Position numbers and translations under genes: made by a program | In this document: one piece after another, positions 1 through 64,000 of the stretch | How the letters are laid out: the number at the start of each line of letters is the position of its first letter | Numbering within the stretch: position 1 is the first letter of the stretch | Notes under the pieces: generated by a model | What the model saw: only the letters and a program-made list of their open reading frames with translations | Told to the model about the DNA's origin: nothing | The model's database searches: none | NCBI GenBank assembly: GCA_038064895.1 | Contig: JBBTSA010000010.1 | Coordinates: forward strand, 31,725 to 95,724 | Length of the DNA: 64,000 nt | Source of the DNA: Patescibacteria group bacterium | GTDB lineage: Bacteria; Patescibacteriota; Microgenomatia; Daviesbacterales; UBA10151 | Reading direction: 5' to 3'

Positions 1-1169
1 TTGTCATGAATTTCTGCTATTACCTCTTCCGGGGAAACTTTAATAGTATTTATTTTCCTGTTAATAAGGTAATTTACCACCTGGTTTACTTGAATACCCC
101 AACTCTTTCCTACCTCCATAACTCTTTCAAAGTATTCAGCCAATCCACTTTTTTCCACTAACATTTTTGCTTGTGTTTTATTTATACCATAGTCTTCTTC
201 AAATCTTTTGATCCTAATATTGGGCAATTCTGATAGAGATTTTTTTATTTGGTCTATTTTTTCTTTGTCAAAAAAAATTCCAGGCAAATCCGGTTCGGGA
301 AAATAGCGGTAATCATGAGCCTCTTCTTTACTCCTCTGCAAATATGTACACTTTTTGTCCTCATCCCATCCTCTTGTTTCTTGAGTTAGCCTCTCTCCTC
401 TTTTAAGAGCTTCTGTTTGTCTTTTAATTTCATACTCAATTGCTGCGACCATGAATCTGAAACTGTTTATATTCTTAAGCTCTACACGGTAATTAGGCAA
501 TTCACCATTTGACATTTGAGATTTGACATTTGAGATTTCTCGAAGCGATACATTCGCCTCTAGCCTCATATCTCCTTTTTCCATATCCGCATTAGAAACT
601 CCTAGGGACCTAAAAATTTGCTGAAGCTTTTTAGCATATTCTCTAACTTCTTCCGAAGATGAAAAATCAGGTTCTGTTACAATCTCAACTAAAGGCACTC
701 CGCTTCTGTTAAAATCAATCAATGTTTCCTTTCCAGCATGAGTTAATTTCCCTGTGTCTTCTTCTTGATGCACTCTATTAATCCTAATCCTTCTTTCTTT
801 CGATCCTTCTACCTCCCGACCTTTTGTCAGGAGGAAAGCTTTGCTTATTTCCAACCAGCCTTCTATACACAGTGGCCATCTGTATTGGGAGATTTGATAA
901 CCTTTAGGCAAATCAGGGTAAAAATAATTTTTTCTTTCAAAAAGGGAAGTCTCACTTATTTTACAATTTAGGGCCAAACCAATTTGAATACATTTTTTAA
1001 TAGCTTCCTCGTTAGTATAGGGGAGTGCCCCAGGAAGACCTAGACATACCGGACATGTGTGCGTATTTGGTTCTTTGCCAAAATAATCAGCAGAGCACCT
1101 ACAAAACATTTTGGATTTTGTATTAAGTTCTACATGCACTTCAATTCCAATTACAGGTTTGTAATTCAT
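1..1169 (-). CDS. gatB: Asp-tRNA(Asn)/Glu-tRNA(Gln) amidotransferase subunit B. Partial: the C-terminus runs off the window start. Missing from the ORF track because no stop lies in the window.
   Basis: Manual minus-strand translation from the ATG at 1169-1167 gives MNYKPVIGIEVHVELNTKSKMFCRCSADYFGKEPNTHTCPVCLGLPGALPY...NINSFRFMVAAIEYEIKRQ, a typical GatB N-terminus and core. The ATG overlaps the gatA stop as ATGA. Confidence 0.9.
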   Translation of the reverse strand, partial: MNYKPVIGIEVHVELNTKSKMFCRCSADYFGKEPNTHTCPVCLGLPGALPYTNEEAIKKCIQIGLALNCKISETSLFERKNYFYPDLPKGYQISQYRWPLCIEGWLEISKAFLLTKGREVEGSKERRIRINRVHQEEDTGKLTHAGKETLIDFNRSGVPLVEIVTEPDFSSSEEVREYAKKLQQIFRSLGVSNADMEKGDMRLEANVSLREISNVKSQMSNGELPNYRVELKNINSFRFMVAAIEYEIKRQTEALKRGERLTQETRGWDEDKKCTYLQRSKEEAHDYRYFPEPDLPGIFFDKEKIDQIKKSLSELPNIRIKRFEEDYGINKTQAKMLVEKSGLAEYFERVMEVGKSWGIQVNQVVNYLINRKINTIKVSPEEVIAEIHD

Positions 1170-2533
1170 AGTTGTGGTTTTTTGATATGCCACTCTGTTG
1201 CTTGTTCATAAGCTTCTCCCACACTAAGCACTGCTTCATCATCCATAAACTTCCCTAAAATTTGCAGCCCTACTGGTAAGCCATCTGAAAACCCACAAGG
1301 AATAGATAATCCTGGAATCCCAGCTAAAGAGGCTGGAACTGTATAAGCATCAGAAAGATACATCATTAAAGGATCTTTCATTTTTTCCCCAAAATCCCAA
1401 GCTACGGTAGGGGAGACTGGACCTACTATAACATCTACTTTTTCAAAGGCTTCATCAAAATCCTTTTTAATTAAGGTTCTTACTTTTGCAGCTTTTGCAA
1501 AGTAGTCATCATAATAGCCAGATGAGAGGGAATAAGTACCAAGCATGATTCTTCTTTTTGGCTCCGCTCCAAAATCTTCCCTATTAGATCCAAATCTTAC
1601 TCTATCAAACCGTGCTAAATTTGAGGAAACCTCAGAGGACATAATAATGTAATAAGTGGCCACAGCATATTCTGTATGTGGGAGTGAGATTTCCACCAAC
1701 CTAGCTCCTAGTTCCTCCAACTTATTTATTGCATCCTTAATAATTTTCTCAACTTTTGGATCCAACCCTTTTTCAAAATATTCTTTCGGCACCCCTACCC
1801 GTACACCTCGAAAGCTCGCTTCGCGAAGCGAGTGTTCTCTTGGTTTCGGCTTGGATTCACCTTCGAGGTGAGCACAGTTACTATCAAAGCCATCCGGCCC
1901 GGCAATCCAGTCTAAAATAAGTCTGGCATCAGCAACAGATTTAGTAAAAGATCCTGGTACATCCAGCGATGAAGCCATGGCAATCAACCCATACCTCGAT
2001 ACTCTACCATATGATGGTTTTAAACCTACCACACCACAAAGCGAAGCCGGTTGTCTGATAGAACCTCCTGTATCTGTACCTAGGGCAAAAACACAAAGGT
2101 CTGCTGCAACCGCTGCTGCAGAACCTGCAGAGCTTCCTCCCGGAACTTTAGTTACATCCCAGGGGTTTTTAGTGGGTCCATAGGCTGAATTTTCTCCTGA
2201 TGAACCCATTGCAAACTCATCCAGGTTTGTTTTCCCAATAATTGATACGTCATGTTTTAATAACCTATCTACTACTGTTGCATTAAAAGGAGGAATATAA
2301 TTACTCAATATTTTGGACCCTGCTGTAGTCCTGATGTTTTTGGTTGAAATGATGTCCTTAATTCCCGCAGGTATTCCGCGAGCATTTTTTTTAATTTCTA
2401 AAAAAATGTTAAGTTTTTTATTAAGGTTATAAATTTTTTCTAAATAAGCATTATTTAACTCTTCCTCTGAAAATTTTTTTTCCTTTAAGCCTTTTAAAGT
2501 TTCTGCTAATGTTAAAATTGTTATGTTATTCAT
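1166..2533 (-). CDS. gatA: Glu-tRNA(Gln) amidotransferase subunit A (amidase-signature enzyme)
   Basis: The 455-aa product carries the amidase signature [33 protein letters not shown]. It is translationally coupled to gatC upstream and gatB downstream. Confidence 0.95.
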   Translation of the reverse strand: [455 protein letters not shown]

Positions 2534-2810
2534 TGTCGAGTATTTTTTTTACAGAAAAAAATCCCTCCTTTTTTTGCGGAGCATTCAAAATTGCATCATT
2601 TTGAGGCTGACATTCCCCTATTTCATCGGCTCTCTGTATATTTTTTTGTCCTGAAACATTATATGTTGGTTCTACTTTTGAGGTATCAACTTTATTTAGC
2701 TGCTCAATATAATCCAAAATTTTGGAGAGTTGTTGGGAATATTTTTCCTCTTCATCAGAAGTTAGTGGTAAATTTGCAAGTTTTGCTACTTTCTTAACAT
2801 CAATCTTCAT
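2526..2810 (-). CDS. gatC: Glu-tRNA(Gln) amidotransferase subunit C
   Basis: The 94-aa product MKIDVKKVAKLANLPLTSDEEEKYSQQLSKILDYIEQL... matches the GatC pattern. Its position directly 5' of gatA gives the gatCAB order. Confidence 0.85.
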   Translation of the reverse strand: MKIDVKKVAKLANLPLTSDEEEKYSQQLSKILDYIEQLNKVDTSKVEPTYNVSGQKNIQRADEIGECQPQNDAILNAPQKKEGFFSVKKILDNE

Positions 2811-2817
2811 TCCCTAA

Positions 2818-3744
2818 TTATACTTTTCCTTCCATTTCGCGGAGGGCTTTGACACGGATTTCAACTGGAGGATGGGTGTTGAAAAGTCCGGCCATAAAGG
2901 CTACAGCTTCTTTTCCTTTTAAGGGATTTATAATGTAAAGATGGGCTGTGCCGCGATTTGCAACCTCCAAAGGCTCCCTATCTTTAGAAATCTTAAGAAG
3001 AGCATTTGCTAAACCAGATGGATATCTTGTTAATAAAACACCGGAAGCATCTGCTAAAAGCTCCCTTCTTCTGGAAACCGCAAGCTGGATTAATATAGCA
3101 ATAATTGGGGCTAAAATAGCTGTGATGATGGCAAGTATCATAAAAAGCTGATTACCCCTACTATCTCTATCACTATGACCTCCATACCACAGAGACCTCA
3201 TATAAAAATCTGCCAAAGTAGCAATAGTTCCGACTAAAACTGAAACAACCGCCATTACTAAAGTATCTCTATTCCCAACATGAGAAAGCTCATGAGCAGT
3301 TACACCCTCCAGTTCCTGTTTATTTAATTTCTGTAAAATTCCGGTTGTAAAAGCAATTGCAGCATGTTTTGGATCCCTGCCTGTGGCAAAAGCGTTGGGG
3401 GCAGAATCATCAATCATATAAATCTTGGGCAAAGGTAAGCCTGCTGCTATACAAAGATTTTCAACGGTTCTAAAAAGAGTGGGGTTATCCTTTTTGGCAA
3501 TAGGCTTGGCCCTAGATACACCTAAAACAATCTTATCCGACCAGTAATAGGAGACGAAGTTCATTACCCCTGCCATAATTAAGGCAAAGCCCACTATTCC
3601 CAATCCCCCTACCTCTCCGTAACCAAATCCCTGGGCTATCAAATAAACCGCCCCTATTGTAAAAAGGCTAAAGAAAAACATTATCAGCCAGGTCTTAAAA
3701 GTATTAGCCGAAACCTGATCCCAAGCAGTATTAACGGTGGTCAT
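2818..3744 (-). CDS. htpX: M48-family zinc metalloprotease HtpX homologue
   Basis: HEXXH motif (HELSHVGNRD) with N-terminal TM helices. It is paired with an upstream LemA gene, a common arrangement. Confidence 0.85.
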   Translation of the reverse strand: MTTVNTAWDQVSANTFKTWLIMFFFSLFTIGAVYLIAQGFGYGEVGGLGIVGFALIMAGVMNFVSYYWSDKIVLGVSRAKPIAKKDNPTLFRTVENLCIAAGLPLPKIYMIDDSAPNAFATGRDPKHAAIAFTTGILQKLNKQELEGVTAHELSHVGNRDTLVMAVVSVLVGTIATLADFYMRSLWYGGHSDRDSRGNQLFMILAIITAILAPIIAILIQLAVSRRRELLADASGVLLTRYPSGLANALLKISKDREPLEVANRGTAHLYIINPLKGKEAVAFMAGLFNTHPPVEIRVKALREMEGKV

Positions 3745-3771
3745 TGTGGGGATATTTTAGCACAAAATGAG

Positions 3772-4326
3772 TTAGAACTTCACATTCACTTCTTTTTTCT
3801 CTTCATCAGTTGCTTTAAAAAAGTCTTCTTTTTGGAAGTTAAACATACTTCCTATCCAAGCAGAGGGGATTTGTTCCAAAGAATTATTTAAATCCAAAAC
3901 ATTAGTATTATAAAACTGTCTGGCTGCTGCTACTTTTGTTTCTGTATCAGATAACTCCTCCTGAAGTTGTTTAAAATTTTCAGATGCTTTAAGATCAGGA
4001 TAAGCTTCTGCAACAGCAAAAAGATTTTTTAACATTCCGGACAATAAATCATTTGCTGCAGCTTTCTCATGAGGAGATTTTGCTCCAACCATAGCAGCTC
4101 TAGCCTTGGTAACATTTTCTAAAAGAGTTTTTTCATGTTTTGCATATCCCTTAACTGCCTCAACCAAGTTTGGTATCAAAGATGCCCTTCTTTTAAGCTG
4201 AACATCAATCTGTGACCAGGCTTCACGGACCCGGTTACGAAGACTAACTAAACCATTATAGGTAAAAAGTAACCATAAAGTAAGTACAACTATTACTCCA
4301 ATAACTGCGTATGTCAGCATTACCAT
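3772..4326 (-). CDS. lemA: LemA-family membrane protein
   Basis: N-terminal TM helix followed by NGLVSLRNRVREAWSQIDVQLKRRASLIPNLVEAVKGYAKHEK, the conserved LemA core. Confidence 0.8.
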   Translation of the reverse strand: MVMLTYAVIGVIVVLTLWLLFTYNGLVSLRNRVREAWSQIDVQLKRRASLIPNLVEAVKGYAKHEKTLLENVTKARAAMVGAKSPHEKAAANDLLSGMLKNLFAVAEAYPDLKASENFKQLQEELSDTETKVAAARQFYNTNVLDLNNSLEQIPSAWIGSMFNFQKEDFFKATDEEKKEVNVKF

Positions 4327-4352
4327 ATCATAAACTATTTAACGGATTATGT

Positions 4353-7300
4353 CTATCTATGAGATTTTCTGTAGAGGTAATATCCGGCTCCAAGTAACCC
4401 TATGCCTAATAGGACTACTAAAAACAGATTGTTGTCTCGTGGTGCTATTTTATAATCAACCGGCTCCGGGCTAACAAAATCTCCTTCACGTTCAGCACTC
4501 TCAGATGCTTCTTCTGTAGAAATTGTTGCCTCTTCATCAGCTGCATAAACATCTTTTGCCCCGAGTACCCCGCTTAAAGTTTCTACAACCGATGTGGCAA
4601 TCCCTAAAACCGCACCGCTACCTGCTTTTGCTGAAAGCTCATTTGAAGAATCTCCCGTAGCACAGTTGTTGGCTGCTCTTACTTTGAAGTAATAAGTTAC
4701 TCCAGGCTCCAACCCGTTAATTACAAAGCTTGTCACATTCCCGGTATTTGACACTCCGAATGTATATTTACCGGGAGCAGGACCATACTCTATTATATAG
4801 TGGGTTAGGGGATCTTTTGCCTTATCCCAAGTTAAAGTGATCTGACCCTTCCCTGTTGATTTAGCAGAAAGCAATACCGGAATACTTCCAGGTTTACTAT
4901 CGCCACAAATAGGCGCACCTGCGGTTGAGGGACCGCCAACTCCTCCGCCGACAGCCGGTTGAGAAGCAGCTGTGGTAATGCTGAATTCGGATGAAACCGC
5001 TTCGGGAGAACCAGCAGAAACAACTCTATAGAAATATGTAGTTTGAGGAGTAAGTACGGTCAACGTGACACTATGGTTGGTAACTTTTGGAGATGTATCA
5101 AACGTATCGGTTGAGTTAGCATATCCATAATTTGGAGCAGAATCCAAAGTTGGGTGGGAAGTAGTATCATAAATTACTCTTGAAGATGTTGGGTCGTCCG
5201 TAGTCCAGTTAATCACTACCCCATTTGGGCTTATAGAGCCTGTGCTTACACTGCTTTGAGGAATAAAAGTTGCAATATCTACAATTTGGTCAAAAACCGT
5301 AATATTTCCGGCATTATCCAAAGCAGTAATCCGTAAAGTATAAGTATTTAGCACCAAAGGATTGGTATCCCAAACAGCAGTAAAAGGTAAGGATGTTAAG
5401 ATGGCAATATCATGGAACGAATCTAGCCCGTCATTTCTCTTATAAGAAAATACAACTTGAGCAACTCCATTGGTATCTGATACAACAGCCTCAAGCGTTA
5501 CATTTCCGGAAACAGTTGAACCGGCAAGAGGTGTGGTAAAACTTATTGAAGGCCCTATGCTATCCCAAGTTAGGGTAAAAGATGAGGAGTTTATGTTGCC
5601 GACGTTATCAGAAATTGTCAGCTGTATAACATATACACCATCCAAATCAGCAGAAACTGTTGTATTTAATGCATTCGGAGTGCCGAAAGTTATGATTCCA
5701 GGTCCTGAAACTTGAGACCAAACAGTTGAGGCTACCCCTGATAATAAATCAGAAGCTGTGCCTGTTTGAGTAAACTGTGTTTTTTGAACTTGATTTAATC
5801 CCGCATCTGCTGTCGGAGGGGTTGTATCAATCATTACTTGATTTACTGCGGATTTTGTATCTTCCTGATTTCCTGATAAATCAATTGAATAAAACTTAAT
5901 TGTATAGATACCTTCGGCACTTAATGTAAAGCTTGAGGAGGTACCATTAACAACTACCCTTGTTGGGGAATTTGTCGGATCAGACCCATCAGTTGTATAA
6001 ACTATCTGCATGCAGCCGCTTAAATTATCAGTGCAGGCTAAAGTTACTGTTACGGGATCTTTATGCCATAAATTATCAGTTCCAACATCTGTTGTTGTCG
6101 GTTTTTCAATGTCAACTGCAACTTGGGATGTAGATTCATTGCTCTCATTACCTGCTGCATCAACTGATTTTACAAAAAAGTCCCAGATGCCTTGTGTTAA
6201 ATTTGTAACAGCAGATGTCACATCCGGGGCAACTATACCCGAAGGCCCGGCTACTGCTCCCAACATAGTCCTCCAAAGATATTGAACAACTCCTGATGTA
6301 GCATCGCTTGAGGCAATCCAATTCCAAGTTTGAGAAGTGGAGCCTGTTGGAGTAGTAGTAACAGGTACTCCGGGATCAGATGGATTGACTCTGTCTACCA
6401 TATAAGTACCGGTAAATGTAGATTGTCTACCTGAAACATCTGTTATTAAGAGATTTAGGATGTGAGTACCATCGCCCGGAAAAGTTGAGGCCAAATCAGT
6501 CCCTGATATAACTTCGACAGATGGAGCGCTATCCCAGCCATAAAGTATGGAAGCTACATCAGAACCCGGCAGGACATCAGTACCGGTAACTGTGATAGAG
6601 GGCAAAGTGTTTTGCCATAAGGCAGATGATCCGGTTACTGAAACTGTTGGGTCCAAAGTGTCCAGTCTATATGTTGCGGAATATGTGGACTGGTTACCTG
6701 CTAAATCCTCAACATAGATATTAAGCGTATGGACTCCGTCTGAAGGAACAGCTGTTGTGGCGCCGTTTGTAAAAAGTGTTCCTGAAGTTGCATCTGCTGT
6801 ACTATCCCAACTATATCTTGCAAAATTTACTCCTGATAAAACATCAGATATTGAGAGAGTAATTGTAGGATTCGATTGGAACCATCCTGAAATAACATTA
6901 TCGGATGAAGCAGTCGGACTTGCAGTATCCCAAACTAACGTAAAGGTTGAAGTTGTAGAATTTCCTGCATTATCTGTAATTGTTAATCTAATAACATAAA
7001 TTCCATCTTGGTCTGCTGAAATTGTTGTTGTAATGGAAGATGATGAACCAAAAGTTATATTTCCAGGTCCGGAAACTTTTGACCAAACATTTGATGCTAT
7101 ACCGGAGGAAGGATCCGGATCAGAAGCTGTACCGGTTTGTGTAAATAAAGTATTTGCTGTTTTATCAGACCCCGAAGATACGATAGGACTTGCAGTATCC
7201 CAAATCATTGTAAAATCTGAACTGGAAGAATTTCCAGCATTATCTGTAACTGTTAATCTAATTACATACTCTCCATCTGTATCAGCTGAAATTGTTGTTG

Positions 7301-9530
7301 AAAGATCATTAACATTTCCAAATGTAATGGTTTCGGGACCTGAAAGTTTGGACCATGTTGTAGTTGCAACGCCGGATGTTATATCAGATGCGGTACCTGT
7401 TTGGGTAAATTGAGAATTGGTTACAACATCCAATCCTGCTGAAACATCAGGTTGGGTTGTATCCCAAATCAGGGTGAATTCAGCAAAAGAAGAATTGCCG
7501 GCATTATCCAAAACAGTTAGTCTTAAAACATAAGTCCCATCCAAGTCAGCACTAATATCTGTAGTAAGAGAGTCGGAATTACTAAAGGTAATAATGCCCG
7601 TTCCGGAAACCTTAGACCAGGTAGTGGATGCTACTGCAGAAGATGGAGCAGGATCGTTTACTGTAGCGGTTTTTGAAAATTCGGTGTTTGTTGTTATATT
7701 GGACCCAACATTCACGGTTGCGGGAAAAGTATCCCAAGTTAAGTTGAATGTTTGGGATGCACTGTTGCCTGCGCTATCTGCAACAGTTAATCTTAAAACG
7801 TAAACTCCATCAGCTGATGCTGAAATTGTGGTAGTTAAAGCATTTGCGCTCCCAAATGTAATATCCCCGGGGCCTGAATCTTTAGACCAAGTGATGGTGC
7901 CAATTCCTGAAGATGGAGCTGGATCAGATACAGTCCCTGTTTGGCTAAATACTCCGTTTCTAACCTGATTTGATCCTGCTGAAACAGTTGGTGTAACAGT
8001 ATCTTTGGTGGAAGAAGTTGTGGCAGCTAAAGAGTTGTTTCCGGCTGTATCTTTCACTGTAATGGTTAAAATTAAGCTGCCGTCTGCCAAAGATGAAATG
8101 TTTATTCCGCTGATAGTAAATACGCCCGATCCTGGAATAGAAATTGTACCTGAAACAGATAAACTGCCATCAGCAACAGTCCAATTTGCAGCACCCCCTG
8201 CTTCACCGCTGCCTGAAATAGAAATATTTGTTTGGTTTCCCTGATTAATAGGATTAGTTATTGTTAGATTTGAGGCTTGAGCAGGGGCTACAGTATCTTT
8301 AAAAGCAGAAGCTGTGGTATTTGCAGATGAATAGCTACCGGAGGTCAAATTGACAGTTAAAGTCAAAGGCCCGTCAGGTAAGCTTGAAACATTTATACCG
8401 GTTATGTTGATTGTGCCGGTTCCTGATACAGTCCCTGTGCCGGAAACTGATCCAGAAGTACCGGCTATTGTATAGTTTACCGTAGCATTAGCGGCACCTG
8501 TTCCTGAAATCGTAACATTTGTTTGATTTCCGCTGTTAACCGGATTTGTTAGTGAAACGGCTGGGGTAGCAATAGAAATAGAAGTTGTAATGCCTGTGAT
8601 AATCACAGGAGTTGTTTCTAAAATAAAAGCGGTTACAGACGGATTGCCGGAACCTATAAATGTAAGCTGCTTATTTACATGAACCGTTTCGTTGTAAGGG
8701 GATCCTGTTGAACCGACATTTATTGTATCTCCGTTGGCTGCCGTATTAACAGCTGCCTGGATTGTTGTAAAACAGGTTGTGGGGGGATTCGTACCAACAA
8801 TTACGTTATCACAGTCGGCTTGTGTATTGGGATTCACTACCACAAAAACAGTAAAATGATCTAAATCATGAATTGTAAACGTACCATCACCATTATTTGT
8901 TATATTTTGAGTAACTTGTGTACCCGGGGATAAATCGTTTACAGAGGAAGCATATAGAACTTTAAAATTCGTTGTTCCCGCAGGAACAGGAAGAGTAAGA
9001 TTATACTTAAAAGTCCCGTTTGGCATTGACGATGTAATTTCATAAACACTGTTTGAAAGTGCTCCCAAATCAGCTACTTGAGATTCAGACAGACTTCCCT
9101 GTGATATGTTTAAATTCCCTGCTGCGCCGGAAATAGAAATAAATTTAACTCTTACTTCGTTGTTTGGATTTGCGTAAGTAACATTTATTGAAACAAGTTC
9201 TACAGTCGGTTGATTTGGTGCGGGTGAAAGAGTTAGTGTGGGTGAAGGATCTGCAGATGGTAACAGATTAGGCGTTGTACTGGGGGAAACGGAGGGCTCC
9301 GGGCTAGGACTGGGTTCTGGTGTAGGAGATGGAACGGGACCGGGAGAGGTTGAAAGCTCCGGACTGGATACAGTTGGCTCAGGACTTGCAGACGATGGGA
9401 CTAGAGCAGGCAGTTGGGCTGATGCACTTGCCTGCGGTGAGGGTGATGGAGTTTCCTCCGCAAGGACTGTTTTACCACATACAAAGCTAATTAGTACTAA
9501 AAGCAGTAGTATAAAAATTTTTTTAAACAT
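4353..9530 (-). CDS. Giant (1725 aa) secreted cell-surface protein. It has a signal peptide, a Pro/Ser/Glu-rich linker, Ig-like domains, at least 5 PKD-like repeats, FN3-like C-terminal domains, and a C-terminal TM helix with a basic tail. Function is probably adhesin or surface-layer-like.
   Basis: Signal peptide MFKKIFILLLLVLISFVCGKTVLA, then (S/P/E)-rich low-complexity linker. Repeats of about 100 aa have the pattern Dxx.P....G......F.QTGTxSD..SG....WSKVSGPG.ITFG......T.ISAD.DG.YV.RLT..DNAGN...FTL.WDT, which resembles PKD. C-terminal ...YYFKVRAANN (FN3-like), then LFLVVLLGIGLLGAGYYLYRKSHR (TM plus basic tail). Confidence 0.8.
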   Translation of the reverse strand: MFKKIFILLLLVLISFVCGKTVLAEETPSPSPQASASAQLPALVPSSASPEPTVSSPELSTSPGPVPSPTPEPSPSPEPSVSPSTTPNLLPSADPSPTLTLSPAPNQPTVELVSINVTYANPNNEVRVKFISISGAAGNLNISQGSLSESQVADLGALSNSVYEITSSMPNGTFKYNLTLPVPAGTTNFKVLYASSVNDLSPGTQVTQNITNNGDGTFTIHDLDHFTVFVVVNPNTQADCDNVIVGTNPPTTCFTTIQAAVNTAANGDTINVGSTGSPYNETVHVNKQLTFIGSGNPSVTAFILETTPVIITGITTSISIATPAVSLTNPVNSGNQTNVTISGTGAANATVNYTIAGTSGSVSGTGTVSGTGTINITGINVSSLPDGPLTLTVNLTSGSYSSANTTASAFKDTVAPAQASNLTITNPINQGNQTNISISGSGEAGGAANWTVADGSLSVSGTISIPGSGVFTISGINISSLADGSLILTITVKDTAGNNSLAATTSSTKDTVTPTVSAGSNQVRNGVFSQTGTVSDPAPSSGIGTITWSKDSGPGDITFGSANALTTTISASADGVYVLRLTVADSAGNSASQTFNLTWDTFPATVNVGSNITTNTEFSKTATVNDPAPSSAVASTTWSKVSGTGIITFSNSDSLTTDISADLDGTYVLRLTVLDNAGNSSFAEFTLIWDTTQPDVSAGLDVVTNSQFTQTGTASDITSGVATTTWSKLSGPETITFGNVNDLSTTISADTDGEYVIRLTVTDNAGNSSSSDFTMIWDTASPIVSSGSDKTANTLFTQTGTASDPDPSSGIASNVWSKVSGPGNITFGSSSSITTTISADQDGIYVIRLTITDNAGNSTTSTFTLVWDTASPTASSDNVISGWFQSNPTITLSISDVLSGVNFARYSWDSTADATSGTLFTNGATTAVPSDGVHTLNIYVEDLAGNQSTYSATYRLDTLDPTVSVTGSSALWQNTLPSITVTGTDVLPGSDVASILYGWDSAPSVEVISGTDLASTFPGDGTHILNLLITDVSGRQSTFTGTYMVDRVNPSDPGVPVTTTPTGSTSQTWNWIASSDATSGVVQYLWRTMLGAVAGPSGIVAPDVTSAVTNLTQGIWDFFVKSVDAAGNESNESTSQVAVDIEKPTTTDVGTDNLWHKDPVTVTLACTDNLSGCMQIVYTTDGSDPTNSPTRVVVNGTSSSFTLSAEGIYTIKFYSIDLSGNQEDTKSAVNQVMIDTTPPTADAGLNQVQKTQFTQTGTASDLLSGVASTVWSQVSGPGIITFGTPNALNTTVSADLDGVYVIQLTISDNVGNINSSSFTLTWDSIGPSISFTTPLAGSTVSGNVTLEAVVSDTNGVAQVVFSYKRNDGLDSFHDIAILTSLPFTAVWDTNPLVLNTYTLRITALDNAGNITVFDQIVDIATFIPQSSVSTGSISPNGVVINWTTDDPTSSRVIYDTTSHPTLDSAPNYGYANSTDTFDTSPKVTNHSVTLTVLTPQTTYFYRVVSAGSPEAVSSEFSITTAASQPAVGGGVGGPSTAGAPICGDSKPGSIPVLLSAKSTGKGQITLTWDKAKDPLTHYIIEYGPAPGKYTFGVSNTGNVTSFVINGLEPGVTYYFKVRAANNCATGDSSNELSAKAGSGAVLGIATSVVETLSGVLGAKDVYAADEEATISTEEASESAEREGDFVSPEPVDYKIAPRDNNLFLVVLLGIGLLGAGYYLYRKSHR
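6650..7950 (-). repeat. In-gene tandem DNA repeats of about 270-300 bp encoding consecutive PKD-like domains. A fifth, separated copy lies near 5500-5800.
   Basis: Plus-strand shadow ORFs at 6757-6999, 7033-7413 and 7594-7803 all end in the same motif (FPALSVxVNLIT), about 270 or 540 bp apart. The minus-strand protein shows four back-to-back homologous units of about 100 aa. Confidence 0.6.
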
Positions 9531-9671
9531 TTTTATGGGACAGGTCTTGGGGGCAGAAATGGGTAGGCTAGAGGCAGAAAAAATCTAGTAGTTGCGAATA
9601 CTATAACGTTTTAATTGAAATGTCAATACTTCAACTTCGCTCAGTATTGACCCTGAGTAGAATCGAATGGG

Positions 9672-11432
9672 TCAAGGGGTAAGGTTAAATAAGCGTGCAA
9701 AATCAGCCCAATCCCAGGAGTTAACTATGTTCCTTTTCTCAACCCATCCTCGTCTGGCAACCGAAACACCAAAGCGCATATTATCCATTTGATCCACTCT
9801 GTGTGCATCCGTATTTATGATAAACTTGACCTCGTAAGCTTTGGCTTGCCTTACTAGGTCGTCACGTAAATCAAGCCTATTAGGGTAGCCGTTGATTTCC
9901 AAAAGCTTTTTCTTTTTGGCTGCAGCCTTAAAAATTTGTTCCCAGTCAGCCTCACTAGACTGCCTTTCATTTAAAAGTCTGTTTGTAGGGTGCGAAATAA
10001 TATCTACATGCGGATTCTCCAAAGCCGCTAAAAGCCTTCTGGTCACTACATCTTTTGTACCTCTATGGCCGGAATGTATGCCTGCAATACAGTAATCCAG
10101 AGTGGCTAGAGCTTCATCAGGCACACTCAATTTTCCGTCTCCAAGTATATCTATTTCGAGTCCATTCAATACTCGAATACTTTTTGTACTCTTTTTGATA
10201 TTTTGAATAACTTTTGTCCTCATTTGAACCCACTTAAGCTTCTCTTCTCTGCTTGTAGTACCAAAACCCGGAGGATGATCCGAAATTCCAATAAACTCAT
10301 AGCCTAACTCTTGTGCCTTCTTTACAATATCTTCAATTGAATTCACTCCTGGAGCATGAGATGGACTATCAATAGGATAATTAGAATGCGTGTGTAAATC
10401 TCCTTTAATATCTTTCAACTGTATTAAATCAGGCAACTTATGCTGCAGGGCAGCCTCGATTTCTCCCCAGTCTTCTCTAATCTCCGGAGGTGGAGTCTGC
10501 ATGCCGAGCAGCTTATAAAACTCCTCTTCTGTTTTAGTTGATACTCGTTTGCCTGCTTTTGTATTTTTAACACCATATTCGGAGAGTGAAAGATGGTCTT
10601 TCTCTGCAAGAGTCCGCAGGTGTATATTATGGCTCTTCGAGCCTGTGAAATGCTGCAGAAGGGCTCCGTATGAATCCGGCTGCCCTACTAAAAGATCAAC
10701 CTGCAATCCGGATTCAAGAACTACCGTAGCTTTGCTCTCACCTTCATCCATAACTCTGGCAATACCGGGCATCTTTGTAAAATGCTTTATTATACTTTTT
10801 GGGCTGGTTGATGAAGCTGAAAAATCCAAATCCCCAACAGTTGCTACCATTCTTCGAAGCGAACCCAGAGGATGGGCATCTATTACATCCGGACATTTTT
10901 TTAAATAAGCCAGGATCTTATCAGCCTGTGCTGCAGCGTATGGCAAAAGCACTCTGCCGGTTCTTTGGCTTACTTCCTGTAAACCAATCAAGATATTCTG
11001 CCCAAGCTTCGCGGAAATTCCTTTTTTTAAAAGTTCTCCTGATTTTAGACCTTTCTTGAGAGCTTCCAGACTCTTTATACCTGATCTTGCTATTTTTTCA
11101 GCGGATTTAGGACCTATTCCCGGTATATCCAGAAGATCAAAAACTATTTGAGGGATACCCTTTTGAACCGATTCAAAATGAGAAACCTTGCCTTTTTTAA
11201 ACAGCTCATCTAAATAACCTTGCAGTGCCTGCCCTACACCCGGAAGATTCCCCAGCTTCCTCTCTTCCCAGAGATCATGAATGCTTGCTGTCGAATGCTC
11301 TATGGCATCAGCCGCATTTTCATAGGCACGGATTTGGAAGATATTGCCAATGCCTTTTATTGTATATGCTGCAGCAACATTCCTTAGGATTTTAGCAATC
11401 TTTGAATTAGATATTTCCATATGCGGGCTCAA
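9672..11432 (-). CDS. polX: Family X DNA polymerase with a C-terminal PHP (histidinol-phosphatase-like) 3'-5' exonuclease domain
   Basis: N-terminal HhH/PolX core (NIFQIRAYENAADAIEH, GIGPKSAEKI). C-terminal PHP domain (DLHTHSNYPIDSPSHAPG...GISDHPP...). Confidence 0.85.
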   Translation of the reverse strand: MSPHMEISNSKIAKILRNVAAAYTIKGIGNIFQIRAYENAADAIEHSTASIHDLWEERKLGNLPGVGQALQGYLDELFKKGKVSHFESVQKGIPQIVFDLLDIPGIGPKSAEKIARSGIKSLEALKKGLKSGELLKKGISAKLGQNILIGLQEVSQRTGRVLLPYAAAQADKILAYLKKCPDVIDAHPLGSLRRMVATVGDLDFSASSTSPKSIIKHFTKMPGIARVMDEGESKATVVLESGLQVDLLVGQPDSYGALLQHFTGSKSHNIHLRTLAEKDHLSLSEYGVKNTKAGKRVSTKTEEEFYKLLGMQTPPPEIREDWGEIEAALQHKLPDLIQLKDIKGDLHTHSNYPIDSPSHAPGVNSIEDIVKKAQELGYEFIGISDHPPGFGTTSREEKLKWVQMRTKVIQNIKKSTKSIRVLNGLEIDILGDGKLSVPDEALATLDYCIAGIHSGHRGTKDVVTRRLLAALENPHVDIISHPTNRLLNERQSSEADWEQIFKAAAKKKKLLEINGYPNRLDLRDDLVRQAKAYEVKFIINTDAHRVDQMDNMRFGVSVARRGWVEKRNIVNSWDWADFARLFNLTP

Positions 11433-11562
11433 AGGTAAAAATCTTGAACACCTAATGCACAGTATAATCTATCAATATAAAACCTTACAACAATTAGGAA
11501 TCAATTCAATCTACTTCAACTGTTTTGAAGTTTTTAAATAAGATTGATATAATACTGCAATT

Positions 11563-12306
11563 ATGGCAAGTAATACACCAGACAGAGTGGAATTAACACA
11601 AATATCAGACTTTGATTTAAGTAATACACAGAGGAAAACTTTACATAGAACTGTTGTGTGGACAAAAAGATATTTTGACAGTATTCCTGAAGGCACACAT
11701 ATAGGAGGCCATGGTTTTGATAAAACAATGAGGCAAGCAGGAATGGCAGCTGTAATTGCATATAAAGAAGGTCACCCTCTTTTCTTACCTGTCTTAACAG
11801 CTATAGTAATGGATATAGGTAGAGCTACTTTAGATCCTAGATCTAGAACCTTTCAACATGGGCAACTATCAAGAGAGATCATAGAAGCTGAACTATTAGG
11901 ATCGCTAGATATTTTAAGCCCAGAAGACAGAGAACTTATTGGAAATGCAGCAGAGGATCATTCCAAGCTAAATGAGAATGTTAGGAGAAGTTATCTTGTT
12001 GAAGTAGTTATGGATGCTGACAGACTAGATTGTTTGGGAGCTTTGGGACCCTTGAGGTCTGCCAGTTGGAATCACAACCTGCCCCTCATTCTGCCCGAGG
12101 AAACTGAAACAAGTTCGGTTGAGACAAATCTTAAGACTTTATGGCAGGATATGGCTTACAGGCATATGGAGTGGATGGATATGCTATGGACTAATACTGC
12201 TAGAGAAATAGCTGGACCAAGAGTTCAAGCATATAGAGAGTATTTAAAGCGCCTTCAGGATGAGGCCTCATTTTCATACCAAGCATATCAGAAATTGGGA
12301 ATTTAG
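11563..12306 (+). CDS. HD-domain-like phosphohydrolase-fold protein. The canonical HD dyad reads MD, so it is possibly non-catalytic.
   Basis: H...GGHGFD...(V)MDIGR...DADRLDCLGALG matches HD-domain spacing, but the second motif is MD rather than HD. Confidence 0.4.
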   Translation: MASNTPDRVELTQISDFDLSNTQRKTLHRTVVWTKRYFDSIPEGTHIGGHGFDKTMRQAGMAAVIAYKEGHPLFLPVLTAIVMDIGRATLDPRSRTFQHGQLSREIIEAELLGSLDILSPEDRELIGNAAEDHSKLNENVRRSYLVEVVMDADRLDCLGALGPLRSASWNHNLPLILPEETETSSVETNLKTLWQDMAYRHMEWMDMLWTNTAREIAGPRVQAYREYLKRLQDEASFSYQAYQKLGI

Positions 12307-12510
12307 GTAACTTGATTTGAACACTCTTAGCTTCAGAATTAAAAGATTTCAGAAGGATATTAAAATTTCGTGCCTATGCGGGCTTGAGATTAAAAATCTG
12401 GAAGCATTATATCAGAGTTTGGTATACCAATATAAGCAGAGTTTGCAAACTTCGTTTGTAAAACTTTGCAACAGCTAGGAATCCAAATCCCCTCCTGATA
12501 TACTTCAAAC

Positions 12511-13341
12511 ATGAATTTAGTGGAAAATTACAATCAACTCAAACAAGAGGCGTATACAGGTTTACAAAAGCGAGCAAGTTCAAAGCAATGGATTCGAATG
12601 CTTGAAGCAGCACCCATTTTCCTTGGTAGTATGACTAGGGGTAGATTATTATTAGCAGTGAATGCAGGAATGAGAATATTAGATGATATTGCAGATGGAG
12701 ATCGTTTACCTCCTCAAGGTATTTCCCCAGTCGCTTACCTTACAGAAAAACGGGCTTTTGTTCGCAACCTAAATCATCCTCAAGATAATTTAGATTATCT
12801 TTTTCTCTATTGCTATCAACTAGCGGATAAAGCAGGACTACAAATACACAGAGAACTCGATGCTTTTTTTGAATACTTTCTCTTTGATACAAAAAGGCGT
12901 GGAACTGGACATATATTTACACAGTTGGAACTTGATCAAGCCTATGATGCCTGTGATATTACAGGTACTATCCGAGGAGGACTTATGGTATTTGGAGACG
13001 ATCCTAAAAAAGCAGAGCTGCTTATGCCTCTAGGTAAAGCAGTAAGAAAATATTACACACTCCGAGATTATGAAGCAGATATTAGTGCAGGATTTGTTAA
13101 TATCCCAAGAGAATCAGTAAAGGCACATGACATAACAAAGGATGATTTTCCCAATAGATTTAGTCCTTCTGTCAGAGCATGGTTTTATGAGGAGGCATTA
13201 TCTGGACTACATCTTTTAGAAGAACATAACAGGATTATGCAGAGAGAAAGATTTGCCTGGAGAGGTAGACTTGCATTACCTATAGCATATACCAGACCAA
13301 CAAGAGCATACTTTGAGGCTATTTTAAGAGATCAAAACTAA
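12511..13341 (+). CDS. Squalene/phytoene-synthase-like protein (class I isoprenoid synthase fold)
   Basis: RILDDIADGD (DDxxD-like) and YTLRDYEADISAGFVNIPRE, which resembles the second Asp-rich motif NILRDVGEDxxxGRxYLP of phytoene/squalene synthases. Length of about 276 aa is typical. Confidence 0.4.
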   Translation: MNLVENYNQLKQEAYTGLQKRASSKQWIRMLEAAPIFLGSMTRGRLLLAVNAGMRILDDIADGDRLPPQGISPVAYLTEKRAFVRNLNHPQDNLDYLFLYCYQLADKAGLQIHRELDAFFEYFLFDTKRRGTGHIFTQLELDQAYDACDITGTIRGGLMVFGDDPKKAELLMPLGKAVRKYYTLRDYEADISAGFVNIPRESVKAHDITKDDFPNRFSPSVRAWFYEEALSGLHLLEEHNRIMQRERFAWRGRLALPIAYTRPTRAYFEAILRDQN

Positions 13342-13409
13342 AATTTAATCTATTCCAAAATGATAAATAAATTTACTCAATAGAAGCTAGATGAATTTGG
13401 GAACAAAAA

Positions 13410-13778
13410 TTACTCTTTGGGATACTTAAATATCTCAATTGAATCTTCCTTAAGAATAGTGAGACTTTTTAGAAGTACGCTCTCAGAATATTTTTCTAAC
13501 ACTTCTTTAAGTTTTAAATAGTGGTGTTCTGCATTCTGCACACTTAACCTTATTACAATCATCCCAACCTGATATTTGGGGAATTTACTCAAGCCCAGGA
13601 AATCTTTGTCATGAGTTAGAATAATCCTATGTTCATCTGAAGCCAATTTAATAATATCCACGTCCGGAATTGTTAGATTCAATTTCTTGATATCAACTAA
13701 GTTGTGCCCAGTCTTACGGAGTAGTTTAATGACTTTTTGGGCGATATTAATATCAGCGACGAATTTCATGAAGTGCAA
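13410..13778 (-). CDS. DUF5615-family PIN-like putative toxin
   Basis: A 122-aa product that overlaps and lies downstream of a DUF433 gene. The sequence FVADINIAQKVIKLLRKTGHNLVDIKKL...IILTHDKDF is typical of DUF5615. Confidence 0.55.
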   Translation of the reverse strand: MHFMKFVADINIAQKVIKLLRKTGHNLVDIKKLNLTIPDVDIIKLASDEHRIILTHDKDFLGLSKFPKYQVGMIVIRLSVQNAEHHYLKLKEVLEKYSESVLLKSLTILKEDSIEIFKYPKE

Positions 13779-14034
13779 CTTGAGGCTTTAAATCTTCAGC
13801 TTTGCTATATGCTTTAGCATTCCCCACTTTTTTAGCAGCGAACTGAATAGCTGCCTTAATTTGTTCTTTAGTAAGAAATGGATATTCTCTCAATATTTCT
13901 TTAATTTCCATACCTCCAGCTAAGAATTCCAAAATTACCTCAATAGACATTCTGGTACCGGCAATAATTGGTTTCCCACCTAAAATTTTAGGATCCTGGG
14001 TGATTAATTTCTTCATGTAAACTAATTTTACCAC
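13753..14034 (-). CDS. DUF433-family putative antitoxin
   Basis: A 93-aa product. PKILGGKPIIAGTRMSIEVILEFLAGGMEIKEILREYPFLTKEQIKAAIQFA is the DUF433 core. It overlaps the DUF5615 gene by 26 nt. Confidence 0.6.
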   Translation of the reverse strand: MVKLVYMKKLITQDPKILGGKPIIAGTRMSIEVILEFLAGGMEIKEILREYPFLTKEQIKAAIQFAAKKVGNAKAYSKAEDLKPQVALHEIRR

Positions 14035-14049
14035 ATACCAGAAAAATTT

Positions 14050-14124
14050 TGGCGGGACCGACGGGAGTTGAACCCGCTATCTACTCCGTGACAAGGAGTC
14101 GTGATGCCGTTTCACTACGGTCCC
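14050..14124 (-). tRNA. tRNA-Asp (anticodon GTC), with CCA encoded
   Basis: Minus-strand sequence GGGACCG-TA-GTGA-AACGGCA-TCAC-G-ACTCC-TTGTCAC-GGAGT-AGATA-GCGGG-TTCAACT-CCCGT-CGGTCCC-G-CCA. The cloverleaf folds by hand and is 75 nt. Confidence 0.85.
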
Positions 14125-14378
14125 AAACTAATGAATCCTTCGTCTATGATTTTCTCAATAATTATTCTACTTTTAAAGTTCTTCAACTTTCTTTCAACTA
14201 TTCTAGCTTCTAGAACTGAACCATATACTTGCTTAAATACTAAGTTATAAGGTCGCGTGAACCGGGTTGATTTAGTCTTCCCATTATTATGCTCAAATAA
14301 TCTTCTCTCTAAATCGTTCGTTGATCCAATGTAATATCTACCATTTACCAAAGATTTAAGTATATATACTATCCCCAT
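14115..14378 (-). CDS. Small GIY-YIG nuclease-domain protein (UPF0213/YhbQ-like). The annotated 106-aa ORF begins inside a tRNA-like sequence; the likely real start is M20 (MGIVYIL...).
   Basis: GIVYILKSLVNGRYYIGSTNDLERRLFEHNNG is the GIY-YIG motif. The C-terminal codons read into the 5' end of tRNA-Asp. Confidence 0.7.
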   Translation of the reverse strand: MGIVYILKSLVNGRYYIGSTNDLERRLFEHNNGKTKSTRFTRPYNLVFKQVYGSVLEARIVERKLKNFKSRIIIEKIIDEGFISLGP

Positions 14379-14387
14379 AAATCCCTT

Positions 14388-14444
14388 GAACCCGCTATCT
14401 GTCCGATGTACATCGGACCGTGATGACCGGTTCACTACGGTCCC
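14388..14444 (-). pseudogene. Truncated tRNA-like copy (5' leader, acceptor arm, D arm, GTA anticodon stem-loop and T-stem start) lacking a 3' half
   Basis: It shares 24 nt (CATTAGTTTGGGACCGTAGTGAA) and AGATAGCGGGTTCAA with tRNA-Asp 320 bp downstream. The anticodon arm is a perfect 18-nt palindrome GTCCGATGTACATCGGAC. No complementary acceptor 3' strand follows. Confidence 0.5.
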
Positions 14445-14477
14445 AAACTAATGCATTGTAACAAAAGTTTTACCCCC

Positions 14478-14506
14478 TTGACAAATTTTTGCGGATAGAC
14501 TAAAAA
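14478..14506 (+). promoter_or_regulatory. Putative sigma70-like promoter for the LysM gene
   Basis: TTGACA, then 17 nt, then TAAAAA, about 40 nt upstream of the ATG at 14545. Confidence 0.25.
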
Positions 14507-14544
14507 GGGATTAGTAAAAACTGCTCCATCTGCCTAAAACTAAA

Positions 14545-15243
14545 ATGGCAAGAGGAAGACCGAGTATTAAAGAACAATTCCCAATCAATAATTATTTGGA
14601 GAAAATGTCATATGATGTAAAATCCACCCAATCCAAAGTAAGTATTGTATTGGGAGCTTTGATTATTTTGGTTTTAGGAATTTTGGTTTTTAACTACTTT
14701 AGAGGAGGAAAGGAAACTTTAGGTCCTGCACAACAAACAGAAACAACGGCGGATGATGTTTCTCCTGAAAACTTACCAGGAAAATATACTGTTAAAGAGG
14801 GCGATACATTGTTTTTGATCGCCGAGAAATATTACAAGGATGGATTCAAATATCCGGAAATAGCAAAAGCAAATAATCTTACCAATGTTAATGCAATAGA
14901 GAAAGGTCAGGTACTAGAAATACCCAAATTAACACAAGAAGTTGCAGAAATTCCGTCGGCTCCGTCGCCATCCCTCTCACCTCTACCTTCTCCCTCTCCA
15001 CTATCAAGTGATCCAGTTCAACCTCAAGTCACTAAAGAGCTTGGAAAGGGTGGTGGTGATACAACAATCTGGGGATCAAAGATTGAAGGAGACACATACA
15101 CTGTTGTTGAAGGAGACTGGCTTTCCAAAATTGCAGCCAGAGCATACGGAGATATATTTGCTTACAAAAAACTGGCTGATGCAAATAATATCTCAAATCC
15201 TGACTTAATTTTTCCAGGACAAGTAATAAAAATCCCCAGATAA
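14545..15243 (+). CDS. Membrane-anchored protein with two LysM peptidoglycan-binding domains separated by a Pro/Ser linker
   Basis: N-terminal TM helix. YTVKEGDTLFLIAEKYY...NAIEKGQVLEIP and YTVVEGDWLSKIAARAYGD...PGQVIKIP are two canonical LysM motifs. Confidence 0.8.
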   Translation: MARGRPSIKEQFPINNYLEKMSYDVKSTQSKVSIVLGALIILVLGILVFNYFRGGKETLGPAQQTETTADDVSPENLPGKYTVKEGDTLFLIAEKYYKDGFKYPEIAKANNLTNVNAIEKGQVLEIPKLTQEVAEIPSAPSPSLSPLPSPSPLSSDPVQPQVTKELGKGGGDTTIWGSKIEGDTYTVVEGDWLSKIAARAYGDIFAYKKLADANNISNPDLIFPGQVIKIPR

Positions 15244-15294
15244 TTTCCTGAGTTGACAACTATACCCTAAACCCTTTACCCTAAATCCTACCAT

Positions 15295-15933
15295 ATGACT
15301 AGGGAAAAAAAGGTAAAGGAAATTATTAGACGCTTATACAAAGTATATCCTCAGCCAAAAATCGCGCTTCGCTTTCAAAATCCCTACCAACTACTGATCG
15401 CAACAATACTTTCTGCACAAGCCACAGATGTTTCCGTCAATCTCGCTACTCCTGGTCTTTTTACAAAATATCCAAAGCCAGAGGATTTGGCTAAAGCAGA
15501 AGTCTCAACAATCGATCAACTCATAAAAAATATTAATTTCCATCAAAATAAGGCAAAAATGATAAAATCTGCAACTCAAATGTTGGTGGATAAATTCCAA
15601 AGTAAAGTTCCAGATAATATGCAGGATTTAGACTCCCTTCCAGGAGTTGCCAGAAAAACTGCCAATGTAATTTTAGGTTCAGCTTTTGGAAAGGCTGAAG
15701 GAATTGTTGTTGATACTCATGTAATAAGGCTTACAAATAAACTAGGCCTAACAGAAAGTAAAGATCCGGTAAAAATAGAAAAAGATTTAATGGAAATCGT
15801 GCCCAAAAAATACTGGATTGACTTTCCCCTTCTATTGATACTCCACGGCCGTCATTTCTGCACGGCCAGAACTCATTCATGCCTAAATTGCCCTCTGGGA
15901 AATCTCTGCCCTGATTTTAAAAATGACCCATGA
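15295..15933 (+). CDS. nth: Endonuclease III (DNA glycosylase/AP lyase)
   Basis: HhH-GPD motif LPGVARKTANVIL. [4Fe-4S] cluster loop C-x6-C-x2-C-x5-C (CTARTHSCLNCPLGNLC). Confidence 0.85.
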   Translation: MTREKKVKEIIRRLYKVYPQPKIALRFQNPYQLLIATILSAQATDVSVNLATPGLFTKYPKPEDLAKAEVSTIDQLIKNINFHQNKAKMIKSATQMLVDKFQSKVPDNMQDLDSLPGVARKTANVILGSAFGKAEGIVVDTHVIRLTNKLGLTESKDPVKIEKDLMEIVPKKYWIDFPLLLILHGRHFCTARTHSCLNCPLGNLCPDFKNDP

Positions 15934-17549
15934 AAAAATGGTTTAAAGAAAATTTAATTTACTTATTTTTTTTGACCTTCCTGGTCGTAGTTGCTTACGC
16001 TAATTCCTTAAACAATGTTTTTTTATCCGATGATCTTGCAGAAATAGTTCAAAATCCAAATGTAGGAGATTTAGCTCATGGTATTTCCACTTATCCTTTC
16101 GGTTTTATTCGTCCACTTTTATATTGGGTAGCTTATCAATTGGGCGGTTTAAATCCCTCTTTTTTTAGGTTCATAAATATTTTTTTTCATACTGGATCTG
16201 TATTTTTAATTTTTGCCATACTTAATCAGTTACAATCAAAAAAGTCGGCACTTTTTGTTGCTGCTGTCTTTGCTGTTCATCCGGCAATTTCGGAAGCGGT
16301 AGTCTGGATTTCCGGGGGCAGTTATCCTCAATACTCTTTCTTTCTCCTATTATCTTTTCTGTTCTACATTTTATCCTCAAGACGCAAGTTTTTCTATCTT
16401 CTATCCTCAATTTTCTATCTTCTATCTCTAATGTCTCACCCTGTTATGCCTCTTGGTCTTTTTTTAGTATTTCCTGCCTTTGAGCTTACATTTGGAAACT
16501 TAAGGAAAAATTGGTTAAAAGCTATTCCATTTCTTCTAATCAGCATAGTATATGTCTTTATTAACCTTGCCGCCATACCGGAGAGAACTACCACTTTACA
16601 ATCGACTCATTATCAGGAAAAAGGGGTTGACAATTTATTTCTTATAATTCCGATAGCTATTTCCTCTTATTTTGAACTTATCTTTTGGCCAGAGACATTA
16701 ACTCTTTATCATTCCGAACTTAGCTTTGGTCCAATTAACTTTGCAGTTAGATCAATAAGTACTCTTTTATTTTTTGTTGCCATTGCAATAACTTTTGTAA
16801 AAAATAGGAAAATTTGCTTCTGGTTGTCTTTTTCCCTAATTGCACTTTCTCCCACCTTAACTCCTTTTAGATTTAATTGGATTGTTGCTGAAAGATATTT
16901 GTATTTGCCAATTTTGGGGATTTTAACAGCTGTAGCAATTTTGGCAGAAAATTATCTAAAGTTTTTACGCTCCAAACTCCTAATCTATACTTTTTTTATA
17001 CTTATTATTGCGGCTTTATCAATCAGAACTTTTGTGAGAAATATAGATTGGAAAAATGAGGATAATCTTTGGATTGCAACAGGAAAAACTTCACCCTCCA
17101 GTCCAAACACCCATAATAATTTAGGGGATGTCTATGGAAGATGGGGGAATAAACAAAGGGCTTTGCAGGAATTTCAAACTGCCATTGCTTTAAAACCAAA
17201 CTACGGGGACGCTCACCATAACCTGGCAAATACATACAGGGAGTTGGGACAGTTGGATAAAGCACTGGAAAATTATCAAAAAGCAGCTTCTTTTAATCCT
17301 AATCTTTGGCAATCATATCAAAATATTGCTGCCCTATATTTTGAAGCAAAGGAGTATGATAAAGCCCTAGAAAATATTCAAAAAGCCATTCAAATTAATC
17401 CTAAAAATCTAAATCTTTACAATAATTTAGGGATAGTTTATCTATTTTCAGGACAAAAAGATAAAGCAAAAGAGGTATTTAATCTGGTTTTATCTTCCGA
17501 TCCAAAGAATCAATTTGCAAGCCAGGGGCTTTTGGAAGCAAGTAAATAG
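15930..17549 (+). CDS. Polytopic membrane protein (PMT/GT39-like N-terminal region) with a C-terminal TPR repeat domain
   Basis: About 11 predicted TM helices followed by at least 4 TPR units (NLGDVYGRWGNKQRALQEFQTAIALKPNY..., AHHNLANTYRELGQLDKALENYQKA...). Confidence 0.65.
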   Translation: MKKWFKENLIYLFFLTFLVVVAYANSLNNVFLSDDLAEIVQNPNVGDLAHGISTYPFGFIRPLLYWVAYQLGGLNPSFFRFINIFFHTGSVFLIFAILNQLQSKKSALFVAAVFAVHPAISEAVVWISGGSYPQYSFFLLLSFLFYILSSRRKFFYLLSSIFYLLSLMSHPVMPLGLFLVFPAFELTFGNLRKNWLKAIPFLLISIVYVFINLAAIPERTTTLQSTHYQEKGVDNLFLIIPIAISSYFELIFWPETLTLYHSELSFGPINFAVRSISTLLFFVAIAITFVKNRKICFWLSFSLIALSPTLTPFRFNWIVAERYLYLPILGILTAVAILAENYLKFLRSKLLIYTFFILIIAALSIRTFVRNIDWKNEDNLWIATGKTSPSSPNTHNNLGDVYGRWGNKQRALQEFQTAIALKPNYGDAHHNLANTYRELGQLDKALENYQKAASFNPNLWQSYQNIAALYFEAKEYDKALENIQKAIQINPKNLNLYNNLGIVYLFSGQKDKAKEVFNLVLSSDPKNQFASQGLLEASK

Positions 17550-17555
17550 TAACTT

Positions 17556-17591
17556 ACACACCCCAGGGGTGTGATAGGCTGACACCGTAGG
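17556..17591. repeat. Dispersed structured palindromic repeat, copy 1 (intergenic)
   Basis: CACACCCC-A-GGGGTGTG-ATAG-gct-GACACCGTAG, the same core as at 25212, 42536 and 55440. Confidence 0.7.
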
Positions 17592-17599
17592 ATTTGGTG

Positions 17600-17671
17600 A
17601 GCCAACGGTGAGAGTTGAACTCACGACCTTTCCCTTACGAAGGGACTGCTCTACCACTGAGCTACGTTGGC
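17600..17671 (-). tRNA. tRNA-Thr (anticodon CGT)
   Basis: GCCAACG-TA-GCTC-AGTGGTA-GAGC-A-GTCCC-TTCGTAA-GGGAA-AGGTC-GTGAG-TTCAACT-CTCAC-CGTTGGC-T. 72 nt, CCA not encoded. Confidence 0.8.
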
Positions 17672-17683
17672 ATTACTTTTCCT

Positions 17684-17777
17684 GGGTTGCTTTATTTATT
17701 TTGTGGTAATTCTTTAAGGTAAGCAACCCGTTTAAATGTCATTTAGACATTTAAACCCACTAAGCTACACCGGCCCG
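17684..17777 (-). other. Two tandem hairpins (9-bp stem with a 28-nt loop; 10-bp stem with a 5-nt loop) followed by a 22-nt tRNA 5'-end-like fragment
   Basis: Inverted repeats GGGTTGCTT/AAGCAACCC and TTTAAATGTC/GACATTTAAA. Minus-strand GGGCCGGTGTAGCTTAGTGGG resembles a tRNA acceptor plus D arm, but no complete cloverleaf could be folded. Confidence 0.35.
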
Positions 17778-17813
17778 TACATATTTTCCCATATTTTATG
17801 TTAAAATTCCTAT

Positions 17814-18146
17814 ATGAATTTAACAAAAAAACATTGTGTGCCTTGTGAAGGAGGGATCGATCCCTATACTAAGAGAGAAGCTGAAGAATATTTAAAGGCT
17901 GTAGAGGGATGGTATCTTGTGGATGAACAACCAATGAAACTACAAAGAAAATTTACATTTAAGGATTTCAAAGAAGCTATGGTTTTTGTAAATAAAGTTG
18001 CGGATTTGGCAAATTCGGAAGATCACCATCCAAATATAAATATTCACAGCTACAAAAAAGTTGATATAACTTTATATACTCATGCCATTGAAGGCCTTTC
18101 AGAAAATGACTATATAATAGCAGCTAAAATAAACCAACTAATGTGA
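17814..18146 (+). CDS. phhB: Pterin-4a-carbinolamine dehydratase (PCD/DCoH)
   Basis: SEDHHPNINIHSYKKVDITLYTHAIEGLSENDY matches the PCD signature [E]-x3-HHP-x5-[YW]-...-H-x3-GL[ST]. The product is 110 aa. Confidence 0.8.
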   Translation: MNLTKKHCVPCEGGIDPYTKREAEEYLKAVEGWYLVDEQPMKLQRKFTFKDFKEAMVFVNKVADLANSEDHHPNINIHSYKKVDITLYTHAIEGLSENDYIIAAKINQLM

Positions 18147-18249
18147 GCAGATATATCATATCGCTCGAACTTATTTTAGCAAAAACTTTTAATCGACGCA
18201 TTTTATTCTCGGCGGGTAGACAATCCCTGAAAACTCTTAACACCCAGAT

Positions 18250-18278
18250 TTGAAACTATAGGACTTTTATGGTAAAAT
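18250..18278 (+). promoter_or_regulatory. Putative promoter for the four-gene operon. The -10 element ends 7 nt before the ATG, so the transcript may be leaderless.
   Basis: TTGAAA (18250-18255), then 17 nt, then TAAAAT (18273-18278). Start codon at 18286. Confidence 0.35.
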
Positions 18279-18285
18279 ACTAGGT

Positions 18286-26730: not shown

Positions 26731-27468
26731 ATGGCTTACAGAACAAGGTCTGCAAGAAGGCTGGCTAGAAAAAGTAAAAGAAATTTTATAATTACCCTTA
26801 TCTTAATAGGATTTTTAATCTATGCTACACTGCAGTGGATCCTTCCAACCTTAATAACAGGACTCGGGTTTGTCACAAGCTTTGTCAAACCTTCCCCAAA
26901 AAAGACATACACAACTGAAAATTTCTCCCTGGCACCACCTGTGTTAAACATCCCCTATGAAGCAACTAATACTGCCCAAATTAATATAAGCGGATATGGC
27001 ACCCCAGATTCTAAGGTTTCCATTTACATTGATGATGAAAAAAAAGATACCACAGAGGTTTCTCCGGACGGTACTTTCGAGATAAAAAATGTGTCTTTAG
27101 TCCTAGGAACAAATAGTATATATGGAAAAAGTATTGACCCCGATTTTATCGGGGTTGATGAAAATGAAAAAGAAAGTCTACCTTCAAAAGTTATAAAAGT
27201 AATTTATGATAGTGAAAAACCCCTTCTTGAAATAAGTGAACCGGAAGACGGGAAGATACAACAAGGAGAAAAAAAGGTAAAAATTTCTGGAAGGACTGAA
27301 TCTCAAGCTAAAGTTTCGGTAAATGACAGTCAAGTTGTAGTAGGATCCGACGGAATATTTAATATTCAGTTGCAACTGAACGACGGTGAAAATGTTTTAA
27401 ATATAAAGGCACAAGATTTGGCAGGAAATTCTCAAGAAATCTCAAGAAGAGTAGTTTTTAATCCTTAA
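26731..27468 (+). CDS. Membrane-anchored protein with bacterial Ig-like (Big) domains. The likely start is M22 of the listed ORF.
   Basis: MAYRTRSARRLARKSKR, then a TM helix, then beta-rich domains ending ISGRTESQAKVSVNDSQVVVGSDGIFNIQLQLNDGENVLNIKAQDLAGNSQ (Ig-like). Confidence 0.55.
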   Translation: MAYRTRSARRLARKSKRNFIITLILIGFLIYATLQWILPTLITGLGFVTSFVKPSPKKTYTTENFSLAPPVLNIPYEATNTAQINISGYGTPDSKVSIYIDDEKKDTTEVSPDGTFEIKNVSLVLGTNSIYGKSIDPDFIGVDENEKESLPSKVIKVIYDSEKPLLEISEPEDGKIQQGEKKVKISGRTESQAKVSVNDSQVVVGSDGIFNIQLQLNDGENVLNIKAQDLAGNSQEISRRVVFNP

Positions 27469-27481
27469 AATTTTAAAAATT

Positions 27482-28624
27482 ATGGATGCAATTCTCCTAG
27501 TATTATCGTTGAGTTTTGGTCAACTGATTAAAGTGCCGATTGAAACGCAAGGCGGTCTAATTTTACTTGATTTAGCAGTAATAATTTTGTGCGTCCTGGG
27601 ACTCTTCCATACCTCCTTTAGACTTGCAAAACCCCCAATTTGGGTAAAGGCAGCTTTAGCATTTATTATGGTGGCCACAGCCTCATTAATTTTTACACCG
27701 CTTACTCTTACCCCATTTGAGTATTTTATATCATTCTCGTACATTATTCGGTTTTCCCTCTATATCTTTCTCGGATGGTTAATTTTTTCAAATGCCCTCC
27801 CGAATATAAAGGAAAATATTCACAAGGTTTTGCTTTTTTCTGGATTCACCATCGCAGTTTTGGGAACTTTGCAACTTGCGTTCATACCTGATCTAAGATT
27901 TATAACTAGATTTTACTGGGACCCTCACTTTTTCAGAACCGTTTCAACATTTTTAGATCCTAATTTTACCGGGGCATTTCTTGTTTTAACACTAATACTC
28001 TGGTACCAAAACCGTGTAGTATCGAAAAAGTGGCACTTACACATAGGGATTATTATCTATATTGCTCTTCTGACAACATTTTCAAGAGGTTCGTATTTAG
28101 CTTTTCTAACGGCTTTTTTAACATTATCTTTAATGAATAAATCCCTTAAATTAGGATTGATAACTATACTGTTGTTTTTGGGGCTGTTGCTTGGATTTTT
28201 ATCTTACGAAAGACTTGTAGCAGAACCTAAGGATATAGATAGAGCCCAATCTGCGCAGTCAAGATTAGGTACCTGGCAACAGGGCTTGGAACTTTTCCAA
28301 AATCATCCAATCCTGGGTATAGGTTTTAACAGTTATAGATTTGCGCTACGGCAGTACAATCTTGGGGATAAGCTTTTTTTACAAAGTCGCGGTTCATCCA
28401 CAAATGACTCCTCCTTTTTGTATATCACAGCAACAACAGGAATAATCGGTTTAAGTGTTTATATATTCTTCTTATTAACAATTGTCGGAAAAAGAAAATC
28501 CTATTTAACTTCAGGACTAATGGGACTTATTGCCCAAAGTTTTTTTACAAATACATTATTTTACCCGCCTGTCTTACTTTGGGTTATATTAGTTGCAGCA
28601 CTGGAAGACAAAACTTTTTCATAA
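27482..28624 (+). CDS. O-antigen ligase/polymerase-like (Wzy_C family) polytopic membrane protein
   Basis: More than 10 TM helices with a periplasmic loop RLGTWQQGLELFQNHPILGIGFNSYRF, typical of the Wzy_C family. Confidence 0.65.
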   Translation: MDAILLVLSLSFGQLIKVPIETQGGLILLDLAVIILCVLGLFHTSFRLAKPPIWVKAALAFIMVATASLIFTPLTLTPFEYFISFSYIIRFSLYIFLGWLIFSNALPNIKENIHKVLLFSGFTIAVLGTLQLAFIPDLRFITRFYWDPHFFRTVSTFLDPNFTGAFLVLTLILWYQNRVVSKKWHLHIGIIIYIALLTTFSRGSYLAFLTAFLTLSLMNKSLKLGLITILLFLGLLLGFLSYERLVAEPKDIDRAQSAQSRLGTWQQGLELFQNHPILGIGFNSYRFALRQYNLGDKLFLQSRGSSTNDSSFLYITATTGIIGLSVYIFFLLTIVGKRKSYLTSGLMGLIAQSFFTNTLFYPPVLLWVILVAALEDKTFS

Positions 28625-29751
28625 ACACTTAAAGTTGCCTTTGCAGCTTTTTCCCAAGAAAATTTTTTAGCTTGTTCAAAACCTTTTTTTACTAAATCCT
28701 CTCTTAATCTTTGATTATGCAAAATCCTTTCAACCGCCTCTACTATATCCCCTGTATCCTTTGGGTTTACATAAAGGGCAGCGTTCCCTCCCACCTCGGT
28801 TAAACTGGAAGTCTTAGAAGTAATAACCGGACAACCGCATGCAAAAGCTTCAAGAACAGGAAGACCCAAACCTTCATAAAGCGAGGGGAAAAGAAACAGC
28901 TTTGCTCCGGAAAAAAGAGCCGGTAAATCCTTATCATTAACAAAATTTGTAAGGATTATCTTATCTTCAACTCCAAGATCCTTTATTTTCCTCCTCCAAT
29001 CTCTCTCTTCTGAACCAATCAAATTGCAAACCACAACCAAGTTTAAATCTAAATTTTTAGTTAGTGCAAACATTCTCTCTGTATTTTTATGGAAACTGTG
29101 TGTACTGACAGTTAAAATATATTTATTCTTAATCCCGTATTTACTTAACACCCTGGTTACTTCTTGTTTATTGATAACTTTAAATCTCTCATCAAATGCT
29201 CCGTACACAATGTCTATTTTGTTTGCAGGAATCTTTAGAATTTCTATTAAATCCTTTTTAGAAGACTTTGAAATAGTAATAATCCTGGATGCCTTTTTTG
29301 CTTGTTCCAACCTTTTCAAATACCAATCTTTAGCTTTTTTGTTTTTAAAATATTTATCCGGAAAGACTAAAGGGATTACATCATATAAAGTAACAACAGT
29401 CGGAATATCAGTTGGGATATCTAAATAATACACTTCAAAAAGAGACGTTATATGTACTAAATCAGGTTTTATTTTTTTCAGTATTCCGGACCAAACAAAC
29501 GAAAAAAAAGGATCCAGCCGTCTCAACCCCCTTTTGGGCCAATATAGCGCAGGTATAGAGGTAAATTTATCTTGTGGATCGACTTTGAATTTCTTTGGTA
29601 ATTTCTTACCCGGAAAAGTGATGAGATTAAAAGAAAAATTAGGATGGGGCGCAGTAAGCAGATGTTCAAATAGTGATTTGTTATAGTAACCTATCCCTCT
29701 TTTTCCGGTTGGGCTCTCTAAACATCTTAAGTCAACTGCAATTTTCTTCAT
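28561..29751 (-). CDS. GT4-family glycosyltransferase
   Basis: C-terminal GT-B motif EGLGLPVLEAFACGCPVITSKTSSLTEVGG (E-x7-E-like). Confidence 0.8.
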   Translation of the reverse strand: MKKIAVDLRCLESPTGKRGIGYYNKSLFEHLLTAPHPNFSFNLITFPGKKLPKKFKVDPQDKFTSIPALYWPKRGLRRLDPFFSFVWSGILKKIKPDLVHITSLFEVYYLDIPTDIPTVVTLYDVIPLVFPDKYFKNKKAKDWYLKRLEQAKKASRIITISKSSKKDLIEILKIPANKIDIVYGAFDERFKVINKQEVTRVLSKYGIKNKYILTVSTHSFHKNTERMFALTKNLDLNLVVVCNLIGSEERDWRRKIKDLGVEDKIILTNFVNDKDLPALFSGAKLFLFPSLYEGLGLPVLEAFACGCPVITSKTSSLTEVGGNAALYVNPKDTGDIVEAVERILHNQRLREDLVKKGFEQAKKFSWEKAAKATLSVYEKVLSSSAATNITQSKTGG

Positions 29752-30353
29752 TTTACAATTTTTGCAAGAAACATAGTATTTATTACCTTATAAACAATCC
29801 GTCCCCTAAGGATAGTTTTTCTGTGAGGATTGTAACTTAAATTTTTTAAAATGTGGTACTTTTTGGATAAGAGTTTGTACCAGTTTTCATCAGTCAAAAG
29901 CCTCTCATCACCAAAATCCAAAACAGAATAATATTTATTAGGGACACTAAGTATGACTACTTTACCTACTCTTAATTGTTCATCCAGCAGTTTAAAAATT
30001 TCATCATCCTGGAAGTGCTCCAGAAGCCCTTGGCTCAGTACCACATCGAATGATTTATCCTTAAAAGGTAAATTAAAAGCATTTCCATGAATAAATTTGG
30101 CCTTTCCATTTAATTTTTTGGATAAATTTCTGGCTTTTTTCAAAATATCTTGATCATTATCCAAACCAGTAACATCTAAACCTAAATAAGAAAAAAATAT
30201 AGACATAGAGCCTGTACCCACTCCTATCTCCAGTATTTTTTTTGGGGCCTCCTCCCAAACCCAAGTAAACAATTCCAAGTGACAAAAGGTATTTTGAATC
30301 AGAAACTTTAAATTAACTGTTTTGGAATAAAATTTTCCCCAGCTTTTCTTCAT
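29748..30353 (-). CDS. Class I SAM-dependent methyltransferase
   Basis: Motif I ILEIGVGTGSMSIFFSYLGLDVTGLDNDQD. Confidence 0.7.
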   Translation of the reverse strand: MKKSWGKFYSKTVNLKFLIQNTFCHLELFTWVWEEAPKKILEIGVGTGSMSIFFSYLGLDVTGLDNDQDILKKARNLSKKLNGKAKFIHGNAFNLPFKDKSFDVVLSQGLLEHFQDDEIFKLLDEQLRVGKVVILSVPNKYYSVLDFGDERLLTDENWYKLLSKKYHILKNLSYNPHRKTILRGRIVYKVINTMFLAKIVK

Positions 30354-31576
30354 GATTTTAGTACCTTAGTCATCAGGAATATAAAGAAAATAATAAAACT
30401 TAAAGCTTCTGAAGCAACTGTTATCCATGAAGCAGCCAAATATCCGTATTGAGGAATAAATATCAAGTTTAAGCATATGTTTAAGCTTAACAAAATTACT
30501 GAAAAAGCAAGAATTGTTTTAAGATATTTATCTGATGAAAATAAAACTTGTACTGCCGGGAAATGACAAAACAAAAAAGGTATGGCAAAAGATAGTATTT
30601 GAATCGCTTTAATTGCCGGAATGTAACCGGGTAAGAATGTTTGTACTATCACAGGCAATATAAGTAGATAACCCCCTACCACTGCCAGGCTTAACAGAAA
30701 TAAAACTTTTAGGCTTTTGAAATAGATTTTTTTAACCTGGTTTTTATCGGTTTCATGAAGTTTTGCCAAGACAGGAAAGATAGCTGTTGATAAAGCTGCA
30801 GGAATAAAAACCAAAGCTTCTAAAAATTTATATGCTGCTCCATATAGGCCGGTTTCAAAATTTCCTTTCATATAACTTAGAATGAGAGTGTCTATCCTAA
30901 AATATAAAAGCCCTAAAATGCCTATGAGTCCGTACGGCAGCGATCCTTTAATAATCTGTTTTAAATTTTTCCAGTTTACATCTAAAGAGAGGTGAAGCCG
31001 CAATTTTTTTAAAAAAAAGGCTTGCAAGACCAAATAAAACAATTGGCCCCAAACCAAAGCAGTGACCGCTCCTGTTGGTCCAAAACCAGAATTTATCATA
31101 GCCATCCCTAAAATTGTTGTGGAAAAACTTAAGACAATAAGTGAAATTGAAGAATATTCAAGCTTTCTGATAGCCATAAAAATACCGTCAAAAGTTAAAT
31201 TAACTGCTTGGGGAACAACAGCTAAAACCGCCAGGAGGGTAATGCTGACGCGTATTTTATCTGGGTCCAGAAAATATAAGATGACAGAAAATACTGCAAA
31301 AAGAACCGTTGTAAAAGTTAATCTTAGACAACTAATGCTGGCACAAAGAGATGTTGCTTTTTCGCTACTGCGGGCCACCTCTCTTACCAAAAATCTGGTA
31401 AAACCAAATTCTGCTGCAGATGAAACAATGGAAAAATAGGCTAAAGCTGCACTGTAAAGTCCAAAATCAGAAACCCCTAAATTTTTTGCCAAAAAAATTG
31501 TATAAAAAAATCCAACAATTCTGGTTAAAACCTGGGCCATTATTAACCAGGAGCTTTGTTTAAGTATTTCTTTCAT
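30350..31576 (-). CDS. Wzx-like polysaccharide/O-unit flippase (MOP superfamily)
   Basis: 408 aa with about 12 TM helices and an N-terminus (IVGFFYTIFLAKNLGVSDFGLYSAA) typical of polysaccharide biosynthesis protein flippases. Confidence 0.65.
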   Translation of the reverse strand: MKEILKQSSWLIMAQVLTRIVGFFYTIFLAKNLGVSDFGLYSAALAYFSIVSSAAEFGFTRFLVREVARSSEKATSLCASISCLRLTFTTVLFAVFSVILYFLDPDKIRVSITLLAVLAVVPQAVNLTFDGIFMAIRKLEYSSISLIVLSFSTTILGMAMINSGFGPTGAVTALVWGQLFYLVLQAFFLKKLRLHLSLDVNWKNLKQIIKGSLPYGLIGILGLLYFRIDTLILSYMKGNFETGLYGAAYKFLEALVFIPAALSTAIFPVLAKLHETDKNQVKKIYFKSLKVLFLLSLAVVGGYLLILPVIVQTFLPGYIPAIKAIQILSFAIPFLFCHFPAVQVLFSSDKYLKTILAFSVILLSLNICLNLIFIPQYGYLAASWITVASEALSFIIFFIFLMTKVLKS

Positions 31577-31599
31577 CCATAAATTGTACCAAATTTTTG

Positions 31600-31671
31600 T
31601 GGAGTCGACAGGGTTTGAACCTGTGACCTCCCCGATGTGAACGGGGCGCTCTACCGCTGAGCTACGACTCC
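31600..31671 (-). tRNA. tRNA-Val (anticodon CAC)
   Basis: GGAGTCG-TA-GCTC-AGCGGTA-GAGC-G-CCCCG-TTCACAT-CGGGG-AGGTC-ACAGG-TTCAAAC-CCTGT-CGACTCC-A. 72 nt. Confidence 0.85.
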
Positions 31672-31734
31672 GCTACCACATTTTAACATTCACACTCTTG
31701 CGCAACAACTCAAACCTTTGAGATAATCAAACTC

Positions 31735-32319
31735 ATGAACAATATAGATGATTATTTTGGCCCGGAGGAAAATAAAGGCTTTTTTGAAAATTTTAAATCC
31801 CACATAATAGATTTTATTCAAACCCTTGTTGTATTTGGAGCAATTTTTGCTCTGATTTATTTATTTGTATCCCAACCACACAAAGTTTCAGGTAATTCCA
31901 TGGTACCGACTTTTAAAAACGGTGACTATATTTTGACCGATAAGCTAAGTTACAGATTCGGTGTCCCCAAAAGGGGAGATATTATTGTATTAAAAAATCC
32001 AAGAGATGAATCGCAGGATTTCATAAAAAGAATTATCGCAATCCCGGGAGACACTTTACAAATTGAAAACTTACAAGTTTTTGTAAATGGGCAAACTCTC
32101 TCTGAATCTTACTTACCTGCGGAAACCCCAACACGTACGGGAAGCTTCTTAACAGAAGGGTCAGAGGTAAAAGCCGGCCCTAATCAATACTTTGTTTTCG
32201 GCGATAATAGAGAACATTCTTCCGATTCAAGAGAATGGGGACCGGTTTCAAAAGAAGAGATTGTGGGTAAAGTGTTTTTCAGATATTGGCCTCCAAAAAC
32301 CCTTGGTCTCATCCCTTAA
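31735..32319 (+). CDS. lepB: Signal peptidase I (S26 family)
   Basis: SGNSMVPTFKNGDYILTDK (catalytic Ser box), RGDIIVLKNP, GDNREHSSDSREWG. Confidence 0.85.
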   Translation: MNNIDDYFGPEENKGFFENFKSHIIDFIQTLVVFGAIFALIYLFVSQPHKVSGNSMVPTFKNGDYILTDKLSYRFGVPKRGDIIVLKNPRDESQDFIKRIIAIPGDTLQIENLQVFVNGQTLSESYLPAETPTRTGSFLTEGSEVKAGPNQYFVFGDNREHSSDSREWGPVSKEEIVGKVFFRYWPPKTLGLIP

Positions 32320-33160
32320 GCCTAAAATAACCCACTACAGCTTCGCGAATATCTAAAAGTATAGGCGTTGTAACAAGCGGCTCACCCTCTAAAACAAGTT
32401 CCAATGTGGCCTTTTTGCCGGTTTGAACATATTTCACTTGAGATTTTGCTTTTTGAGAAAGCGTTTGGGTTAAATCATTCTGCACAAGATCCAATTCTTC
32501 AGAAATCCTATGCATGGATTCCGTGACAGCACTCTTTTTGGGCCCTACAAAATGTTGAGACCGAAATCTTCTTACAAACTCTTCTGTTCCCCTTACTGAC
32601 AGATTTCTCTTTAAAACTTCTTTGTAAGCCTCAATTATAAGGTGAGGATCTTCCAATGCAGAAAGGGCTCTTGCATGCCCTTCTGTTGTTGCACCGCTCA
32701 TTAAAGCATCCTTGAGGGCATCCGGCAAAGTCAGAAGTCTTATTGTATTGGAAATATATGATGGAGACTTTGATACCCTTTCTGCAATCTCGGCATTGGT
32801 TAAACCAAATTCCTCCATGAGTCTTTTATAGGCTTGAGCACGTTCCAAGGGATTTAGATCAATTCTTTGTACATTTTCAACAATTGCCATCTCAAGCATG
32901 CCTTGCGGAGATGTCTCACGAATGATTACCGGTACCCTACTAAGTCCTACCAATTTCCCGGCTCTCCAACGTCTTTCTCCTGCTATAATTTGAAATCCTG
33001 CAGGAGTTTTTGCAACGACTAGGGGCTCTAAAACTCCGTGAGCTCTTATAGATTCGGCCAGTTCGGAAAGGGATTCTGGAGAAATTAAACCTCTTGGTTG
33101 CAGCGGATTTGGTTGCAAAAGGTCAATTTCTAATTCAAAAATTTGTTCTTGATTGTCCAC
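32309..33160 (-). CDS. parB: ParB/Spo0J chromosome-partitioning protein
   Basis: ParB N-terminal box GERRWRAGKLVGLSRVPVIIRE with an HTH region following. Confidence 0.8.
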   Translation of the reverse strand: MDNQEQIFELEIDLLQPNPLQPRGLISPESLSELAESIRAHGVLEPLVVAKTPAGFQIIAGERRWRAGKLVGLSRVPVIIRETSPQGMLEMAIVENVQRIDLNPLERAQAYKRLMEEFGLTNAEIAERVSKSPSYISNTIRLLTLPDALKDALMSGATTEGHARALSALEDPHLIIEAYKEVLKRNLSVRGTEEFVRRFRSQHFVGPKKSAVTESMHRISEELDLVQNDLTQTLSQKAKSQVKYVQTGKKATLELVLEGEPLVTTPILLDIREAVVGYFRLKG

Positions 33161-33178
33161 GATATTAATTCTTATCCA

Positions 33179-33424
33179 TCAAATTACATTAACAATTGTT
33201 TTGTCCAGTTTCTTCTTAAACTCCACTTTACCCGATGAAACTGCAAAAATTGTGTAGTCGTTCCCCTGTTTCGTACCGACCCCCGAATAAAACTTATTCC
33301 CTTTTTGTCTAACTATTATATTGCCTGAAGAAACAATCTGTCCGCCATATTTTTTGACTCCTAATCTTTTGGAGATGGAATCCCGATTTTTTTTAGTTGT
33401 AGATCCGCCTTTTTTATGTGCCAT
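33179..33424 (-). CDS. rpmA: 50S ribosomal protein L27. The real start is MAHKKGG, internal to the listed ORF.
   Basis: MAHKKGGSTTKKNRDSISKRLGVKKYGGQIVSSGNIIVRQKGNKFYSGVGT is the canonical L27 sequence. Confidence 0.9.
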   Translation of the reverse strand: MAHKKGGSTTKKNRDSISKRLGVKKYGGQIVSSGNIIVRQKGNKFYSGVGTKQGNDYTIFAVSSGKVEFKKKLDKTIVNVI

Positions 33425-33464
33425 GAAAAGGAGTATAACTTCTGTGAAAACTAAAATCAATATA

Positions 33465-33770
33465 TCATTTTTTCACAGTATAAATAAGTTCGGTTTTCCT
33501 TGGCCTAATACCTGTAACTTTTCTATAATTTGCTTTAGCATGGAATTTCGCTACTCTGATTTTATCTCCTTTTACCATCTCAATAATGTCCAAAGTAAGC
33601 TTCTCTTTTAAATAGGGGGTTCCAATTTTAACTTTGCCATTTTCTGCTAACATCAGAACCAATGCTTCAGTCTTTTTTTCCCTATCATTTAACCGGTCCA
33701 CAATAAATGGCTGATTTGGAAAAACCCTATATTGTTTTCCGGAAATTTCACAAATAGCATAATCTAACAT
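33465..33770 (-). CDS. rplU: 50S ribosomal protein L21
   Basis: MLDYAICEISGKQYRVFPNQPFIVDRL... is the L21 pattern. The rplU-rpmA pair is conserved. Confidence 0.9.
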   Translation of the reverse strand: MLDYAICEISGKQYRVFPNQPFIVDRLNDREKKTEALVLMLAENGKVKIGTPYLKEKLTLDIIEMVKGDKIRVAKFHAKANYRKVTGIRPRKTELIYTVKK

Positions 33771-33779
33771 GCGAAGATT

Positions 33780-34835
33780 CTACATTTTCTTTCTGTACTT
33801 TGCAACAGATGCTACAAAGCCTAAGGCTAGTAAAGTTGCAATAAGTGAAGATCCGCCATATGAAATTAGAGGAAGCGTAATGCCCGTTATTGGTAAAACT
33901 CCAACATTCATTCCAATATTAACAACGGTTTGAAAAAGAAGCATCGCTACAACTCCCAGGATTATTAGGTAACCAAAACGGTCATAAGCGCTTGCTGCAA
34001 TCTTCATACAGAAACTAAGCAAGAAAAGATATATTGATAGAATTAAGGTTGATCCTAAAAATCCCAACTCTTCTGCAATAGCGGCAAAAATAAAATCTGT
34101 TCTGAATTCGGGTAAAAATTGGAGTCTGGATTGGGTTCCGCGGCCTAATCCTCTTCCCAGCAGTTGCCCAGAACCAATGGCGATTTGAGACTGGATTAAA
34201 TTATACCCTCTACCTAAAGGGTCTGACTGCGGATCTAAAAATCCTGTTATTCTTTCTTTTTGATAATCTTTTAATGAAAAAATACCCGGAGGTGTAACTA
34301 CTATAAGAAATAGCAAAATAACTAAAGTCTTTTTAAAAGAAATGCCTGATGCAAAAAGCATTGTTGCCCAGATAGCCATGATAGTAAGTGTGGAACCTAA
34401 ATCAGGCTGCTTAAAAATCAGAAAAATAAAAGGAAGCGTCCAAAGTAGACTTTTAAGGATATTCCCCGTGTTAGGAGAGTTCATGGTCCAAAATTGTGCT
34501 AGAAAAAGAATAAGAGCAGGCTTTGCAAATTCTGAAGGCTGAATATTAATAATGCCTAAAGGTATCCATCTTAAAACTCCTCTTGTTTCAATACCTAAAA
34601 ACAAAACAATCAATAAAAGTAAAATTACAGAAATATAAAAAGGTAAAATAAAATTTTTTATGGAACGGTAATCAAATTGTGAGGTAAAAAGATAAATCAA
34701 AAGGCCAAAAAAAGCAAATATTGCCTGTAAAATTGCAAGCTCCTTAGAGGAAGAATAAATTACTAAAATACCAACAGAAAGAAGAAGTATTACACAAATT
34801 GTAACTGGCCAATTAATTAATGAAAATAACTTCAC
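33780..34835 (-). CDS. SEDS-family glycosyltransferase (FtsW/RodA/SpoVE). It lies outside the dcw cluster and is probably RodA-like.
   Basis: About 10 TM helices. Conserved C-terminal region GSTLILSIYLFLLSFCMKIAASAYDRFGYLIILGVV...LPITGITLPLISYGGSSL. Confidence 0.8.
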   Translation of the reverse strand: MKLFSLINWPVTICVILLLSVGILVIYSSSKELAILQAIFAFFGLLIYLFTSQFDYRSIKNFILPFYISVILLLLIVLFLGIETRGVLRWIPLGIINIQPSEFAKPALILFLAQFWTMNSPNTGNILKSLLWTLPFIFLIFKQPDLGSTLTIMAIWATMLFASGISFKKTLVILLFLIVVTPPGIFSLKDYQKERITGFLDPQSDPLGRGYNLIQSQIAIGSGQLLGRGLGRGTQSRLQFLPEFRTDFIFAAIAEELGFLGSTLILSIYLFLLSFCMKIAASAYDRFGYLIILGVVAMLLFQTVVNIGMNVGVLPITGITLPLISYGGSSLIATLLALGFVASVAKYRKKM

Positions 34836-34840
34836 TTTTT

Positions 34841-37684
34841 CTAATTCTGCTTAATAATAGAAAGTATATCACCATTTATGATCGACACTGAAGCAGTACT
34901 AGATAGTATTTGTTTTTCAAATGCCTTTGGCCAAGAAGGAGCTATAATTTTTGTTCTATCCTTTAAAGTCATATTAGCTTCTTTTCTTAACTGCTGGATC
35001 ATTCTTATTAAATCTCTTGCCTCTCCTTCTGTTCTAAGTGCAGGGGTAATTTTTGTATCAAGGGAAACTTTAATTTCATCTTTTGACCCCGATTTAATCG
35101 GGGTTGATGATTTTTTATAACTGATAACCTTTACATTTAGTTCTTCAGCCAATATTTTTTCTAACTCAATATCTAATCGCTTATTGTACTCATAAACTAG
35201 AGATGCTAGGGGTTGCCTTAATTTTATACTTACTTTTTTTCTTTCCGCATGACCCAACTCTGCAATTTTTCTAACAATCTTCATATTATTTACCAAATCC
35301 TTATTAATTAAACCTTTATCTTCTAAAGGATAATCTTCCAAATGAACTGAAGTTTCCTTAACTAAATTTCTAAATATCACATCTGAAAGAAAAGGCATGA
35401 ATGGTGCTAGTAATTTTGAGATGGTCACTAAAACCTTATACATTACTGACAAAGCCTCCACTCTATTCCTTGATCTTCTTATATACCATGTTGAAAAGTC
35501 TGAAGTTATAAAATCTTCAATAGCCCTAGAAGAAGACGTTGCATCATACTTATCTAATTTTTCATTTACTAATACTACTAGTTCATTCAGTCTTGTAAGG
35601 ATCCATACATCCAGCACACTCTGATTATCAATCTTTACATCTTTCCAATTTGTTGCATTGGCATAATCAATAAAATATTTATAACAATTCCAAAGAATAA
35701 GGGTAAACTTTCTATGTTTTTCTAGTACCAAGTCTTTAGAAAATAGATAATTTCCCCCAGCTGGAGCCCCTGTATACATATACCACCTCATGGTATCAGC
35801 ACCTGCTGAAGGAATTATATCCATAGGATTTACAACGTTTCCCTTTGATTTACTCATTTTCTGCCCTTTCTCATCGAAAATTAATCCTGTTGAAATAACA
35901 TTTCTGAAAGGGGCAGGTATTTCTTCTCCCAAAAGCATAGCTTCTGCCATTAAAGTAAAGAACCATCCTCTTGTTTGATCAATTCCCTCAACTATAAAGT
36001 CTGCTGGGTACCACTGCTTATAAATTTGCTGATTTTCAAATGGATAATGCCATTGGGCAAAAGGCATGGCTCCAGAGTCCATCCAAACATCAGCAACATC
36101 TGGTATTCTTTTGCATATCTTGCCACAATCTTCACATTTAAACGCAACTTCATCTATAAAAGGCTTATGAAGATCCTCCGGAACTTTGGCTCCTAAAGAT
36201 TTTAACTGCTCTCTGCTACCTATTACTTTAATATGTTCTCCACAAGTCCAAATAGGAAGTGGGGTTCCCCAAAATCTGTTTCTGGAAATATTCCAATCAA
36301 CTAAAGTCTCCAACCAATTTTTCATACGTCCACTCTTTATAGTCTTTGGCATCCAATTAATTTTTTGATTATCTTCCAATAATTTATCTTTTACAGAAGT
36401 AGTCCTTATAAACCAGGCATCAAGGGCATAGTAAAGAATTGGTGTAGAACATCTCCAGCAGAATGGGTATGTATGTTTTATAGTTTCTGCTTTATATAAA
36501 ACACCACTTTGCTTTAAATCCTCAATAATTTCCTTGTCAGCAGATTTTACAAATTTTCCTGCATACTCTTTAACTTCAGGAATAAATTGTCCTTTTAAAT
36601 TTATTAGATGTTTTTGTGGTAAACCTTCTCTTTTTATTAAATCAAAATCCTCTTGTCCATACATTGTCCCTGTGTGAACAATACCAGTTCCATCATCTTC
36701 TGAGGCAAAATCAGACTCAAAAATCCTGTGGGATTTTGAATTGAAAAGATACGGAAATAAAGGTTTATATTTTTTACCTACAAGTTCTGAAGCTTTAACA
36801 TTTTTTATTATTCTAACTGCATCATCTAAAACGGATAATCTTTTTTTAGCAAGAATATATTTTTCTCCATTATTTTCTACTTTTACATACTCAATGTCTT
36901 TGCCTACTGCTAAAGCAGTATTGGAAGGAAGAGTCCATGGAGTTGTGGTCCATGCTAAAACATAAGTTCCTGGCTCATCCAAAAGTTCAAATTTTACATA
37001 AACAGCAGGATCTTCAGTATCATCTTTGTATCCCAGGGCTAACTCGTGAGATGAGAGTGATGTTCCACAACGGGGACAATAAGGCACAACTTTGTAATCC
37101 TTATACAAAAATCCCTTTTTATTAACCTCTGATAAAAAATGCCAAATACTTTCAATATAGTCATTATCAAAAGTTACATAGGCACTGTCAAAATCAATCC
37201 AAAAACCTATCCTTTTTGTTAAATTTATCCATTCATCAGTGTATTTAAAAACTGATTCCTTACATTTTTCATTAAAATATTTAATTGATTCAAACTCATT
37301 TTTCTTAAGAGTGACTATATCTTGTTTGCCTTTAAGGCCTAAACTTTTTTCTACTTCAATTTCAACTGGCAGACCGTGAGTATCCCAACCAGCTTTTCTT
37401 TCTACCAAATATCCCTTCATTGTTCTATATCTTAGAATTAAGTCCTTCAGAGAACGCTGTAGTACATGACCCATATGAGGAAGGCCATTAGCTGTGGGGG
37501 GACCTTCATACCAAACAAATCTTTCCTTTCCTTTTCTATTTTCTACTGATTTTTTAAAAGTATTATCTTTTTCCCAAAATTTTAGTATTTCTTCCTCAAG
37601 TTCTGCAAAATTAATTTGTGAAGAAATAGGTTTAAAACCTTTAGGTTTCAAGGTTCCACGAAGGGGGTTCTTCAATTTAGCCAT
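34841..37684 (-). CDS. ileS: Isoleucine--tRNA ligase
   Basis: HIGH-type motif PPTANGLPHMGHV and KMSKS motif (KMSKSKGN). The 947-aa length fits class I IleS. Confidence 0.9.
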   Translation of the reverse strand: MAKLKNPLRGTLKPKGFKPISSQINFAELEEEILKFWEKDNTFKKSVENRKGKERFVWYEGPPTANGLPHMGHVLQRSLKDLILRYRTMKGYLVERKAGWDTHGLPVEIEVEKSLGLKGKQDIVTLKKNEFESIKYFNEKCKESVFKYTDEWINLTKRIGFWIDFDSAYVTFDNDYIESIWHFLSEVNKKGFLYKDYKVVPYCPRCGTSLSSHELALGYKDDTEDPAVYVKFELLDEPGTYVLAWTTTPWTLPSNTALAVGKDIEYVKVENNGEKYILAKKRLSVLDDAVRIIKNVKASELVGKKYKPLFPYLFNSKSHRIFESDFASEDDGTGIVHTGTMYGQEDFDLIKREGLPQKHLINLKGQFIPEVKEYAGKFVKSADKEIIEDLKQSGVLYKAETIKHTYPFCWRCSTPILYYALDAWFIRTTSVKDKLLEDNQKINWMPKTIKSGRMKNWLETLVDWNISRNRFWGTPLPIWTCGEHIKVIGSREQLKSLGAKVPEDLHKPFIDEVAFKCEDCGKICKRIPDVADVWMDSGAMPFAQWHYPFENQQIYKQWYPADFIVEGIDQTRGWFFTLMAEAMLLGEEIPAPFRNVISTGLIFDEKGQKMSKSKGNVVNPMDIIPSAGADTMRWYMYTGAPAGGNYLFSKDLVLEKHRKFTLILWNCYKYFIDYANATNWKDVKIDNQSVLDVWILTRLNELVVLVNEKLDKYDATSSSRAIEDFITSDFSTWYIRRSRNRVEALSVMYKVLVTISKLLAPFMPFLSDVIFRNLVKETSVHLEDYPLEDKGLINKDLVNNMKIVRKIAELGHAERKKVSIKLRQPLASLVYEYNKRLDIELEKILAEELNVKVISYKKSSTPIKSGSKDEIKVSLDTKITPALRTEGEARDLIRMIQQLRKEANMTLKDRTKIIAPSWPKAFEKQILSSTASVSIINGDILSIIKQN

Positions 37685-37730
37685 GGGATAATTTTACGTT
37701 TTGCAGGTACGTTTAGCAAGCTTTTAATTA

Positions 37731-38144
37731 TCATTTAAGATCTGAAAGTAATTTTGTAGATTTAAAATTTGTTAACTCGGCGAATTTTCGATCAGCAGTT
37801 ATAAATGTTGTTTTATGTCTTTTGGCAATAACTACATATACCATATCGTAAACAGAAGTATGGTAACTTTTTGCCAATCTTGCTGCCACTTTAATATCGA
37901 TTTCTGTAGGATAGTAAATGTTTAGGCCCATTTGATAAAGCTTAGTAAGAGAATTTGTCATTTTCCAATTAGAAATTTTAGCTTTCGTGGCTAAGGTATT
38001 GGCAACTTCATAAAAAAGTAGATCCGGAATAAAAATTTCAACTTTCGCTGCGATATGATTCTTAAAAAGTTTAATAGCTTGATCGTGTCCTTCTTCATGA
38101 GATAGAACAAGTTTATTGACAACTGAAGCATCTATGACTATCAT
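37731..38144 (-). CDS. vapC: PIN-domain toxin (VapC-like)
   Basis: MIVIDASVVNKLV... with the PIN acidic residues (D5, E..., D...). It overlaps the upstream small antitoxin-like gene by 4 nt. Confidence 0.65.
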   Translation of the reverse strand: MIVIDASVVNKLVLSHEEGHDQAIKLFKNHIAAKVEIFIPDLLFYEVANTLATKAKISNWKMTNSLTKLYQMGLNIYYPTEIDIKVAARLAKSYHTSVYDMVYVVIAKRHKTTFITADRKFAELTNFKSTKLLSDLK

Positions 38145-38437
38145 TCGGAATATCTTATCTCACGGAGGGCCTTTACAGAATCAAAGTTTTTACCAACAGC
38201 TTTTGAATTCGCTTGAGCAAGTTTTTCAAGCTCTTTCATAAACTTTTCTACATTTTTAATTCTCTTTTTAGGTTTCTGCTCTTCAATAATAATTCTAGAT
38301 GTTGCTTCTCGAACAATTTTGGCTAAACTTTTTCTCTCTTTCGCAGCCTTAAGTTTAAGTTTATTATATTGGTCTTCAGGAAATCTAATATTAGTTGCTA
38401 TCCAATTCATAGTAGTACCATTATATAATGGTACCAA
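38141..38437 (-). CDS. Putative antitoxin (RHH/CopG-like) of the VapBC-type pair
   Basis: A 98-aa basic protein (KLKAAKERKSLAKIVREATSRII) directly upstream of the PIN gene and overlapping it. Confidence 0.45.
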   Translation of the reverse strand: MVPLYNGTTMNWIATNIRFPEDQYNKLKLKAAKERKSLAKIVREATSRIIIEEQKPKKRIKNVEKFMKELEKLAQANSKAVGKNFDSVKALREIRYSE

Positions 38438-38706
38438 AAGTCAAATCAAGATATCATTTTAAACATTTTTTGCAGTAGCAAAATTTTGTTATACGGACAA
38501 AATAGTCCTTTGGGGTTATTTTGTCCAAGATTCCATACCCCAGTGCGTCAGTTGAGTTTGATAAATCTATCATTAACCCAGACTACTAATTCACCGGTCT
38601 TAAAACCTGGCAGGGATGCATCCACCATCTTAGCTGCTTCTCTTAAATTTGGGTTAATATTTTCCTGTTGTTCGACTTCTATTGGTCTTTCTGCCATTTT
38701 TTTCTC

Positions 38707-39858
38707 CTATCTGTTTGACCGTAAAAATGCAGGGATTTCCAGATCATCTTCTTCTTCTATTCTTTCTTGTGGTTTTTCCTCCTCCAACGTCTCATTACCT
38801 TCAGATACAGTTTGTGTTGTATCATCTTGAGGTTGAGCTGTCCATCCAGGTTGTACAGAAGCGCTACCTATTCCTGCCCCGACATATTCTCTTAGTCTTC
38901 TTCTTGTCTCATCAAACCCTGTTGCAATAACAGAAATCTTAACCTGATCCAGCTGATCATCTTTTACTGTTGCACCAAATATAATATTTGCATCAGGATC
39001 AGCAGCTTGTGCAATAATTTGTGCTGCTTCATTAACCTCTGCCATAGAAAGATCCGGTCCTCCAACTATGTTAAATAAAACACCCTTCGCTCCTTCAATT
39101 GATACCTCCAAAAGGGGAGAGGCAATTGCCATACGAGCTGCTGCAGCTGCTCTGTTCTCACCACCTGCAAGTCCAATACCCATGAGTGCAGATCCTGCAT
39201 TAGACATGATAGCTTTTACATCTGCAAAATCAACATTTATAAGACCCGGGACAGTTATAAGATCAGATATGCCTTGCACACCTTGTCCTAAAACACTGTC
39301 GGCAAGTTTAAATGCTTCCTGTAAGGTCATATTTTTTTCGACAGACTCCAAAAGTCTTTGATTTGGAATAACTATCAGAGCATCTACTTTGTCTTTTAGT
39401 TTTTCGACTCCTTCTTCTGCTACAATCAATCTTCTCGTACCTTCAAAAGCAAATGGTTTTGTTACAACAGCTACTGTTAAAGCACCTAGATTTTTTGCAA
39501 GTTGTGCAACAATAGGAATTGAACCCGTCCCAGTACCTCCACCCATTCCTGCTGTTAAAAACACCATATCTGCATCTTGTAAAACATCCTCTAATTTTTG
39601 GGATGACTCTTCGGCAGCTTCCCTGCCTATTTCAGGATCTCCACCAGAACCCAAACCCTTGGTTAAATTTTCACCAATTTGAACTTTGGTAGGGGATTGG
39701 TTACTCATTAATGCCTGTACATCAGTATTAACAGCTACAAAATCTACTCCTTGAATTTGTTGTAAGGAGATCATTGAATTTAGGGAATTGGAGCCGCCTC
39801 CGCCAAGACCTACAACTTTAATCTTGGCAAATCTTTGAACGTCAGGTTTAATTAGCAT
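38707..39858 (-). CDS. ftsZ: Cell-division GTPase FtsZ
   Basis: Tubulin signature GGGTGTG (AGMGGGTGTGSIPIVAQLAK). The N-terminus KIKVVGLGGGGSN matches FtsZ. Confidence 0.95.
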   Translation of the reverse strand: MLIKPDVQRFAKIKVVGLGGGGSNSLNSMISLQQIQGVDFVAVNTDVQALMSNQSPTKVQIGENLTKGLGSGGDPEIGREAAEESSQKLEDVLQDADMVFLTAGMGGGTGTGSIPIVAQLAKNLGALTVAVVTKPFAFEGTRRLIVAEEGVEKLKDKVDALIVIPNQRLLESVEKNMTLQEAFKLADSVLGQGVQGISDLITVPGLINVDFADVKAIMSNAGSALMGIGLAGGENRAAAAARMAIASPLLEVSIEGAKGVLFNIVGGPDLSMAEVNEAAQIIAQAADPDANIIFGATVKDDQLDQVKISVIATGFDETRRRLREYVGAGIGSASVQPGWTAQPQDDTTQTVSEGNETLEEEKPQERIEEEDDLEIPAFLRSNR

Positions 39859-39903
39859 AATCTATACTTCACTTCCTGGGCAGAATATATCAAAAAACAT
39901 TTC

Positions 39904-41199
39904 TTATGGCAAGAAGGACTTTACAAGATTAATTCCCTTCTGTAAAAGTCCTTTTAGGGGCAGTGAATCTGATAAAACCGGTATATGCAACTCGCTTCCT
40001 CCGCTTTGTGAGGAGCCATACAAAACCAACCCTGCTGCCGTTGCAAATGTCGGTGAATCAATCTCTTCAATAAGTCCTCCTAACCCCTCAATTTTCCCTA
40101 CTCTTGCAGGGAAGCCTAAAACGTACTTTGCTTGTTCCAAAAGCCCAACAGTTTGAGCCCCACCGCCACAAATAACCAGTCCTGACGGGACCTGTGTTCC
40201 AAAGCCGCTTTTTTTAATTTCGCGTGCCACATATTTAAATATTTCCTGAAGTCTTGGTCTTATTATTCCATCAACAACTGCTTTTCTTGAGATTTTTTGA
40301 ATATCTTCCTCCAGTCCCAAGGCTTTAATATCTAAATTTTCTCCCTCTTTTTTCTTGAGGCTATCTGTCACATCTTCATTTTTTTCAGAAGCCTCGGCCG
40401 GGACTTTTAAACTCTTACCTAATGATAGTTTAATTTTTTCTGCAGACTCCAGGGAAACTCTTAAACCTACAGCCATATCGGAAGTTATGTGACGCGCTCC
40501 AATCGGCACAACGGATGAGTATGAAACAGATCCGTCAACAAAAATCACAACATCTGTTGTTTCTCCGCCAATATCAACTAAAACTACTCCAAGCTCTCTT
40601 TCGGTATCTGTTAAAACAGCAAAATTTGATGCAATCCCTGTGAATACCAGTTCCAAAACATCAATACCAACTTCAGACACACATTTCACCAAATTTCGCA
40701 TCGATGTAGCTGACCCGGTAATAATGTGTGTTTCCGTTTCAAGTCTGATACCTGTCATACCAACCGGATCTTTAATCCCCTCTTGGCCGTCAACAGTAAA
40801 AGTTCTTGGTATGACATGAAGAATCTCCCTGGATGCAGGTAGCGGCACTGCCTTGGCAGCATCATTAACTCTTGCCACATCCGACTCTTTAATCTCCCCT
40901 TCCGGTTCAGACACGGCAACAACCGCATGAGAATTAGTGCTTTCAACTTGAGGCCCGCCCAAAGAAACATAAGCTTGAGAAATAGAATATCCGGCCATTC
41001 TTTCAGCTGCTTCTACAGATTCTGTGATTGCAGAAACTGCTTCAACTATATCAACTACCTGATTTCTTCTCACACCTTTAGAGGGAACTTGAGAAACACC
41101 GATAAGGTTTATTTTTTCATTCTCGTCAACAGAAGCAATAAGAGTTGAAATTTTTGAAGAACCTACATCAATTGCACAAATAACTTTATCTTTAGCCAT
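39904..41199 (-). CDS. ftsA: Cell-division protein FtsA (actin-like ATPase)
   Basis: VICAIDVGSSKISTLIA and DIGGETTDVVIF are the actin-fold phosphate motifs. It lies upstream of ftsZ. Confidence 0.9.
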   Translation of the reverse strand: MAKDKVICAIDVGSSKISTLIASVDENEKINLIGVSQVPSKGVRRNQVVDIVEAVSAITESVEAAERMAGYSISQAYVSLGGPQVESTNSHAVVAVSEPEGEIKESDVARVNDAAKAVPLPASREILHVIPRTFTVDGQEGIKDPVGMTGIRLETETHIITGSATSMRNLVKCVSEVGIDVLELVFTGIASNFAVLTDTERELGVVLVDIGGETTDVVIFVDGSVSYSSVVPIGARHITSDMAVGLRVSLESAEKIKLSLGKSLKVPAEASEKNEDVTDSLKKKEGENLDIKALGLEEDIQKISRKAVVDGIIRPRLQEIFKYVAREIKKSGFGTQVPSGLVICGGGAQTVGLLEQAKYVLGFPARVGKIEGLGGLIEEIDSPTFATAAGLVLYGSSQSGGSELHIPVLSDSLPLKGLLQKGINLVKSFLP

Positions 41200-41201
41200 A
41201 C

Positions 41202-41966
41202 TTAATTTTTCTTTGGGGCAAGTCTTAAAACGGGTTTATCGAATCTTAGGTCAATAAACTCCAACTGATTTTCATCTATTTTAGCCTGATTTAAGATTAG
41301 TTGTAAAGAAGCAAGTTGAGCATCCAAATTTTCTTCTAATTTAAATATTATTCTAGGGGTATTTAACTGCTCATAAGTTATAAACCAACCATCTAAAATT
41401 TCACTAATACTAACATCTAAACCATATGATCTAACCTTATCTAAAACTTTTAGAGCATTGAAAATTGTGTCTGGAATTATTTGACCCAAAGCCAAATTAC
41501 TATGTACATATATCCTTGGAAGATCAAAAGTGGGAGCTTTCTTTGCGAAAATTACTCCATCTTCGTCAACCTCTAATCCTTCATCTGCTTCTAACCTTTC
41601 TGCAGAAGGTGTAGCAATATCTTTCAAAGAAGCTGATACAGTGGCATCCTCTTTCTTAAGAGTCATAAGCAATACTTTTCCTTCTCTGCCGGAAACAAAA
41701 ATACTAATCTTGTTTGGAAAAATCCTGGAAAGCGCTACATCTTTAATGCAAAGGAATTTTTTCTTTATGGCATTTTTTACTTTTGAGGTACTTATAAGGA
41801 AAAGGTTTTGTCCTAATAGTTTGGAAGCATTTTTAATTTTTTCAGAATTAGTACATACAATTTTTTCAGATCCTATATCCACCGATCTAATGGTGAATAT
41901 GTCGGAGCGGATAATTAAGAATCCCAGAATCAGGATAACAGCCAGTAATACTAAACCCCACTTCAT
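41202..41966 (-). CDS. ftsQ: FtsQ/DivIB-like division protein (POTRA domain)
   Basis: N-terminal TM helix, POTRA-like region, and position between murG and ftsA. Confidence 0.6.
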   Translation of the reverse strand: MKWGLVLLAVILILGFLIIRSDIFTIRSVDIGSEKIVCTNSEKIKNASKLLGQNLFLISTSKVKNAIKKKFLCIKDVALSRIFPNKISIFVSGREGKVLLMTLKKEDATVSASLKDIATPSAERLEADEGLEVDEDGVIFAKKAPTFDLPRIYVHSNLALGQIIPDTIFNALKVLDKVRSYGLDVSISEILDGWFITYEQLNTPRIIFKLEENLDAQLASLQLILNQAKIDENQLEFIDLRFDKPVLRLAPKKN

Positions 41967-41990
41967 ATTCTCATTATATCGCTTATTCCC

Positions 41991-43088
41991 CTAATTCCCC
42001 AAAAGCACTGTTTCCAAAGCCAGTCTTTTTGCTGCATCCGGAATAATAACTTCTTTAGCCTTTTTAGCTTTATCTTTTAAATTAGGTAAATCGTCTAACA
42101 TAAGTCTTATGTTTTTTAACAAAGTATCAGCAGATAATTTTTTTTGAGGCAAAATTTTAACTAAACCCAAATTTTCAAAAAATTTGGCATTTTTATTTTG
42201 TTCATCTTTATAAAGATATGGTATGGGAACTACCAAAGCAGGTTTTCCTAGAAAGCTAAGTTCAGTTAAAGTATTTATTCCTGCCCTGGAAACTACCAAA
42301 TCGGCGTTAGATAGAACTTCTCCCCACTCCTCCCCTATCCATTTTTCAACACTATACTTTCCCTCTAATCCTTCTTTTCCTCCTAATCCTTTTAATCTTT
42401 CAAAATCTTTAAATTTGTTATCTCCTGTAACATGAATGATATTTGCTATCTTTGTTAGCTTATTCAGACATTCTTCTACAGTTTTATTAATAATATGTGA
42501 ACCCTGATTCCCCCCAGTAATAAGTATTGTCTTACGGTGTGAACGTAACACACCCCTGGGGTGTGCTAGCTTGACACCGTTCACAATCATACTACGGATT
42601 GGGTCGCCGGTTAAAAGAGTTTTGTCTGCAAAACCATCTCTTCTAAAAGAAAGTGCAATCTTATCTGCAAAAAAACTACTTATCTTATTTGCAAGACCAG
42701 ATACTAGAGTTTGTTCATGAACAATAATGGGGATTGAAAATAACCAAGCAGTAAAAACAGTAGGAACTGCCACATATCCTCCAAAAGATAAAACTACCTT
42801 AGGTTTTTCTGATAAAACAATTATGAGAGCTTGAATGAATCCTACCGGAATTTTTAGAAGAGAAAGAAGTGTATATGGTGTGAATTCCCTTTGGAGCCTA
42901 CCTGTAACAATAGGGATATATTTCACACCAAGTTTTGGTAAAACTTTTGATTCTGCAGAAGGAGAAGGATCACCTTCTTGGGTAGTTTTTCTTCCTACAT
43001 ATACAACATGGACATCAGGGTATTTTTTCAGCTCCTCAACTACCGCAACAGCAGGTGTAAAATGAGCTCCGGTAATAAGTATCTTCAT
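41991..43088 (-). CDS. murG: UDP-GlcNAc:undecaprenyl-PP-MurNAc-pentapeptide GlcNAc transferase MurG
   Basis: MKILITGAHFTPAVAV, ILITGGNQGSHIIN and VSRAGINTLTELSFLGKPALVVP are the GT28 motifs. It carries an in-frame copy of the dispersed palindromic repeat at 42536-42582. Confidence 0.9.
   Translation of the reverse strand: MKILITGAHFTPAVAVVEELKKYPDVHVVYVGRKTTQEGDPSPSAESKVLPKLGVKYIPIVTGRLQREFTPYTLLSLLKIPVGFIQALIIVLSEKPKVVLSFGGYVAVPTVFTAWLFSIPIIVHEQTLVSGLANKISSFFADKIALSFRRDGFADKTLLTGDPIRSMIVNGVKLAHPRGVLRSHRKTILITGGNQGSHIINKTVEECLNKLTKIANIIHVTGDNKFKDFERLKGLGGKEGLEGKYSVEKWIGEEWGEVLSNADLVVSRAGINTLTELSFLGKPALVVPIPYLYKDEQNKNAKFFENLGLVKILPQKKLSADTLLKNIRLMLDDLPNLKDKAKKAKEVIIPDAAKRLALETVLLGN
42536..42582. 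repeat. Dispersed structured palindromic repeat, copy 3, in frame inside murG
   Basis: GGTGTGA-acgta-ACACACCCC-T-GGGGTGTG-ctagctt-GACACCGTTCAC. It encodes VNGVKLAHPRGVLRSHRK in MurG. Confidence 0.7.
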
Positions 43089-43102
43089 GCGTAAATTATA
43101 GC

Positions 43103-44203
43103 TTATGCAGAGCTGTTTTGCTTGGAGATATTTAGAAGTATCCCAACAGCTGTTAAGTTGGCAACCAATGCCGAACCACCATAAGAAATAAAAGGTAAAG
43201 GTACACCAGTAAGAGGAAGCAGTGCCACCATTGAAGAAAGATTGATTACTGTTTGAACCCCCAACCAGGAGGTCAAACCAATTGCCAAAATTCTTCCAAA
43301 ATTATCACTGCACTGCTGCGAAATTTTTATACCCCTTAAAACTAAAATCGCAAACAAAATTACCAATGTTGCTCCTCCTAAAAATCCAAACTCTTCTCCT
43401 ACAACACCAAAGATAGAATCTGTTGTGACTTCAGGTATATATTCGAATTTTTGTCTGGAATGTCCTAATCCCAAACCAAGCAGTCCTCCAGACCCTAATG
43501 CGATTAGTACTTGAGAAATATGGTATGTAAACCCTTGGGTATCCTGGAATGGATCCAAAAATGCAAGTATTCTTTGAACCCTGTAGGGGGATGTAAATAT
43601 AAGTACCGAAATGGCTGCAAGAGATAAAGGCAGTGCAACCAAAAAATGCCAGATTGCCCCACCGGAAGCAAGGTATAAAATAGAAGAAGAAAAAACAAAA
43701 ATAATAGTTGACCCCAAGTCTCTTTGTAAAATGGCAGTTACTGCAGTCACCATGAAACAGAGAGTTAATAAGGGGAAAAATCTTGATCCTTTTGTAAATA
43801 CAGTAGACAGAAAAATTATACCCGTAAGTTTCATAAATTCTGCAGGCTGAAATGTAACAGGCCCCAGCTGTAACCAACGCTGTGCCCCACCGCCGGAAAA
43901 GCCAAAAGAGGGTATTAAAACTGCAAGCATTAATACAAAAGACCCCACTAAAGCGGGAGTAGAAAATTTCTTAAGTATTCTATAATCAATTTGACTAAAA
44001 AAAACCATTGACAAGATGCCGATACTTGCCCAAATTAACTGCTGTCTAATGTAGAAGTTGCTATCCCCGGCATCTCGTAAGGCCTGTACCGGAGACACAT
44101 CATAAACCATTACCAAACCAAAACCTATCAAAATTAAAACCGTAACAAGAAGCGGTAGATCCATTGTATTTTTCTGTGACAGGTACTTTATGTTTTTAAT
44201 CAT
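43103..44203 (-). CDS. ftsW: SEDS-family lipid II flippase/polymerase FtsW (the dcw-cluster copy)
   Basis: Polytopic protein with the conserved region EFGFLGGATLVILFAILVLRG...PLTGVPLPFISYGGSAL. It lies between mraY and murG. Confidence 0.85.
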   Translation of the reverse strand: MIKNIKYLSQKNTMDLPLLVTVLILIGFGLVMVYDVSPVQALRDAGDSNFYIRQQLIWASIGILSMVFFSQIDYRILKKFSTPALVGSFVLMLAVLIPSFGFSGGGAQRWLQLGPVTFQPAEFMKLTGIIFLSTVFTKGSRFFPLLTLCFMVTAVTAILQRDLGSTIIFVFSSSILYLASGGAIWHFLVALPLSLAAISVLIFTSPYRVQRILAFLDPFQDTQGFTYHISQVLIALGSGGLLGLGLGHSRQKFEYIPEVTTDSIFGVVGEEFGFLGGATLVILFAILVLRGIKISQQCSDNFGRILAIGLTSWLGVQTVINLSSMVALLPLTGVPLPFISYGGSALVANLTAVGILLNISKQNSSA

Positions 44204-44216
44204 TGAATGAAAATTA

Positions 44217-45224
44217 TCATTTAAAAAGAAGTGCTATCCATACGCCAAAGATTGCAAAAAGCCCTTGAGCCAACCAAAACCTGGTGACTATTTTAGATTC
44301 CGGCCAACCAATGTATTTAAAATACATATGAATCGGAGTAACAGGTAAAATTTTCCTCCTAAAGAATTTCTTTGAAATTATCTGAAGTAAGGATGATGCT
44401 ACAATTATAACAAATACTCCACCAATAATTGCTAAAGCTAATATTTTACCTGTCAAAAGTCCAACCACTGCCAGAGTTGCTCCAAAACCAAAAGCACCTC
44501 CGTCTCCTAAAAAAATCCTTGCTGGCCAAACATTAAAGTATAAAAAAGCAAAAAGTGTACCAATCCATATACCTATAAAGGATGCCAAAGTTAAATCCAA
44601 AGATGTTGATGCAATCGCCAAAAAAGCAAATAAGCAAATCATCAAAAGCCCTACAGACAAACCGTCCAAACCGTCTGAAATATTATAAGCATTTGCAAAT
44701 GAAACAATTAAAAAGGTGGCAATAGGTATGTACCAAAAATCAATAACAAAATTCCCCAAACCGGAAATATAAATATTATTAATTCCTACGATAAAATAAA
44801 GCATTAAAGAAATTACAGTTGCAAAAGTTACCTGCGAAAAAAACTGAAGTTTTGCCCCGAGGCCTAAAAATTTACCCTTTCTCCTTGTAAGAATAAACTT
44901 TAAATCATCGATAAAACCTAAAGCTCCAAAAGAGAGCATGGTAAGCAGCAAAATAGCCAAATTTACAAAATCTACCCCGGGGTTAATAAATACCAAAGCT
45001 ACGGATAAAAAACTCAAAATTAAAATTAAAAGAATACCTCCCCCCGAAGGTGTAGCTTCATCACCTCTCATCAGTTGATCATGAATTGGAGTTTCAGATC
45101 GGATTTTAAAAGGGGATATTTTTTCATACCTTCTTTTAAGAAAAAAAAGGAAATCAATAAAGGGGACAATCAAAATTGAAGTTACGGCAAACGATAATAA
45201 GACTAAACCTAAAAGTTGTGTCAC
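44217..45224 (-). CDS. mraY: Phospho-N-acetylmuramoyl-pentapeptide transferase MraY
   Basis: NAYNISDGLDGLS and the D-D-xx-D-type motifs (FIDDLKF). About 10 TM helices. Confidence 0.9.
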   Translation of the reverse strand: MTQLLGLVLLSFAVTSILIVPFIDFLFFLKRRYEKISPFKIRSETPIHDQLMRGDEATPSGGGILLILILSFLSVALVFINPGVDFVNLAILLLTMLSFGALGFIDDLKFILTRRKGKFLGLGAKLQFFSQVTFATVISLMLYFIVGINNIYISGLGNFVIDFWYIPIATFLIVSFANAYNISDGLDGLSVGLLMICLFAFLAIASTSLDLTLASFIGIWIGTLFAFLYFNVWPARIFLGDGGAFGFGATLAVVGLLTGKILALAIIGGVFVIIVASSLLQIISKKFFRRKILPVTPIHMYFKYIGWPESKIVTRFWLAQGLFAIFGVWIALLFK

Positions 45225-46417
45225 TTTTTAGCAATCCTTTTAACTACCTCATCTAATCTGACTGCTCTTGCGCCTTTAACCAAACAAACATCACCCTTTC
45301 CCAAAACCTTAAGTAATTTTGAAACCATTTGAGAATTCTGTAAATTTGTCTCCACTCGCTCCATAAGAAATCCCAGACTTTTAAGTTCATCTGCTATAAA
45401 GTTTGCATCCCCTATCCCTAAAAATACCATATCTATTTTTTCTTTGTATATTTTCCTCGCAATTTCTCTATGTAACTTTTGGGAATATTTACCCAGTTCC
45501 CTCATTTCTCCCAAAACTACAACTCGACGTCTTGCGGGAACTTGCAGCAAAGTTTCTAATGCTTCCTCTAGCGCTGAAGGGGAGCAGTTATAAGTATCAT
45601 CCAAAATAACAGAACCCAAAGGACCTTGTACAATCTGCATCCTGTACTCAAAGGGTTCAATAGATTCCAATGCCAGCTTGATTTTAGTAAGTGGAATATC
45701 GCATAAGATTCCCAGGGCTGCTGCTGCAAGTGCTGAATAAACCTGGTGCTTGCCTAAAAGTTTGTAATTTACCTTTACTCTTTCAACTCCCAAATTTAAC
45801 TCAAAATTAGTTTTAAAATCCTCTATTTTAATGTTTCCTGCCCAAACGGTGCAGTTTTGCGAATCTGTTCCAAAATACATTACATCCGCTTTGCAGTTTT
45901 GGGATAATTTCCTGCTTTCCAAATCGTCCCAATTCAATATGGCTACTCCATCTTCAGGTAGCTTCTCTAAAAGCTTCCCTTTTTCCAAAGCAATGTCTGA
46001 AATATCTCCCAAATACTCGCTATGTGCATAGGAAATTTTGGTTATAATAACGGTTTTAGGTCTTATCAGGGATAGATAAAAATCCATCTCTCCTTTGTAC
46101 TCTATCCCCATCTCCAAAATACATTTTTGAATATTTGGAGTCATTTTTAAAAGTGTTTCCGGAATATTTAAAACGGGATCCAGGTTTGGTTTAGTTGTTA
46201 ACACCTTGTATCTTCTTGAAAGTACAGAGCCGCAGGCTGCAACGGTGGTTGTTTTACCCACGGAACCTGTTACTCCGATAAATTTCCCTCTATCATACAA
46301 TTTGGCATACTGCTTTGACAAAAAAATCCTTAAAAGGTGCAGTGGTTTTTTAAAGATAGGAATTTTGGTTTTATAAGGTGTTACCTGGTCCCAAATAGGA
46401 TGAGAAACAATATCCAT
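45221..46417 (-). CDS. murF: Mur ligase, MurF-like (D-Ala-D-Ala adding enzyme). A short form lacking the N-terminal domain.
   Basis: GVTGSVGKTTT P-loop, LLGKHQVYSALAAAALG, ILDDTYNCSPSA (compare MurF DDSYNANP). 398 aa. Confidence 0.7.
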   Translation of the reverse strand: MDIVSHPIWDQVTPYKTKIPIFKKPLHLLRIFLSKQYAKLYDRGKFIGVTGSVGKTTTVAACGSVLSRRYKVLTTKPNLDPVLNIPETLLKMTPNIQKCILEMGIEYKGEMDFYLSLIRPKTVIITKISYAHSEYLGDISDIALEKGKLLEKLPEDGVAILNWDDLESRKLSQNCKADVMYFGTDSQNCTVWAGNIKIEDFKTNFELNLGVERVKVNYKLLGKHQVYSALAAAALGILCDIPLTKIKLALESIEPFEYRMQIVQGPLGSVILDDTYNCSPSALEEALETLLQVPARRRVVVLGEMRELGKYSQKLHREIARKIYKEKIDMVFLGIGDANFIADELKSLGFLMERVETNLQNSQMVSKLLKVLGKGDVCLVKGARAVRLDEVVKRIAKK

Positions 46418-46419
46418 AT

Positions 46420-47682
46420 TCAGCTGCCCCTTTCAATATCTGCCCCAAGCTCTTTCAGCTTCGAAACCACACTTTCATACCCCCTCTCAATCAGTTCTGC
46501 TTGATTGATTACACTTTGTCCTTTTGCAGAAAGGGCTGCTAAAACCAAAGCCATTCCCGCTCTTATATCGGGAGTTGATAATCTTCTACCTTTAAATCTT
46601 GCAGGTCCCCAGACAAATACTCGGTGCGGATCTGCAAGAGTAATTCTAGCACCCATAGCAATCAGCTTGTCAATAAAAAACATCCTTGATTCATACATCC
46701 AGTCATGGCAAAGAGTGATCCCTTTAGATTGAGTTGCCAAAACTATTACAACACTCATCAAATCTGTGGGAAATCCCGGCCAAATATTTGTTGTAAGTTT
46801 GGGTATTGACTTAAGCCTTTTGGCGTATGCACTCAGGCTACCTCTAGCAACATCCACACTTATTCCGAATCTTTCCAGCTGTTTCAGGATTGGGCTTAAA
46901 TCAGTACCATCCAAACCTTTTATGGTAATTTTTCCGCCTGTTATCGCTGCAGCCACAATATATGTACCTACCTCCACATAATCAATACCTATTTTAAAAT
47001 GTGTCCCCTTTAATTTATCTACTCCTTGAATTGTTAGTGTATCGGTTCCAATACCGGTAATTCGACCTCCCATTTTTGAAAGCATGTTGCAAAGATCTAA
47101 AACATGAGGTTCTTTGGGACAATTTTTAATCGTTATTTTTCTTTTTCCCAAAACGGATGCCAAAATTATATTTTCCGTAGCACTGACTGATGCTTCGGGC
47201 AAGAATATAGTACAGTCCCTTTTTTCCTCGTGAGCATTTTTATAATGCAGATAGAATTTTAAATCCTTTTTTTTTAAATCCGCACCCAGTATTTTAAAAG
47301 CCTCAAGGTGAGTCTCTATACTTCTTTGACCTATCACATCTCCGCCAGGATGATAAAAATGTATTCTTCCCACTCTTCCTAAAATTGCCCCTACCAAAAC
47401 AATTGAACCTCTAAGTTTACCCATAAGCTCTTTTGGAAGGCTGACATGCTTAATGTGAGATGCCTTAATTTTTAATCTTTGGCCGGATCTTTCAGCGCTA
47501 ACACCCAAGTTTTTTAAAATTTGAATTAAACTTTGGGTATCTCCTATATCGGGCATATTTTCCAAAACTACTTCTGCATTTGTTAATAGGGCTGCACCTA
47601 CACAAGGAAAAATTGAGTTTTTATTTCCTGAAACTCGAATTTTACCACTTAATTTGTTTCCTCCTCTTATTACGTATTTCAT
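46420..47682 (-). CDS. murA: UDP-N-acetylglucosamine 1-carboxyvinyltransferase MurA
   Basis: MKYVIRGGNKLSGKIRVSGNKNSIFPCVGAALLT... with the EPSP-synthase fold. The catalytic-loop Cys region is present. Confidence 0.9.
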   Translation of the reverse strand: MKYVIRGGNKLSGKIRVSGNKNSIFPCVGAALLTNAEVVLENMPDIGDTQSLIQILKNLGVSAERSGQRLKIKASHIKHVSLPKELMGKLRGSIVLVGAILGRVGRIHFYHPGGDVIGQRSIETHLEAFKILGADLKKKDLKFYLHYKNAHEEKRDCTIFLPEASVSATENIILASVLGKRKITIKNCPKEPHVLDLCNMLSKMGGRITGIGTDTLTIQGVDKLKGTHFKIGIDYVEVGTYIVAAAITGGKITIKGLDGTDLSPILKQLERFGISVDVARGSLSAYAKRLKSIPKLTTNIWPGFPTDLMSVVIVLATQSKGITLCHDWMYESRMFFIDKLIAMGARITLADPHRVFVWGPARFKGRRLSTPDIRAGMALVLAALSAKGQSVINQAELIERGYESVVSKLKELGADIERGS

Positions 47683-47690
47683 AAAGTTTC

Positions 47691-48272
47691 CTATTTGGCA
47701 CTAAATTGAAAAACCACAGAAAGTACTATATGTTTTTTAAAGCTTATCTGCCTGGCTTCAATCTCCTCTACTTCGCACTCCAAGTTTAATACTTTAATAC
47801 TTTTTGCCTTACTTTGCAAAACTTGTGAGATAAAAATATTCCCTCCGATACTGCCGGGTATACCCGAAACTTCAACTTTTGATAACCCTTGAGAATCTAA
47901 ATACTCCAAAAGTTTGGTAATGCTTACCCCCGAATCTACCTCTATCAGTGCTTCCTCAATACCTATACCTATTTTTGATGCTTTACCTTTTATAGAAATA
48001 GTACTGATATTTTTTGTACGATTTTTTATGACTAATCCGTCAAAACCGTCATCCGAAATCATCATTTTGCTCCCCGTACCAAAAATAAAAAGGGGTACGT
48101 TAAGCTGCCTGCACATCGTAATTATTTTGATAAGTTCGAAAGTAGTAAAAGCTATAAAAAATAATTTGGCCGGGCCACCTACATTGAGAGCTGTATAATC
48201 CCTTATGTGCTCACCAAATTTAAATCTATCCTTACCGAAAGAGTCAACAATTAATTTAAATTTAGAATCCAT
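47691..48272 (-). CDS. murB: MurB-like protein truncated to the FAD-binding domain (193 aa, versus about 300 aa for canonical MurB)
   Basis: TALNVGGPAKLF...IFGTGSKMMISDDGFDGLVIK and GLSKVEVSGIPGSIGGNIF align to B. subtilis MurB residues about 25-150. No C-terminal substrate or catalytic domain is present, and the gene overlaps murE by 11 nt. Confidence 0.5.
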   Translation of the reverse strand: MDSKFKLIVDSFGKDRFKFGEHIRDYTALNVGGPAKLFFIAFTTFELIKIITMCRQLNVPLFIFGTGSKMMISDDGFDGLVIKNRTKNISTISIKGKASKIGIGIEEALIEVDSGVSITKLLEYLDSQGLSKVEVSGIPGSIGGNIFISQVLQSKAKSIKVLNLECEVEEIEARQISFKKHIVLSVVFQFSAK

Positions 48273-49470
48273 TCAGAGCGTCCTTTACAGCTTTTTTATC
48301 TGACCAGGGAATTTCCTTTTTCCCATCCATATTCATGGAAATTTCATGTCCTTTTCCAAAAATTCCCACAATATCCCTTTTTCGAGCAATTTTATTTATG
48401 GCAAAATCTATAGCTTTTTGTCTATCTTCTATAACAAAAAAATTGACATTTATTTTTGCACCAGCCTTTTTTGCGCCCTCTTTTATCTTTTTATTTATGC
48501 TATCCATTTGACCGCGCGGATCAACAGCTGTGACAATAACCACGTCAGACAACCTCTGGGCAATCTCCCCCATCATTGCTCTTTTTCCCACATCCCTATC
48601 TCCTTCACAGCCAATCAGAGAAATTATCCTCCCTCCTCCAGCAGGGGAGTGTAAAAACCTAAGTGCACTTTCAAGTCCATTTGGAGTATGAGCAAAATCA
48701 ATAAAAATTTTAATTCCTCTATCATTTTCCATTTCTTCCATCCTTCCTGGTAAGTTGTTAAAGTTTTCCAAAACACTGCGCGCTACCTCTTTTGGAATAT
48801 CTAAAATAAATGCCACGGCAAATGATGCAAGTGCATTCTCAATATTATACTGACCAAAAATTTTAAGTTTCAATTTAATTTCTTTTTGATTAAAATCCCC
48901 TTTATCTAAACCAAACGTAATCAATTTGTTGAACGATCGTCCAATCAATTGTGGTTTTAAGTTTTCATTGATTATGGAGAATTTAGTATTCTTTATAAGT
49001 TTTAATTTTGTATTTAAATAGTTTTCGAAGGTTTTATGATAATCTAGATGTTCATGGGTAACATTAGTTATCACACCTACTTCGCATTTAATACCAAAGA
49101 ATCTAAACTGATCTAAAGCATGAGAGGTTACTTCTAAAACCATGTACTCATCCCCCTTATCTAGCGCTTCTTTGGCAAATCTTTGTACCATAAAAGGATC
49201 CGGAGAAGTTACATGGAATCCGGTATCATAAGATTTTCCACCAACAAAGGCATTTATAGTTGAAACCATAGATACTTTCTTGCCGGCAGACTTTAAAATC
49301 TGGTAAATCATATTAACAGTTGTTGTTTTCCCATCAGTTCCTGTTACTCCAATAACTTTTAATCCCCTGGCAGGAAAGCCGTAATATATATTTGCCAAAA
49401 TTCCCTTTGGCAAGTGCCAGAAATTATTAATAAGCCATTGGGGTAAAAAAGAGCGGATTAGGTTTTTCAT
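48262..49470 (-). CDS. murE: Mur ligase, MurE-like (short form)
   Basis: GVTGTDGKTTT, IDFAHTPNGLESAL, GCEGDRDVGKR, GKGHE, VDPRG. Confidence 0.7.
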   Translation of the reverse strand: MKNLIRSFLPQWLINNFWHLPKGILANIYYGFPARGLKVIGVTGTDGKTTTVNMIYQILKSAGKKVSMVSTINAFVGGKSYDTGFHVTSPDPFMVQRFAKEALDKGDEYMVLEVTSHALDQFRFFGIKCEVGVITNVTHEHLDYHKTFENYLNTKLKLIKNTKFSIINENLKPQLIGRSFNKLITFGLDKGDFNQKEIKLKLKIFGQYNIENALASFAVAFILDIPKEVARSVLENFNNLPGRMEEMENDRGIKIFIDFAHTPNGLESALRFLHSPAGGGRIISLIGCEGDRDVGKRAMMGEIAQRLSDVVIVTAVDPRGQMDSINKKIKEGAKKAGAKINVNFFVIEDRQKAIDFAINKIARKRDIVGIFGKGHEISMNMDGKKEIPWSDKKAVKDALNGF

Positions 49471-49492
49471 TGAAGCTAATTATATATCAAAT

Positions 49493-51193
49493 CTACATCG
49501 GAGCAATTTTGTAGTAGTTAAAAAGTTGCTTTGCTATTTCAAAAAATGTTGGAGCTGCAGTCTCCGAACCATAGATCGAGCTTGACGGTTGATCATATCG
49601 CACTAAAATTACAAACTTAGGATCATCTGCCGGTGCAAATCCTACAAATGAAGCGATGGTTTTATTCGGATCGTAATGACCGGCCACAGGAATTTGGGCA
49701 GTGCCGGTTTTTCCCGCAATCTTAAATCCTTTTGGTTTTGCCCATTTGGCCTCACCCTCACTCACTGCTGTCACCATCATTTCTGTAATAATCTTGGAGG
49801 TGGACTCCTTTATAACCTGTCTTACAACTTTTGGTTTTATCTCAAAAGTTCCCTTATCATCTTTGATCAATCTAACAACATGCGGTTCTAAAAGATACCC
49901 TCCATTGGCAATTGCGGAAACTGCCACAACCATCTGAATTGGAGTCATAGCAATCCCTTGCCCAAAAGATGAAGTAGCAAGATCTATTTCACTCCAATTA
50001 TCCCTCGGACGAAGAGAGGGTGCTGATTCATCCTGCAAATCAATATTCGCAGTCTCACCTAAACCAAAGTTTCGGAGATATTCATAAAACTTATCCGGCC
50101 CTAGTTTAAGACCTGTAAATACCATTCCGGTATTATCAGAATGAATGATTATATCTTTTATAGTAGTGTCCGGATAATATTTATTATTCCAGGTTCTTAT
50201 TGAAAAACCTCCAAGCTGCAGTGGTCCTCCGCAGATATCACATCTTGTGTCTGGTTTCACAACATCCTCATTTATAGCAGCAGACATAACAAGGACTTTA
50301 AATGTTGATCCGGGCTCATATTGATCAGCTACAATCGGGTTTTTGTAATATTCCTTAGGGAAATTAGAATACTTTAAGGGATCATAGTTTGGGAAGGCTG
50401 CCAACGCCAAAATTCCTCCAGTCTTTGGATCCATTACAATGCTGGATGCGGCCTTTGCCCCATATTTTTCAATCCCCCGCCTTAAAGCTTGCTCTACAAT
50501 AAATTGTACACTGCGATCCAAATTTAGAGTCAAATCCTTACCGTTTTTGGCCCCTTGAGTTTGGAATCTCCCAATCAAGATAGGAACGCCTATTGCATCC
50601 CTTTCCAGCTTCAACTCCCCTGACACACCTTTAAGCTCGCCCTCATAGAATCCTTCTAAACCGAAATAGCCTACATCTTCCCCTTTTGCATCCGACCCGA
50701 CAAATCCTAAAAGATGAGCACTGGAGGATCCTTCCGGATAAAATCTTTTACTTGTTTGTTCGAATCCAATACCTGAAAGATTCAGTTTATCAATTTTGCT
50801 CTTAGTCTCCAAACTTACGCTTTTTTCAAGTAAAACCCAGTGCAAAGGCTGCGATAGTTTGGTTAAAATATCCTTGGCTAAACTATCTACCTCACTTTCC
50901 TTCTCCTCCGTCAGTACCTTTGCTATAGTATAAGAAAGGTCAAGCTTTGAACTTAAGGGTATTGCTTTTGGTAATCCATACATTCTAAAGGTTGGATTTG
51001 AAGAAGCTAAAAGATATCCATCAGAATAAAAGATATTACCTCGTAATGCACCTACCTTAGCCTCTAAAAGATATTGCCCTTCGGCTTGAGCCGCAAGATA
51101 CTCACCTCGCAGAATCTGCCAATAAAAAAGACGCGATATGATTGCGAAAAATAATATAAGAAATAAAATTTTTATAAAATATATCCGTGTCAC
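49493..51193 (-). CDS. ftsI: Class B penicillin-binding protein / transpeptidase FtsI
   Basis: SxxK (GSTFK), SxN (SDN) and KTG (KTGTAQ) motifs. N-terminal TM anchor. Position in the dcw cluster. Confidence 0.85.
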   Translation of the reverse strand: MTRIYFIKILFLILFFAIISRLFYWQILRGEYLAAQAEGQYLLEAKVGALRGNIFYSDGYLLASSNPTFRMYGLPKAIPLSSKLDLSYTIAKVLTEEKESEVDSLAKDILTKLSQPLHWVLLEKSVSLETKSKIDKLNLSGIGFEQTSKRFYPEGSSSAHLLGFVGSDAKGEDVGYFGLEGFYEGELKGVSGELKLERDAIGVPILIGRFQTQGAKNGKDLTLNLDRSVQFIVEQALRRGIEKYGAKAASSIVMDPKTGGILALAAFPNYDPLKYSNFPKEYYKNPIVADQYEPGSTFKVLVMSAAINEDVVKPDTRCDICGGPLQLGGFSIRTWNNKYYPDTTIKDIIIHSDNTGMVFTGLKLGPDKFYEYLRNFGLGETANIDLQDESAPSLRPRDNWSEIDLATSSFGQGIAMTPIQMVVAVSAIANGGYLLEPHVVRLIKDDKGTFEIKPKVVRQVIKESTSKIITEMMVTAVSEGEAKWAKPKGFKIAGKTGTAQIPVAGHYDPNKTIASFVGFAPADDPKFVILVRYDQPSSSIYGSETAAPTFFEIAKQLFNYYKIAPM

Positions 51194-51489
51194 CGAATAT
51201 ATTGTATACTTTGAGGAGGGGAAAAACCAAGTTCAGCAGACTTTGAGGAAATACTAAAAAGGGATGAATGTTTAGCAATCTCACTCCTAAGCATCTGATT
51301 CTCCATTTCTAACACTTTCTCCAAAGCTGCCATTTTTTCAAATTTCGAACCATATTCAACAGTAGTATTGCTTAGCCAAATTTCTATCAAAACCAAAATT
51401 AACAAAAATAAACTCACGACCCCTACCAAGAATCTGGGGAATTTTGGCTTTACTCCATTTTTTGTGTCAAATTTCTTAACTATTGTCAT
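51190..51489 (-). CDS. ftsL: FtsL-like small bitopic division protein
   Basis: 99 aa with a TM helix and coiled-coil (EKMAALEKVLEMENQMLRSEIAKH). It lies between rsmH and ftsI. Confidence 0.5.
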   Translation of the reverse strand: MTIVKKFDTKNGVKPKFPRFLVGVVSLFLLILVLIEIWLSNTTVEYGSKFEKMAALEKVLEMENQMLRSEIAKHSSLFSISSKSAELGFSPPQSIQYIR

Positions 51490-52385
51490 AATATTTCAAA
51501 AACTCTCATCTTGGCTGATCGGGATCTCGGATTATCGCTAACTTCTTCTAAACCGGGCCTGATTGGCTTTTTGGTTAAAACCCTGCCCAATCCTTCAGCC
51601 TCCCATGCCTTAAAAGTATTCTTAACGATCCTATCCTCAAGTGAGTTAAAGCTAATAAGTACAATGTGACCATAATTTTCTATTAGATCGTTTACTTCCT
51701 CCAATCCTGTCTCTAAAGCGTTGAGCTCATCATTGACTGCAATCCTTAAAGCCTGAAACACTTTGGTAGCAGGATGAATCTTCCTTTTCCTGATACCATG
51801 TTTTCTGTACACTTTCTCTACCAGTCCTGCCAAATCTCTGGTGCTCAAACCTACTTTACGGGCGAGCACCAAAGCGTCAGCCACGGCACGAGAATATTTT
51901 TCTTCACCCAAACCATCAAAAAGTTCATCTAACTCCTTTCTTCCGCCGACATTTATAAGATCCAAAGCACAAACTTCTAGCGCAGGATCCATCCTCATAT
52001 CCAAAGGTCCCTCCTTTACAAAAGAAAAACCCCTTTCAGGGCTTTCAAGTTGCAAACTGGAAACCCCAAGATCAAAAATTGCGCCTGCAAAGCCTGATCT
52101 TTGAATGTCCGTCTTCTGCTTAAGTAAATTTTTAATGTCCCTGAAATTACCCTGTACTAAAATAAAATCTTCCTGTTGTCTGTAGCCTGCTGCCTGTAAC
52201 CTCTTCTCAGCTCTTTCCAAAGCCTCTGGATCAACATCTATGCCTACTACCTTTCCACCCAATCTTAATATTTCTAAAGAGTGTCCCCCATCGCCTAGTG
52301 TACAATCCAAATACCACTTTCCACTCCTTATCCCCAAACCATCCATTACCTCCCGCAGAAGAACGGGACTATGATATCCTTCCAT
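51486..52385 (-). CDS. rsmH: 16S rRNA (cytosine1402-N4)-methyltransferase RsmH (MraW)
   Basis: HSPVLLREVMDGLGIRSGKWYLDCTLGDGGHS is the canonical RsmH N-terminus. Confidence 0.9.
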   Translation of the reverse strand: MEGYHSPVLLREVMDGLGIRSGKWYLDCTLGDGGHSLEILRLGGKVVGIDVDPEALERAEKRLQAAGYRQQEDFILVQGNFRDIKNLLKQKTDIQRSGFAGAIFDLGVSSLQLESPERGFSFVKEGPLDMRMDPALEVCALDLINVGGRKELDELFDGLGEEKYSRAVADALVLARKVGLSTRDLAGLVEKVYRKHGIRKRKIHPATKVFQALRIAVNDELNALETGLEEVNDLIENYGHIVLISFNSLEDRIVKNTFKAWEAEGLGRVLTKKPIRPGLEEVSDNPRSRSAKMRVFEIL

Positions 52386-52788
52386 AATCTCTTAAAATCT
52401 CCTTTAAATGCTTTTTCCAAATCCTTTTTGCCCAAATCTCAAAGTGGTCACCCGCACCTATTATTACAACTTCATTTACTAATTTAGCGTACGTCAGTAG
52501 GGCCGACGGAATTACAATCCTACCTTGACTATCAAACTCTACTGGCCCGCTTCCAGAAAACATGTATCTCCTTAAGATTCTAGCCCGTTCTTCTGTTGCC
52601 GAAATTTCAAGCTGCTTTTCCGCTTCCTTTTTCCAATCTCTTATATCAAATCCAAAAATACATCCTTCGAATCCACGGCTTAATATTATTTGAATACCTT
52701 TAATCTCTTGCCTAATCTTCCGGGGTAGAATTACTCTACCTTTGCCTGAAAACCTTGTTGTATATTCCCCCAAAAACATAGAGGACAT
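52369..52788 (-). CDS. mraZ: Transcriptional regulator MraZ
   Basis: MFLGEYTTRFSGKGRVILP...GRIVIPSAL carries the duplicated MraZ/SpoVT-AbrB motifs. It is the first gene of the dcw cluster. Confidence 0.85.
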   Translation of the reverse strand: MSSMFLGEYTTRFSGKGRVILPRKIRQEIKGIQIILSRGFEGCIFGFDIRDWKKEAEKQLEISATEERARILRRYMFSGSGPVEFDSQGRIVIPSALLTYAKLVNEVVIIGAGDHFEIWAKRIWKKHLKEILRDYGRIS

Positions 52789-53078
52789 CCTCTCTCTCTG
52801 GGCAGAATATTCATCCCGATTTAATCGGGATCACCTTAATTCACCATCTATAACCATTTTCCACCATCTTCATCTACATTGTCAAGGGGTATTTTAAATA
52901 GGAGCGAAGCCACAAGTAAACAAAAAAAGTTGAGGATTTTGTGCAGATATATCTAAATGTCTGTGAAGTTACTAAACCACAAAATTCTCACTAGTGAGCA
53001 AGTCTCTACCGTGCGAACGATTTTTTGTACTGTGGCGAGCGACTAATGTGACCAAGTGGTGCTTTTTGCCATGACGAG

Positions 53079-53960
53079 CTACTTTACCACTAGTACTGCA
53101 AAGATTCCAGCTCCATTTGCTTTTGCTGATAATTTAGATCCATCTACCTTTGTATCCAACTCCTCCCATTTACCTCCACCATACTTAAAAAGATTTGTAC
53201 CCTTCGGAGGATTTTCTGCAAGTTCCAAAGTTACATCCCCGGAAGGTAACTCCTTTGCAACTGGAATATTTAATGAGTAGACTTTCCCTAAAACCTCTCT
53301 TTCGGAAGGTAATTTCGGTACACCTGTCAGATCATTAATAATTGAAAAACCTATATTTGATAAAGCTGCTCTGTCTACACTGAATTTATACATAAGGTGT
53401 CCATCACCTGAAGATAAATTACCCAAAGCCACATCAGGTTTTTGTAAATGCCACTGGGTAATCATTCTATATGCTTTGTTCCCTTTTTTTATATGTAAAG
53501 TCAGCGTCCCATTCTCCACCCCTTTATCATATTTACAGACATTTTTGGAACATGTCCCAAACAAAATTTCCTGTTCATACTCACCCTTTTTATCCTTGGT
53601 ATCTATATTACCTGTAACCCCCCTGTCTATTGTCCCTAATCCCTCTCCCTCATCTTCCTTAATCTTACCTCCTTCTACGGAAACCTCTTCATTTTTAGAA
53701 GTGTAGGCTAATTCATAAGTGATGCTATCATACGAGGCTGTTCTTTTAAGATTTAAAATTAAGGCATTCCCGTCACGCCTTGGGTAAGCTAAAGCATATG
53801 GTCCTTCTGCATCAAATGCTAAATCAATTTCCTCAACTTCAGAAGGTTTAGAAATAAAGTTTTGAATCCCCAACCACCCCAACACCCCTAATAATCCTAA
53901 AATACCTATTAAAATGACAGTCACTCTGTGGACTGCCAAAAATTGTTTCAATCTTTCCAC
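53079..53960 (-). CDS. Hypothetical membrane-anchored extracytoplasmic protein
   Basis: N-terminal TM helix (VTVILIGILGLLGVLGWLGI) followed by a beta-rich domain. No recognisable motif. Confidence 0.45.
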   Translation of the reverse strand: MERLKQFLAVHRVTVILIGILGLLGVLGWLGIQNFISKPSEVEEIDLAFDAEGPYALAYPRRDGNALILNLKRTASYDSITYELAYTSKNEEVSVEGGKIKEDEGEGLGTIDRGVTGNIDTKDKKGEYEQEILFGTCSKNVCKYDKGVENGTLTLHIKKGNKAYRMITQWHLQKPDVALGNLSSGDGHLMYKFSVDRAALSNIGFSIINDLTGVPKLPSEREVLGKVYSLNIPVAKELPSGDVTLELAENPPKGTNLFKYGGGKWEELDTKVDGSKLSAKANGAGIFAVLVVK

Positions 53961-53962
53961 TA

Positions 53963-55285
53963 CTATTTAATCTTACCAGATAAATACTTGGCTAAGTCAA
54001 CTATCTTCACTCGAACTTGTTTTGTAGTATCTCTGTCTCTTACAGTCACATCTTTATCCTTAAGAGATTGGAAATCAACTGTTATACAAAAAGGTGTACC
54101 TGCTTCATCCTGGCTTGCATAACGTCCACCGATATTGCCTCGATCATCAAAGATAGCCATAAAATCCTTTTTTAAATCTTCATAAATCTCTTTTGCTTCC
54201 TTAACTAACTTAGGTTTGTTGGCAAGAAGCGGAAAAACAGCTACTTTTACAGGGGTAAGTTTTGGATGAAGTTTGAGTAAAACCCTCCCATTTTCTTCAG
54301 AGTATGCATCAATGAGAAAAAATAAAGCTGCCCTATCTACTCCTCCTGATGTTTCAATGACCCAGGGCAGAAATTCTTCACTCGAGTCTGGATCACGATA
54401 TTTCATGGTCTGACCGGAATACTCCTCATGCCTTGACAGGTCCCAATCACCTCTGTTGTGTATTCCTTCAAATTCAGACCAGCCGAAAGGAGCATGGTAT
54501 TCAATGTCGGTTGCAGCTTTGGCATAATGAGCCCTTTCATCATCCCTGTGATCTCTAAATCTTAGATTCTCTTTCTTTATTCCCAAATTTAAATACCAAT
54601 CCATCCTGACCTTTTTCCAATATTCAAACCATTTCTCCCCCTCCTGTTTTTCGGGTTTTACAAAAAATTGATTTTCCATCTGTTCAAATTCCCTAGACCT
54701 AAAAGTAAAATTCCCGGGAGTTATTTCATTTCTAAAAGCTTTTCCAATTTGTGCTATACCAAAAGGAATTTTAACTCTTGTAGAATCCAAAACATTTTTA
54801 AAATTAACATGAACTCCTTGAGTAATTTCTCCTCTAAGATAAACTTCGGATTGTCTATCTTCTAAAACTCCTAAATAGGCTTTAACTAGTAAATTAAACT
54901 TTCTCTCTTCCGTAAACTCATGTTTAAAAGTACCATCGCTGCATTTCTCTAATCCATCTTTTCCCTCTGGTCCTTCTATTTGATCTGCCCGGAACCTCTT
55001 ATGGCAAATCTTACACTCTACCAAAGGATCAGTGAAAGCCTCAACATGACCTGATGCTTCCCAAACTTTAGGGTTCATCATGATAGCAGCATCTACCCCA
55101 ACCATATCCTCACGCTTTTGTACCATTTCCTTCCACCACTCATTTTTTATATTTCTTTTAAGCTCTGTTCCCAATGGTCCATAATCCCATGTACCACCAA
55201 GCCCACCATAAATCTCAGACCCAGGATATATAAATCCCCTTCTTTTACAAAGAGCCACAATTTTGTCCATCAATTTTTTGTCCAT
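53963..55285 (-). CDS. glyQS: Glycine--tRNA ligase (dimeric class II type)
   Basis: MDKKLMDKIVALCKRRGFIYPGSEIYGGLGGTWDYGPLG is the hallmark GlyRS N-terminus. The class II motifs follow. Confidence 0.9.
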   Translation of the reverse strand: MDKKLMDKIVALCKRRGFIYPGSEIYGGLGGTWDYGPLGTELKRNIKNEWWKEMVQKREDMVGVDAAIMMNPKVWEASGHVEAFTDPLVECKICHKRFRADQIEGPEGKDGLEKCSDGTFKHEFTEERKFNLLVKAYLGVLEDRQSEVYLRGEITQGVHVNFKNVLDSTRVKIPFGIAQIGKAFRNEITPGNFTFRSREFEQMENQFFVKPEKQEGEKWFEYWKKVRMDWYLNLGIKKENLRFRDHRDDERAHYAKAATDIEYHAPFGWSEFEGIHNRGDWDLSRHEEYSGQTMKYRDPDSSEEFLPWVIETSGGVDRAALFFLIDAYSEENGRVLLKLHPKLTPVKVAVFPLLANKPKLVKEAKEIYEDLKKDFMAIFDDRGNIGGRYASQDEAGTPFCITVDFQSLKDKDVTVRDRDTTKQVRVKIVDLAKYLSGKIK

Positions 55286-55935
55286 TTTAAAAACTTTCTA
55301 CTTTTAAGTGACCCCTCTATCACTCTTTCTACATGATATCGTAATACTTTCTCCAGTTCCAGAGCCTCTTTTTCTTTGATTCCCATCTTCTCAATCTCAT
55401 CCCAGCTCATTTCTTCCAAATATCCCAGTAAACTCCTTAGGTGTGAGCCTATCACACCCCAGGGGTGTGATAGATAGACACCGTAGGGTTTAAAACTTAT
55501 AAAGCCTAAATTAGATAAGATTTTTGCTTCGAATGCCCTGACTAAAACCTGTCTTGGGTTTTTGGATAATCTTTTTAACACCTCTACCAGATGTTCATAT
55601 AAAATTCTGTTGTCCTGATTTTCAGCAGTTAATTTATCAACCAGCTCGATTATATGAAAAGCATAAGTGGATAATGTTAGATCAGATTTTATTTTTTCAA
55701 AATTTTCCAGAGATTCTGCTTCAGTTAAAACAGGCATTCCTTTCCCCTGGTACAAATACATAACCACTCTGTTAAGCAGTTCCACATTGCCAGCCCTCCT
55801 TGAAGTAATTCTTCTTACCCCCTTGGCTAAAACAACAATTTTCCCCCTCTGCAAACTAAATACTGTAAGGATTCTATCTGCCTCCCCAAAATTTCTTCTC
55901 TTTAAAATTATCCCTTCAGTCTTAAACCCTCTCAT
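55270..55935 (-). CDS. recO: DNA repair protein RecO
   Basis: GIILKRRNFGEADRILTVFSLQRGKIVVLAKGVRR is the RecO OB-fold N-terminus. It carries an in-frame copy of the palindromic repeat at 55440-55487. Confidence 0.75.
   Translation of the reverse strand: MRGFKTEGIILKRRNFGEADRILTVFSLQRGKIVVLAKGVRRITSRRAGNVELLNRVVMYLYQGKGMPVLTEAESLENFEKIKSDLTLSTYAFHIIELVDKLTAENQDNRILYEHLVEVLKRLSKNPRQVLVRAFEAKILSNLGFISFKPYGVYLSHPWGVIGSHLRSLLGYLEEMSWDEIEKMGIKEKEALELEKVLRYHVERVIEGSLKSRKFLKWTKN
55440..55487. repeat. Dispersed structured palindromic repeat, copy 4, in frame inside recO
   Basis: GGTGTGA-gcct-a-TCACACCCC-A-GGGGTGTGATAG-ata-GACACCGTAGG. It encodes KPYGVYLSHPWGVIGSHLR in RecO. Confidence 0.7.
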
Positions 55936-55953
55936 GAGGAAAGTTTAGCAGAA

Positions 55954-57858
55954 CTAGAGGTCAAACTTAAACTCTTTATCCCGATCCAGCTTAAAATCAC
56001 CCTTTTGGGAGCCGTTTATTTTTATTTTATAGGTAAAATCTTTGGCTCCGGGTTGTTTTTGGATAAGAAGTTTATACTCACCCTTTGGATTATAAGGAGT
56101 TGTAAATTCTATTTCTACCTTTCTACTATTTTGGGGTCTAACAGTTAAGAATGACTCAAACACGGTTTTCCCAAGATCCTCAATTGTGTTAACGCCTTCC
56201 TCAAAACCTTTCGATGATATTAGCTTACTACCAGATGGAGCATAAAACCTCACATAGTCCCTGTTTATCCCGTTTAACCAAACGCCAAAGGGTTGGGAAT
56301 TTTTATATTCTACTGCGATTTTCTTTTTAACCTTATCTCCTTTAACATCTATTTCTTGAGTTACACTCTGTTCAACATAAAGATTGGATTTTCCTCCCGC
56401 AAAATTGGAGTCATTAATATGAAGGTAATCTCCATCATATTCCTTTAACTCACCGGTCCAATTTAATGTTGACAAAGCATCCTGCAAATTTGCATCATGC
56501 ATATAAAACATTATGTGTTTATGGTTAGCAAGCCTTGCCAAAGTCTCTATCAGAAGTGGTATTTTATCCGTGTCAGAACCCAGTGCACGGGCTAAAATCT
56601 GCTGCATTAATACCCCCAGGATCGCTTTCCTATCTTCTTGACCTTTTGCGGCAATCTCTGCATAAGATTCAAGTTCGTATATAACATTTGGACAATTGCA
56701 TCTTTTATCTATTGCGGCTGAATATGTAGTACCCAAAACATCGATCGGTCCTGTCACCTCAATTAATTCCTCCACTACTTGTGAATCAATATAAATAATG
56801 CCATCAAAAGGCAAACCCTGACCTAAAAGTTGAAACATTCTTTCAAATTCTTTTGCGGCTGTTGGCAAATCAGGAGAAATATTTGAATCTCTCATACTCC
56901 AGGCAGAACGGGTTTTACCGGTAACTTCGGGCAAATATTTAACAATCGGTTCAGGAGGTGTCAGAGGGCAAATCTTTGACTGACATGTTGCAAGAAGTCT
57001 TTCGTCTAATCTATATATATCGTCCGATACGGTTGTGCTTATCTTACCTTTTTCAATATTAAGATGCGCAAATGCTGTTATAAAACCACCTGTGGGACGG
57101 ATTTCCTTATCATTTTGAAAAAGCAAAAGGTATGTTTTAACCGTAGGTTGTCCTAAAGCAGAAGGTGCTTTCTGAAGAGCCGGATAACCCTCATTTGCCG
57201 CAACATCAATCCCAAGTAATATATTTTTGGCTAACTCTGCCGATCTTCTTAACTCAATACCGCCCAAAACTTTAGGATATTTATCCGTTTCAATACTTTG
57301 AACCGATGATGCGGCCTTTCTAAAATGACCTTTCACCTCGTCAAGATGCGACAAAGATTTCTCCAAAATCTTTATTGCCTGGGATACTCTTTCCGGTCCT
57401 GCCAAAGGGGTACCCGAAAAACCCAACTGCTCCTCATATTCTTTAAGGCGGGCAAGTAACTTTTCAGCGGCTGTCAGATCCTCAACAGATGCGGAGACTA
57501 GCCCCTTAACATCTCCGTAATATCCTCCAATAATCGGTACAAACCTTAACCACAACAGGGGAGTTAAGGAAATATTTGTTTTAACAAAAGCATTCTTAAT
57601 ATTAGTAGTTTCTTTTTGTATTTGTCCAAAATTTTGGTTCTGGTATGCGGAAGCCAAAGCCTTGGAAGATTTTTGAAGATCTTTTGCACCAAGATAAGCA
57701 AAAAAAAGCGGAAAAAATATAGCGGAAACTAAAATTACCAGCGCAAAAAATAATTTTTTAGAAGATCTGCGGGATTTTTTTCTACCGTAATAGATTCTAT
57801 TCATTAAACTGCCCCTCTTCCGGAAAATACTGCTGGAATTGTTCGCAGTATGATCCAA
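55954..57858 (-). CDS. Large membrane-anchored extracytoplasmic protein, DUF4012-like, associated with a polysaccharide gene cluster. The real start is possibly M19 at 57804.
   Basis: Basic N-terminus plus a TM helix (LFFALVILVSAIFFPLFFAYL), then about 570 aa extracytoplasmic. It is adjacent to a priming sugar transferase. The DUF4012 assignment is from memory and needs an HMM check. Confidence 0.4.
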   Translation of the reverse strand: MDHTANNSSSIFRKRGSLMNRIYYGRKKSRRSSKKLFFALVILVSAIFFPLFFAYLGAKDLQKSSKALASAYQNQNFGQIQKETTNIKNAFVKTNISLTPLLWLRFVPIIGGYYGDVKGLVSASVEDLTAAEKLLARLKEYEEQLGFSGTPLAGPERVSQAIKILEKSLSHLDEVKGHFRKAASSVQSIETDKYPKVLGGIELRRSAELAKNILLGIDVAANEGYPALQKAPSALGQPTVKTYLLLFQNDKEIRPTGGFITAFAHLNIEKGKISTTVSDDIYRLDERLLATCQSKICPLTPPEPIVKYLPEVTGKTRSAWSMRDSNISPDLPTAAKEFERMFQLLGQGLPFDGIIYIDSQVVEELIEVTGPIDVLGTTYSAAIDKRCNCPNVIYELESYAEIAAKGQEDRKAILGVLMQQILARALGSDTDKIPLLIETLARLANHKHIMFYMHDANLQDALSTLNWTGELKEYDGDYLHINDSNFAGGKSNLYVEQSVTQEIDVKGDKVKKKIAVEYKNSQPFGVWLNGINRDYVRFYAPSGSKLISSKGFEEGVNTIEDLGKTVFESFLTVRPQNSRKVEIEFTTPYNPKGEYKLLIQKQPGAKDFTYKIKINGSQKGDFKLDRDKEFKFDL

Positions 57859-58442
57859 AGGTCATAAAGAATCGATCTTTTTTTAACATATAAAGCATCC
57901 AGCTTAACCCTTTTTTCAAAATTTATTTCGGATCTTCCACTCACCTGCCAAACTCCTGTTACCCCCGGTTTACCTGACAAAATAATCTTAACAAACTTTG
58001 AAGTTTGGGGGAAATTCTTTTGCTGTTGGGAAAGTTCATCGGGATAATAAGCGCGCGGCCCAACTAAACTCATTTCACCTTTTAAAACATTTATAAGTTG
58101 TGGAAGTTCATCAAGAGAATATTTCCTGATAAATTTTCCAAACCCAGTAATACGTGGATCTTTAGTCAGCTTGTAGCTGCTTTTTTTATATTCTTCATAA
58201 AGTTTTTTAAAACTTAGGCCTGTTTTTAAAAGTCTGTGAGCATTAGCAATCATGGAACGAAATTTATACATTTTAAAAAGCTTACCACCCTTACCAACCC
58301 GCATCGGAGTATCTGCAAGTACAGGGCCGGCAGATGTTAATTTTATTAGTATGGCAATGAGTAAAAATAGGGGGAAAAGCATCAACAAACCAAAAATCGC
58401 ACCAATTATATCCAAAAACCTCTTTATAAAATCGTAAAACAT
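57804..58442 (-). CDS. Polyprenyl-phosphate sugar-phosphotransferase (bacterial sugar transferase, WbaP/EpsL C-terminal-domain type)
   Basis: GKGGKLFKMYKFRSM and LDELPQLINVLKGEMSLVGPRA are the signature motifs of PF02397. Confidence 0.85.
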   Translation of the reverse strand: MFYDFIKRFLDIIGAIFGLLMLFPLFLLIAILIKLTSAGPVLADTPMRVGKGGKLFKMYKFRSMIANAHRLLKTGLSFKKLYEEYKKSSYKLTKDPRITGFGKFIRKYSLDELPQLINVLKGEMSLVGPRAYYPDELSQQQKNFPQTSKFVKIILSGKPGVTGVWQVSGRSEINFEKRVKLDALYVKKRSILYDLWIILRTIPAVFSGRGAV

Positions 58443-58449
58443 AATCTAA

Positions 58450-59553
58450 TTAGTATACCAAAGAATCAACAGTTTGTTTAAAGGCTCTATGAAAACTTTC
58501 TTTACTAAAATAAGACGCATGCCTTTTGATTGCTGTTTCCCTAAAATGTTGCGAATCATTTAATCCAATCAATGCGGAAGTCAAACTTTCTACATTTTGC
58601 TTGTTAAATAAGATTCCAGTTTTACCATTAATAACCGTCTCGAGTGCGCCGCCTCCTTTGTAGGCAATCACAGGCTTGCCTAAAGCCTGTGCCTCCAAAG
58701 AGATTATTCCAAAATCTTCTATTCCGGGAATAATCAATGCTCTGCATCCTGCCAAAACTTTTACTACCATCTGGTCATTTAACTCACCAAGAAATTCTAC
58801 ATCACCCTTATCTTCCCCATTTACCCAATCCCCCTTACCAATCACCTTTAAGGAAAAAACTAACCTCTTACATGCTTCAATTGTTAAATCAACCCTTTTA
58901 TATTTGTTAGTTCTAGTCACTACCACAAAGTACCCCCCGTCAAAAGTTTCAATACCTTCAAATCTTTTAAGATCCACAAAGGGGTATACCACTTTTGAAT
59001 CTACTTTATAAACTCTTTTTATCCTTTTTCTTGCATTTTCTGAACCCGCAATAAAATAATCTACTCGATTTTTAGAAACTTGATCATAGATTCTTAATTT
59101 GCTCATAATTGGTTCCAGAATGCCATAATTTTTCTGTTCGGAAAAATGCCATAAAAAGCGTGGGGGAGTATGACAATAACATATATGGACTGTACCGGGT
59201 CTAGTAATTATAGATTTTGCAAATCTTGTAGTTTGAGAAATAACTAAATCGTATCCGTCAAATGAAAATTGCTCAAACGCAATTGGATAAAAAGGAAGTA
59301 GGGTTTTGTAAAGAGATCTCCAACCAGGTATTTTTTGCAGGAAAGAAGTAATAATTTTTTTGTGGACAAAATTATCCTTGAGGATTAAATTGTCTATATC
59401 ATAAACAGATGTATAGATAGGAGCATCCGGAAATATTTCACATATTCCCAAAAGCACTCTTTCCGCCCCACCCCACTGGACTAAATCATCATGTACTATT
59501 GCAACACGCATTTTTGGTATACCTCTAGAGTTTGCTTTGCAAACTTTTCCCAA
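58450..59553 (-). CDS. GT4-family glycosyltransferase
   Basis: GT-B C-terminal motif EDFGIISLEAQALGKPVIAYKGGGALE. Confidence 0.75.
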   Translation of the reverse strand: MGKVCKANSRGIPKMRVAIVHDDLVQWGGAERVLLGICEIFPDAPIYTSVYDIDNLILKDNFVHKKIITSFLQKIPGWRSLYKTLLPFYPIAFEQFSFDGYDLVISQTTRFAKSIITRPGTVHICYCHTPPRFLWHFSEQKNYGILEPIMSKLRIYDQVSKNRVDYFIAGSENARKRIKRVYKVDSKVVYPFVDLKRFEGIETFDGGYFVVVTRTNKYKRVDLTIEACKRLVFSLKVIGKGDWVNGEDKGDVEFLGELNDQMVVKVLAGCRALIIPGIEDFGIISLEAQALGKPVIAYKGGGALETVINGKTGILFNKQNVESLTSALIGLNDSQHFRETAIKRHASYFSKESFHRAFKQTVDSLVY

Positions 59554-60599
59554 CTGAATAATTTTACTCTTTTTTTGCCTTTTTCTATTAATGCTTTTTG
59601 TATCTTTTCTGAGTTTAACACCATATCTATCTTATCTACCATATTCCCCTGATCTTTCGGATCAAAATAAACAGCTGCATTTCCCCCTACTTCTTTTAAA
59701 GAACCGGCATCTGATGAAACAACTGGACAAGAACATACCATCGCCTCAAGTATAGGTATACCGAAACCTTCTTCATACGACGGCATAACAAAGACTTTAG
59801 CATTTTTGTATAAGGAAACTAATTCCTCATCTGTAACTTCTCCTGTATAAATTATTCCTTCAAAATTATTTTCAGATTTTATTTTCTGCCAGAAATAATT
59901 GTTATGTCCCGATAACACAAGTTGCAAATCTTTATTTTTTTCTTTTAGGGCTAAAAAGGATTTTATTAACCCCTCTATATTTTTATGAGGATGTGCATTA
60001 CCTACATAAAAAATATATGGCCTCTCAATTCCGAACTTCTTCATTTTGCGGGTGAAGTGGGTCGTGAACAATTTGTCATCAACTGCTTCAGGAGTTACTG
60101 CTATCTTTCTTTCATCAACTTTCCATTCCCTGATCAATGTTTGCTTTACATATTCCGAAGGAACTAGAATTTTTTTAGAATTAACAACAGAATTTATAAA
60201 AACCTTTTTATAGCCAAATTGTTTGAATCTATACGCAATAGGATCCAGTGTTGTAGCTCTTTTCATTTGAAAATGCTGATGTATTAAATCATGGATTGTT
60301 ACTACAAATTTTCCTTTGTAGAAAATTGGTACATTAAAATGAGGAAAATGCACTATATCCGCTTTTAAATTATTTAGAATTCCGGGTAATTCTATCTGCT
60401 CTTTTACTCCATACCATTTAAAATCAGTCAAAACCTTTTTGAAATTATTATGATACACTAGAGTATCATAGTCTGCCTTTAATTGTAAAATGTAATATTC
60501 ATTATATTTATCCAATGACTGCAGATTTGTTATTAAATTTCTGATATATCTACCTATCCCGGATTCTTTGTACATCCGACCATCAATTACAATCCTCAT
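59496..60599 (-). CDS. GT4-family glycosyltransferase
   Basis: EGFGIPILEAMVCSCPVVSSDAGSLKEVGG. A paralogue of the gene at 28561-29751. Confidence 0.8.
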   Translation of the reverse strand: MRIVIDGRMYKESGIGRYIRNLITNLQSLDKYNEYYILQLKADYDTLVYHNNFKKVLTDFKWYGVKEQIELPGILNNLKADIVHFPHFNVPIFYKGKFVVTIHDLIHQHFQMKRATTLDPIAYRFKQFGYKKVFINSVVNSKKILVPSEYVKQTLIREWKVDERKIAVTPEAVDDKLFTTHFTRKMKKFGIERPYIFYVGNAHPHKNIEGLIKSFLALKEKNKDLQLVLSGHNNYFWQKIKSENNFEGIIYTGEVTDEELVSLYKNAKVFVMPSYEEGFGIPILEAMVCSCPVVSSDAGSLKEVGGNAAVYFDPKDQGNMVDKIDMVLNSEKIQKALIEKGKKRVKLFSWEKFAKQTLEVYQKCVLQ

Positions 60600-60601
60600 A
60601 A

Positions 60602-61828
60602 TTATAATTTTTTTCCCAACTCCTCATAAATATCACTTAACTGTTTGGCAATAGGGTCCCAATCATATTTTTCTTTAACCATGTTTTTTGCGTTTATAGC
60701 AATTCGCTTATAGAGCGTTGCATCATCAAGTAGCTTAAGCGCGGCTTTAGCTATTTCTTCCGGATCATCTCGGATGATAACTTCTACTCCATCTTTTGCA
60801 TCGGTACCGCTTATGCCGATTGATGTTGTCACAACAGGCAGTCCTGATGCAAAACTTTCCAAATTTTTATACCTTGTACCGCCACCGCCATAAATAGGCG
60901 CAACCAAAATAGATGCCTTTTGATAGACTGCTCTAACATCATCTACCTCATCAACTTTTATATCTTTTGATTTAAGATTTGCAAAAAAAGCTTTTGCGTC
61001 TTTCCCTATAATCCAAAGTTTTGCATTCGGCAGTTTTCTTTTAATAGCGGGCCAAACTTTATCTACCAAAACTTGGACCGCTTCTCTGTTTTGTAACCAT
61101 GTAAAATTACCAAGATATAGAATGGTTGGCGCGGATGCTTTCGTTGCTGTTTTTTCCCCGAAGTAATTATTATCTACACCATTTGGAACAATATCAACAT
61201 CTAAACTTGTGGTCTCCGAAAGCATTGTTTTTTTATCCTCTTGGGACATAGCAACTACTTTTCTTGCTTTATTCCAATATCTAAGTTCCCAGTATTTCAT
61301 TTTAAAAACATCCAAATACAAAAGTTGCTTAACTACTGGAAGCTTGAACTCATCCACAAAATGCCTGTAGACTAAATACTCTATTGTCTGTTCAACCAAA
61401 AGAATTGGGATGGAAGTTTGGGGAATATGTGGCATAACATAAAATGTTTCAGCATGAATAAGATCGAAATTCTCATAAGCCAGTTCTTTTTCTATCTCGT
61501 TTTTTTCGCCGCTTGCCCAATTTCTTATTACCAAAAATGGGTAAAAGCTAAAACCAGTCCGCAGTATATTCCCGGGCGTCCAGGGTTTTTCAGATCTTAT
61601 AAATACTTTTACTTCCTTACAAAATTTTTCAAGTTCCCCGACATATCTTCTTTCCAAAACATTTTTAACAAGACAAAAAAGAGTAATCTCATGATTTAGT
61701 GCAGCTAATCTTTTTATTAAATTGTAGGATCTTGTTTGACCTCCCGTAAGAAGAGGGTAAGGCAGGTATGGAGTCAGCATTAAAACCCTCATAAGAAAAC
61801 TAGGGCTCCTTATCCCCTTTGTCGTCAA
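60602..61828 (-). CDS. GT4-family glycosyltransferase
   Basis: GGGGTRYKNLESFASGLPVVTTSIGISGTDAKDG. Confidence 0.75.
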   Translation of the reverse strand: MTTKGIRSPSFLMRVLMLTPYLPYPLLTGGQTRSYNLIKRLAALNHEITLFCLVKNVLERRYVGELEKFCKEVKVFIRSEKPWTPGNILRTGFSFYPFLVIRNWASGEKNEIEKELAYENFDLIHAETFYVMPHIPQTSIPILLVEQTIEYLVYRHFVDEFKLPVVKQLLYLDVFKMKYWELRYWNKARKVVAMSQEDKKTMLSETTSLDVDIVPNGVDNNYFGEKTATKASAPTILYLGNFTWLQNREAVQVLVDKVWPAIKRKLPNAKLWIIGKDAKAFFANLKSKDIKVDEVDDVRAVYQKASILVAPIYGGGGTRYKNLESFASGLPVVTTSIGISGTDAKDGVEVIIRDDPEEIAKAALKLLDDATLYKRIAINAKNMVKEKYDWDPIAKQLSDIYEELGKKL

Positions 61829-63269
61829 ATTTTTCCTTTAATTTTGTAAGGTCCGCTATGACAAATTGGGGATTTTGTTCTAAAATTTCGAAGTGTCGAA
61901 GTACCCAAGAAGTTCTCTCATCATTTGCTGTTGAAATATAATAAGTAACTCCATAGTCTAAAATGAGGTCTTTTACTGAAGCTGGAACCAAAGCCCAGCC
62001 GGGACGGTTTGTCTGGTAAAGAAAAGCCGTATCTCCGTTATATGGTGCTAAAATATAAGCATCTTTCGGTAGTATCTTATCTGCAAATTTACCTGCCTCA
62101 ACTATTGGATAATTATTTATTTGATATAAACCCTTAACTTCCTTCCATCCAAAATAAAATGTTAAAAGAAAAAAGAGTAGTGCCAAAAAAATTGTCCAAA
62201 CTCTTGGAATGAAATCAATCGAACGTCGGAAAAGATAAATAAATCCACAAGAAGTAAAAATTGAGGCAATTGGAACAAAAATTACCTGGTAATAATCATG
62301 TCTTATATTACCCGTTGCAAAAATGGTAATAAATAAAATATGAGACAAAAGCCAAATATGCAAGAAGGAACCGCTTTTTACTTTAATAATAAGCCCTAAG
62401 AGAAAAAGGAATGCACCTGTAACCCCAAGTATCTCACGACCAATTCTTTCAGAAATAATCCACCAAAAAAATGCGGGACGAAATCGGATACCGTCGCTGT
62501 TTAATAACCAGGAAGAGGATGGGATTCCTTCCGGCTGTTGCAAAATCCAAAGCCTCCAAAAAGCAAATGGCAAAAGGCTTAATAATAAAAAGGGGGTAAA
62601 TTTTTTAAAAAAGAAGGATTTGTCTCTTTTTTTATAAACAGAATAAAATAGTGGTAAGAAGAAAAATACTGCCCAAGGCTTTATTAAAAATGCGAAAGCA
62701 GTAAAAATCATCCCCCAAATCCCCCAAATTCCCCTATTCTCCCAGATCCATTTATCTACAAAATAGAGCATTCCTAAACCAAAGAAAATAAAAGTAGGTT
62801 CAGGTAACGTGGTTCTTGAGAAGAATACATTAAACGGTAAAAGGGCAAATATAAAAGCTGCAATTTGTGCTGTAATAATATTTGTATATTTTCTGGCAAT
62901 CAGATAAAGAAAAATTATTGATGCGCTGGAGAATATAACCGAAACTAAACGATGATAAACTTCTGATACTCCAAATATTAAATAAAACGGGTATACTACT
63001 ATATTATATATAGGAAATTCTACAAAACGGAACCTTGCGGGATTTGGTATAGAATTTTCAGCTACACCTGACATATCGTCATACTTTGGTAAAAAGGGAT
63101 TAAATCCCAGCTTTACAAAATTTCTTGTAACAGCTGCCGTATCTGCTTGTCTCCAAGAATGCCAATCAGCAATAGGTGAATCAATTTTATAAAGTCTCAC
63201 CAAAAAACCAAAAAATAAAATTAGTGCCAACCAAAAGTATTGATTTGAAATAATTTTAAAAAATTTCAT
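61800..63269 (-). CDS. GT-C-fold membrane glycosyltransferase (ArnT/PMT-like, GT39/GT83-type)
   Basis: 489 aa with about 11 TM helices. N-terminal loop YKIDSPIADWHSWRQADTAAVTRNF, typical of ArnT/PMT-family enzymes. Confidence 0.55.
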   Translation of the reverse strand: MKFFKIISNQYFWLALILFFGFLVRLYKIDSPIADWHSWRQADTAAVTRNFVKLGFNPFLPKYDDMSGVAENSIPNPARFRFVEFPIYNIVVYPFYLIFGVSEVYHRLVSVIFSSASIIFLYLIARKYTNIITAQIAAFIFALLPFNVFFSRTTLPEPTFIFFGLGMLYFVDKWIWENRGIWGIWGMIFTAFAFLIKPWAVFFFLPLFYSVYKKRDKSFFFKKFTPFLLLSLLPFAFWRLWILQQPEGIPSSSWLLNSDGIRFRPAFFWWIISERIGREILGVTGAFLFLLGLIIKVKSGSFLHIWLLSHILFITIFATGNIRHDYYQVIFVPIASIFTSCGFIYLFRRSIDFIPRVWTIFLALLFFLLTFYFGWKEVKGLYQINNYPIVEAGKFADKILPKDAYILAPYNGDTAFLYQTNRPGWALVPASVKDLILDYGVTYYISTANDERTSWVLRHFEILEQNPQFVIADLTKLKEKFDDKGDKEP

Positions 63270-64000
63270 CTGAAATTTTTAGTTGCAAGGGTCAGTCCTA
63301 AAACCATCCAAAAAAGTGATGCTACCTTGGATGCTTCAAATACGTCAATAAAAAGGCTGTTAAAAAGAAAGGCTAAAATTAAAGATAATACCCCCGCTGA
63401 AAAATATCTTATAAATCCAACGCTTTCTTTATATATTCGCCAAATTCTTTTTGATACAGCAATTAGTACAAGCGCAAACGCCGCTGTGCCAAGAATTCCC
63501 ACTTCCCCCAAAGAGCGGAGTAGATCATTATCCGTTGCTATACCCAATGATGAATATCCTGTACCCAGGAAAGGATTTTTAATAAAAGCTAAAATAGCTC
63601 TTGGCCATTCAATATTTAATCTGATAGAAAATGATCTATAAACCCCAAGTTCGGTTGTATCTACAGGCTCACCAGGAGTGATATCTGTAGGGAGAGCAGA
63701 TCCGGATGCAAAAGTAGATGTTTGAGCTGATGTACTTGATGTTTTTATTGCTAAGGTAGGTATATTTAGCTTTGCTCTTTTCTTCTGATCATCTGTTTTA
63801 CCCTGATAGCTATCCCACTGTTTAAGGAGATTAACGGTAACTGTTGAAACCAGTCTGTTTCTTAGGTTAGATGGATAGATTAAAATTACCAAAAGAATAA
63901 TAAAAAGAAGCAGCAAAAATTTCTTTTTACCTGTTAGAAGAAGTGCCGTTATAATACCAAAGATTGCTGCCACAAAAGATACCCTTGCTGATGTCATAAC
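63266..64000 (-). CDS. O-antigen ligase-like (Wzy_C) membrane protein. Partial: the N-terminus probably lies beyond the window end.
   Basis: The C-terminal region WPRAILAFIKNPFLGTGYSSLGIATDNDLLRSLGEVGILG is typical of Wzy_C. Only about 243 aa are visible. Confidence 0.55.
   Translation of the reverse strand, partial: VMTSARVSFVAAIFGIITALLLTGKKKFLLLLFIILLVILIYPSNLRNRLVSTVTVNLLKQWDSYQGKTDDQKKRAKLNIPTLAIKTSSTSAQTSTFASGSALPTDITPGEPVDTTELGVYRSFSIRLNIEWPRAILAFIKNPFLGTGYSSLGIATDNDLLRSLGEVGILGTAAFALVLIAVSKRIWRIYKESVGFIRYFSAGVLSLILAFLFNSLFIDVFEASKVASLFWMVLGLTLATKNFR

What the first reader, a model, noticed from the sequence alone, without database searches (positions are those of the whole stretch)
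14050..14444. GIY-YIG nuclease ORF wedged between a truncated tRNA-like copy and an intact tRNA-Asp sharing leader and acceptor sequences
On the minus strand the order is a partial tRNA (14444-14388), a GIY-YIG ORF (14378-14115) and a complete tRNA-Asp(GTC) (14124-14050). The partial copy has leader, acceptor 5' strand, D arm, a GTA anticodon stem-loop that is a perfect 18-nt palindrome, a variable loop and the T-stem 5' strand, then diverges exactly at the T-loop. It shares a 24-nt identical leader-plus-5'-end and a 15-nt variable/T-stem block with tRNA-Asp. The GIY-YIG ORF's annotated start lies inside the fragment and its last codons read into tRNA-Asp. This looks like a footprint of nuclease-associated tRNA gene disruption or duplication, or tRNA-targeted insertion, rather than chance. 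The 260-nt insert is too short for a group I intron.
Basis: seen in the sequence. Interest (0 to 1): 0.55.

Follow-up and report, generated by a model that had tools for sequence, protein, structure and literature searches.

The report
GIY-YIG gene wedged against tRNA-Asp
A tiny nuclease gene sits between a broken copy and the working copy of a tRNA-Asp gene, and the same layout, marked by one conserved 18-base palindrome, recurs beside many tRNA genes across the ultra-small Patescibacteria, which points to an apparently undescribed tRNA-associated selfish DNA module.

Summary
On the minus strand a strong promoter is followed by a truncated tRNA-Asp copy (positions 1-58), an 87-aa GIY-YIG ORF and an intact tRNA-Asp(GTC). 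The ORF's TAG stop is tRNA positions 8-10.

The fragment is not a tRNA-Tyr. Its "GTA anticodon arm" is a conserved palindrome, GTCCGATG-NN-CATCGGAC, whose two central bases vary.

The layout recurs. Among 86 distinct family proteins, 74 abut a same-strand tRNA, and 51 of the 75 abutting tRNAs have GNC anticodons. About 70% have the palindrome nearby on a truncated tRNA copy.

Three relatives with orthologous flanks have the same promoter running straight into tRNA-Asp, with no fragment and no upstream ORF. One relative (L004) is a recombinant with its breakpoint at the ORF/tRNA junction.

The protein is a UPF0213/Slx1-type minimal nuclease with its conserved catalytic-motif residues intact.

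Best reading: a selfish, tRNA-parasitising nuclease cassette that spreads and rearranges by recombination through tRNA homology. The palindrome is its hallmark cis element. How it moves is inferred, not shown, and ORF-less palindrome/tRNA tandems are about as common. I found no description of it in the searchable literature.

The parts
14455..14484 (-). Sigma-70-type promoter TTGTCA-18 nt-TACAAT with a TG extension. It drives fragment, ORF and tRNA-Asp as one transcript (co-transcription is inferred).
   Evidence: It matches 10 of 12 consensus positions and is the best site in the region. The same promoter lies directly upstream of tRNA-Asp in the empty-site relatives L214, L216 and L217, and upstream of the fragment in L004.
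14386..14444 (-). Truncated pseudo-tRNA-Asp covering positions 1-58. The acceptor 5' strand, D arm, variable loop, T-stem 5' strand and first 5 nt of the T-loop are kept. The anticodon arm is replaced by the palindrome.
   Evidence: Read from the sequence and supported by the repeats. Neither ARAGORN nor Infernal calls it a tRNA. Its D-loop variant AACCGGTCA is shared with the L004 fragment but not with the adjacent intact tRNA.
14401..14418 (.). Hallmark palindrome GTCCGATG-TA-CATCGGAC: 8-bp arms around a 2-nt variable centre. It resembles a tRNA-Val(GAC)-type anticodon arm with one extra base.
   Evidence: The pattern occurs in at least 119 stretches of GTDB species genomes, mostly Patescibacteria. 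The centre is 2 nt in 72, 3 nt in 13 and 1 nt in 1 of the matched sites. Arm positions 1, 2 and 7 covary. The 17-nt version is the anticodon arm of an intact tRNA-Val(GAC) in L193.
14431..14453 (-). Direct repeat 1, upstream copy (9 nt of leader plus tRNA positions 1-14). Its partner is 14111-14133.
   Evidence: 23 of 23 positions are identical. Because it includes lineage-specific leader, host sequence was duplicated or converted in place. Compare the leader gcatgagctt in L217.
14111..14133 (-). Direct repeat 1, downstream copy. It encodes the last residues of the ORF (ISLGP*) and forms the 5' end of the intact tRNA-Asp.
14382..14387 (-). Shine-Dalgarno-like AAGGGA, ending 3 nt before the ATG.
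   Evidence: Read from the sequence. Purine-rich motifs occupy the same place in L003-L005. This is an inference.
14115..14378 (-). 87-aa stand-alone GIY-YIG nuclease gene of the UPF0213/Slx1-like class. The coordinates include the TAG stop, which is tRNA-Asp positions 8-10.
   Evidence: Pfam PF01541 at E 1.3e-14. The closest solved structure is 1zg2 (UPF0213 BH0048) at E 4e-15. The AlphaFold2 model has pLDDT 90.9, and its top Foldseek hits are 1zg2 and then Slx1. The family-invariant residues Y5, Y16, G18, R26, H30 and E62 are all present.
14050..14124 (-). Intact tRNA-Asp(GTC) with an encoded CCA end. It is the functional partner gene.
   Evidence: ARAGORN and Rfam RF00005 at 62.2 bits. It closely resembles the tRNA-Asp of the empty-site relative L214.

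Best explanation
This locus belongs to a widespread family of tRNA-parasitising GIY-YIG cassettes in Patescibacteria, which I did not find described in the searchable literature.

**What the cassette is.** A minimal (about 87 aa) UPF0213/Slx1-type nuclease gene is packed with no spacer against a tRNA gene. In this locus it lies between the tRNA's own promoter and the tRNA. It is therefore expressed as part of the tRNA precursor and borrows U8-A9-G10 of the tRNA as its stop codon.

**The pseudo-copy.** On its other side lies a truncated pseudo-copy of the same tRNA. Its anticodon arm is replaced by the family's hallmark palindrome, GTCCGATG-NN-CATCGGAC, which looks like a Val-GAC-type anticodon arm with one extra base.

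**Proposed mechanism.** The cassette is gained, lost and reshuffled by recombination through the tRNA-derived repeats. This resembles homing of a free-standing endonuclease gene, with the tRNA sequences acting as homology arms. The nuclease is proposed to start these events by cutting or nicking palindromic, hairpin- or cruciform-forming tRNA anticodon-arm DNA.

**Role of the palindrome.** The non-homologous palindrome and the truncation keep the pseudo-copy from recombining the cassette away and from competing as a tRNA.

**Shown:** the anatomy, its recurrence, presence/absence among relatives, one recombinant, and intact conserved catalytic-motif residues.

**Inferred:** nuclease activity, its target, co-transcription, and the direction of events (gain versus loss).
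For: **Same architecture in relatives.** L003, L004 and L005 carry GIY-YIG proteins 70-83% identical to this one. Their palindrome is conserved, while the tRNA-like flanks follow the local tRNA-Asp.

**One protein family.** The palindrome-associated ORFs from different Patescibacteria lineages are 34-61% identical to one another outside this locus's own clade.

**Tight packing against tRNAs.**
- 74 of 86 distinct family proteins abut a same-strand tRNA.
- When the tRNA is downstream, the stop is TAG at tRNA position 8 or 9 in 44 of 56 cases.
- When the tRNA is upstream, the ATG lies within -1 to +5 nt of the tRNA 3' end in 15 of 19 cases.
- 51 of 75 partner tRNAs have GNC anticodons, whose arms are intrinsically palindromic, against roughly 10% assumed for a whole tRNA gene set.

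**Palindrome association.** A palindrome-like hairpin lies within 250 nt of 61 of 86 ORFs.

**Empty sites.** L214, L216 and L217 have LysM orthologues 66-72% identical to this window's. They have the same promoter and a similar leader running directly into tRNA-Asp, with no fragment, no palindrome and no family ORF upstream.

**Recombinant.** L004 is mostly window-like (about three quarters of informative sites) through promoter, fragment and ORF up to roughly the last 10 codons. It then shows 25 consecutive L003-like informative sites through the tRNA and beyond.

**Partner switching.** The protein tree groups by partner tRNA but shows switches (Val to Asp, Ile, Thr; Ala to Gly) and changes of ORF/tRNA order.

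**Nuclease likely active.** The family-invariant Y, Y, R, H and E residues are present here. The fold is closest to UPF0213 and to Slx1, a structure-specific nuclease.

**The palindrome behaves as a selected hairpin or symmetric site.** Arm positions covary. The centre is nearly always 2 nt but of any sequence.

**Not phage-borne.** There is no tblastn match in 50,697 phage records, and only 2 IMG/VR contigs contain the palindrome.
Against: - No cleavage site or activity is known, and the protein has no DNA-binding domain beyond a short C-terminal helix.
- The anticodon arm of the intact tRNA-Asp is identical in an occupied locus (L005, TCTCC/GGAGA) and an empty one (L214). A simple sensitive-versus-resistant allele difference in that arm is therefore not seen.
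- An intact tRNA-Val carrying the 17-nt palindrome sits right beside a family ORF in L193. This argues against that arm being a lethal target.
- About half of the palindrome/tRNA tandems have no ORF at all (14 of 27).
- The palindrome also occurs at the tips of terminator-like hairpins far from any tRNA. It therefore has a life of its own that homing through tRNA homology does not explain.
- Presence/absence cannot separate gain from precise loss through the direct repeats.
- The protein-based sample was drawn with one peptide pattern, kept only the 80 best of 241 matches, and contains related sequences. The counts are therefore not independent events.
Confidence: 0.55

Rival explanations
1. 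The palindrome is the mobile unit's cis site. A dimer of the small GIY-YIG nuclease recognises the two 8-bp arms and cuts across the 2-nt centre, leaving the 2-nt 3' overhang typical of GIY-YIG enzymes. Segments bounded by two palindromes (ORF plus or minus tRNA) are excised and re-inserted at other palindromes by host ligation or repair. ORF-less palindrome/tRNA tandems and solitary palindromes are non-autonomous copies served in trans, as in a REP/RAYT-like or MITE-like system driven by a nuclease alone.
For: - Pairs of palindromes in direct order flank ORF plus tRNA in L041, L050, L110, L121, L133 and L161. Neighbouring pairs share the same centre in 11 of 19 cases, against 16% expected.
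- The centre length is fixed at 2 nt in 72 of 86 small-centre sites, with any sequence.
- ORF-less forms are as common as ORF-bearing ones.
- Some hairpins are nested exactly at the centre of others (L152, L195, L206).
- Palindromes sit at the tips of variable terminator-like hairpins and inside other palindromic repeats in many Patescibacteria genomes, with several per genome.
- In low-GC loci only 37% of sites lie inside ORFs, against 87% of random positions.
- Outer split tRNA halves whose acceptor strands pair with each other enclose the inner tRNA, with or without the ORF (L043, L193, L119).
Against: - The window has only one palindrome, so this copy could not be excised that way.
- About half of the flanking pairs have different centres.
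- The sequence next to the palindrome on the inner side is also tRNA-like and matches the local tRNA. A simple cut-and-paste at the centre does not predict this.
- GIY-YIG enzymes are hydrolytic nucleases and none is known to act as a transposase (established knowledge).
- No circle junctions or excision products were examined.
Confidence: 0.22
2. The module is a host-kept expression or RNA-level device rather than a selfish element. The pseudo-tRNA leader with its stable hairpin would stabilise, process or regulate the tRNA precursor or the nuclease mRNA. It could, for example, be an operator or RNA site bound by the protein, as I-TevI represses its own gene through a homing-site-like operator. 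The GIY-YIG protein would be a domesticated tRNA-linked or repair factor.
For: - The fragment lies between the promoter and the ORF, so it would form the 5' end of the transcript.
- As RNA it folds more stably than shuffled sequence (-24.9 kcal/mol, z = -3.1).
- Covariation keeps the hairpin paired.
- [5' partial + palindrome]-[tRNA-Arg CCG] tandems without an ORF are conserved in two different genomes (L017, L090).
- Prokaryotic Slx1-like domains occur fused to a TrmH-like tRNA methyltransferase domain, which has been read as a hint of RNA metabolism (PMC1564403).
Against: - Close relatives do without it: the empty sites L214, L216 and L217 use the same promoter.
- The palindrome's centre occurs equally often as TC and as its complement GA relative to the tRNA strand. 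This argues against a strand-specific RNA loop.
- Pseudo-copies are truncated at variable points.
- The partner tRNA and the gene order switch within protein clades.
- A recombinant breakpoint lies at the junction.
Confidence: 0.13
3. The fragment is the 5' part of a real second tRNA (a tRNA-Tyr(GUA), or a quadruplet decoder with an 8-nt loop). It would be completed either by removing the ORF plus the tRNA-Asp 5' part as an intervening sequence, or by pairing in trans with the shared tRNA-Asp 3' end.
For: - By construction, the fragment's acceptor and T-stem 5' strands are identical to those of tRNA-Asp, so they could pair with its 3' part.
- ARAGORN calls a few complete palindrome-bearing tRNAs with 4-base anticodons elsewhere (L086, L154/L155, L203).
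Against: - The arm is 18 nt and the would-be anticodon varies freely.
- The variable region is short, unlike the long variable arm of bacterial tRNA-Tyr (established knowledge).
- In L004 the fragment's acceptor strand (GGGGCCG) and T-stem cannot pair with the adjacent tRNA-Asp 3' strand (CGAGCCC).
- There is no group I intron core.
- Nearly all palindrome copies are truncated at variable points.
- The host is bacterial, and bacteria are not known to have the archaeal tRNA-splicing endonuclease (established knowledge).
Confidence: 0.02
4. An accidental local tandem duplication of the tRNA-Asp 5' region decayed by chance, and an unrelated small ORF happens to lie in between.
For: Tandem duplication and decay of tRNA genes does occur, and the window alone cannot exclude it.
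Against: - The same three-part architecture, with the same 18-nt palindrome, recurs next to at least 12 different tRNA species in many lineages.
- The palindrome core is absent from 100 shuffles of the window.
- Arm positions covary.
Confidence: 0.01

Closest known systems
Phage T4 SegB and other free-standing GIY-YIG homing endonuclease genes (PMC2330249; PMC13096335)
   Same: It is a GIY-YIG nuclease gene lying free between tRNA genes rather than inside an intron. SegB is inherited together with flanking tRNA markers after a double-strand break, and SegB-driven segmental amplification of tRNA loci has been reported. Here the parallels are presence/absence among relatives, a recombination breakpoint at the ORF/tRNA junction, and tandem partial tRNA copies.
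   Different: Seg-type enzymes carry an added DNA-binding region, whereas this protein is the bare 87-aa catalytic domain of the UPF0213/Slx1 class. This cassette is cellular rather than phage-borne. It overlaps the tRNA, using positions 8-10 as its stop. It comes with a conserved palindrome on a pseudo-tRNA, which has no counterpart in the Seg systems. Cleavage is untested.
UPF0213 stand-alone GIY-YIG proteins (B. halodurans BH0048, PDB 1zg2; E. faecalis EF2693; the E. coli YhbQ / B. subtilis YazA family) and the eukaryotic Slx1 nuclease domain
   Same: They give the best sequence and fold matches: 1zg2 at E 4e-15 with 36% identity, then the Slx1 nuclease domains at 27-31%. The conserved Y, Y, R, H and E positions are present, and the size is similar.
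   Different: The function of UPF0213 is unknown, and to my knowledge no link to tRNA genes has been reported for it. Slx1 needs Slx4 and has a zinc-finger domain (PMC7017083). The Patescibacteria family has its own C-terminal helix, KSRxIIEKIIxDG.
GIY-YIG ORFs inside non-intron insertion sequences of CPR rRNA genes (PMC11270868)
   Same: It involves the same phylum, the same kind of small nuclease ORF lodged in a stable-RNA gene, and no group I or II intron features. Those insertions often sit at the tops or bases of stem-loops.
   Different: Those ORFs interrupt rRNA genes and are described as sparse. Here the ORF abuts an uninterrupted tRNA and is accompanied by partial tRNA duplicates and the palindrome. 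Whether the proteins belong to the same subfamily was not tested.
Group I introns in Patescibacteria tRNA genes, including tRNA-Asp at position 35/36 (PMC13011429)
   Same: Both involve the same phylum and often the same target genes (tRNA-Asp, and the anticodon-loop region as the affected site).
   Different: There is no intron here. The tRNA-Asp is continuous, there is no RF00028 match, and the roughly 320-nt insert lies upstream of the tRNA. The endonuclease genes in those introns are HNH, LAGLIDADG or PD-(D/E)XK types, not GIY-YIG.
REP elements with RAYT transposases (REPINs) and other small palindromic repeats
   Same: Both involve a short, GC-rich, hairpin-forming repeat scattered in non-coding DNA. 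Copies flank the gene of a small nuclease, and many copies have no gene.
   Different: RAYTs are HUH/Y1 enzymes that form covalent intermediates, whereas this is a hydrolytic GIY-YIG domain. This palindrome is strongly tied to tRNA pseudo-copies, where it exactly replaces positions 27-43. This window has a single copy.
Integrase-mediated genomic islands and prophages that target tRNA genes
   Same: Both are associated with a tRNA gene and leave a partial direct duplication of it beside an intact copy.
   Different: Those elements duplicate the tRNA 3' part, are kilobases long and encode an integrase. Here the 5' part is duplicated, the insert is about 320 nt, the only gene is a nuclease, and the duplicated copy has a foreign anticodon arm.

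Membership tests
GIY-YIG nuclease superfamily (Pfam PF01541) | Sequence match above the curated threshold, with the GIY and YIG beta-strand motifs | tested here: met
   54.7 bits against a cut-off of 22.6, E 1.3e-14. The motifs read VYIL...YYIG.
GIY-YIG nuclease superfamily (Pfam PF01541) | Conserved catalytic Tyr, Tyr, Arg, His and metal-binding Glu | tested here: met
   Y5, Y16, R26, H30 and E62 are invariant across the family alignments and present in the window protein. Assigning them to catalysis rests on established I-TevI/UvrC work.
GIY-YIG nuclease superfamily (Pfam PF01541) | Nuclease activity | not testable with these tools
   Needs biochemistry.
UPF0213 / Slx1-like stand-alone GIY-YIG (URI) class | Closest sequence and fold relatives are UPF0213 proteins and Slx1 nuclease domains; single domain of about 90-100 aa | tested here: met
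   1zg2 at E 4.1e-15 and 1ywl at 1.6e-12, with Slx1 chains next. Foldseek ranks 1zg2 first and then Slx1, ahead of I-TevI and UvrC. The model has pLDDT 90.9.
Free-standing homing endonuclease gene | Nuclease ORF between conserved genes, not within an intron or intein | tested here: met
   The ORF lies between a pseudo-tRNA and an intact tRNA, and there is no intron model hit.
Free-standing homing endonuclease gene | Present in some and absent from other close relatives at the same locus | tested here: met
   It is present in the window, L004 and L005. It is absent upstream of tRNA-Asp at the syntenic sites L214, L216 and L217, which share the same promoter.
Free-standing homing endonuclease gene | Co-conversion or recombination tracts ending near the gene | tested here: met
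   L004 is a mosaic. It is mostly window-like up to the last ~10 codons, then shows 25 consecutive L003-like informative sites. This is a single case.
Free-standing homing endonuclease gene | Site-specific cleavage of the ORF-less allele, with a resistant site in the ORF-bearing allele | tested here: inconclusive
   Cleavage is not testable here. No consistent allele difference was seen in the intact tRNA's anticodon arm (L005 and L214 are identical).
Free-standing homing endonuclease gene | Catalytic domain joined to a DNA-binding domain, as in I-TevI and the Seg proteins | tested here: not met
   The protein is 87 aa and consists of the catalytic domain plus one short helix.
Group I intron in a tRNA gene | Intron interrupts the tRNA (usually in the anticodon loop) and has the conserved ribozyme core | tested here: not met
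   tRNA-Asp is continuous. No RF00028 hit appears even at E up to 10.
Split or intron-containing tRNA assembled from halves | The 5' and 3' parts pair to give a canonical cloverleaf with a 7-nt anticodon loop, and this is conserved in relatives | tested here: not met
   The arm is 18 nt. In L004 the fragment cannot pair with the adjacent 3' half. Truncation points vary.
tRNA-Tyr gene or pseudogene | GUA anticodon in a 7-nt loop, conserved among relatives; long variable arm in bacteria | tested here: not met
   The centre varies (GA in L005; TC, TT, AA and others elsewhere). The variable region is 5 nt and identical to that of tRNA-Asp.
Integrase-type tRNA-targeting island | Integrase gene, and duplication of the tRNA 3' segment as the attachment site | tested here: not met
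   There is no integrase. The insert is about 320 nt and the 5' segment is the part duplicated.
REP/RAYT-like palindromic repeat system | Short palindromic repeat dispersed in the genome, with copies flanking the nuclease gene | tested here: inconclusive
   The window has one copy in 64 kb. Other genomes have several, and some loci have flanking pairs.
REP/RAYT-like palindromic repeat system | HUH/Y1 transposase | tested here: not met
   The associated protein is a GIY-YIG nuclease.

The most novel reading that the evidence does not exclude
The 18-nt palindrome is the recognition and cleavage site of a minimal homodimeric Slx1-like GIY-YIG nuclease. The palindrome and the 87-aa gene together form a new class of nuclease-only mobile element. 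It inactivates a tRNA gene copy by swapping in an expanded, palindromic anticodon arm while keeping or supplying an intact copy. It exists in autonomous (ORF-bearing) and non-autonomous (ORF-less) forms, and it seeds hairpins into terminators and other palindromes across Patescibacteria genomes.
Probability: 0.22. Interest if true: 0.85.

Novelty: new variant of a known kind. Interest (0 to 1): 0.68.

Why it matters
**A function for an orphan family.** If this reading holds, the large UPF0213/Slx1-like family of stand-alone GIY-YIG proteins, whose function is unknown, gains a concrete biological context: selfish cassettes living on tRNA genes.

**An extreme case of gene packing.** The ORF start or stop is supplied by a tRNA gene, and expression is tied to tRNA transcription and processing.

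**A practical marker.** The conserved 18-nt palindrome explains many odd tRNA calls in Patescibacteria genomes, such as pseudo-tRNAs and tRNAs with 4-base anticodons.

**A testable enzyme-site pair.** The work yields a candidate pairing of a small nuclease with a defined 8+2+8 palindrome, which can be tested directly and could be useful as a compact sequence- or structure-specific nuclease.

**Genome biology.** It bears on how very small genomes tolerate mobile DNA in their single-copy stable-RNA genes.

Tried and rejected
**Interpretations tested and rejected**
- Second complete tRNA at 14386-14444. Neither ARAGORN nor Infernal supports one.
- Group I intron or other Rfam family. Only sub-threshold hits were found that look like chance (CRISPR-DR52 at 23 bits against 50, snoRNAs).
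- Complete palindrome-bearing tRNAs as a functional gene class. I replaced the palindrome with a normal arm and ran ARAGORN on 125 genome-scan sites. Only one borderline complete gene appeared. ARAGORN itself calls four 4-base-anticodon tRNAs in all fetched DNA. The class was rejected as a general explanation.
- A 1-nt-overhang fill-in model for the extra central base. It predicts a specific relation between the left and right centres, which is not observed.
- A resistant-allele substitution in the intact tRNA's anticodon arm. None was seen.

**Searches that led nowhere**
- Phage origin. There is no tblastn match in the phage collection, and only 2 IMG/VR contigs carry the palindrome.
- Anti-phage defence. 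PADLOC gives only a weak generic homing-endonuclease model hit.
- Literature. Six searches and five papers read found group I introns in Patescibacteria tRNAs, CPR rRNA insertions, T4 SegB and the GIY-YIG phylogenomics paper, but nothing on this module.

Narrower alignments worked.

**Limits**
- No tRNA-Tyr lies in the 64-kb window, and the rest of the genome was not available, so tRNA-Tyr genes could not be counted.
Full report
**What is in the window**

Read on the minus strand, the region holds, in order:
- a promoter-like site, TTGTCA-18 nt-TACAAT with a TG extension (14484-14455; 10 of 12 matches);
- a 10-nt leader;
- a tRNA-like fragment (14444-14386);
- a Shine-Dalgarno-like AAGGGA;
- an 87-aa ORF (14378-14115);
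- an intact tRNA-Asp(GTC) (14124-14050).

ARAGORN and Infernal both call the tRNA-Asp (62.2 bits). Neither calls a second tRNA, even at E up to 10. The ORF is a GIY-YIG domain (PF01541, E 1.3e-14). Its TAG stop is tRNA positions 8-10.

The fragment shares two exact blocks with the tRNA, in register. The first is 23 nt: 9 nt of leader plus positions 1-14. The second is 15 nt: variable loop to T-loop position 58. Between the two blocks the D-loop differs slightly. The 17-nt anticodon arm is replaced by an 18-nt perfect palindrome, GTCCGATGTACATCGGAC (14401-14418). The identical protein is on record on five contigs from ENA and Logan assemblies of Hainich groundwater samples and is also held by NCBI, labelled Patescibacteria.

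**The fragment is not a tRNA-Tyr remnant**

Three relatives carry GIY-YIG proteins 70-83% identical to this one: L003, L004 and L005 (L005 is a Daviesbacteria MAG). All three show the same order of fragment, ORF and tRNA-Asp. In all of them the palindrome is conserved. L005 has GG instead of GT at the centre, which removes the "GTA".

The acceptor, D and T parts of the fragment follow the local tRNA-Asp in L003 and L005, where the first 26 nt are identical.

Most hits are from many classes of Patescibacteria. By my own estimate, roughly 35-70 matches would be expected by chance in a collection of that size. Hits in high-GC genomes lie inside ORFs (35 of 38), as chance matches would. In low-GC loci only 31 of 84 do, against 87% of random positions.

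In the low-GC loci the palindrome occupies three kinds of site:
- It exactly replaces positions 27-43 of tRNA-like sequences of many identities.
- It forms the tip of longer, terminator-like hairpins.
- It sits inside other palindromic repeats.

**A protein family that lives against tRNA genes**

ORFs next to the palindrome in different Patescibacteria lineages form one family. Outside this locus's own clade they are 34-61% identical to one another. They share the C-terminal motif KSRxIIEKIIxDG.

I then sampled the family by protein alone. The metagenome scan found 241 relatives and kept the best 80. Combining these with the earlier loci gives 86 distinct proteins, of which 74 abut a tRNA on the same strand.
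- When the tRNA is downstream, the ORF's stop is TAG at tRNA position 8 in 40 and at position 9 in 4 of 56 cases.
- When the tRNA is upstream, the ATG lies within -1 to +5 nt of the tRNA 3' end in 15 of 19 cases.
- In the upstream-tRNA loci I read in detail (L019, L043, L061) and in L108, the ORF often ends in the TAG of the TAGAGC D-stem of a 5'-truncated tRNA copy.

Partner tRNAs are mostly Ala-GGC (19), Val-GAC (16), Asp-GTC (13) and Gly-GCC (3). That makes 51 of 75 with GNC anticodons. I assumed about 10% as the background, because these are four of the roughly forty tRNA species in a genome. GNC arms are intrinsically near-palindromic, because U33-G34-N35-C36-A37 is symmetric.

A palindrome-like hairpin lies within 250 nt of 61 of the 86 ORFs.

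The general architecture has three parts. A 5' partial tRNA copy with the palindrome comes first. The ORF and the intact tRNA follow in either order. A 3' partial copy with the palindrome sometimes closes the unit. The window has the first three elements.

**What the palindrome is**

- Among hairpins near family ORFs the centre is 2 nt in 72, 3 nt in 13 and 1 nt in 1. Its sequence is essentially free.
- The arms are conserved. Where they vary (positions 1, 2 and 7) they covary: GC, CG, TA and AT pairs all occur.
- The single 17-nt version, GTCCG-ATGACAT-CGGAC, is the anticodon arm of an intact tRNA-Val(GAC) directly upstream of a family ORF in L193.
- The nearest ordinary arms are those of tRNA-Val(GAC), such as CTTCG-TTGACAT-CGAAG.

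The palindrome therefore looks like a Val-GAC-type anticodon arm with one extra base in the anticodon. That gives an 8-nt loop, or a 6-7-bp stem with a shorter loop.

Relative to the tRNA strand, TC and its complement GA are both common centres. This fits a symmetric DNA site or a hairpin without a loop-specific function better than a strand-specific RNA loop.

Copies bearing the palindrome are almost always truncated. Four complete ones exist, and ARAGORN reads them as tRNAs with 4-base anticodons.

Pseudo-copies often carry further hairpins of related sequence in their D-loops. Some hairpins are nested exactly at the centre of others.

**Relatives without the ORF at the same locus**

I used the neighbouring LysM protein to find orthologous loci. 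Three contigs with LysM proteins 66-72% identical to this window's keep the same divergent promoter (TTGTCA...TACAAT or TAGAAT). These are L214, L216 and L217. A similar leader (for example gcatgagctt in L217, against gcattagttt here) runs directly into tRNA-Asp. They have no fragment, no palindrome, and no family ORF between promoter and tRNA.

L214 has a GIY-YIG gene of a sister subfamily about 95 nt downstream of its tRNA-Asp, which shows that the site attracts such genes.

In the window, the fragment occupies the place of the ancestral tRNA right after the promoter. The working tRNA has been displaced 320 nt downstream. Its D-loop resembles that of L214, whereas the fragment's D-loop variant (AACCGGTCA) is shared with the fragment of L004.

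Because 23-nt and 15-nt direct repeats flank the insert, precise loss is as easy as gain. Presence/absence alone does not give the direction of the event.

**Evidence for recombination at the junction**

I aligned the window, L003, L004 and L005. L004 is mostly window-like (about three quarters of informative sites) through promoter, fragment and ORF up to about the last ten codons. It then shows 25 consecutive L003-like informative sites through the tRNA-Asp and beyond.

In L004 the fragment (acceptor GGGGCCG) cannot pair with the neighbouring tRNA's 3' strand (CGAGCCC). This also rules out any model in which the fragment is completed by the tRNA-Asp 3' half.

The family tree groups largely by partner tRNA, but it shows partner switches and changes of ORF/tRNA order within clades. 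Neighbouring palindromes in one locus share the same centre in 11 of 19 cases, against 16% expected. Some of these pairs are short tandem repeats of the 3' partial unit.

**The protein**

- The closest solved relatives are the UPF0213 proteins BH0048 (1zg2, E 4e-15) and EF2693. Slx1 nuclease domains come next, then the I-TevI catalytic domain.
- An AlphaFold2 model (pLDDT 90.9) gives the same order by Foldseek.
- The family-invariant residues Y5, Y16, G18, R26, H30 and E62 are present here. They correspond to the GIY-YIG catalytic set known from I-TevI and UvrC.
- There is no extra DNA-binding domain.
- NCBIfam gives only a sub-threshold group-I-intron-endonuclease hit, and PADLOC only a weak generic homing-endonuclease hit.

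**Most likely working**

I commit to a selfish, tRNA-parasitising nuclease cassette. The ORF is expressed from the tRNA promoter as part of the tRNA precursor. This is inferred from the single strong promoter, the absence of a terminator and the zero spacing.

RNase P cutting at tRNA position 1 would remove the stop codon from the mRNA. Full-length protein could then come only from unprocessed transcript. This is an inference and would be a built-in brake on expression.

The tRNA-derived repeats act as homology arms for gain, loss and exchange, as the empty sites and the L004 mosaic suggest. By analogy with Slx1 and with homodimeric GIY-YIG enzymes, the nuclease is proposed to act on palindromic or hairpin-forming anticodon-arm DNA. 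This would account for the bias toward GNC tRNAs and for the 8+2+8 geometry of the palindrome.

The heterologous palindrome and the truncation shorten the repeats. They would therefore protect the cassette against deletion and keep the pseudo-copy from acting as a tRNA.

**What does not fit**

- About half of the palindrome/tRNA tandems have no ORF (14 of 27 sites with enough flanking sequence). Examples are L017 and L090 upstream of tRNA-Arg(CCG), and L104 and L119, where an outer tRNA-Ala is split around an inner intact one.
- Solitary palindromes crown terminator-like hairpins.
- The 17-nt arm coexists with a family ORF in L193.
- No sensitive-versus-resistant difference appears in the intact tRNA's arm.

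These points keep alive the rival view that the palindrome is itself the cis site of a nuclease-only mobile element with autonomous and non-autonomous copies. They also leave room, with less support, for an RNA-level or regulatory role.

**Comparison with what is known**

The nearest known system in behaviour is the free-standing GIY-YIG homing endonuclease SegB in the T4 tRNA cluster (PMC2330249). SegB has also been linked to segmental amplification of tRNA loci (PMC13096335).

The nearest in the same phylum are GIY-YIG ORFs in non-intron insertions of CPR rRNA genes (PMC11270868) and group I introns in Patescibacteria tRNA genes (PMC13011429). Neither describes this module.

Six literature searches found nothing on a tRNA-abutting UPF0213-type family or on the palindrome. 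The library is limited to open-access papers and bioRxiv, so prior description elsewhere cannot be excluded.

I rate the finding a new variant of a known kind: a free-standing, homing-endonuclease-like gene with several unusual features. These are a minimal Slx1-like enzyme, overlap with the tRNA, a hallmark palindrome on pseudo-tRNAs, and ORF-less derivatives.

Noticed in passing
window 13410-14016 (minus strand): Directly downstream of tRNA-Asp lies a DUF433 / DUF5615 (PIN-like, Mut7-C) gene pair with overlapping ends, which looks like a toxin-antitoxin pair. The same pair follows tRNA-Asp in L214. In L003 a HicA/HicB pair is inserted before it.
   Followed up: partly
L003 1-3871 compared with window 13410-17549: In L003 the block fragment-ORF-tRNA-Asp-toxin/antitoxin is inverted relative to LysM-Nth-TPR when compared with the window. 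The region has therefore been rearranged around the tRNA locus.
   Followed up: no
L214 2479-2844 (minus strand); L210 811-1068; L005 1352-1639: Other small GIY-YIG genes of sister subfamilies (for example YYFYILKS...KTTAGWRRIHKMLEN) occur in these genomes. One lies about 95 nt downstream of the tRNA-Asp in an otherwise empty site. Another (95 aa) lies about 600 nt from tRNA-Gly(CCC) in L005.
   Followed up: partly
L013, L045, L056, L067, L078, L097, L114, L118, L124 (positions listed): The 18-nt palindrome forms the tip of longer hairpins with variable stems, many followed by T runs and so resembling intrinsic terminators. Several occur per genome: four in one MAG (L045, L073, L099, L118), none with a family ORF found in the stretches fetched.
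   Followed up: partly
L016 1141, L054 3913, L084 7829, L034 6299: The palindrome sits at the centre of another repeat, GTCATTGCGA...GAAGCAATCCCGT, flanked by GA/GAA mismatches. That repeat recurs in several genomes.
   Followed up: no
L027, L043, L168, L173, L174, L185, L188, L193, L206, L209 (sequences): The D-loops of the pseudo-tRNA copies carry inserted GC-rich hairpins of related sequence (YCCGAYG...CRTCGGR, GTCCGC...GCGGAC, TCCGTGCGAAGCCACGGA). They are sometimes nested or have AT-rich inserts at their centres.
   Followed up: partly
L154 475-551, L155 1338-1414, L086 2733-2812, L203 1969-2043: ARAGORN calls complete tRNAs with 4-base anticodons (GAAC, GTCC) that are palindrome-bearing copies. 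In L203 two palindrome-bearing copies stand in tandem directly upstream of tRNA-Val(GAC) (ARAGORN calls the second of them), and the L154/L155 copy does too. Such calls in Patescibacteria annotations may be this element rather than frameshift suppressors.
   Followed up: partly
L029 and L110 (same MAG, at a contig end and a contig start); L041 7600-8000; L150 1179-1400; L181 500-900: The 3' partial unit (D-stem remnant, palindrome, T arm, acceptor 3' strand) occurs in tandem arrays with a spacing of about 74-80 nt, or about 400 nt in some loci. These arrays appear to break assemblies.
   Followed up: no
loci with the tRNA upstream, e.g. L193 1427-1510, L061, L019, L142: When the ORF follows the tRNA, the ATG starts 0-5 nt after, or overlapping, the tRNA 3' end, leaving no room for a ribosome-binding site. 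tRNA 3' processing would then produce a leaderless mRNA.
   Followed up: no
window 14187-14222 (plus strand): There is a weak Rfam match to CRISPR-DR52 inside the GIY-YIG ORF (23.4 bits against a gathering score of 50, E 0.25). It is most likely chance.
   Followed up: no
window 31599-31671: The window's tRNA-Val(CAC) has the anticodon arm CCCCG-TTCACAT-CGGGG. This resembles the CCCCGATG...CATCGGGG variant of the palindrome seen in L198 and L203.
   Followed up: no

Follow-up and report, generated by a model that had tools for sequence, protein, structure and literature searches.

A short palindromic repeat of probable REP/REPIN type in a groundwater Patescibacteria genome, with two copies read in frame in MurG and RecO

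Classical REPs occur in tens to hundreds of copies per genome, Rickettsia elements of the RPE-1 type are 100–150 bp long, and hairpin ends are the hallmark of the IS200/IS605 family. Systems of REP/REPIN with RAYT ('REPtrons') have been treated by Nunvar 2010, Bertels & Rainey 2011, Ton-Hoang 2012, Messing 2012 and Di Nocera 2013, and the Rickettsia palindromic elements, RPE-1 to RPE-8, by Ogata et al. 2000 and 2002. Di Nocera et al. 2013 (PMC3733652) described REPs inside genes, especially DNA-repair genes, classed RPE-4 and RPE-6 among the REPs, and showed REPs in contexts like those found here (gene-end spacers, a stop codon inside the element, in-frame copies). The groundwater Patescibacteria genome studied here contains a palindromic repeat of about 55 bases in four copies, two of which are read in frame, one in MurG and one in RecO. 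Because a RAYT-like Y1 gene in related contigs has these repeats on its flanks, the closest known kind is REP/REPIN with RAYT, and the four sequences probably belong to a REP/REPIN-like family with a RAYT-type Y1 partner in related genomes. The repeat is a known kind of element in a lineage without an earlier report of it; a preliminary description of this DNA had suggested as much, and the searchable literature held nothing to contradict "not described for this lineage" (Microgenomates/Patescibacteria).

The repeat and its copies in the window

The core of the repeat in the window, the whole analysed stretch of 64,000 nucleotides, is CACAC(C/A)CC-N-GG(G/T)GTGTG-NTAG-NNN-GACACC. With up to three mismatches the core CACACCCCNGGGGTGTG is found at 17557, 25232 (2 mismatches), 42549 and 55453, compared to a mean of 0.04 matches in 100 shuffles, none of which reached four, and repeat finding puts all four copies into one family, D6. 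The copies that had been placed at 17556, 25212, 42536 and 55440 are thereby all confirmed (Table 1). A covariance model made from 17 full copies, and run over the whole window with filters off, found only these four, the next best match having E = 0.56, and it gave no new copy in the 10 kb on either side of the window.

Table 1. Copies of the repeat in the window, the two host genes and the adjoining tRNA gene
Feature	Position	Strand	Description
Copy 1	17553..17597	+	truncated, left arm absent: inner hairpin CACACCCC-A-GGGGTGTG, then ATAG-GCT-GACACC-GTAGGATTT
tRNA-Thr(CGT)	17599..17671	-	3' end abuts copy 1
Copy 2	25212..25263	+	diverged; compensated A:T stem variant CACACACC-A-GGTGTGTG; additional CACAC direct repeats at left
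MurG gene	41991..43088	-	GT28 N- and C-terminal domains (Pfam); host of copy 3, in interdomain linker
Copy 3	42534..42580	+	full palindrome ACGGTGTGA-ACGTAA-CACACCCC-T-GGGGTGTG-CTAGCTT-GACACCGT
RecO gene	55270..55935	-	Pfam; host of copy 4, where RecO_C match ends (residue 145)
Copy 4	55430..55493	+	full palindrome AAACTCC-TTA-GGTGTGA-GCCTAT-CACACCCC-A-GGGGTGTG-ATAGATA-GACACC-GTA-GGGTTT

The full unit of about 55–60 nt is (AAATCC)-TNN-GGTGT[G/C]-N3-CTA-N-CACAC[C/A]CC-N-GG[G/T]GTGTG-N-TAG-N3-[G/T]ACACC-NNA-(GGATTT), with an 8-bp inner stem between two inverted half-sites and mostly one fixed G:G or C:C mismatch. The TAG 3' of the inner hairpin, after a variable base, is invariant. In the palindromic register 75% of the cells pair, compared to 34–48% after a shift of the partner columns by 1–3. 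Copies 3 and 4 form strong hairpins (-25 to -27 kcal/mol with z -3.5/-4.2, and -31 kcal/mol with z -6.5) and score 66 and 79.6 bits respectively in the covariance model. Copy 1, with a model match at 17535–17600 of 24–26 bits, is located between the stop codon of a TPR-protein ORF (17549, +) and the tRNA-Thr 3' end (17599, -). Copy 2 (29 bits, E 1e-5) is intergenic, with an ORF at 24583–25128 (+) on one side and a RhuM-family gene at 25337–26323 (+) on the other, and its right arm adjoins a hairpin with a T-run that resembles a terminator (25260–25273).

The family in other genomes and its in-frame copies

A strict pattern was found at seven loci in species-representative genomes, six of them labelled Patescibacteria (Gottesmanbacteria and Daviesbacteria included) and the seventh, L001, labelled Gammaproteobacteria and possibly mis-binned. 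A looser pattern gave 48 metagenome loci, mainly from groundwater, and 0 matches in the viral contigs searched. Including those of the window there are 47 unique copies, and the family, which had been described as dispersed and palindromic from the four copies, is dispersed among groundwater Microgenomates. The copy number is low, 4 in 84 kb here and 1–2 strict copies per species-representative genome; the further copies are found in related contigs. At the variable positions copies of the same genome are no more alike than copies of different genomes (0.50 vs 0.50, p = 0.53), and there is thus no sign of recent transposition bursts. At four loci of one related genome set (L015, L031, L051 and L044) a second, unrelated palindromic repeat follows the element, forming a mosaic.

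Among the 47 copies, 11 are located between convergent genes, 15 between co-directional and 1 between divergent genes, 11 are in frame inside genes, and 9 are unclassifiable. Most of the copies outside coding frames adjoin gene 3' ends, the element often contains the stop of the adjacent ORF, and a T-run follows 24 of the 47. As judged by eye, the outer arm TAAGGA precedes the next start codon by 6–9 nt in five copies (L005, L018, L040, L043 and L032b). Besides MurG the in-frame hosts are RecO, RecG, UvrB, DinB, ATP-dependent DNA ligase, MurT and a membrane protein, and DNA-repair genes constitute five of the eight host families.

The element has one stop-free frame per strand, encoding GV[KNY][LV]xH[PT]xGV..[SR]H. 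Copies 3 and 4 share one reading frame relative to the element and have no stops in it, giving the peptides VNGVKLAHPRGVLRSHRK (MurG) and KPYGVYLSHPWGVIGSHLR (RecO) just as first described; the minus-strand translations are GVKLAHPRGVLRSHR at MurG residues about 171–186 and KPYGVYLSHPWGVIGSHLRS at RecO residues about 148–167. In the AlphaFold2 models MurG residues 162–183 form a coil that joins the two GT28 domains and has a pLDDT below 50, and RecO residues 143–160 are coil linking two helices. The models support the earlier placement of both peptides in predicted loop or linker regions, a low-confidence interdomain linker in MurG and a loop in RecO.

The same codon carries the element in five MurG and four RecO genes, with two RecO exceptions, one where the site is empty (L064) and one with a decayed copy (L065). 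Among the orthologue clusters, 120 for each gene, 16 of MurG and 9 of RecO keep the strict motif, and the RecO site is empty in 17 of the 120 orthologue clusters. The RecO orthologues show a complete decay series from intact over degenerate to empty, indicating that the element is dispensable at this site, which bears no evident target-site duplication. Where the residue is invariant, the codon identity amounts to 0.82/0.86 within the element vs 0.48/0.52 elsewhere in the gene (p = 4e-5), in orthologues that were picked for an intact peptide and are therefore enriched for young or well-kept copies. The conserved codons include GC-rich ones such as CCC, CAC and GGT, the genome having a GC content of about 37%, and the nucleotides are conserved beyond the needs of the protein. 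Codon conservation within the element far exceeds that elsewhere in the gene, and other RecO orthologues have decayed or empty sites; this is not the pattern of ordinary ancestral coding sequence and argues for maintenance at the level of the element. The preliminary description had held that a peptide shared among many orthologues with synonymous divergence would speak for an ancestral sequence; a minority do share the peptide at the same site, but without such synonymous divergence as is found elsewhere in the gene, and some RecO sites are empty.

The conservation might also be due to selection by the host on a cis-acting hairpin, serving the cell as RNA or DNA, which we consider unlikely. 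Between genes the hairpin could be a terminator or 3'-end stabiliser of mRNA, and inside genes a site for pausing, processing or protein binding that might coordinate genes of DNA repair and of the cell wall, roles that are compatible with a RAYT origin. The GC-rich codons kept despite the low GC content, the 3'-end positions with T-runs and the TAAGGA arms before start codons agree with this, as does the lack of homogenisation within genomes, which fits old copies under constraint, and a bias towards DNA repair like that in the host families is found in REPs of other phyla (PMC3733652). However, covariation in the element alignment was not above the shuffled control, the variable stem pair is mismatched in 7 of the 17 full copies, the RecO copy can be lost, only a small part of the MurG and RecO clusters keep the strict motif, and the codon comparison is biased by the choice of orthologues.

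The neighbouring RAYT-like gene and the proposed explanation

At three related loci (L032, L054 and L002) the element is located on both flanks of a gene for a 221-aa protein with a match to PF01797, Y1_Tnp (E 7e-12), at 21–40 nt from the gene, and the three proteins have a mutual identity of 48–62%. At L004 it is directly upstream of a fourth, partial Y1 homologue, and the distances across the four RAYT-like genes are 14–40 nt. The best NCBIfam match of the proteins is NF047646, REP-associated tyrosine transposase, with 44–55 bits, below the 80-bit equivalog cut-off, compared to at most 19 bits for IS200. A HUH motif (NHVH/NHFH) and a tyrosine motif YIHLNP align with E. coli TnpA(REP) (PDB 4er8), at a weak similarity (E 0.16). 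Because the element flanks this gene in related loci, we take it for a repeat of REP/REPIN kind whose partner is of RAYT type. No RAYT gene was found in the window by tblastn, nor do the genes called in the 10 kb on either side include one, in all 84 kb, and the link to the transposase thus rests on other genomes.

The short imperfect palindromes would fold as single-stranded hairpins, and a RAYT-type Y1 (HUH) enzyme may recognise the hairpin on single-stranded DNA and have spread or maintained the repeats. Such recognition and mobilisation is suggested by the adjacency together with what is known biochemically of E. coli TnpA(REP) and IS200/IS605, and the copies would be maintained by selection or by re-copying. 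In these very compact genomes the persisting copies would be the tolerated ones, at gene 3' ends, in short intergenic spacers and in protein loops. With a net length divisible by three (51 or 54 nt at the RecO site), a copy read in the stop-free frame is translated into a loop of 17–20 residues, as happens in the MurG linker and the RecO loop.

The preliminary description had likened the repeat to Rickettsia palindromic elements, and in its behaviour the likeness stands, with in-frame loop insertions in housekeeping proteins of a reduced genome and 84 kb of this genome without a transposase gene. An orphan selfish palindrome of that type would spread without a transposase of its own and its adjacency to RAYT genes would be incidental, for example if repeats tend to insert beside or into each other. 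There is little probability in this, as the element is close to four independent RAYT-like genes and flanks three on both sides; 4 of about 45 distinct loci adjoin a single gene family, making chance adjacency very unlikely, and two RAYT-proximal copies have their own variant, GGGGTGAT, in common. The original observation is confirmed and its interpretation, considering the closer kinship with REP/REPIN, partly supported.

We find it more doubtful still that the repeats are MITEs (PATEs) from an IS200/IS605 insertion sequence, in which the Y1 protein would be an IS transposase of the usual kind, with the repeats as its end hairpins. PF01797 is named 'Transposase IS200 like', hairpin ends are typical of that family, and the RecO site fits in having no evident target-site duplication, but the proteins score far better as REP-associated than as IS200 transposases and are longer than the matched solved IS200/IS605-family transposase chains (140–143 aa). 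No tnpB-like ORF adjoins the Y1 gene, whose neighbours are housekeeping or unknown, one short palindrome is present on both flanks instead of distinct left and right ends, and an identical multi-copy IS was not seen. An ancestral peptide module that serves the MurG and RecO proteins and is palindromic only incidentally in its DNA, in line with the identical position and peptide in a number of orthologues, is contradicted by the 36 of 47 copies in non-coding spacers, the unrelated host proteins, synonymous sites more and not less conserved than the flanks, some close orthologues wholly lacking the element and the low-confidence coil models, and is extremely improbable.

Comparison with known systems

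The mosaics with a second palindrome resemble the REP-plus-motif arrangement of enterobacterial BIMEs, but the partner motif is another, no IHF or gyrase sites are known, and the arrangement is absent from the window. With IS200/IS605 and PATEs the RAYT-type reading has in common a Y1 HUH transposase acting on single-stranded hairpins, non-autonomous derivatives that are little more than hairpins, and insertion without target-site duplication, whereas distinct ends, tnpB and a multi-copy autonomous element are absent here and the protein scores better as a RAYT. Like RPEs, the palindromes are found in frame in housekeeping ORFs of a reduced genome, in surface loops tolerated by the protein, with same-site conservation among related species; RPEs, however, have no associated transposase and come from an unrelated phylum, and at 45–60 bp the present palindromes are shorter than the RPE-1 type. 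From the REP/REPIN and RAYT systems the family differs in its host, Microgenomates/Patescibacteria, from which no report was found, in its low copy number, and in that about one fourth of the copies are intragenic. Compared to GTAG REPs the TAG is located 3' of the inner stem-loop after a variable base, with no 5' GTAG or CGTC tag, and the transposase is distant from curated RAYTs, by its bit scores, and not seen in the readable 84 kb of the window's genome. As in REP/REPIN systems, the units are short imperfect palindromes, single or as inverted doublets able to form one long hairpin, located within about 20–30 nt of gene 3' ends with convergent or co-directional neighbours and often supplying the stop codon, with occasional in-frame copies, notably in DNA-repair genes, the same repeats on both sides of a Y1/HUH transposase gene, and orthologous copies that persist in diverged genomes.

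The four copies in the window

All four palindromic sequences of the preliminary description were found at the sites it had claimed, and repeat finding placed them in one dispersed family (D6), as it had proposed. With up to three mismatches allowed, the core CACACCCCNGGGGTGTG matches at 17557, 25232, 42549 and 55453, compared to a mean of 0.04 matches in shuffled sequences, none of which gave four. The palindrome is complete in copies 3 and 4, with folding energies of -25 kcal/mol (z = -3.5) and -31 kcal/mol (z = -6.5) respectively, copy 1 is reduced to the inner hairpin and the right arm, and the stem of copy 2 is doubly changed (CACACACC/GGTGTGTG). A covariance model built on 17 full copies and run without filters detected no copy beyond these four in the window and no new copy in an extra 10 kb on either side, giving a density of 4 copies in 84 kb vs 0.04 expected. 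The intragenic share in the window (2/4) is unusually high. Rfam found four tRNAs only in the window and contains no family for the element, and intrinsic-terminator calling reported no element copy, the sole call near them being a separate small hairpin beside copy 2.

Several other features were noted in the window (see table). The 1725-aa ORF, for which the public gene call gave no Pfam match, is probably a large repetitive surface protein, the region with the RhuM-family gene and tRNA-Gly may be an island edge, and the two ORFs sharing the D9 stretch may be paralogous.

Coordinates of element copies, host genes and other features in the window, and of transposase genes in related loci (own numbering of each locus)
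Feature	Position	Strand	Context
Copy 1	17553		flanked by the stop codon of a TPR protein gene and the tRNA-Thr 3' end
Copy 2	25212		between an unknown ORF and the RhuM-family gene, beside a small terminator-like hairpin
Copy 3	42534-42580		in murG
Copy 4	55430-55493		in recO
MurG	41991-43088	-	GT28 N-terminal domain residues 6-145, C-terminal domain 187-356
RecO	55270-55935	-	hosts copy 4
1725-aa ORF	4353-9530	-	~270-nt internal repeats (families D1, D3, D5, D7)
D2 repeat	18286-20708	+	189-nt (63-codon) coding repeat GGxTATTGGAC..., present seven times across adjacent ORFs 18286-19605 and 19602-20708
1283-aa ORF	20729-24580		follows the D2 ORFs
RhuM-family gene	25337-26323	+	'virulence protein', directly downstream of copy 2
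tRNA-Gly(CCC)	26475-26548	-	within mechanical ORF 26320-26562
D9 stretch	34053-34123 and 43376-43446		71 nt, 79% identical; shared by ORF 33780-34835 and ORF 43103-44203, the latter upstream of murG
Transposase gene, L032	3384-4046		element copies 3341-3370 and 4061-4130
Transposase gene, L054	163-825		element copies 80-149 and 830-899
Transposase gene, L002	3008-3679		element copies 2931-3000 and 3700-3735
Transposase gene, L004	from 7790 (partial)		element copy 7710-7776 before it

Structure, spread and genomic contexts of the family

In species-representative genomes the strict pattern gave seven loci, six labelled Patescibacteria (including Gottesmanbacteria and Daviesbacteria) and one Gammaproteobacteria, with only 1–2 strict copies per genome. 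The looser pattern gave 48 metagenome loci, mostly from groundwater, and the window itself originates from well H51 of the Hainich aquifer; the viral contigs scanned with both patterns had no match. The locus labelled Gammaproteobacteria (L001, block at ~1650–1900) shares with L007 (reverse strand) a conserved block of about 150 nt downstream of the element, with TCTCACC repeats followed by ...CCTTGGTATCCTTACGGAAAAAACACCG...CTACCACAAG.ACGC.GTGG, which has no match in Rfam and may represent either an RNA not yet described or the conserved end of a gene. A Patescibacteria MAG has this block too, and L001 is probably mis-binned.

Removal of duplicates left 47 unique copies. The full unit of about 55–60 nt has the consensus (AAATCC)-TNN-GGTGT[G/C]-N3-CTA-N-CACAC[C/A]CC-N-GG[G/T]GTGTG-N-TAG-N3-[G/T]ACACC-NNA-(GGATTT), with an inner stem of 8 bp and a loop of 1–3 nt, and 75% of the cells pair in the palindromic register vs 34–48% when the partners are slid. 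Over 29 palindromic pairs no covariation was found above the shuffled control, and a G:G mismatch is fixed at one stem position in 13 of the 17 full copies, indicating that the palindrome is kept by conservation of the sequence motif and not by compensatory change. Alternation of A:T and C:G at stem position 6 is enriched over the 47 copies (36 paired, 11 mismatched), which are mutually related, and the full copies alone show no such enrichment. At variable positions the likeness is 0.50 within the same genome vs 0.50 between genomes (p = 0.53), thus homogenisation or a recent burst within a genome was not found by this measure, and as copies of one genome are not more alike, neither a recent burst nor concerted evolution is seen. 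In L010 (copies at 9435 and 10052, 617 nt apart) and L017 (copies at 3385 and 3934, 549 nt apart) each pair shares 30–60 nt of identical or near-identical right flank, and here the element is duplicated within a larger segment.

Classified by context, 11 of the 47 copies are flanked by convergent genes, 15 by co-directional and 1 by divergent genes, a further 11 are inside genes, and 9 could not be classified. The family is thus, like REPs (repetitive palindromes of this kind), mostly extragenic, near ORF 3' ends and rarely divergent (26/47 convergent or co-directional). The intergenic copies are usually located within 30 nt of a stop codon, at several loci the stop codon of the neighbouring gene is inside the element, and at some the outer arm TAAGGA is found, by eye, at Shine-Dalgarno distance before the next start codon. 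A sigma-70 -35 box (TTGACA, right arm), a CRP-like TGTGA-N-TCACA site, a DNA uptake sequence, an integron attC site and a LexA operator were considered and rejected because of spacing, density or the single divergent copy.

The 11 copies inside genes are in frame, in ORFs of at least 150 residues. Their hosts are DinB, RecG, ATP-dependent DNA ligase, MurT (in two lineages), UvrB, RecO, MurG and an unannotated membrane protein, and five of these eight families have DNA-repair functions, a host range based on 11 in-frame copies only. A protein search with a 48-column tandem profile of the element peptide gave no match at E <= 10.

Copies read in frame in MurG and RecO

Copies 3 and 4 are read without stops in the same element frame, giving the peptides GVKLAHPRGVLRSHRK in MurG and KPYGVYLSHPWGVIGSHLRS in RecO, which agrees with the preliminary description, and the peptides predicted from in-frame copies include GVYLSHPWGVIGSHLR and GVKLAHPR. 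Their suggested location in loop regions is supported by AlphaFold2 models, where MurG residues 162–183 form a coil in the interdomain linker with pLDDT below 50, and RecO residues 143–160 form a coil flanked by two helices. The RecO_C Pfam match in the window RecO spans only profile positions 2–64 of 157, and the element adjoins the end of this match. No CxxC pairs are visible in the window RecO and its orthologues (202–230 residues), and these Microgenomates RecO proteins seem to be without the zinc-finger region.

The strict motif is kept in 16 of the best 120 clusters for MurG. For RecO, the best 120 clusters include 9 with the strict motif and 17 with a short empty form, and the remainder mostly have a degenerate insert at the same place. 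Four MurG and five RecO orthologues, plus the RecO gene in the related locus L022, were compared as DNA, and the palindrome is located at the same codon. An empty RecO site, TTTAAACAG|GAACTA, is found in L064 and a decayed copy in L065. Pairwise codon identity at invariant residues is 0.82 inside vs 0.48 outside the element in MurG and 0.86 vs 0.52 in RecO (Mann-Whitney p = 4e-5, both genes combined), in orthologues picked for an intact peptide, a choice biased towards copies that are young or well preserved. Among the codons conserved are CCC, CAC and GGT, the GC content of the genome being about 37%. An ordinary ancestral peptide drifting at synonymous sites, the alternative raised in the preliminary description, is excluded by this codon identity, notwithstanding the way the orthologues were picked. 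Conservation of these copies at the nucleotide level may be due to a function or to re-copying. Opposite orientation of the element at the same orthologous site (window RecO vs L022, MurT of L050 vs L052, window MurG vs L058) was considered as a sign of independent insertions and dropped, because one polymorphic arm position (GGTGTG vs GGTGTC) sets the orientation, and because reverse-complementing L058 does not give the window copy.

In essential and repair proteins some copies of the element are retained in the form of translated loops. The Microgenomates, which belong to the candidate phyla radiation, have almost no intergenic space, and this compactness may be the reason that about one quarter of the copies have been preserved in this form in essential proteins. 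The inserts make indel variation look greater than it is in marker proteins, MurG and RecO among them, and can serve as lineage markers.

The transposase link and comparison with known systems

In the related locus L032 a 221-residue ORF, separated from the element by 40 nt, has a match to PF01797 (Y1_Tnp, E 7e-12). Homologues of this protein are present in L054 (62% identical, 30 nt from the element) and L002 (48% identical, 21 nt), and a partial one at the end of L004. In L032, L054 and L002 the gene has a copy of the element on either flank, in L004 one copy lies immediately upstream, and the variant GGGGTGAT is common to two transposase-proximal copies. For all three proteins the best NCBIfam model is NF047646 (REP-associated tyrosine transposase, RAYT) with 55, 52 and 44 bits vs at most 19 for IS200, all below the 80-bit cut-off. 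In the alignment with E. coli TnpA(REP) (PDB 4er8), MPNHVHFLL, which contains a His-hydrophobic-His (HUH) motif, is opposite LPEHMH, and RYIHLNPV, with the putative catalytic Tyr in a YIxxNP context, is opposite DYIYINPV, in keeping with a Y1 HUH enzyme. The REPtron arrangement, with the same repeats around a RAYT gene, is thus found in related loci and not in the window or its flanks; no transposase homologue is present in the window, and the gene calls for the flanking loci (10 kb on each side) list none. L054 derives from the same well (H51) as the window, and, as a suggestive detail, the copy upstream of its transposase gene has the terminal sequence GACACCGTAGG, found elsewhere only in window copies 1 and 4.

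In the Microgenomates the element probably forms a REP/REPIN-like family whose partner is of the RAYT type. It could also be read as conserved cis-acting hairpins, the in-frame copies in repair (RecO, RecG, UvrB, DinB, ligase) and wall (MurG, MurT) genes being coupled by a domesticated RAYT or another hairpin-binder to control at the ssDNA or RNA level in these ultra-small Patescibacteria. This is improbable, but if true it would explain the conservation of synonymous sites, the absent homogenisation within genomes and a repair-gene bias recurring in unrelated phyla. A MITE of the IS200/IS605 type (PATE), such elements deriving from the two ends (left and right) of an autonomous, multi-copy IS that often carries tnpB, fits poorly, as no tnpB-like neighbour was found and the same palindrome is present on both flanks; a repeated unit of transposase plus ends was not found in the related loci examined.

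REP units are imperfect palindromes of 20–40 bp that form a stem-loop, and inverted doublets form a larger hairpin. Classical REPs are present in tens to hundreds of copies per genome, and REP/RAYT systems are known chiefly from Proteobacteria and a few other phyla. The REP/REPIN-like family described here resembles them in anatomy, contexts and the link to a transposase, but differs in lineage, low copy number, high intragenic fraction and tag. Instead of the GTAG or CGTC tag the element has N-TAG 3' of the stem-loop, with the complement 5'-CTAN-stem; TAG was fixed in the search pattern and its constancy in the retrieved copies is therefore by design, while the preceding base, which was free, is G in only 11 of the 47, and no element copy has a CGTC tag. 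In L015, L031 (two places), L051 and L044 (sample Ga0180009) another palindromic repeat, which is unrelated to the element and reads TTCGATCCYGGA-N(~20)-TCCRGGATCGTGATTATCC, follows it within about 10–150 nt, and the two form a mosaic resembling a BIME; an Rfam scan of four related loci, L031 and L051 among them, gave nothing.

The preliminary description compared the element to the Rickettsia palindromic elements (RPE). The analogy is apt, both being in-frame palindromes in a reduced genome whose resemblance would be functional, but a REP/REPIN-like family with a RAYT-type partner is the sharper fit. The preliminary description knew of no such element in this lineage, and full-text literature searches gave no contrary report, nor any report of REP/RAYT systems in the candidate phyla radiation. 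RPE-4 and RPE-6 have been assigned to the CGTC REPs by Di Nocera, De Gregorio and Rocco (BMC Genomics 2013, PMC3733652), who found REPs between genes in convergent or co-directional orientation, at most 20 bp from an ORF 3' end and supplying TAG stop codons, and RAYT genes flanked by REPs (REPtrons) or other inverted repeats. RAYTs are mostly single-copy and vertically inherited, with abundant repeats alongside (Bertels et al. 2017, PMC5581495). Some REPs are wholly inside ORFs, 'many' of them in genes for DNA synthesis and repair (uvrA, uvrB, uvrD, polA, recBCD, dnaE2, ligase), and REP dimers encode 20–30 residues (Di Nocera et al. 2013, PMC3733652). This repair-gene bias of intragenic REPs, left unexplained there, recurs here in an unrelated phylum, with the added measured signal that the codons of the repeat are conserved well beyond the needs of the protein, and a Microgenomates family would extend REP/RAYT to the most reduced free-living bacterial genomes.
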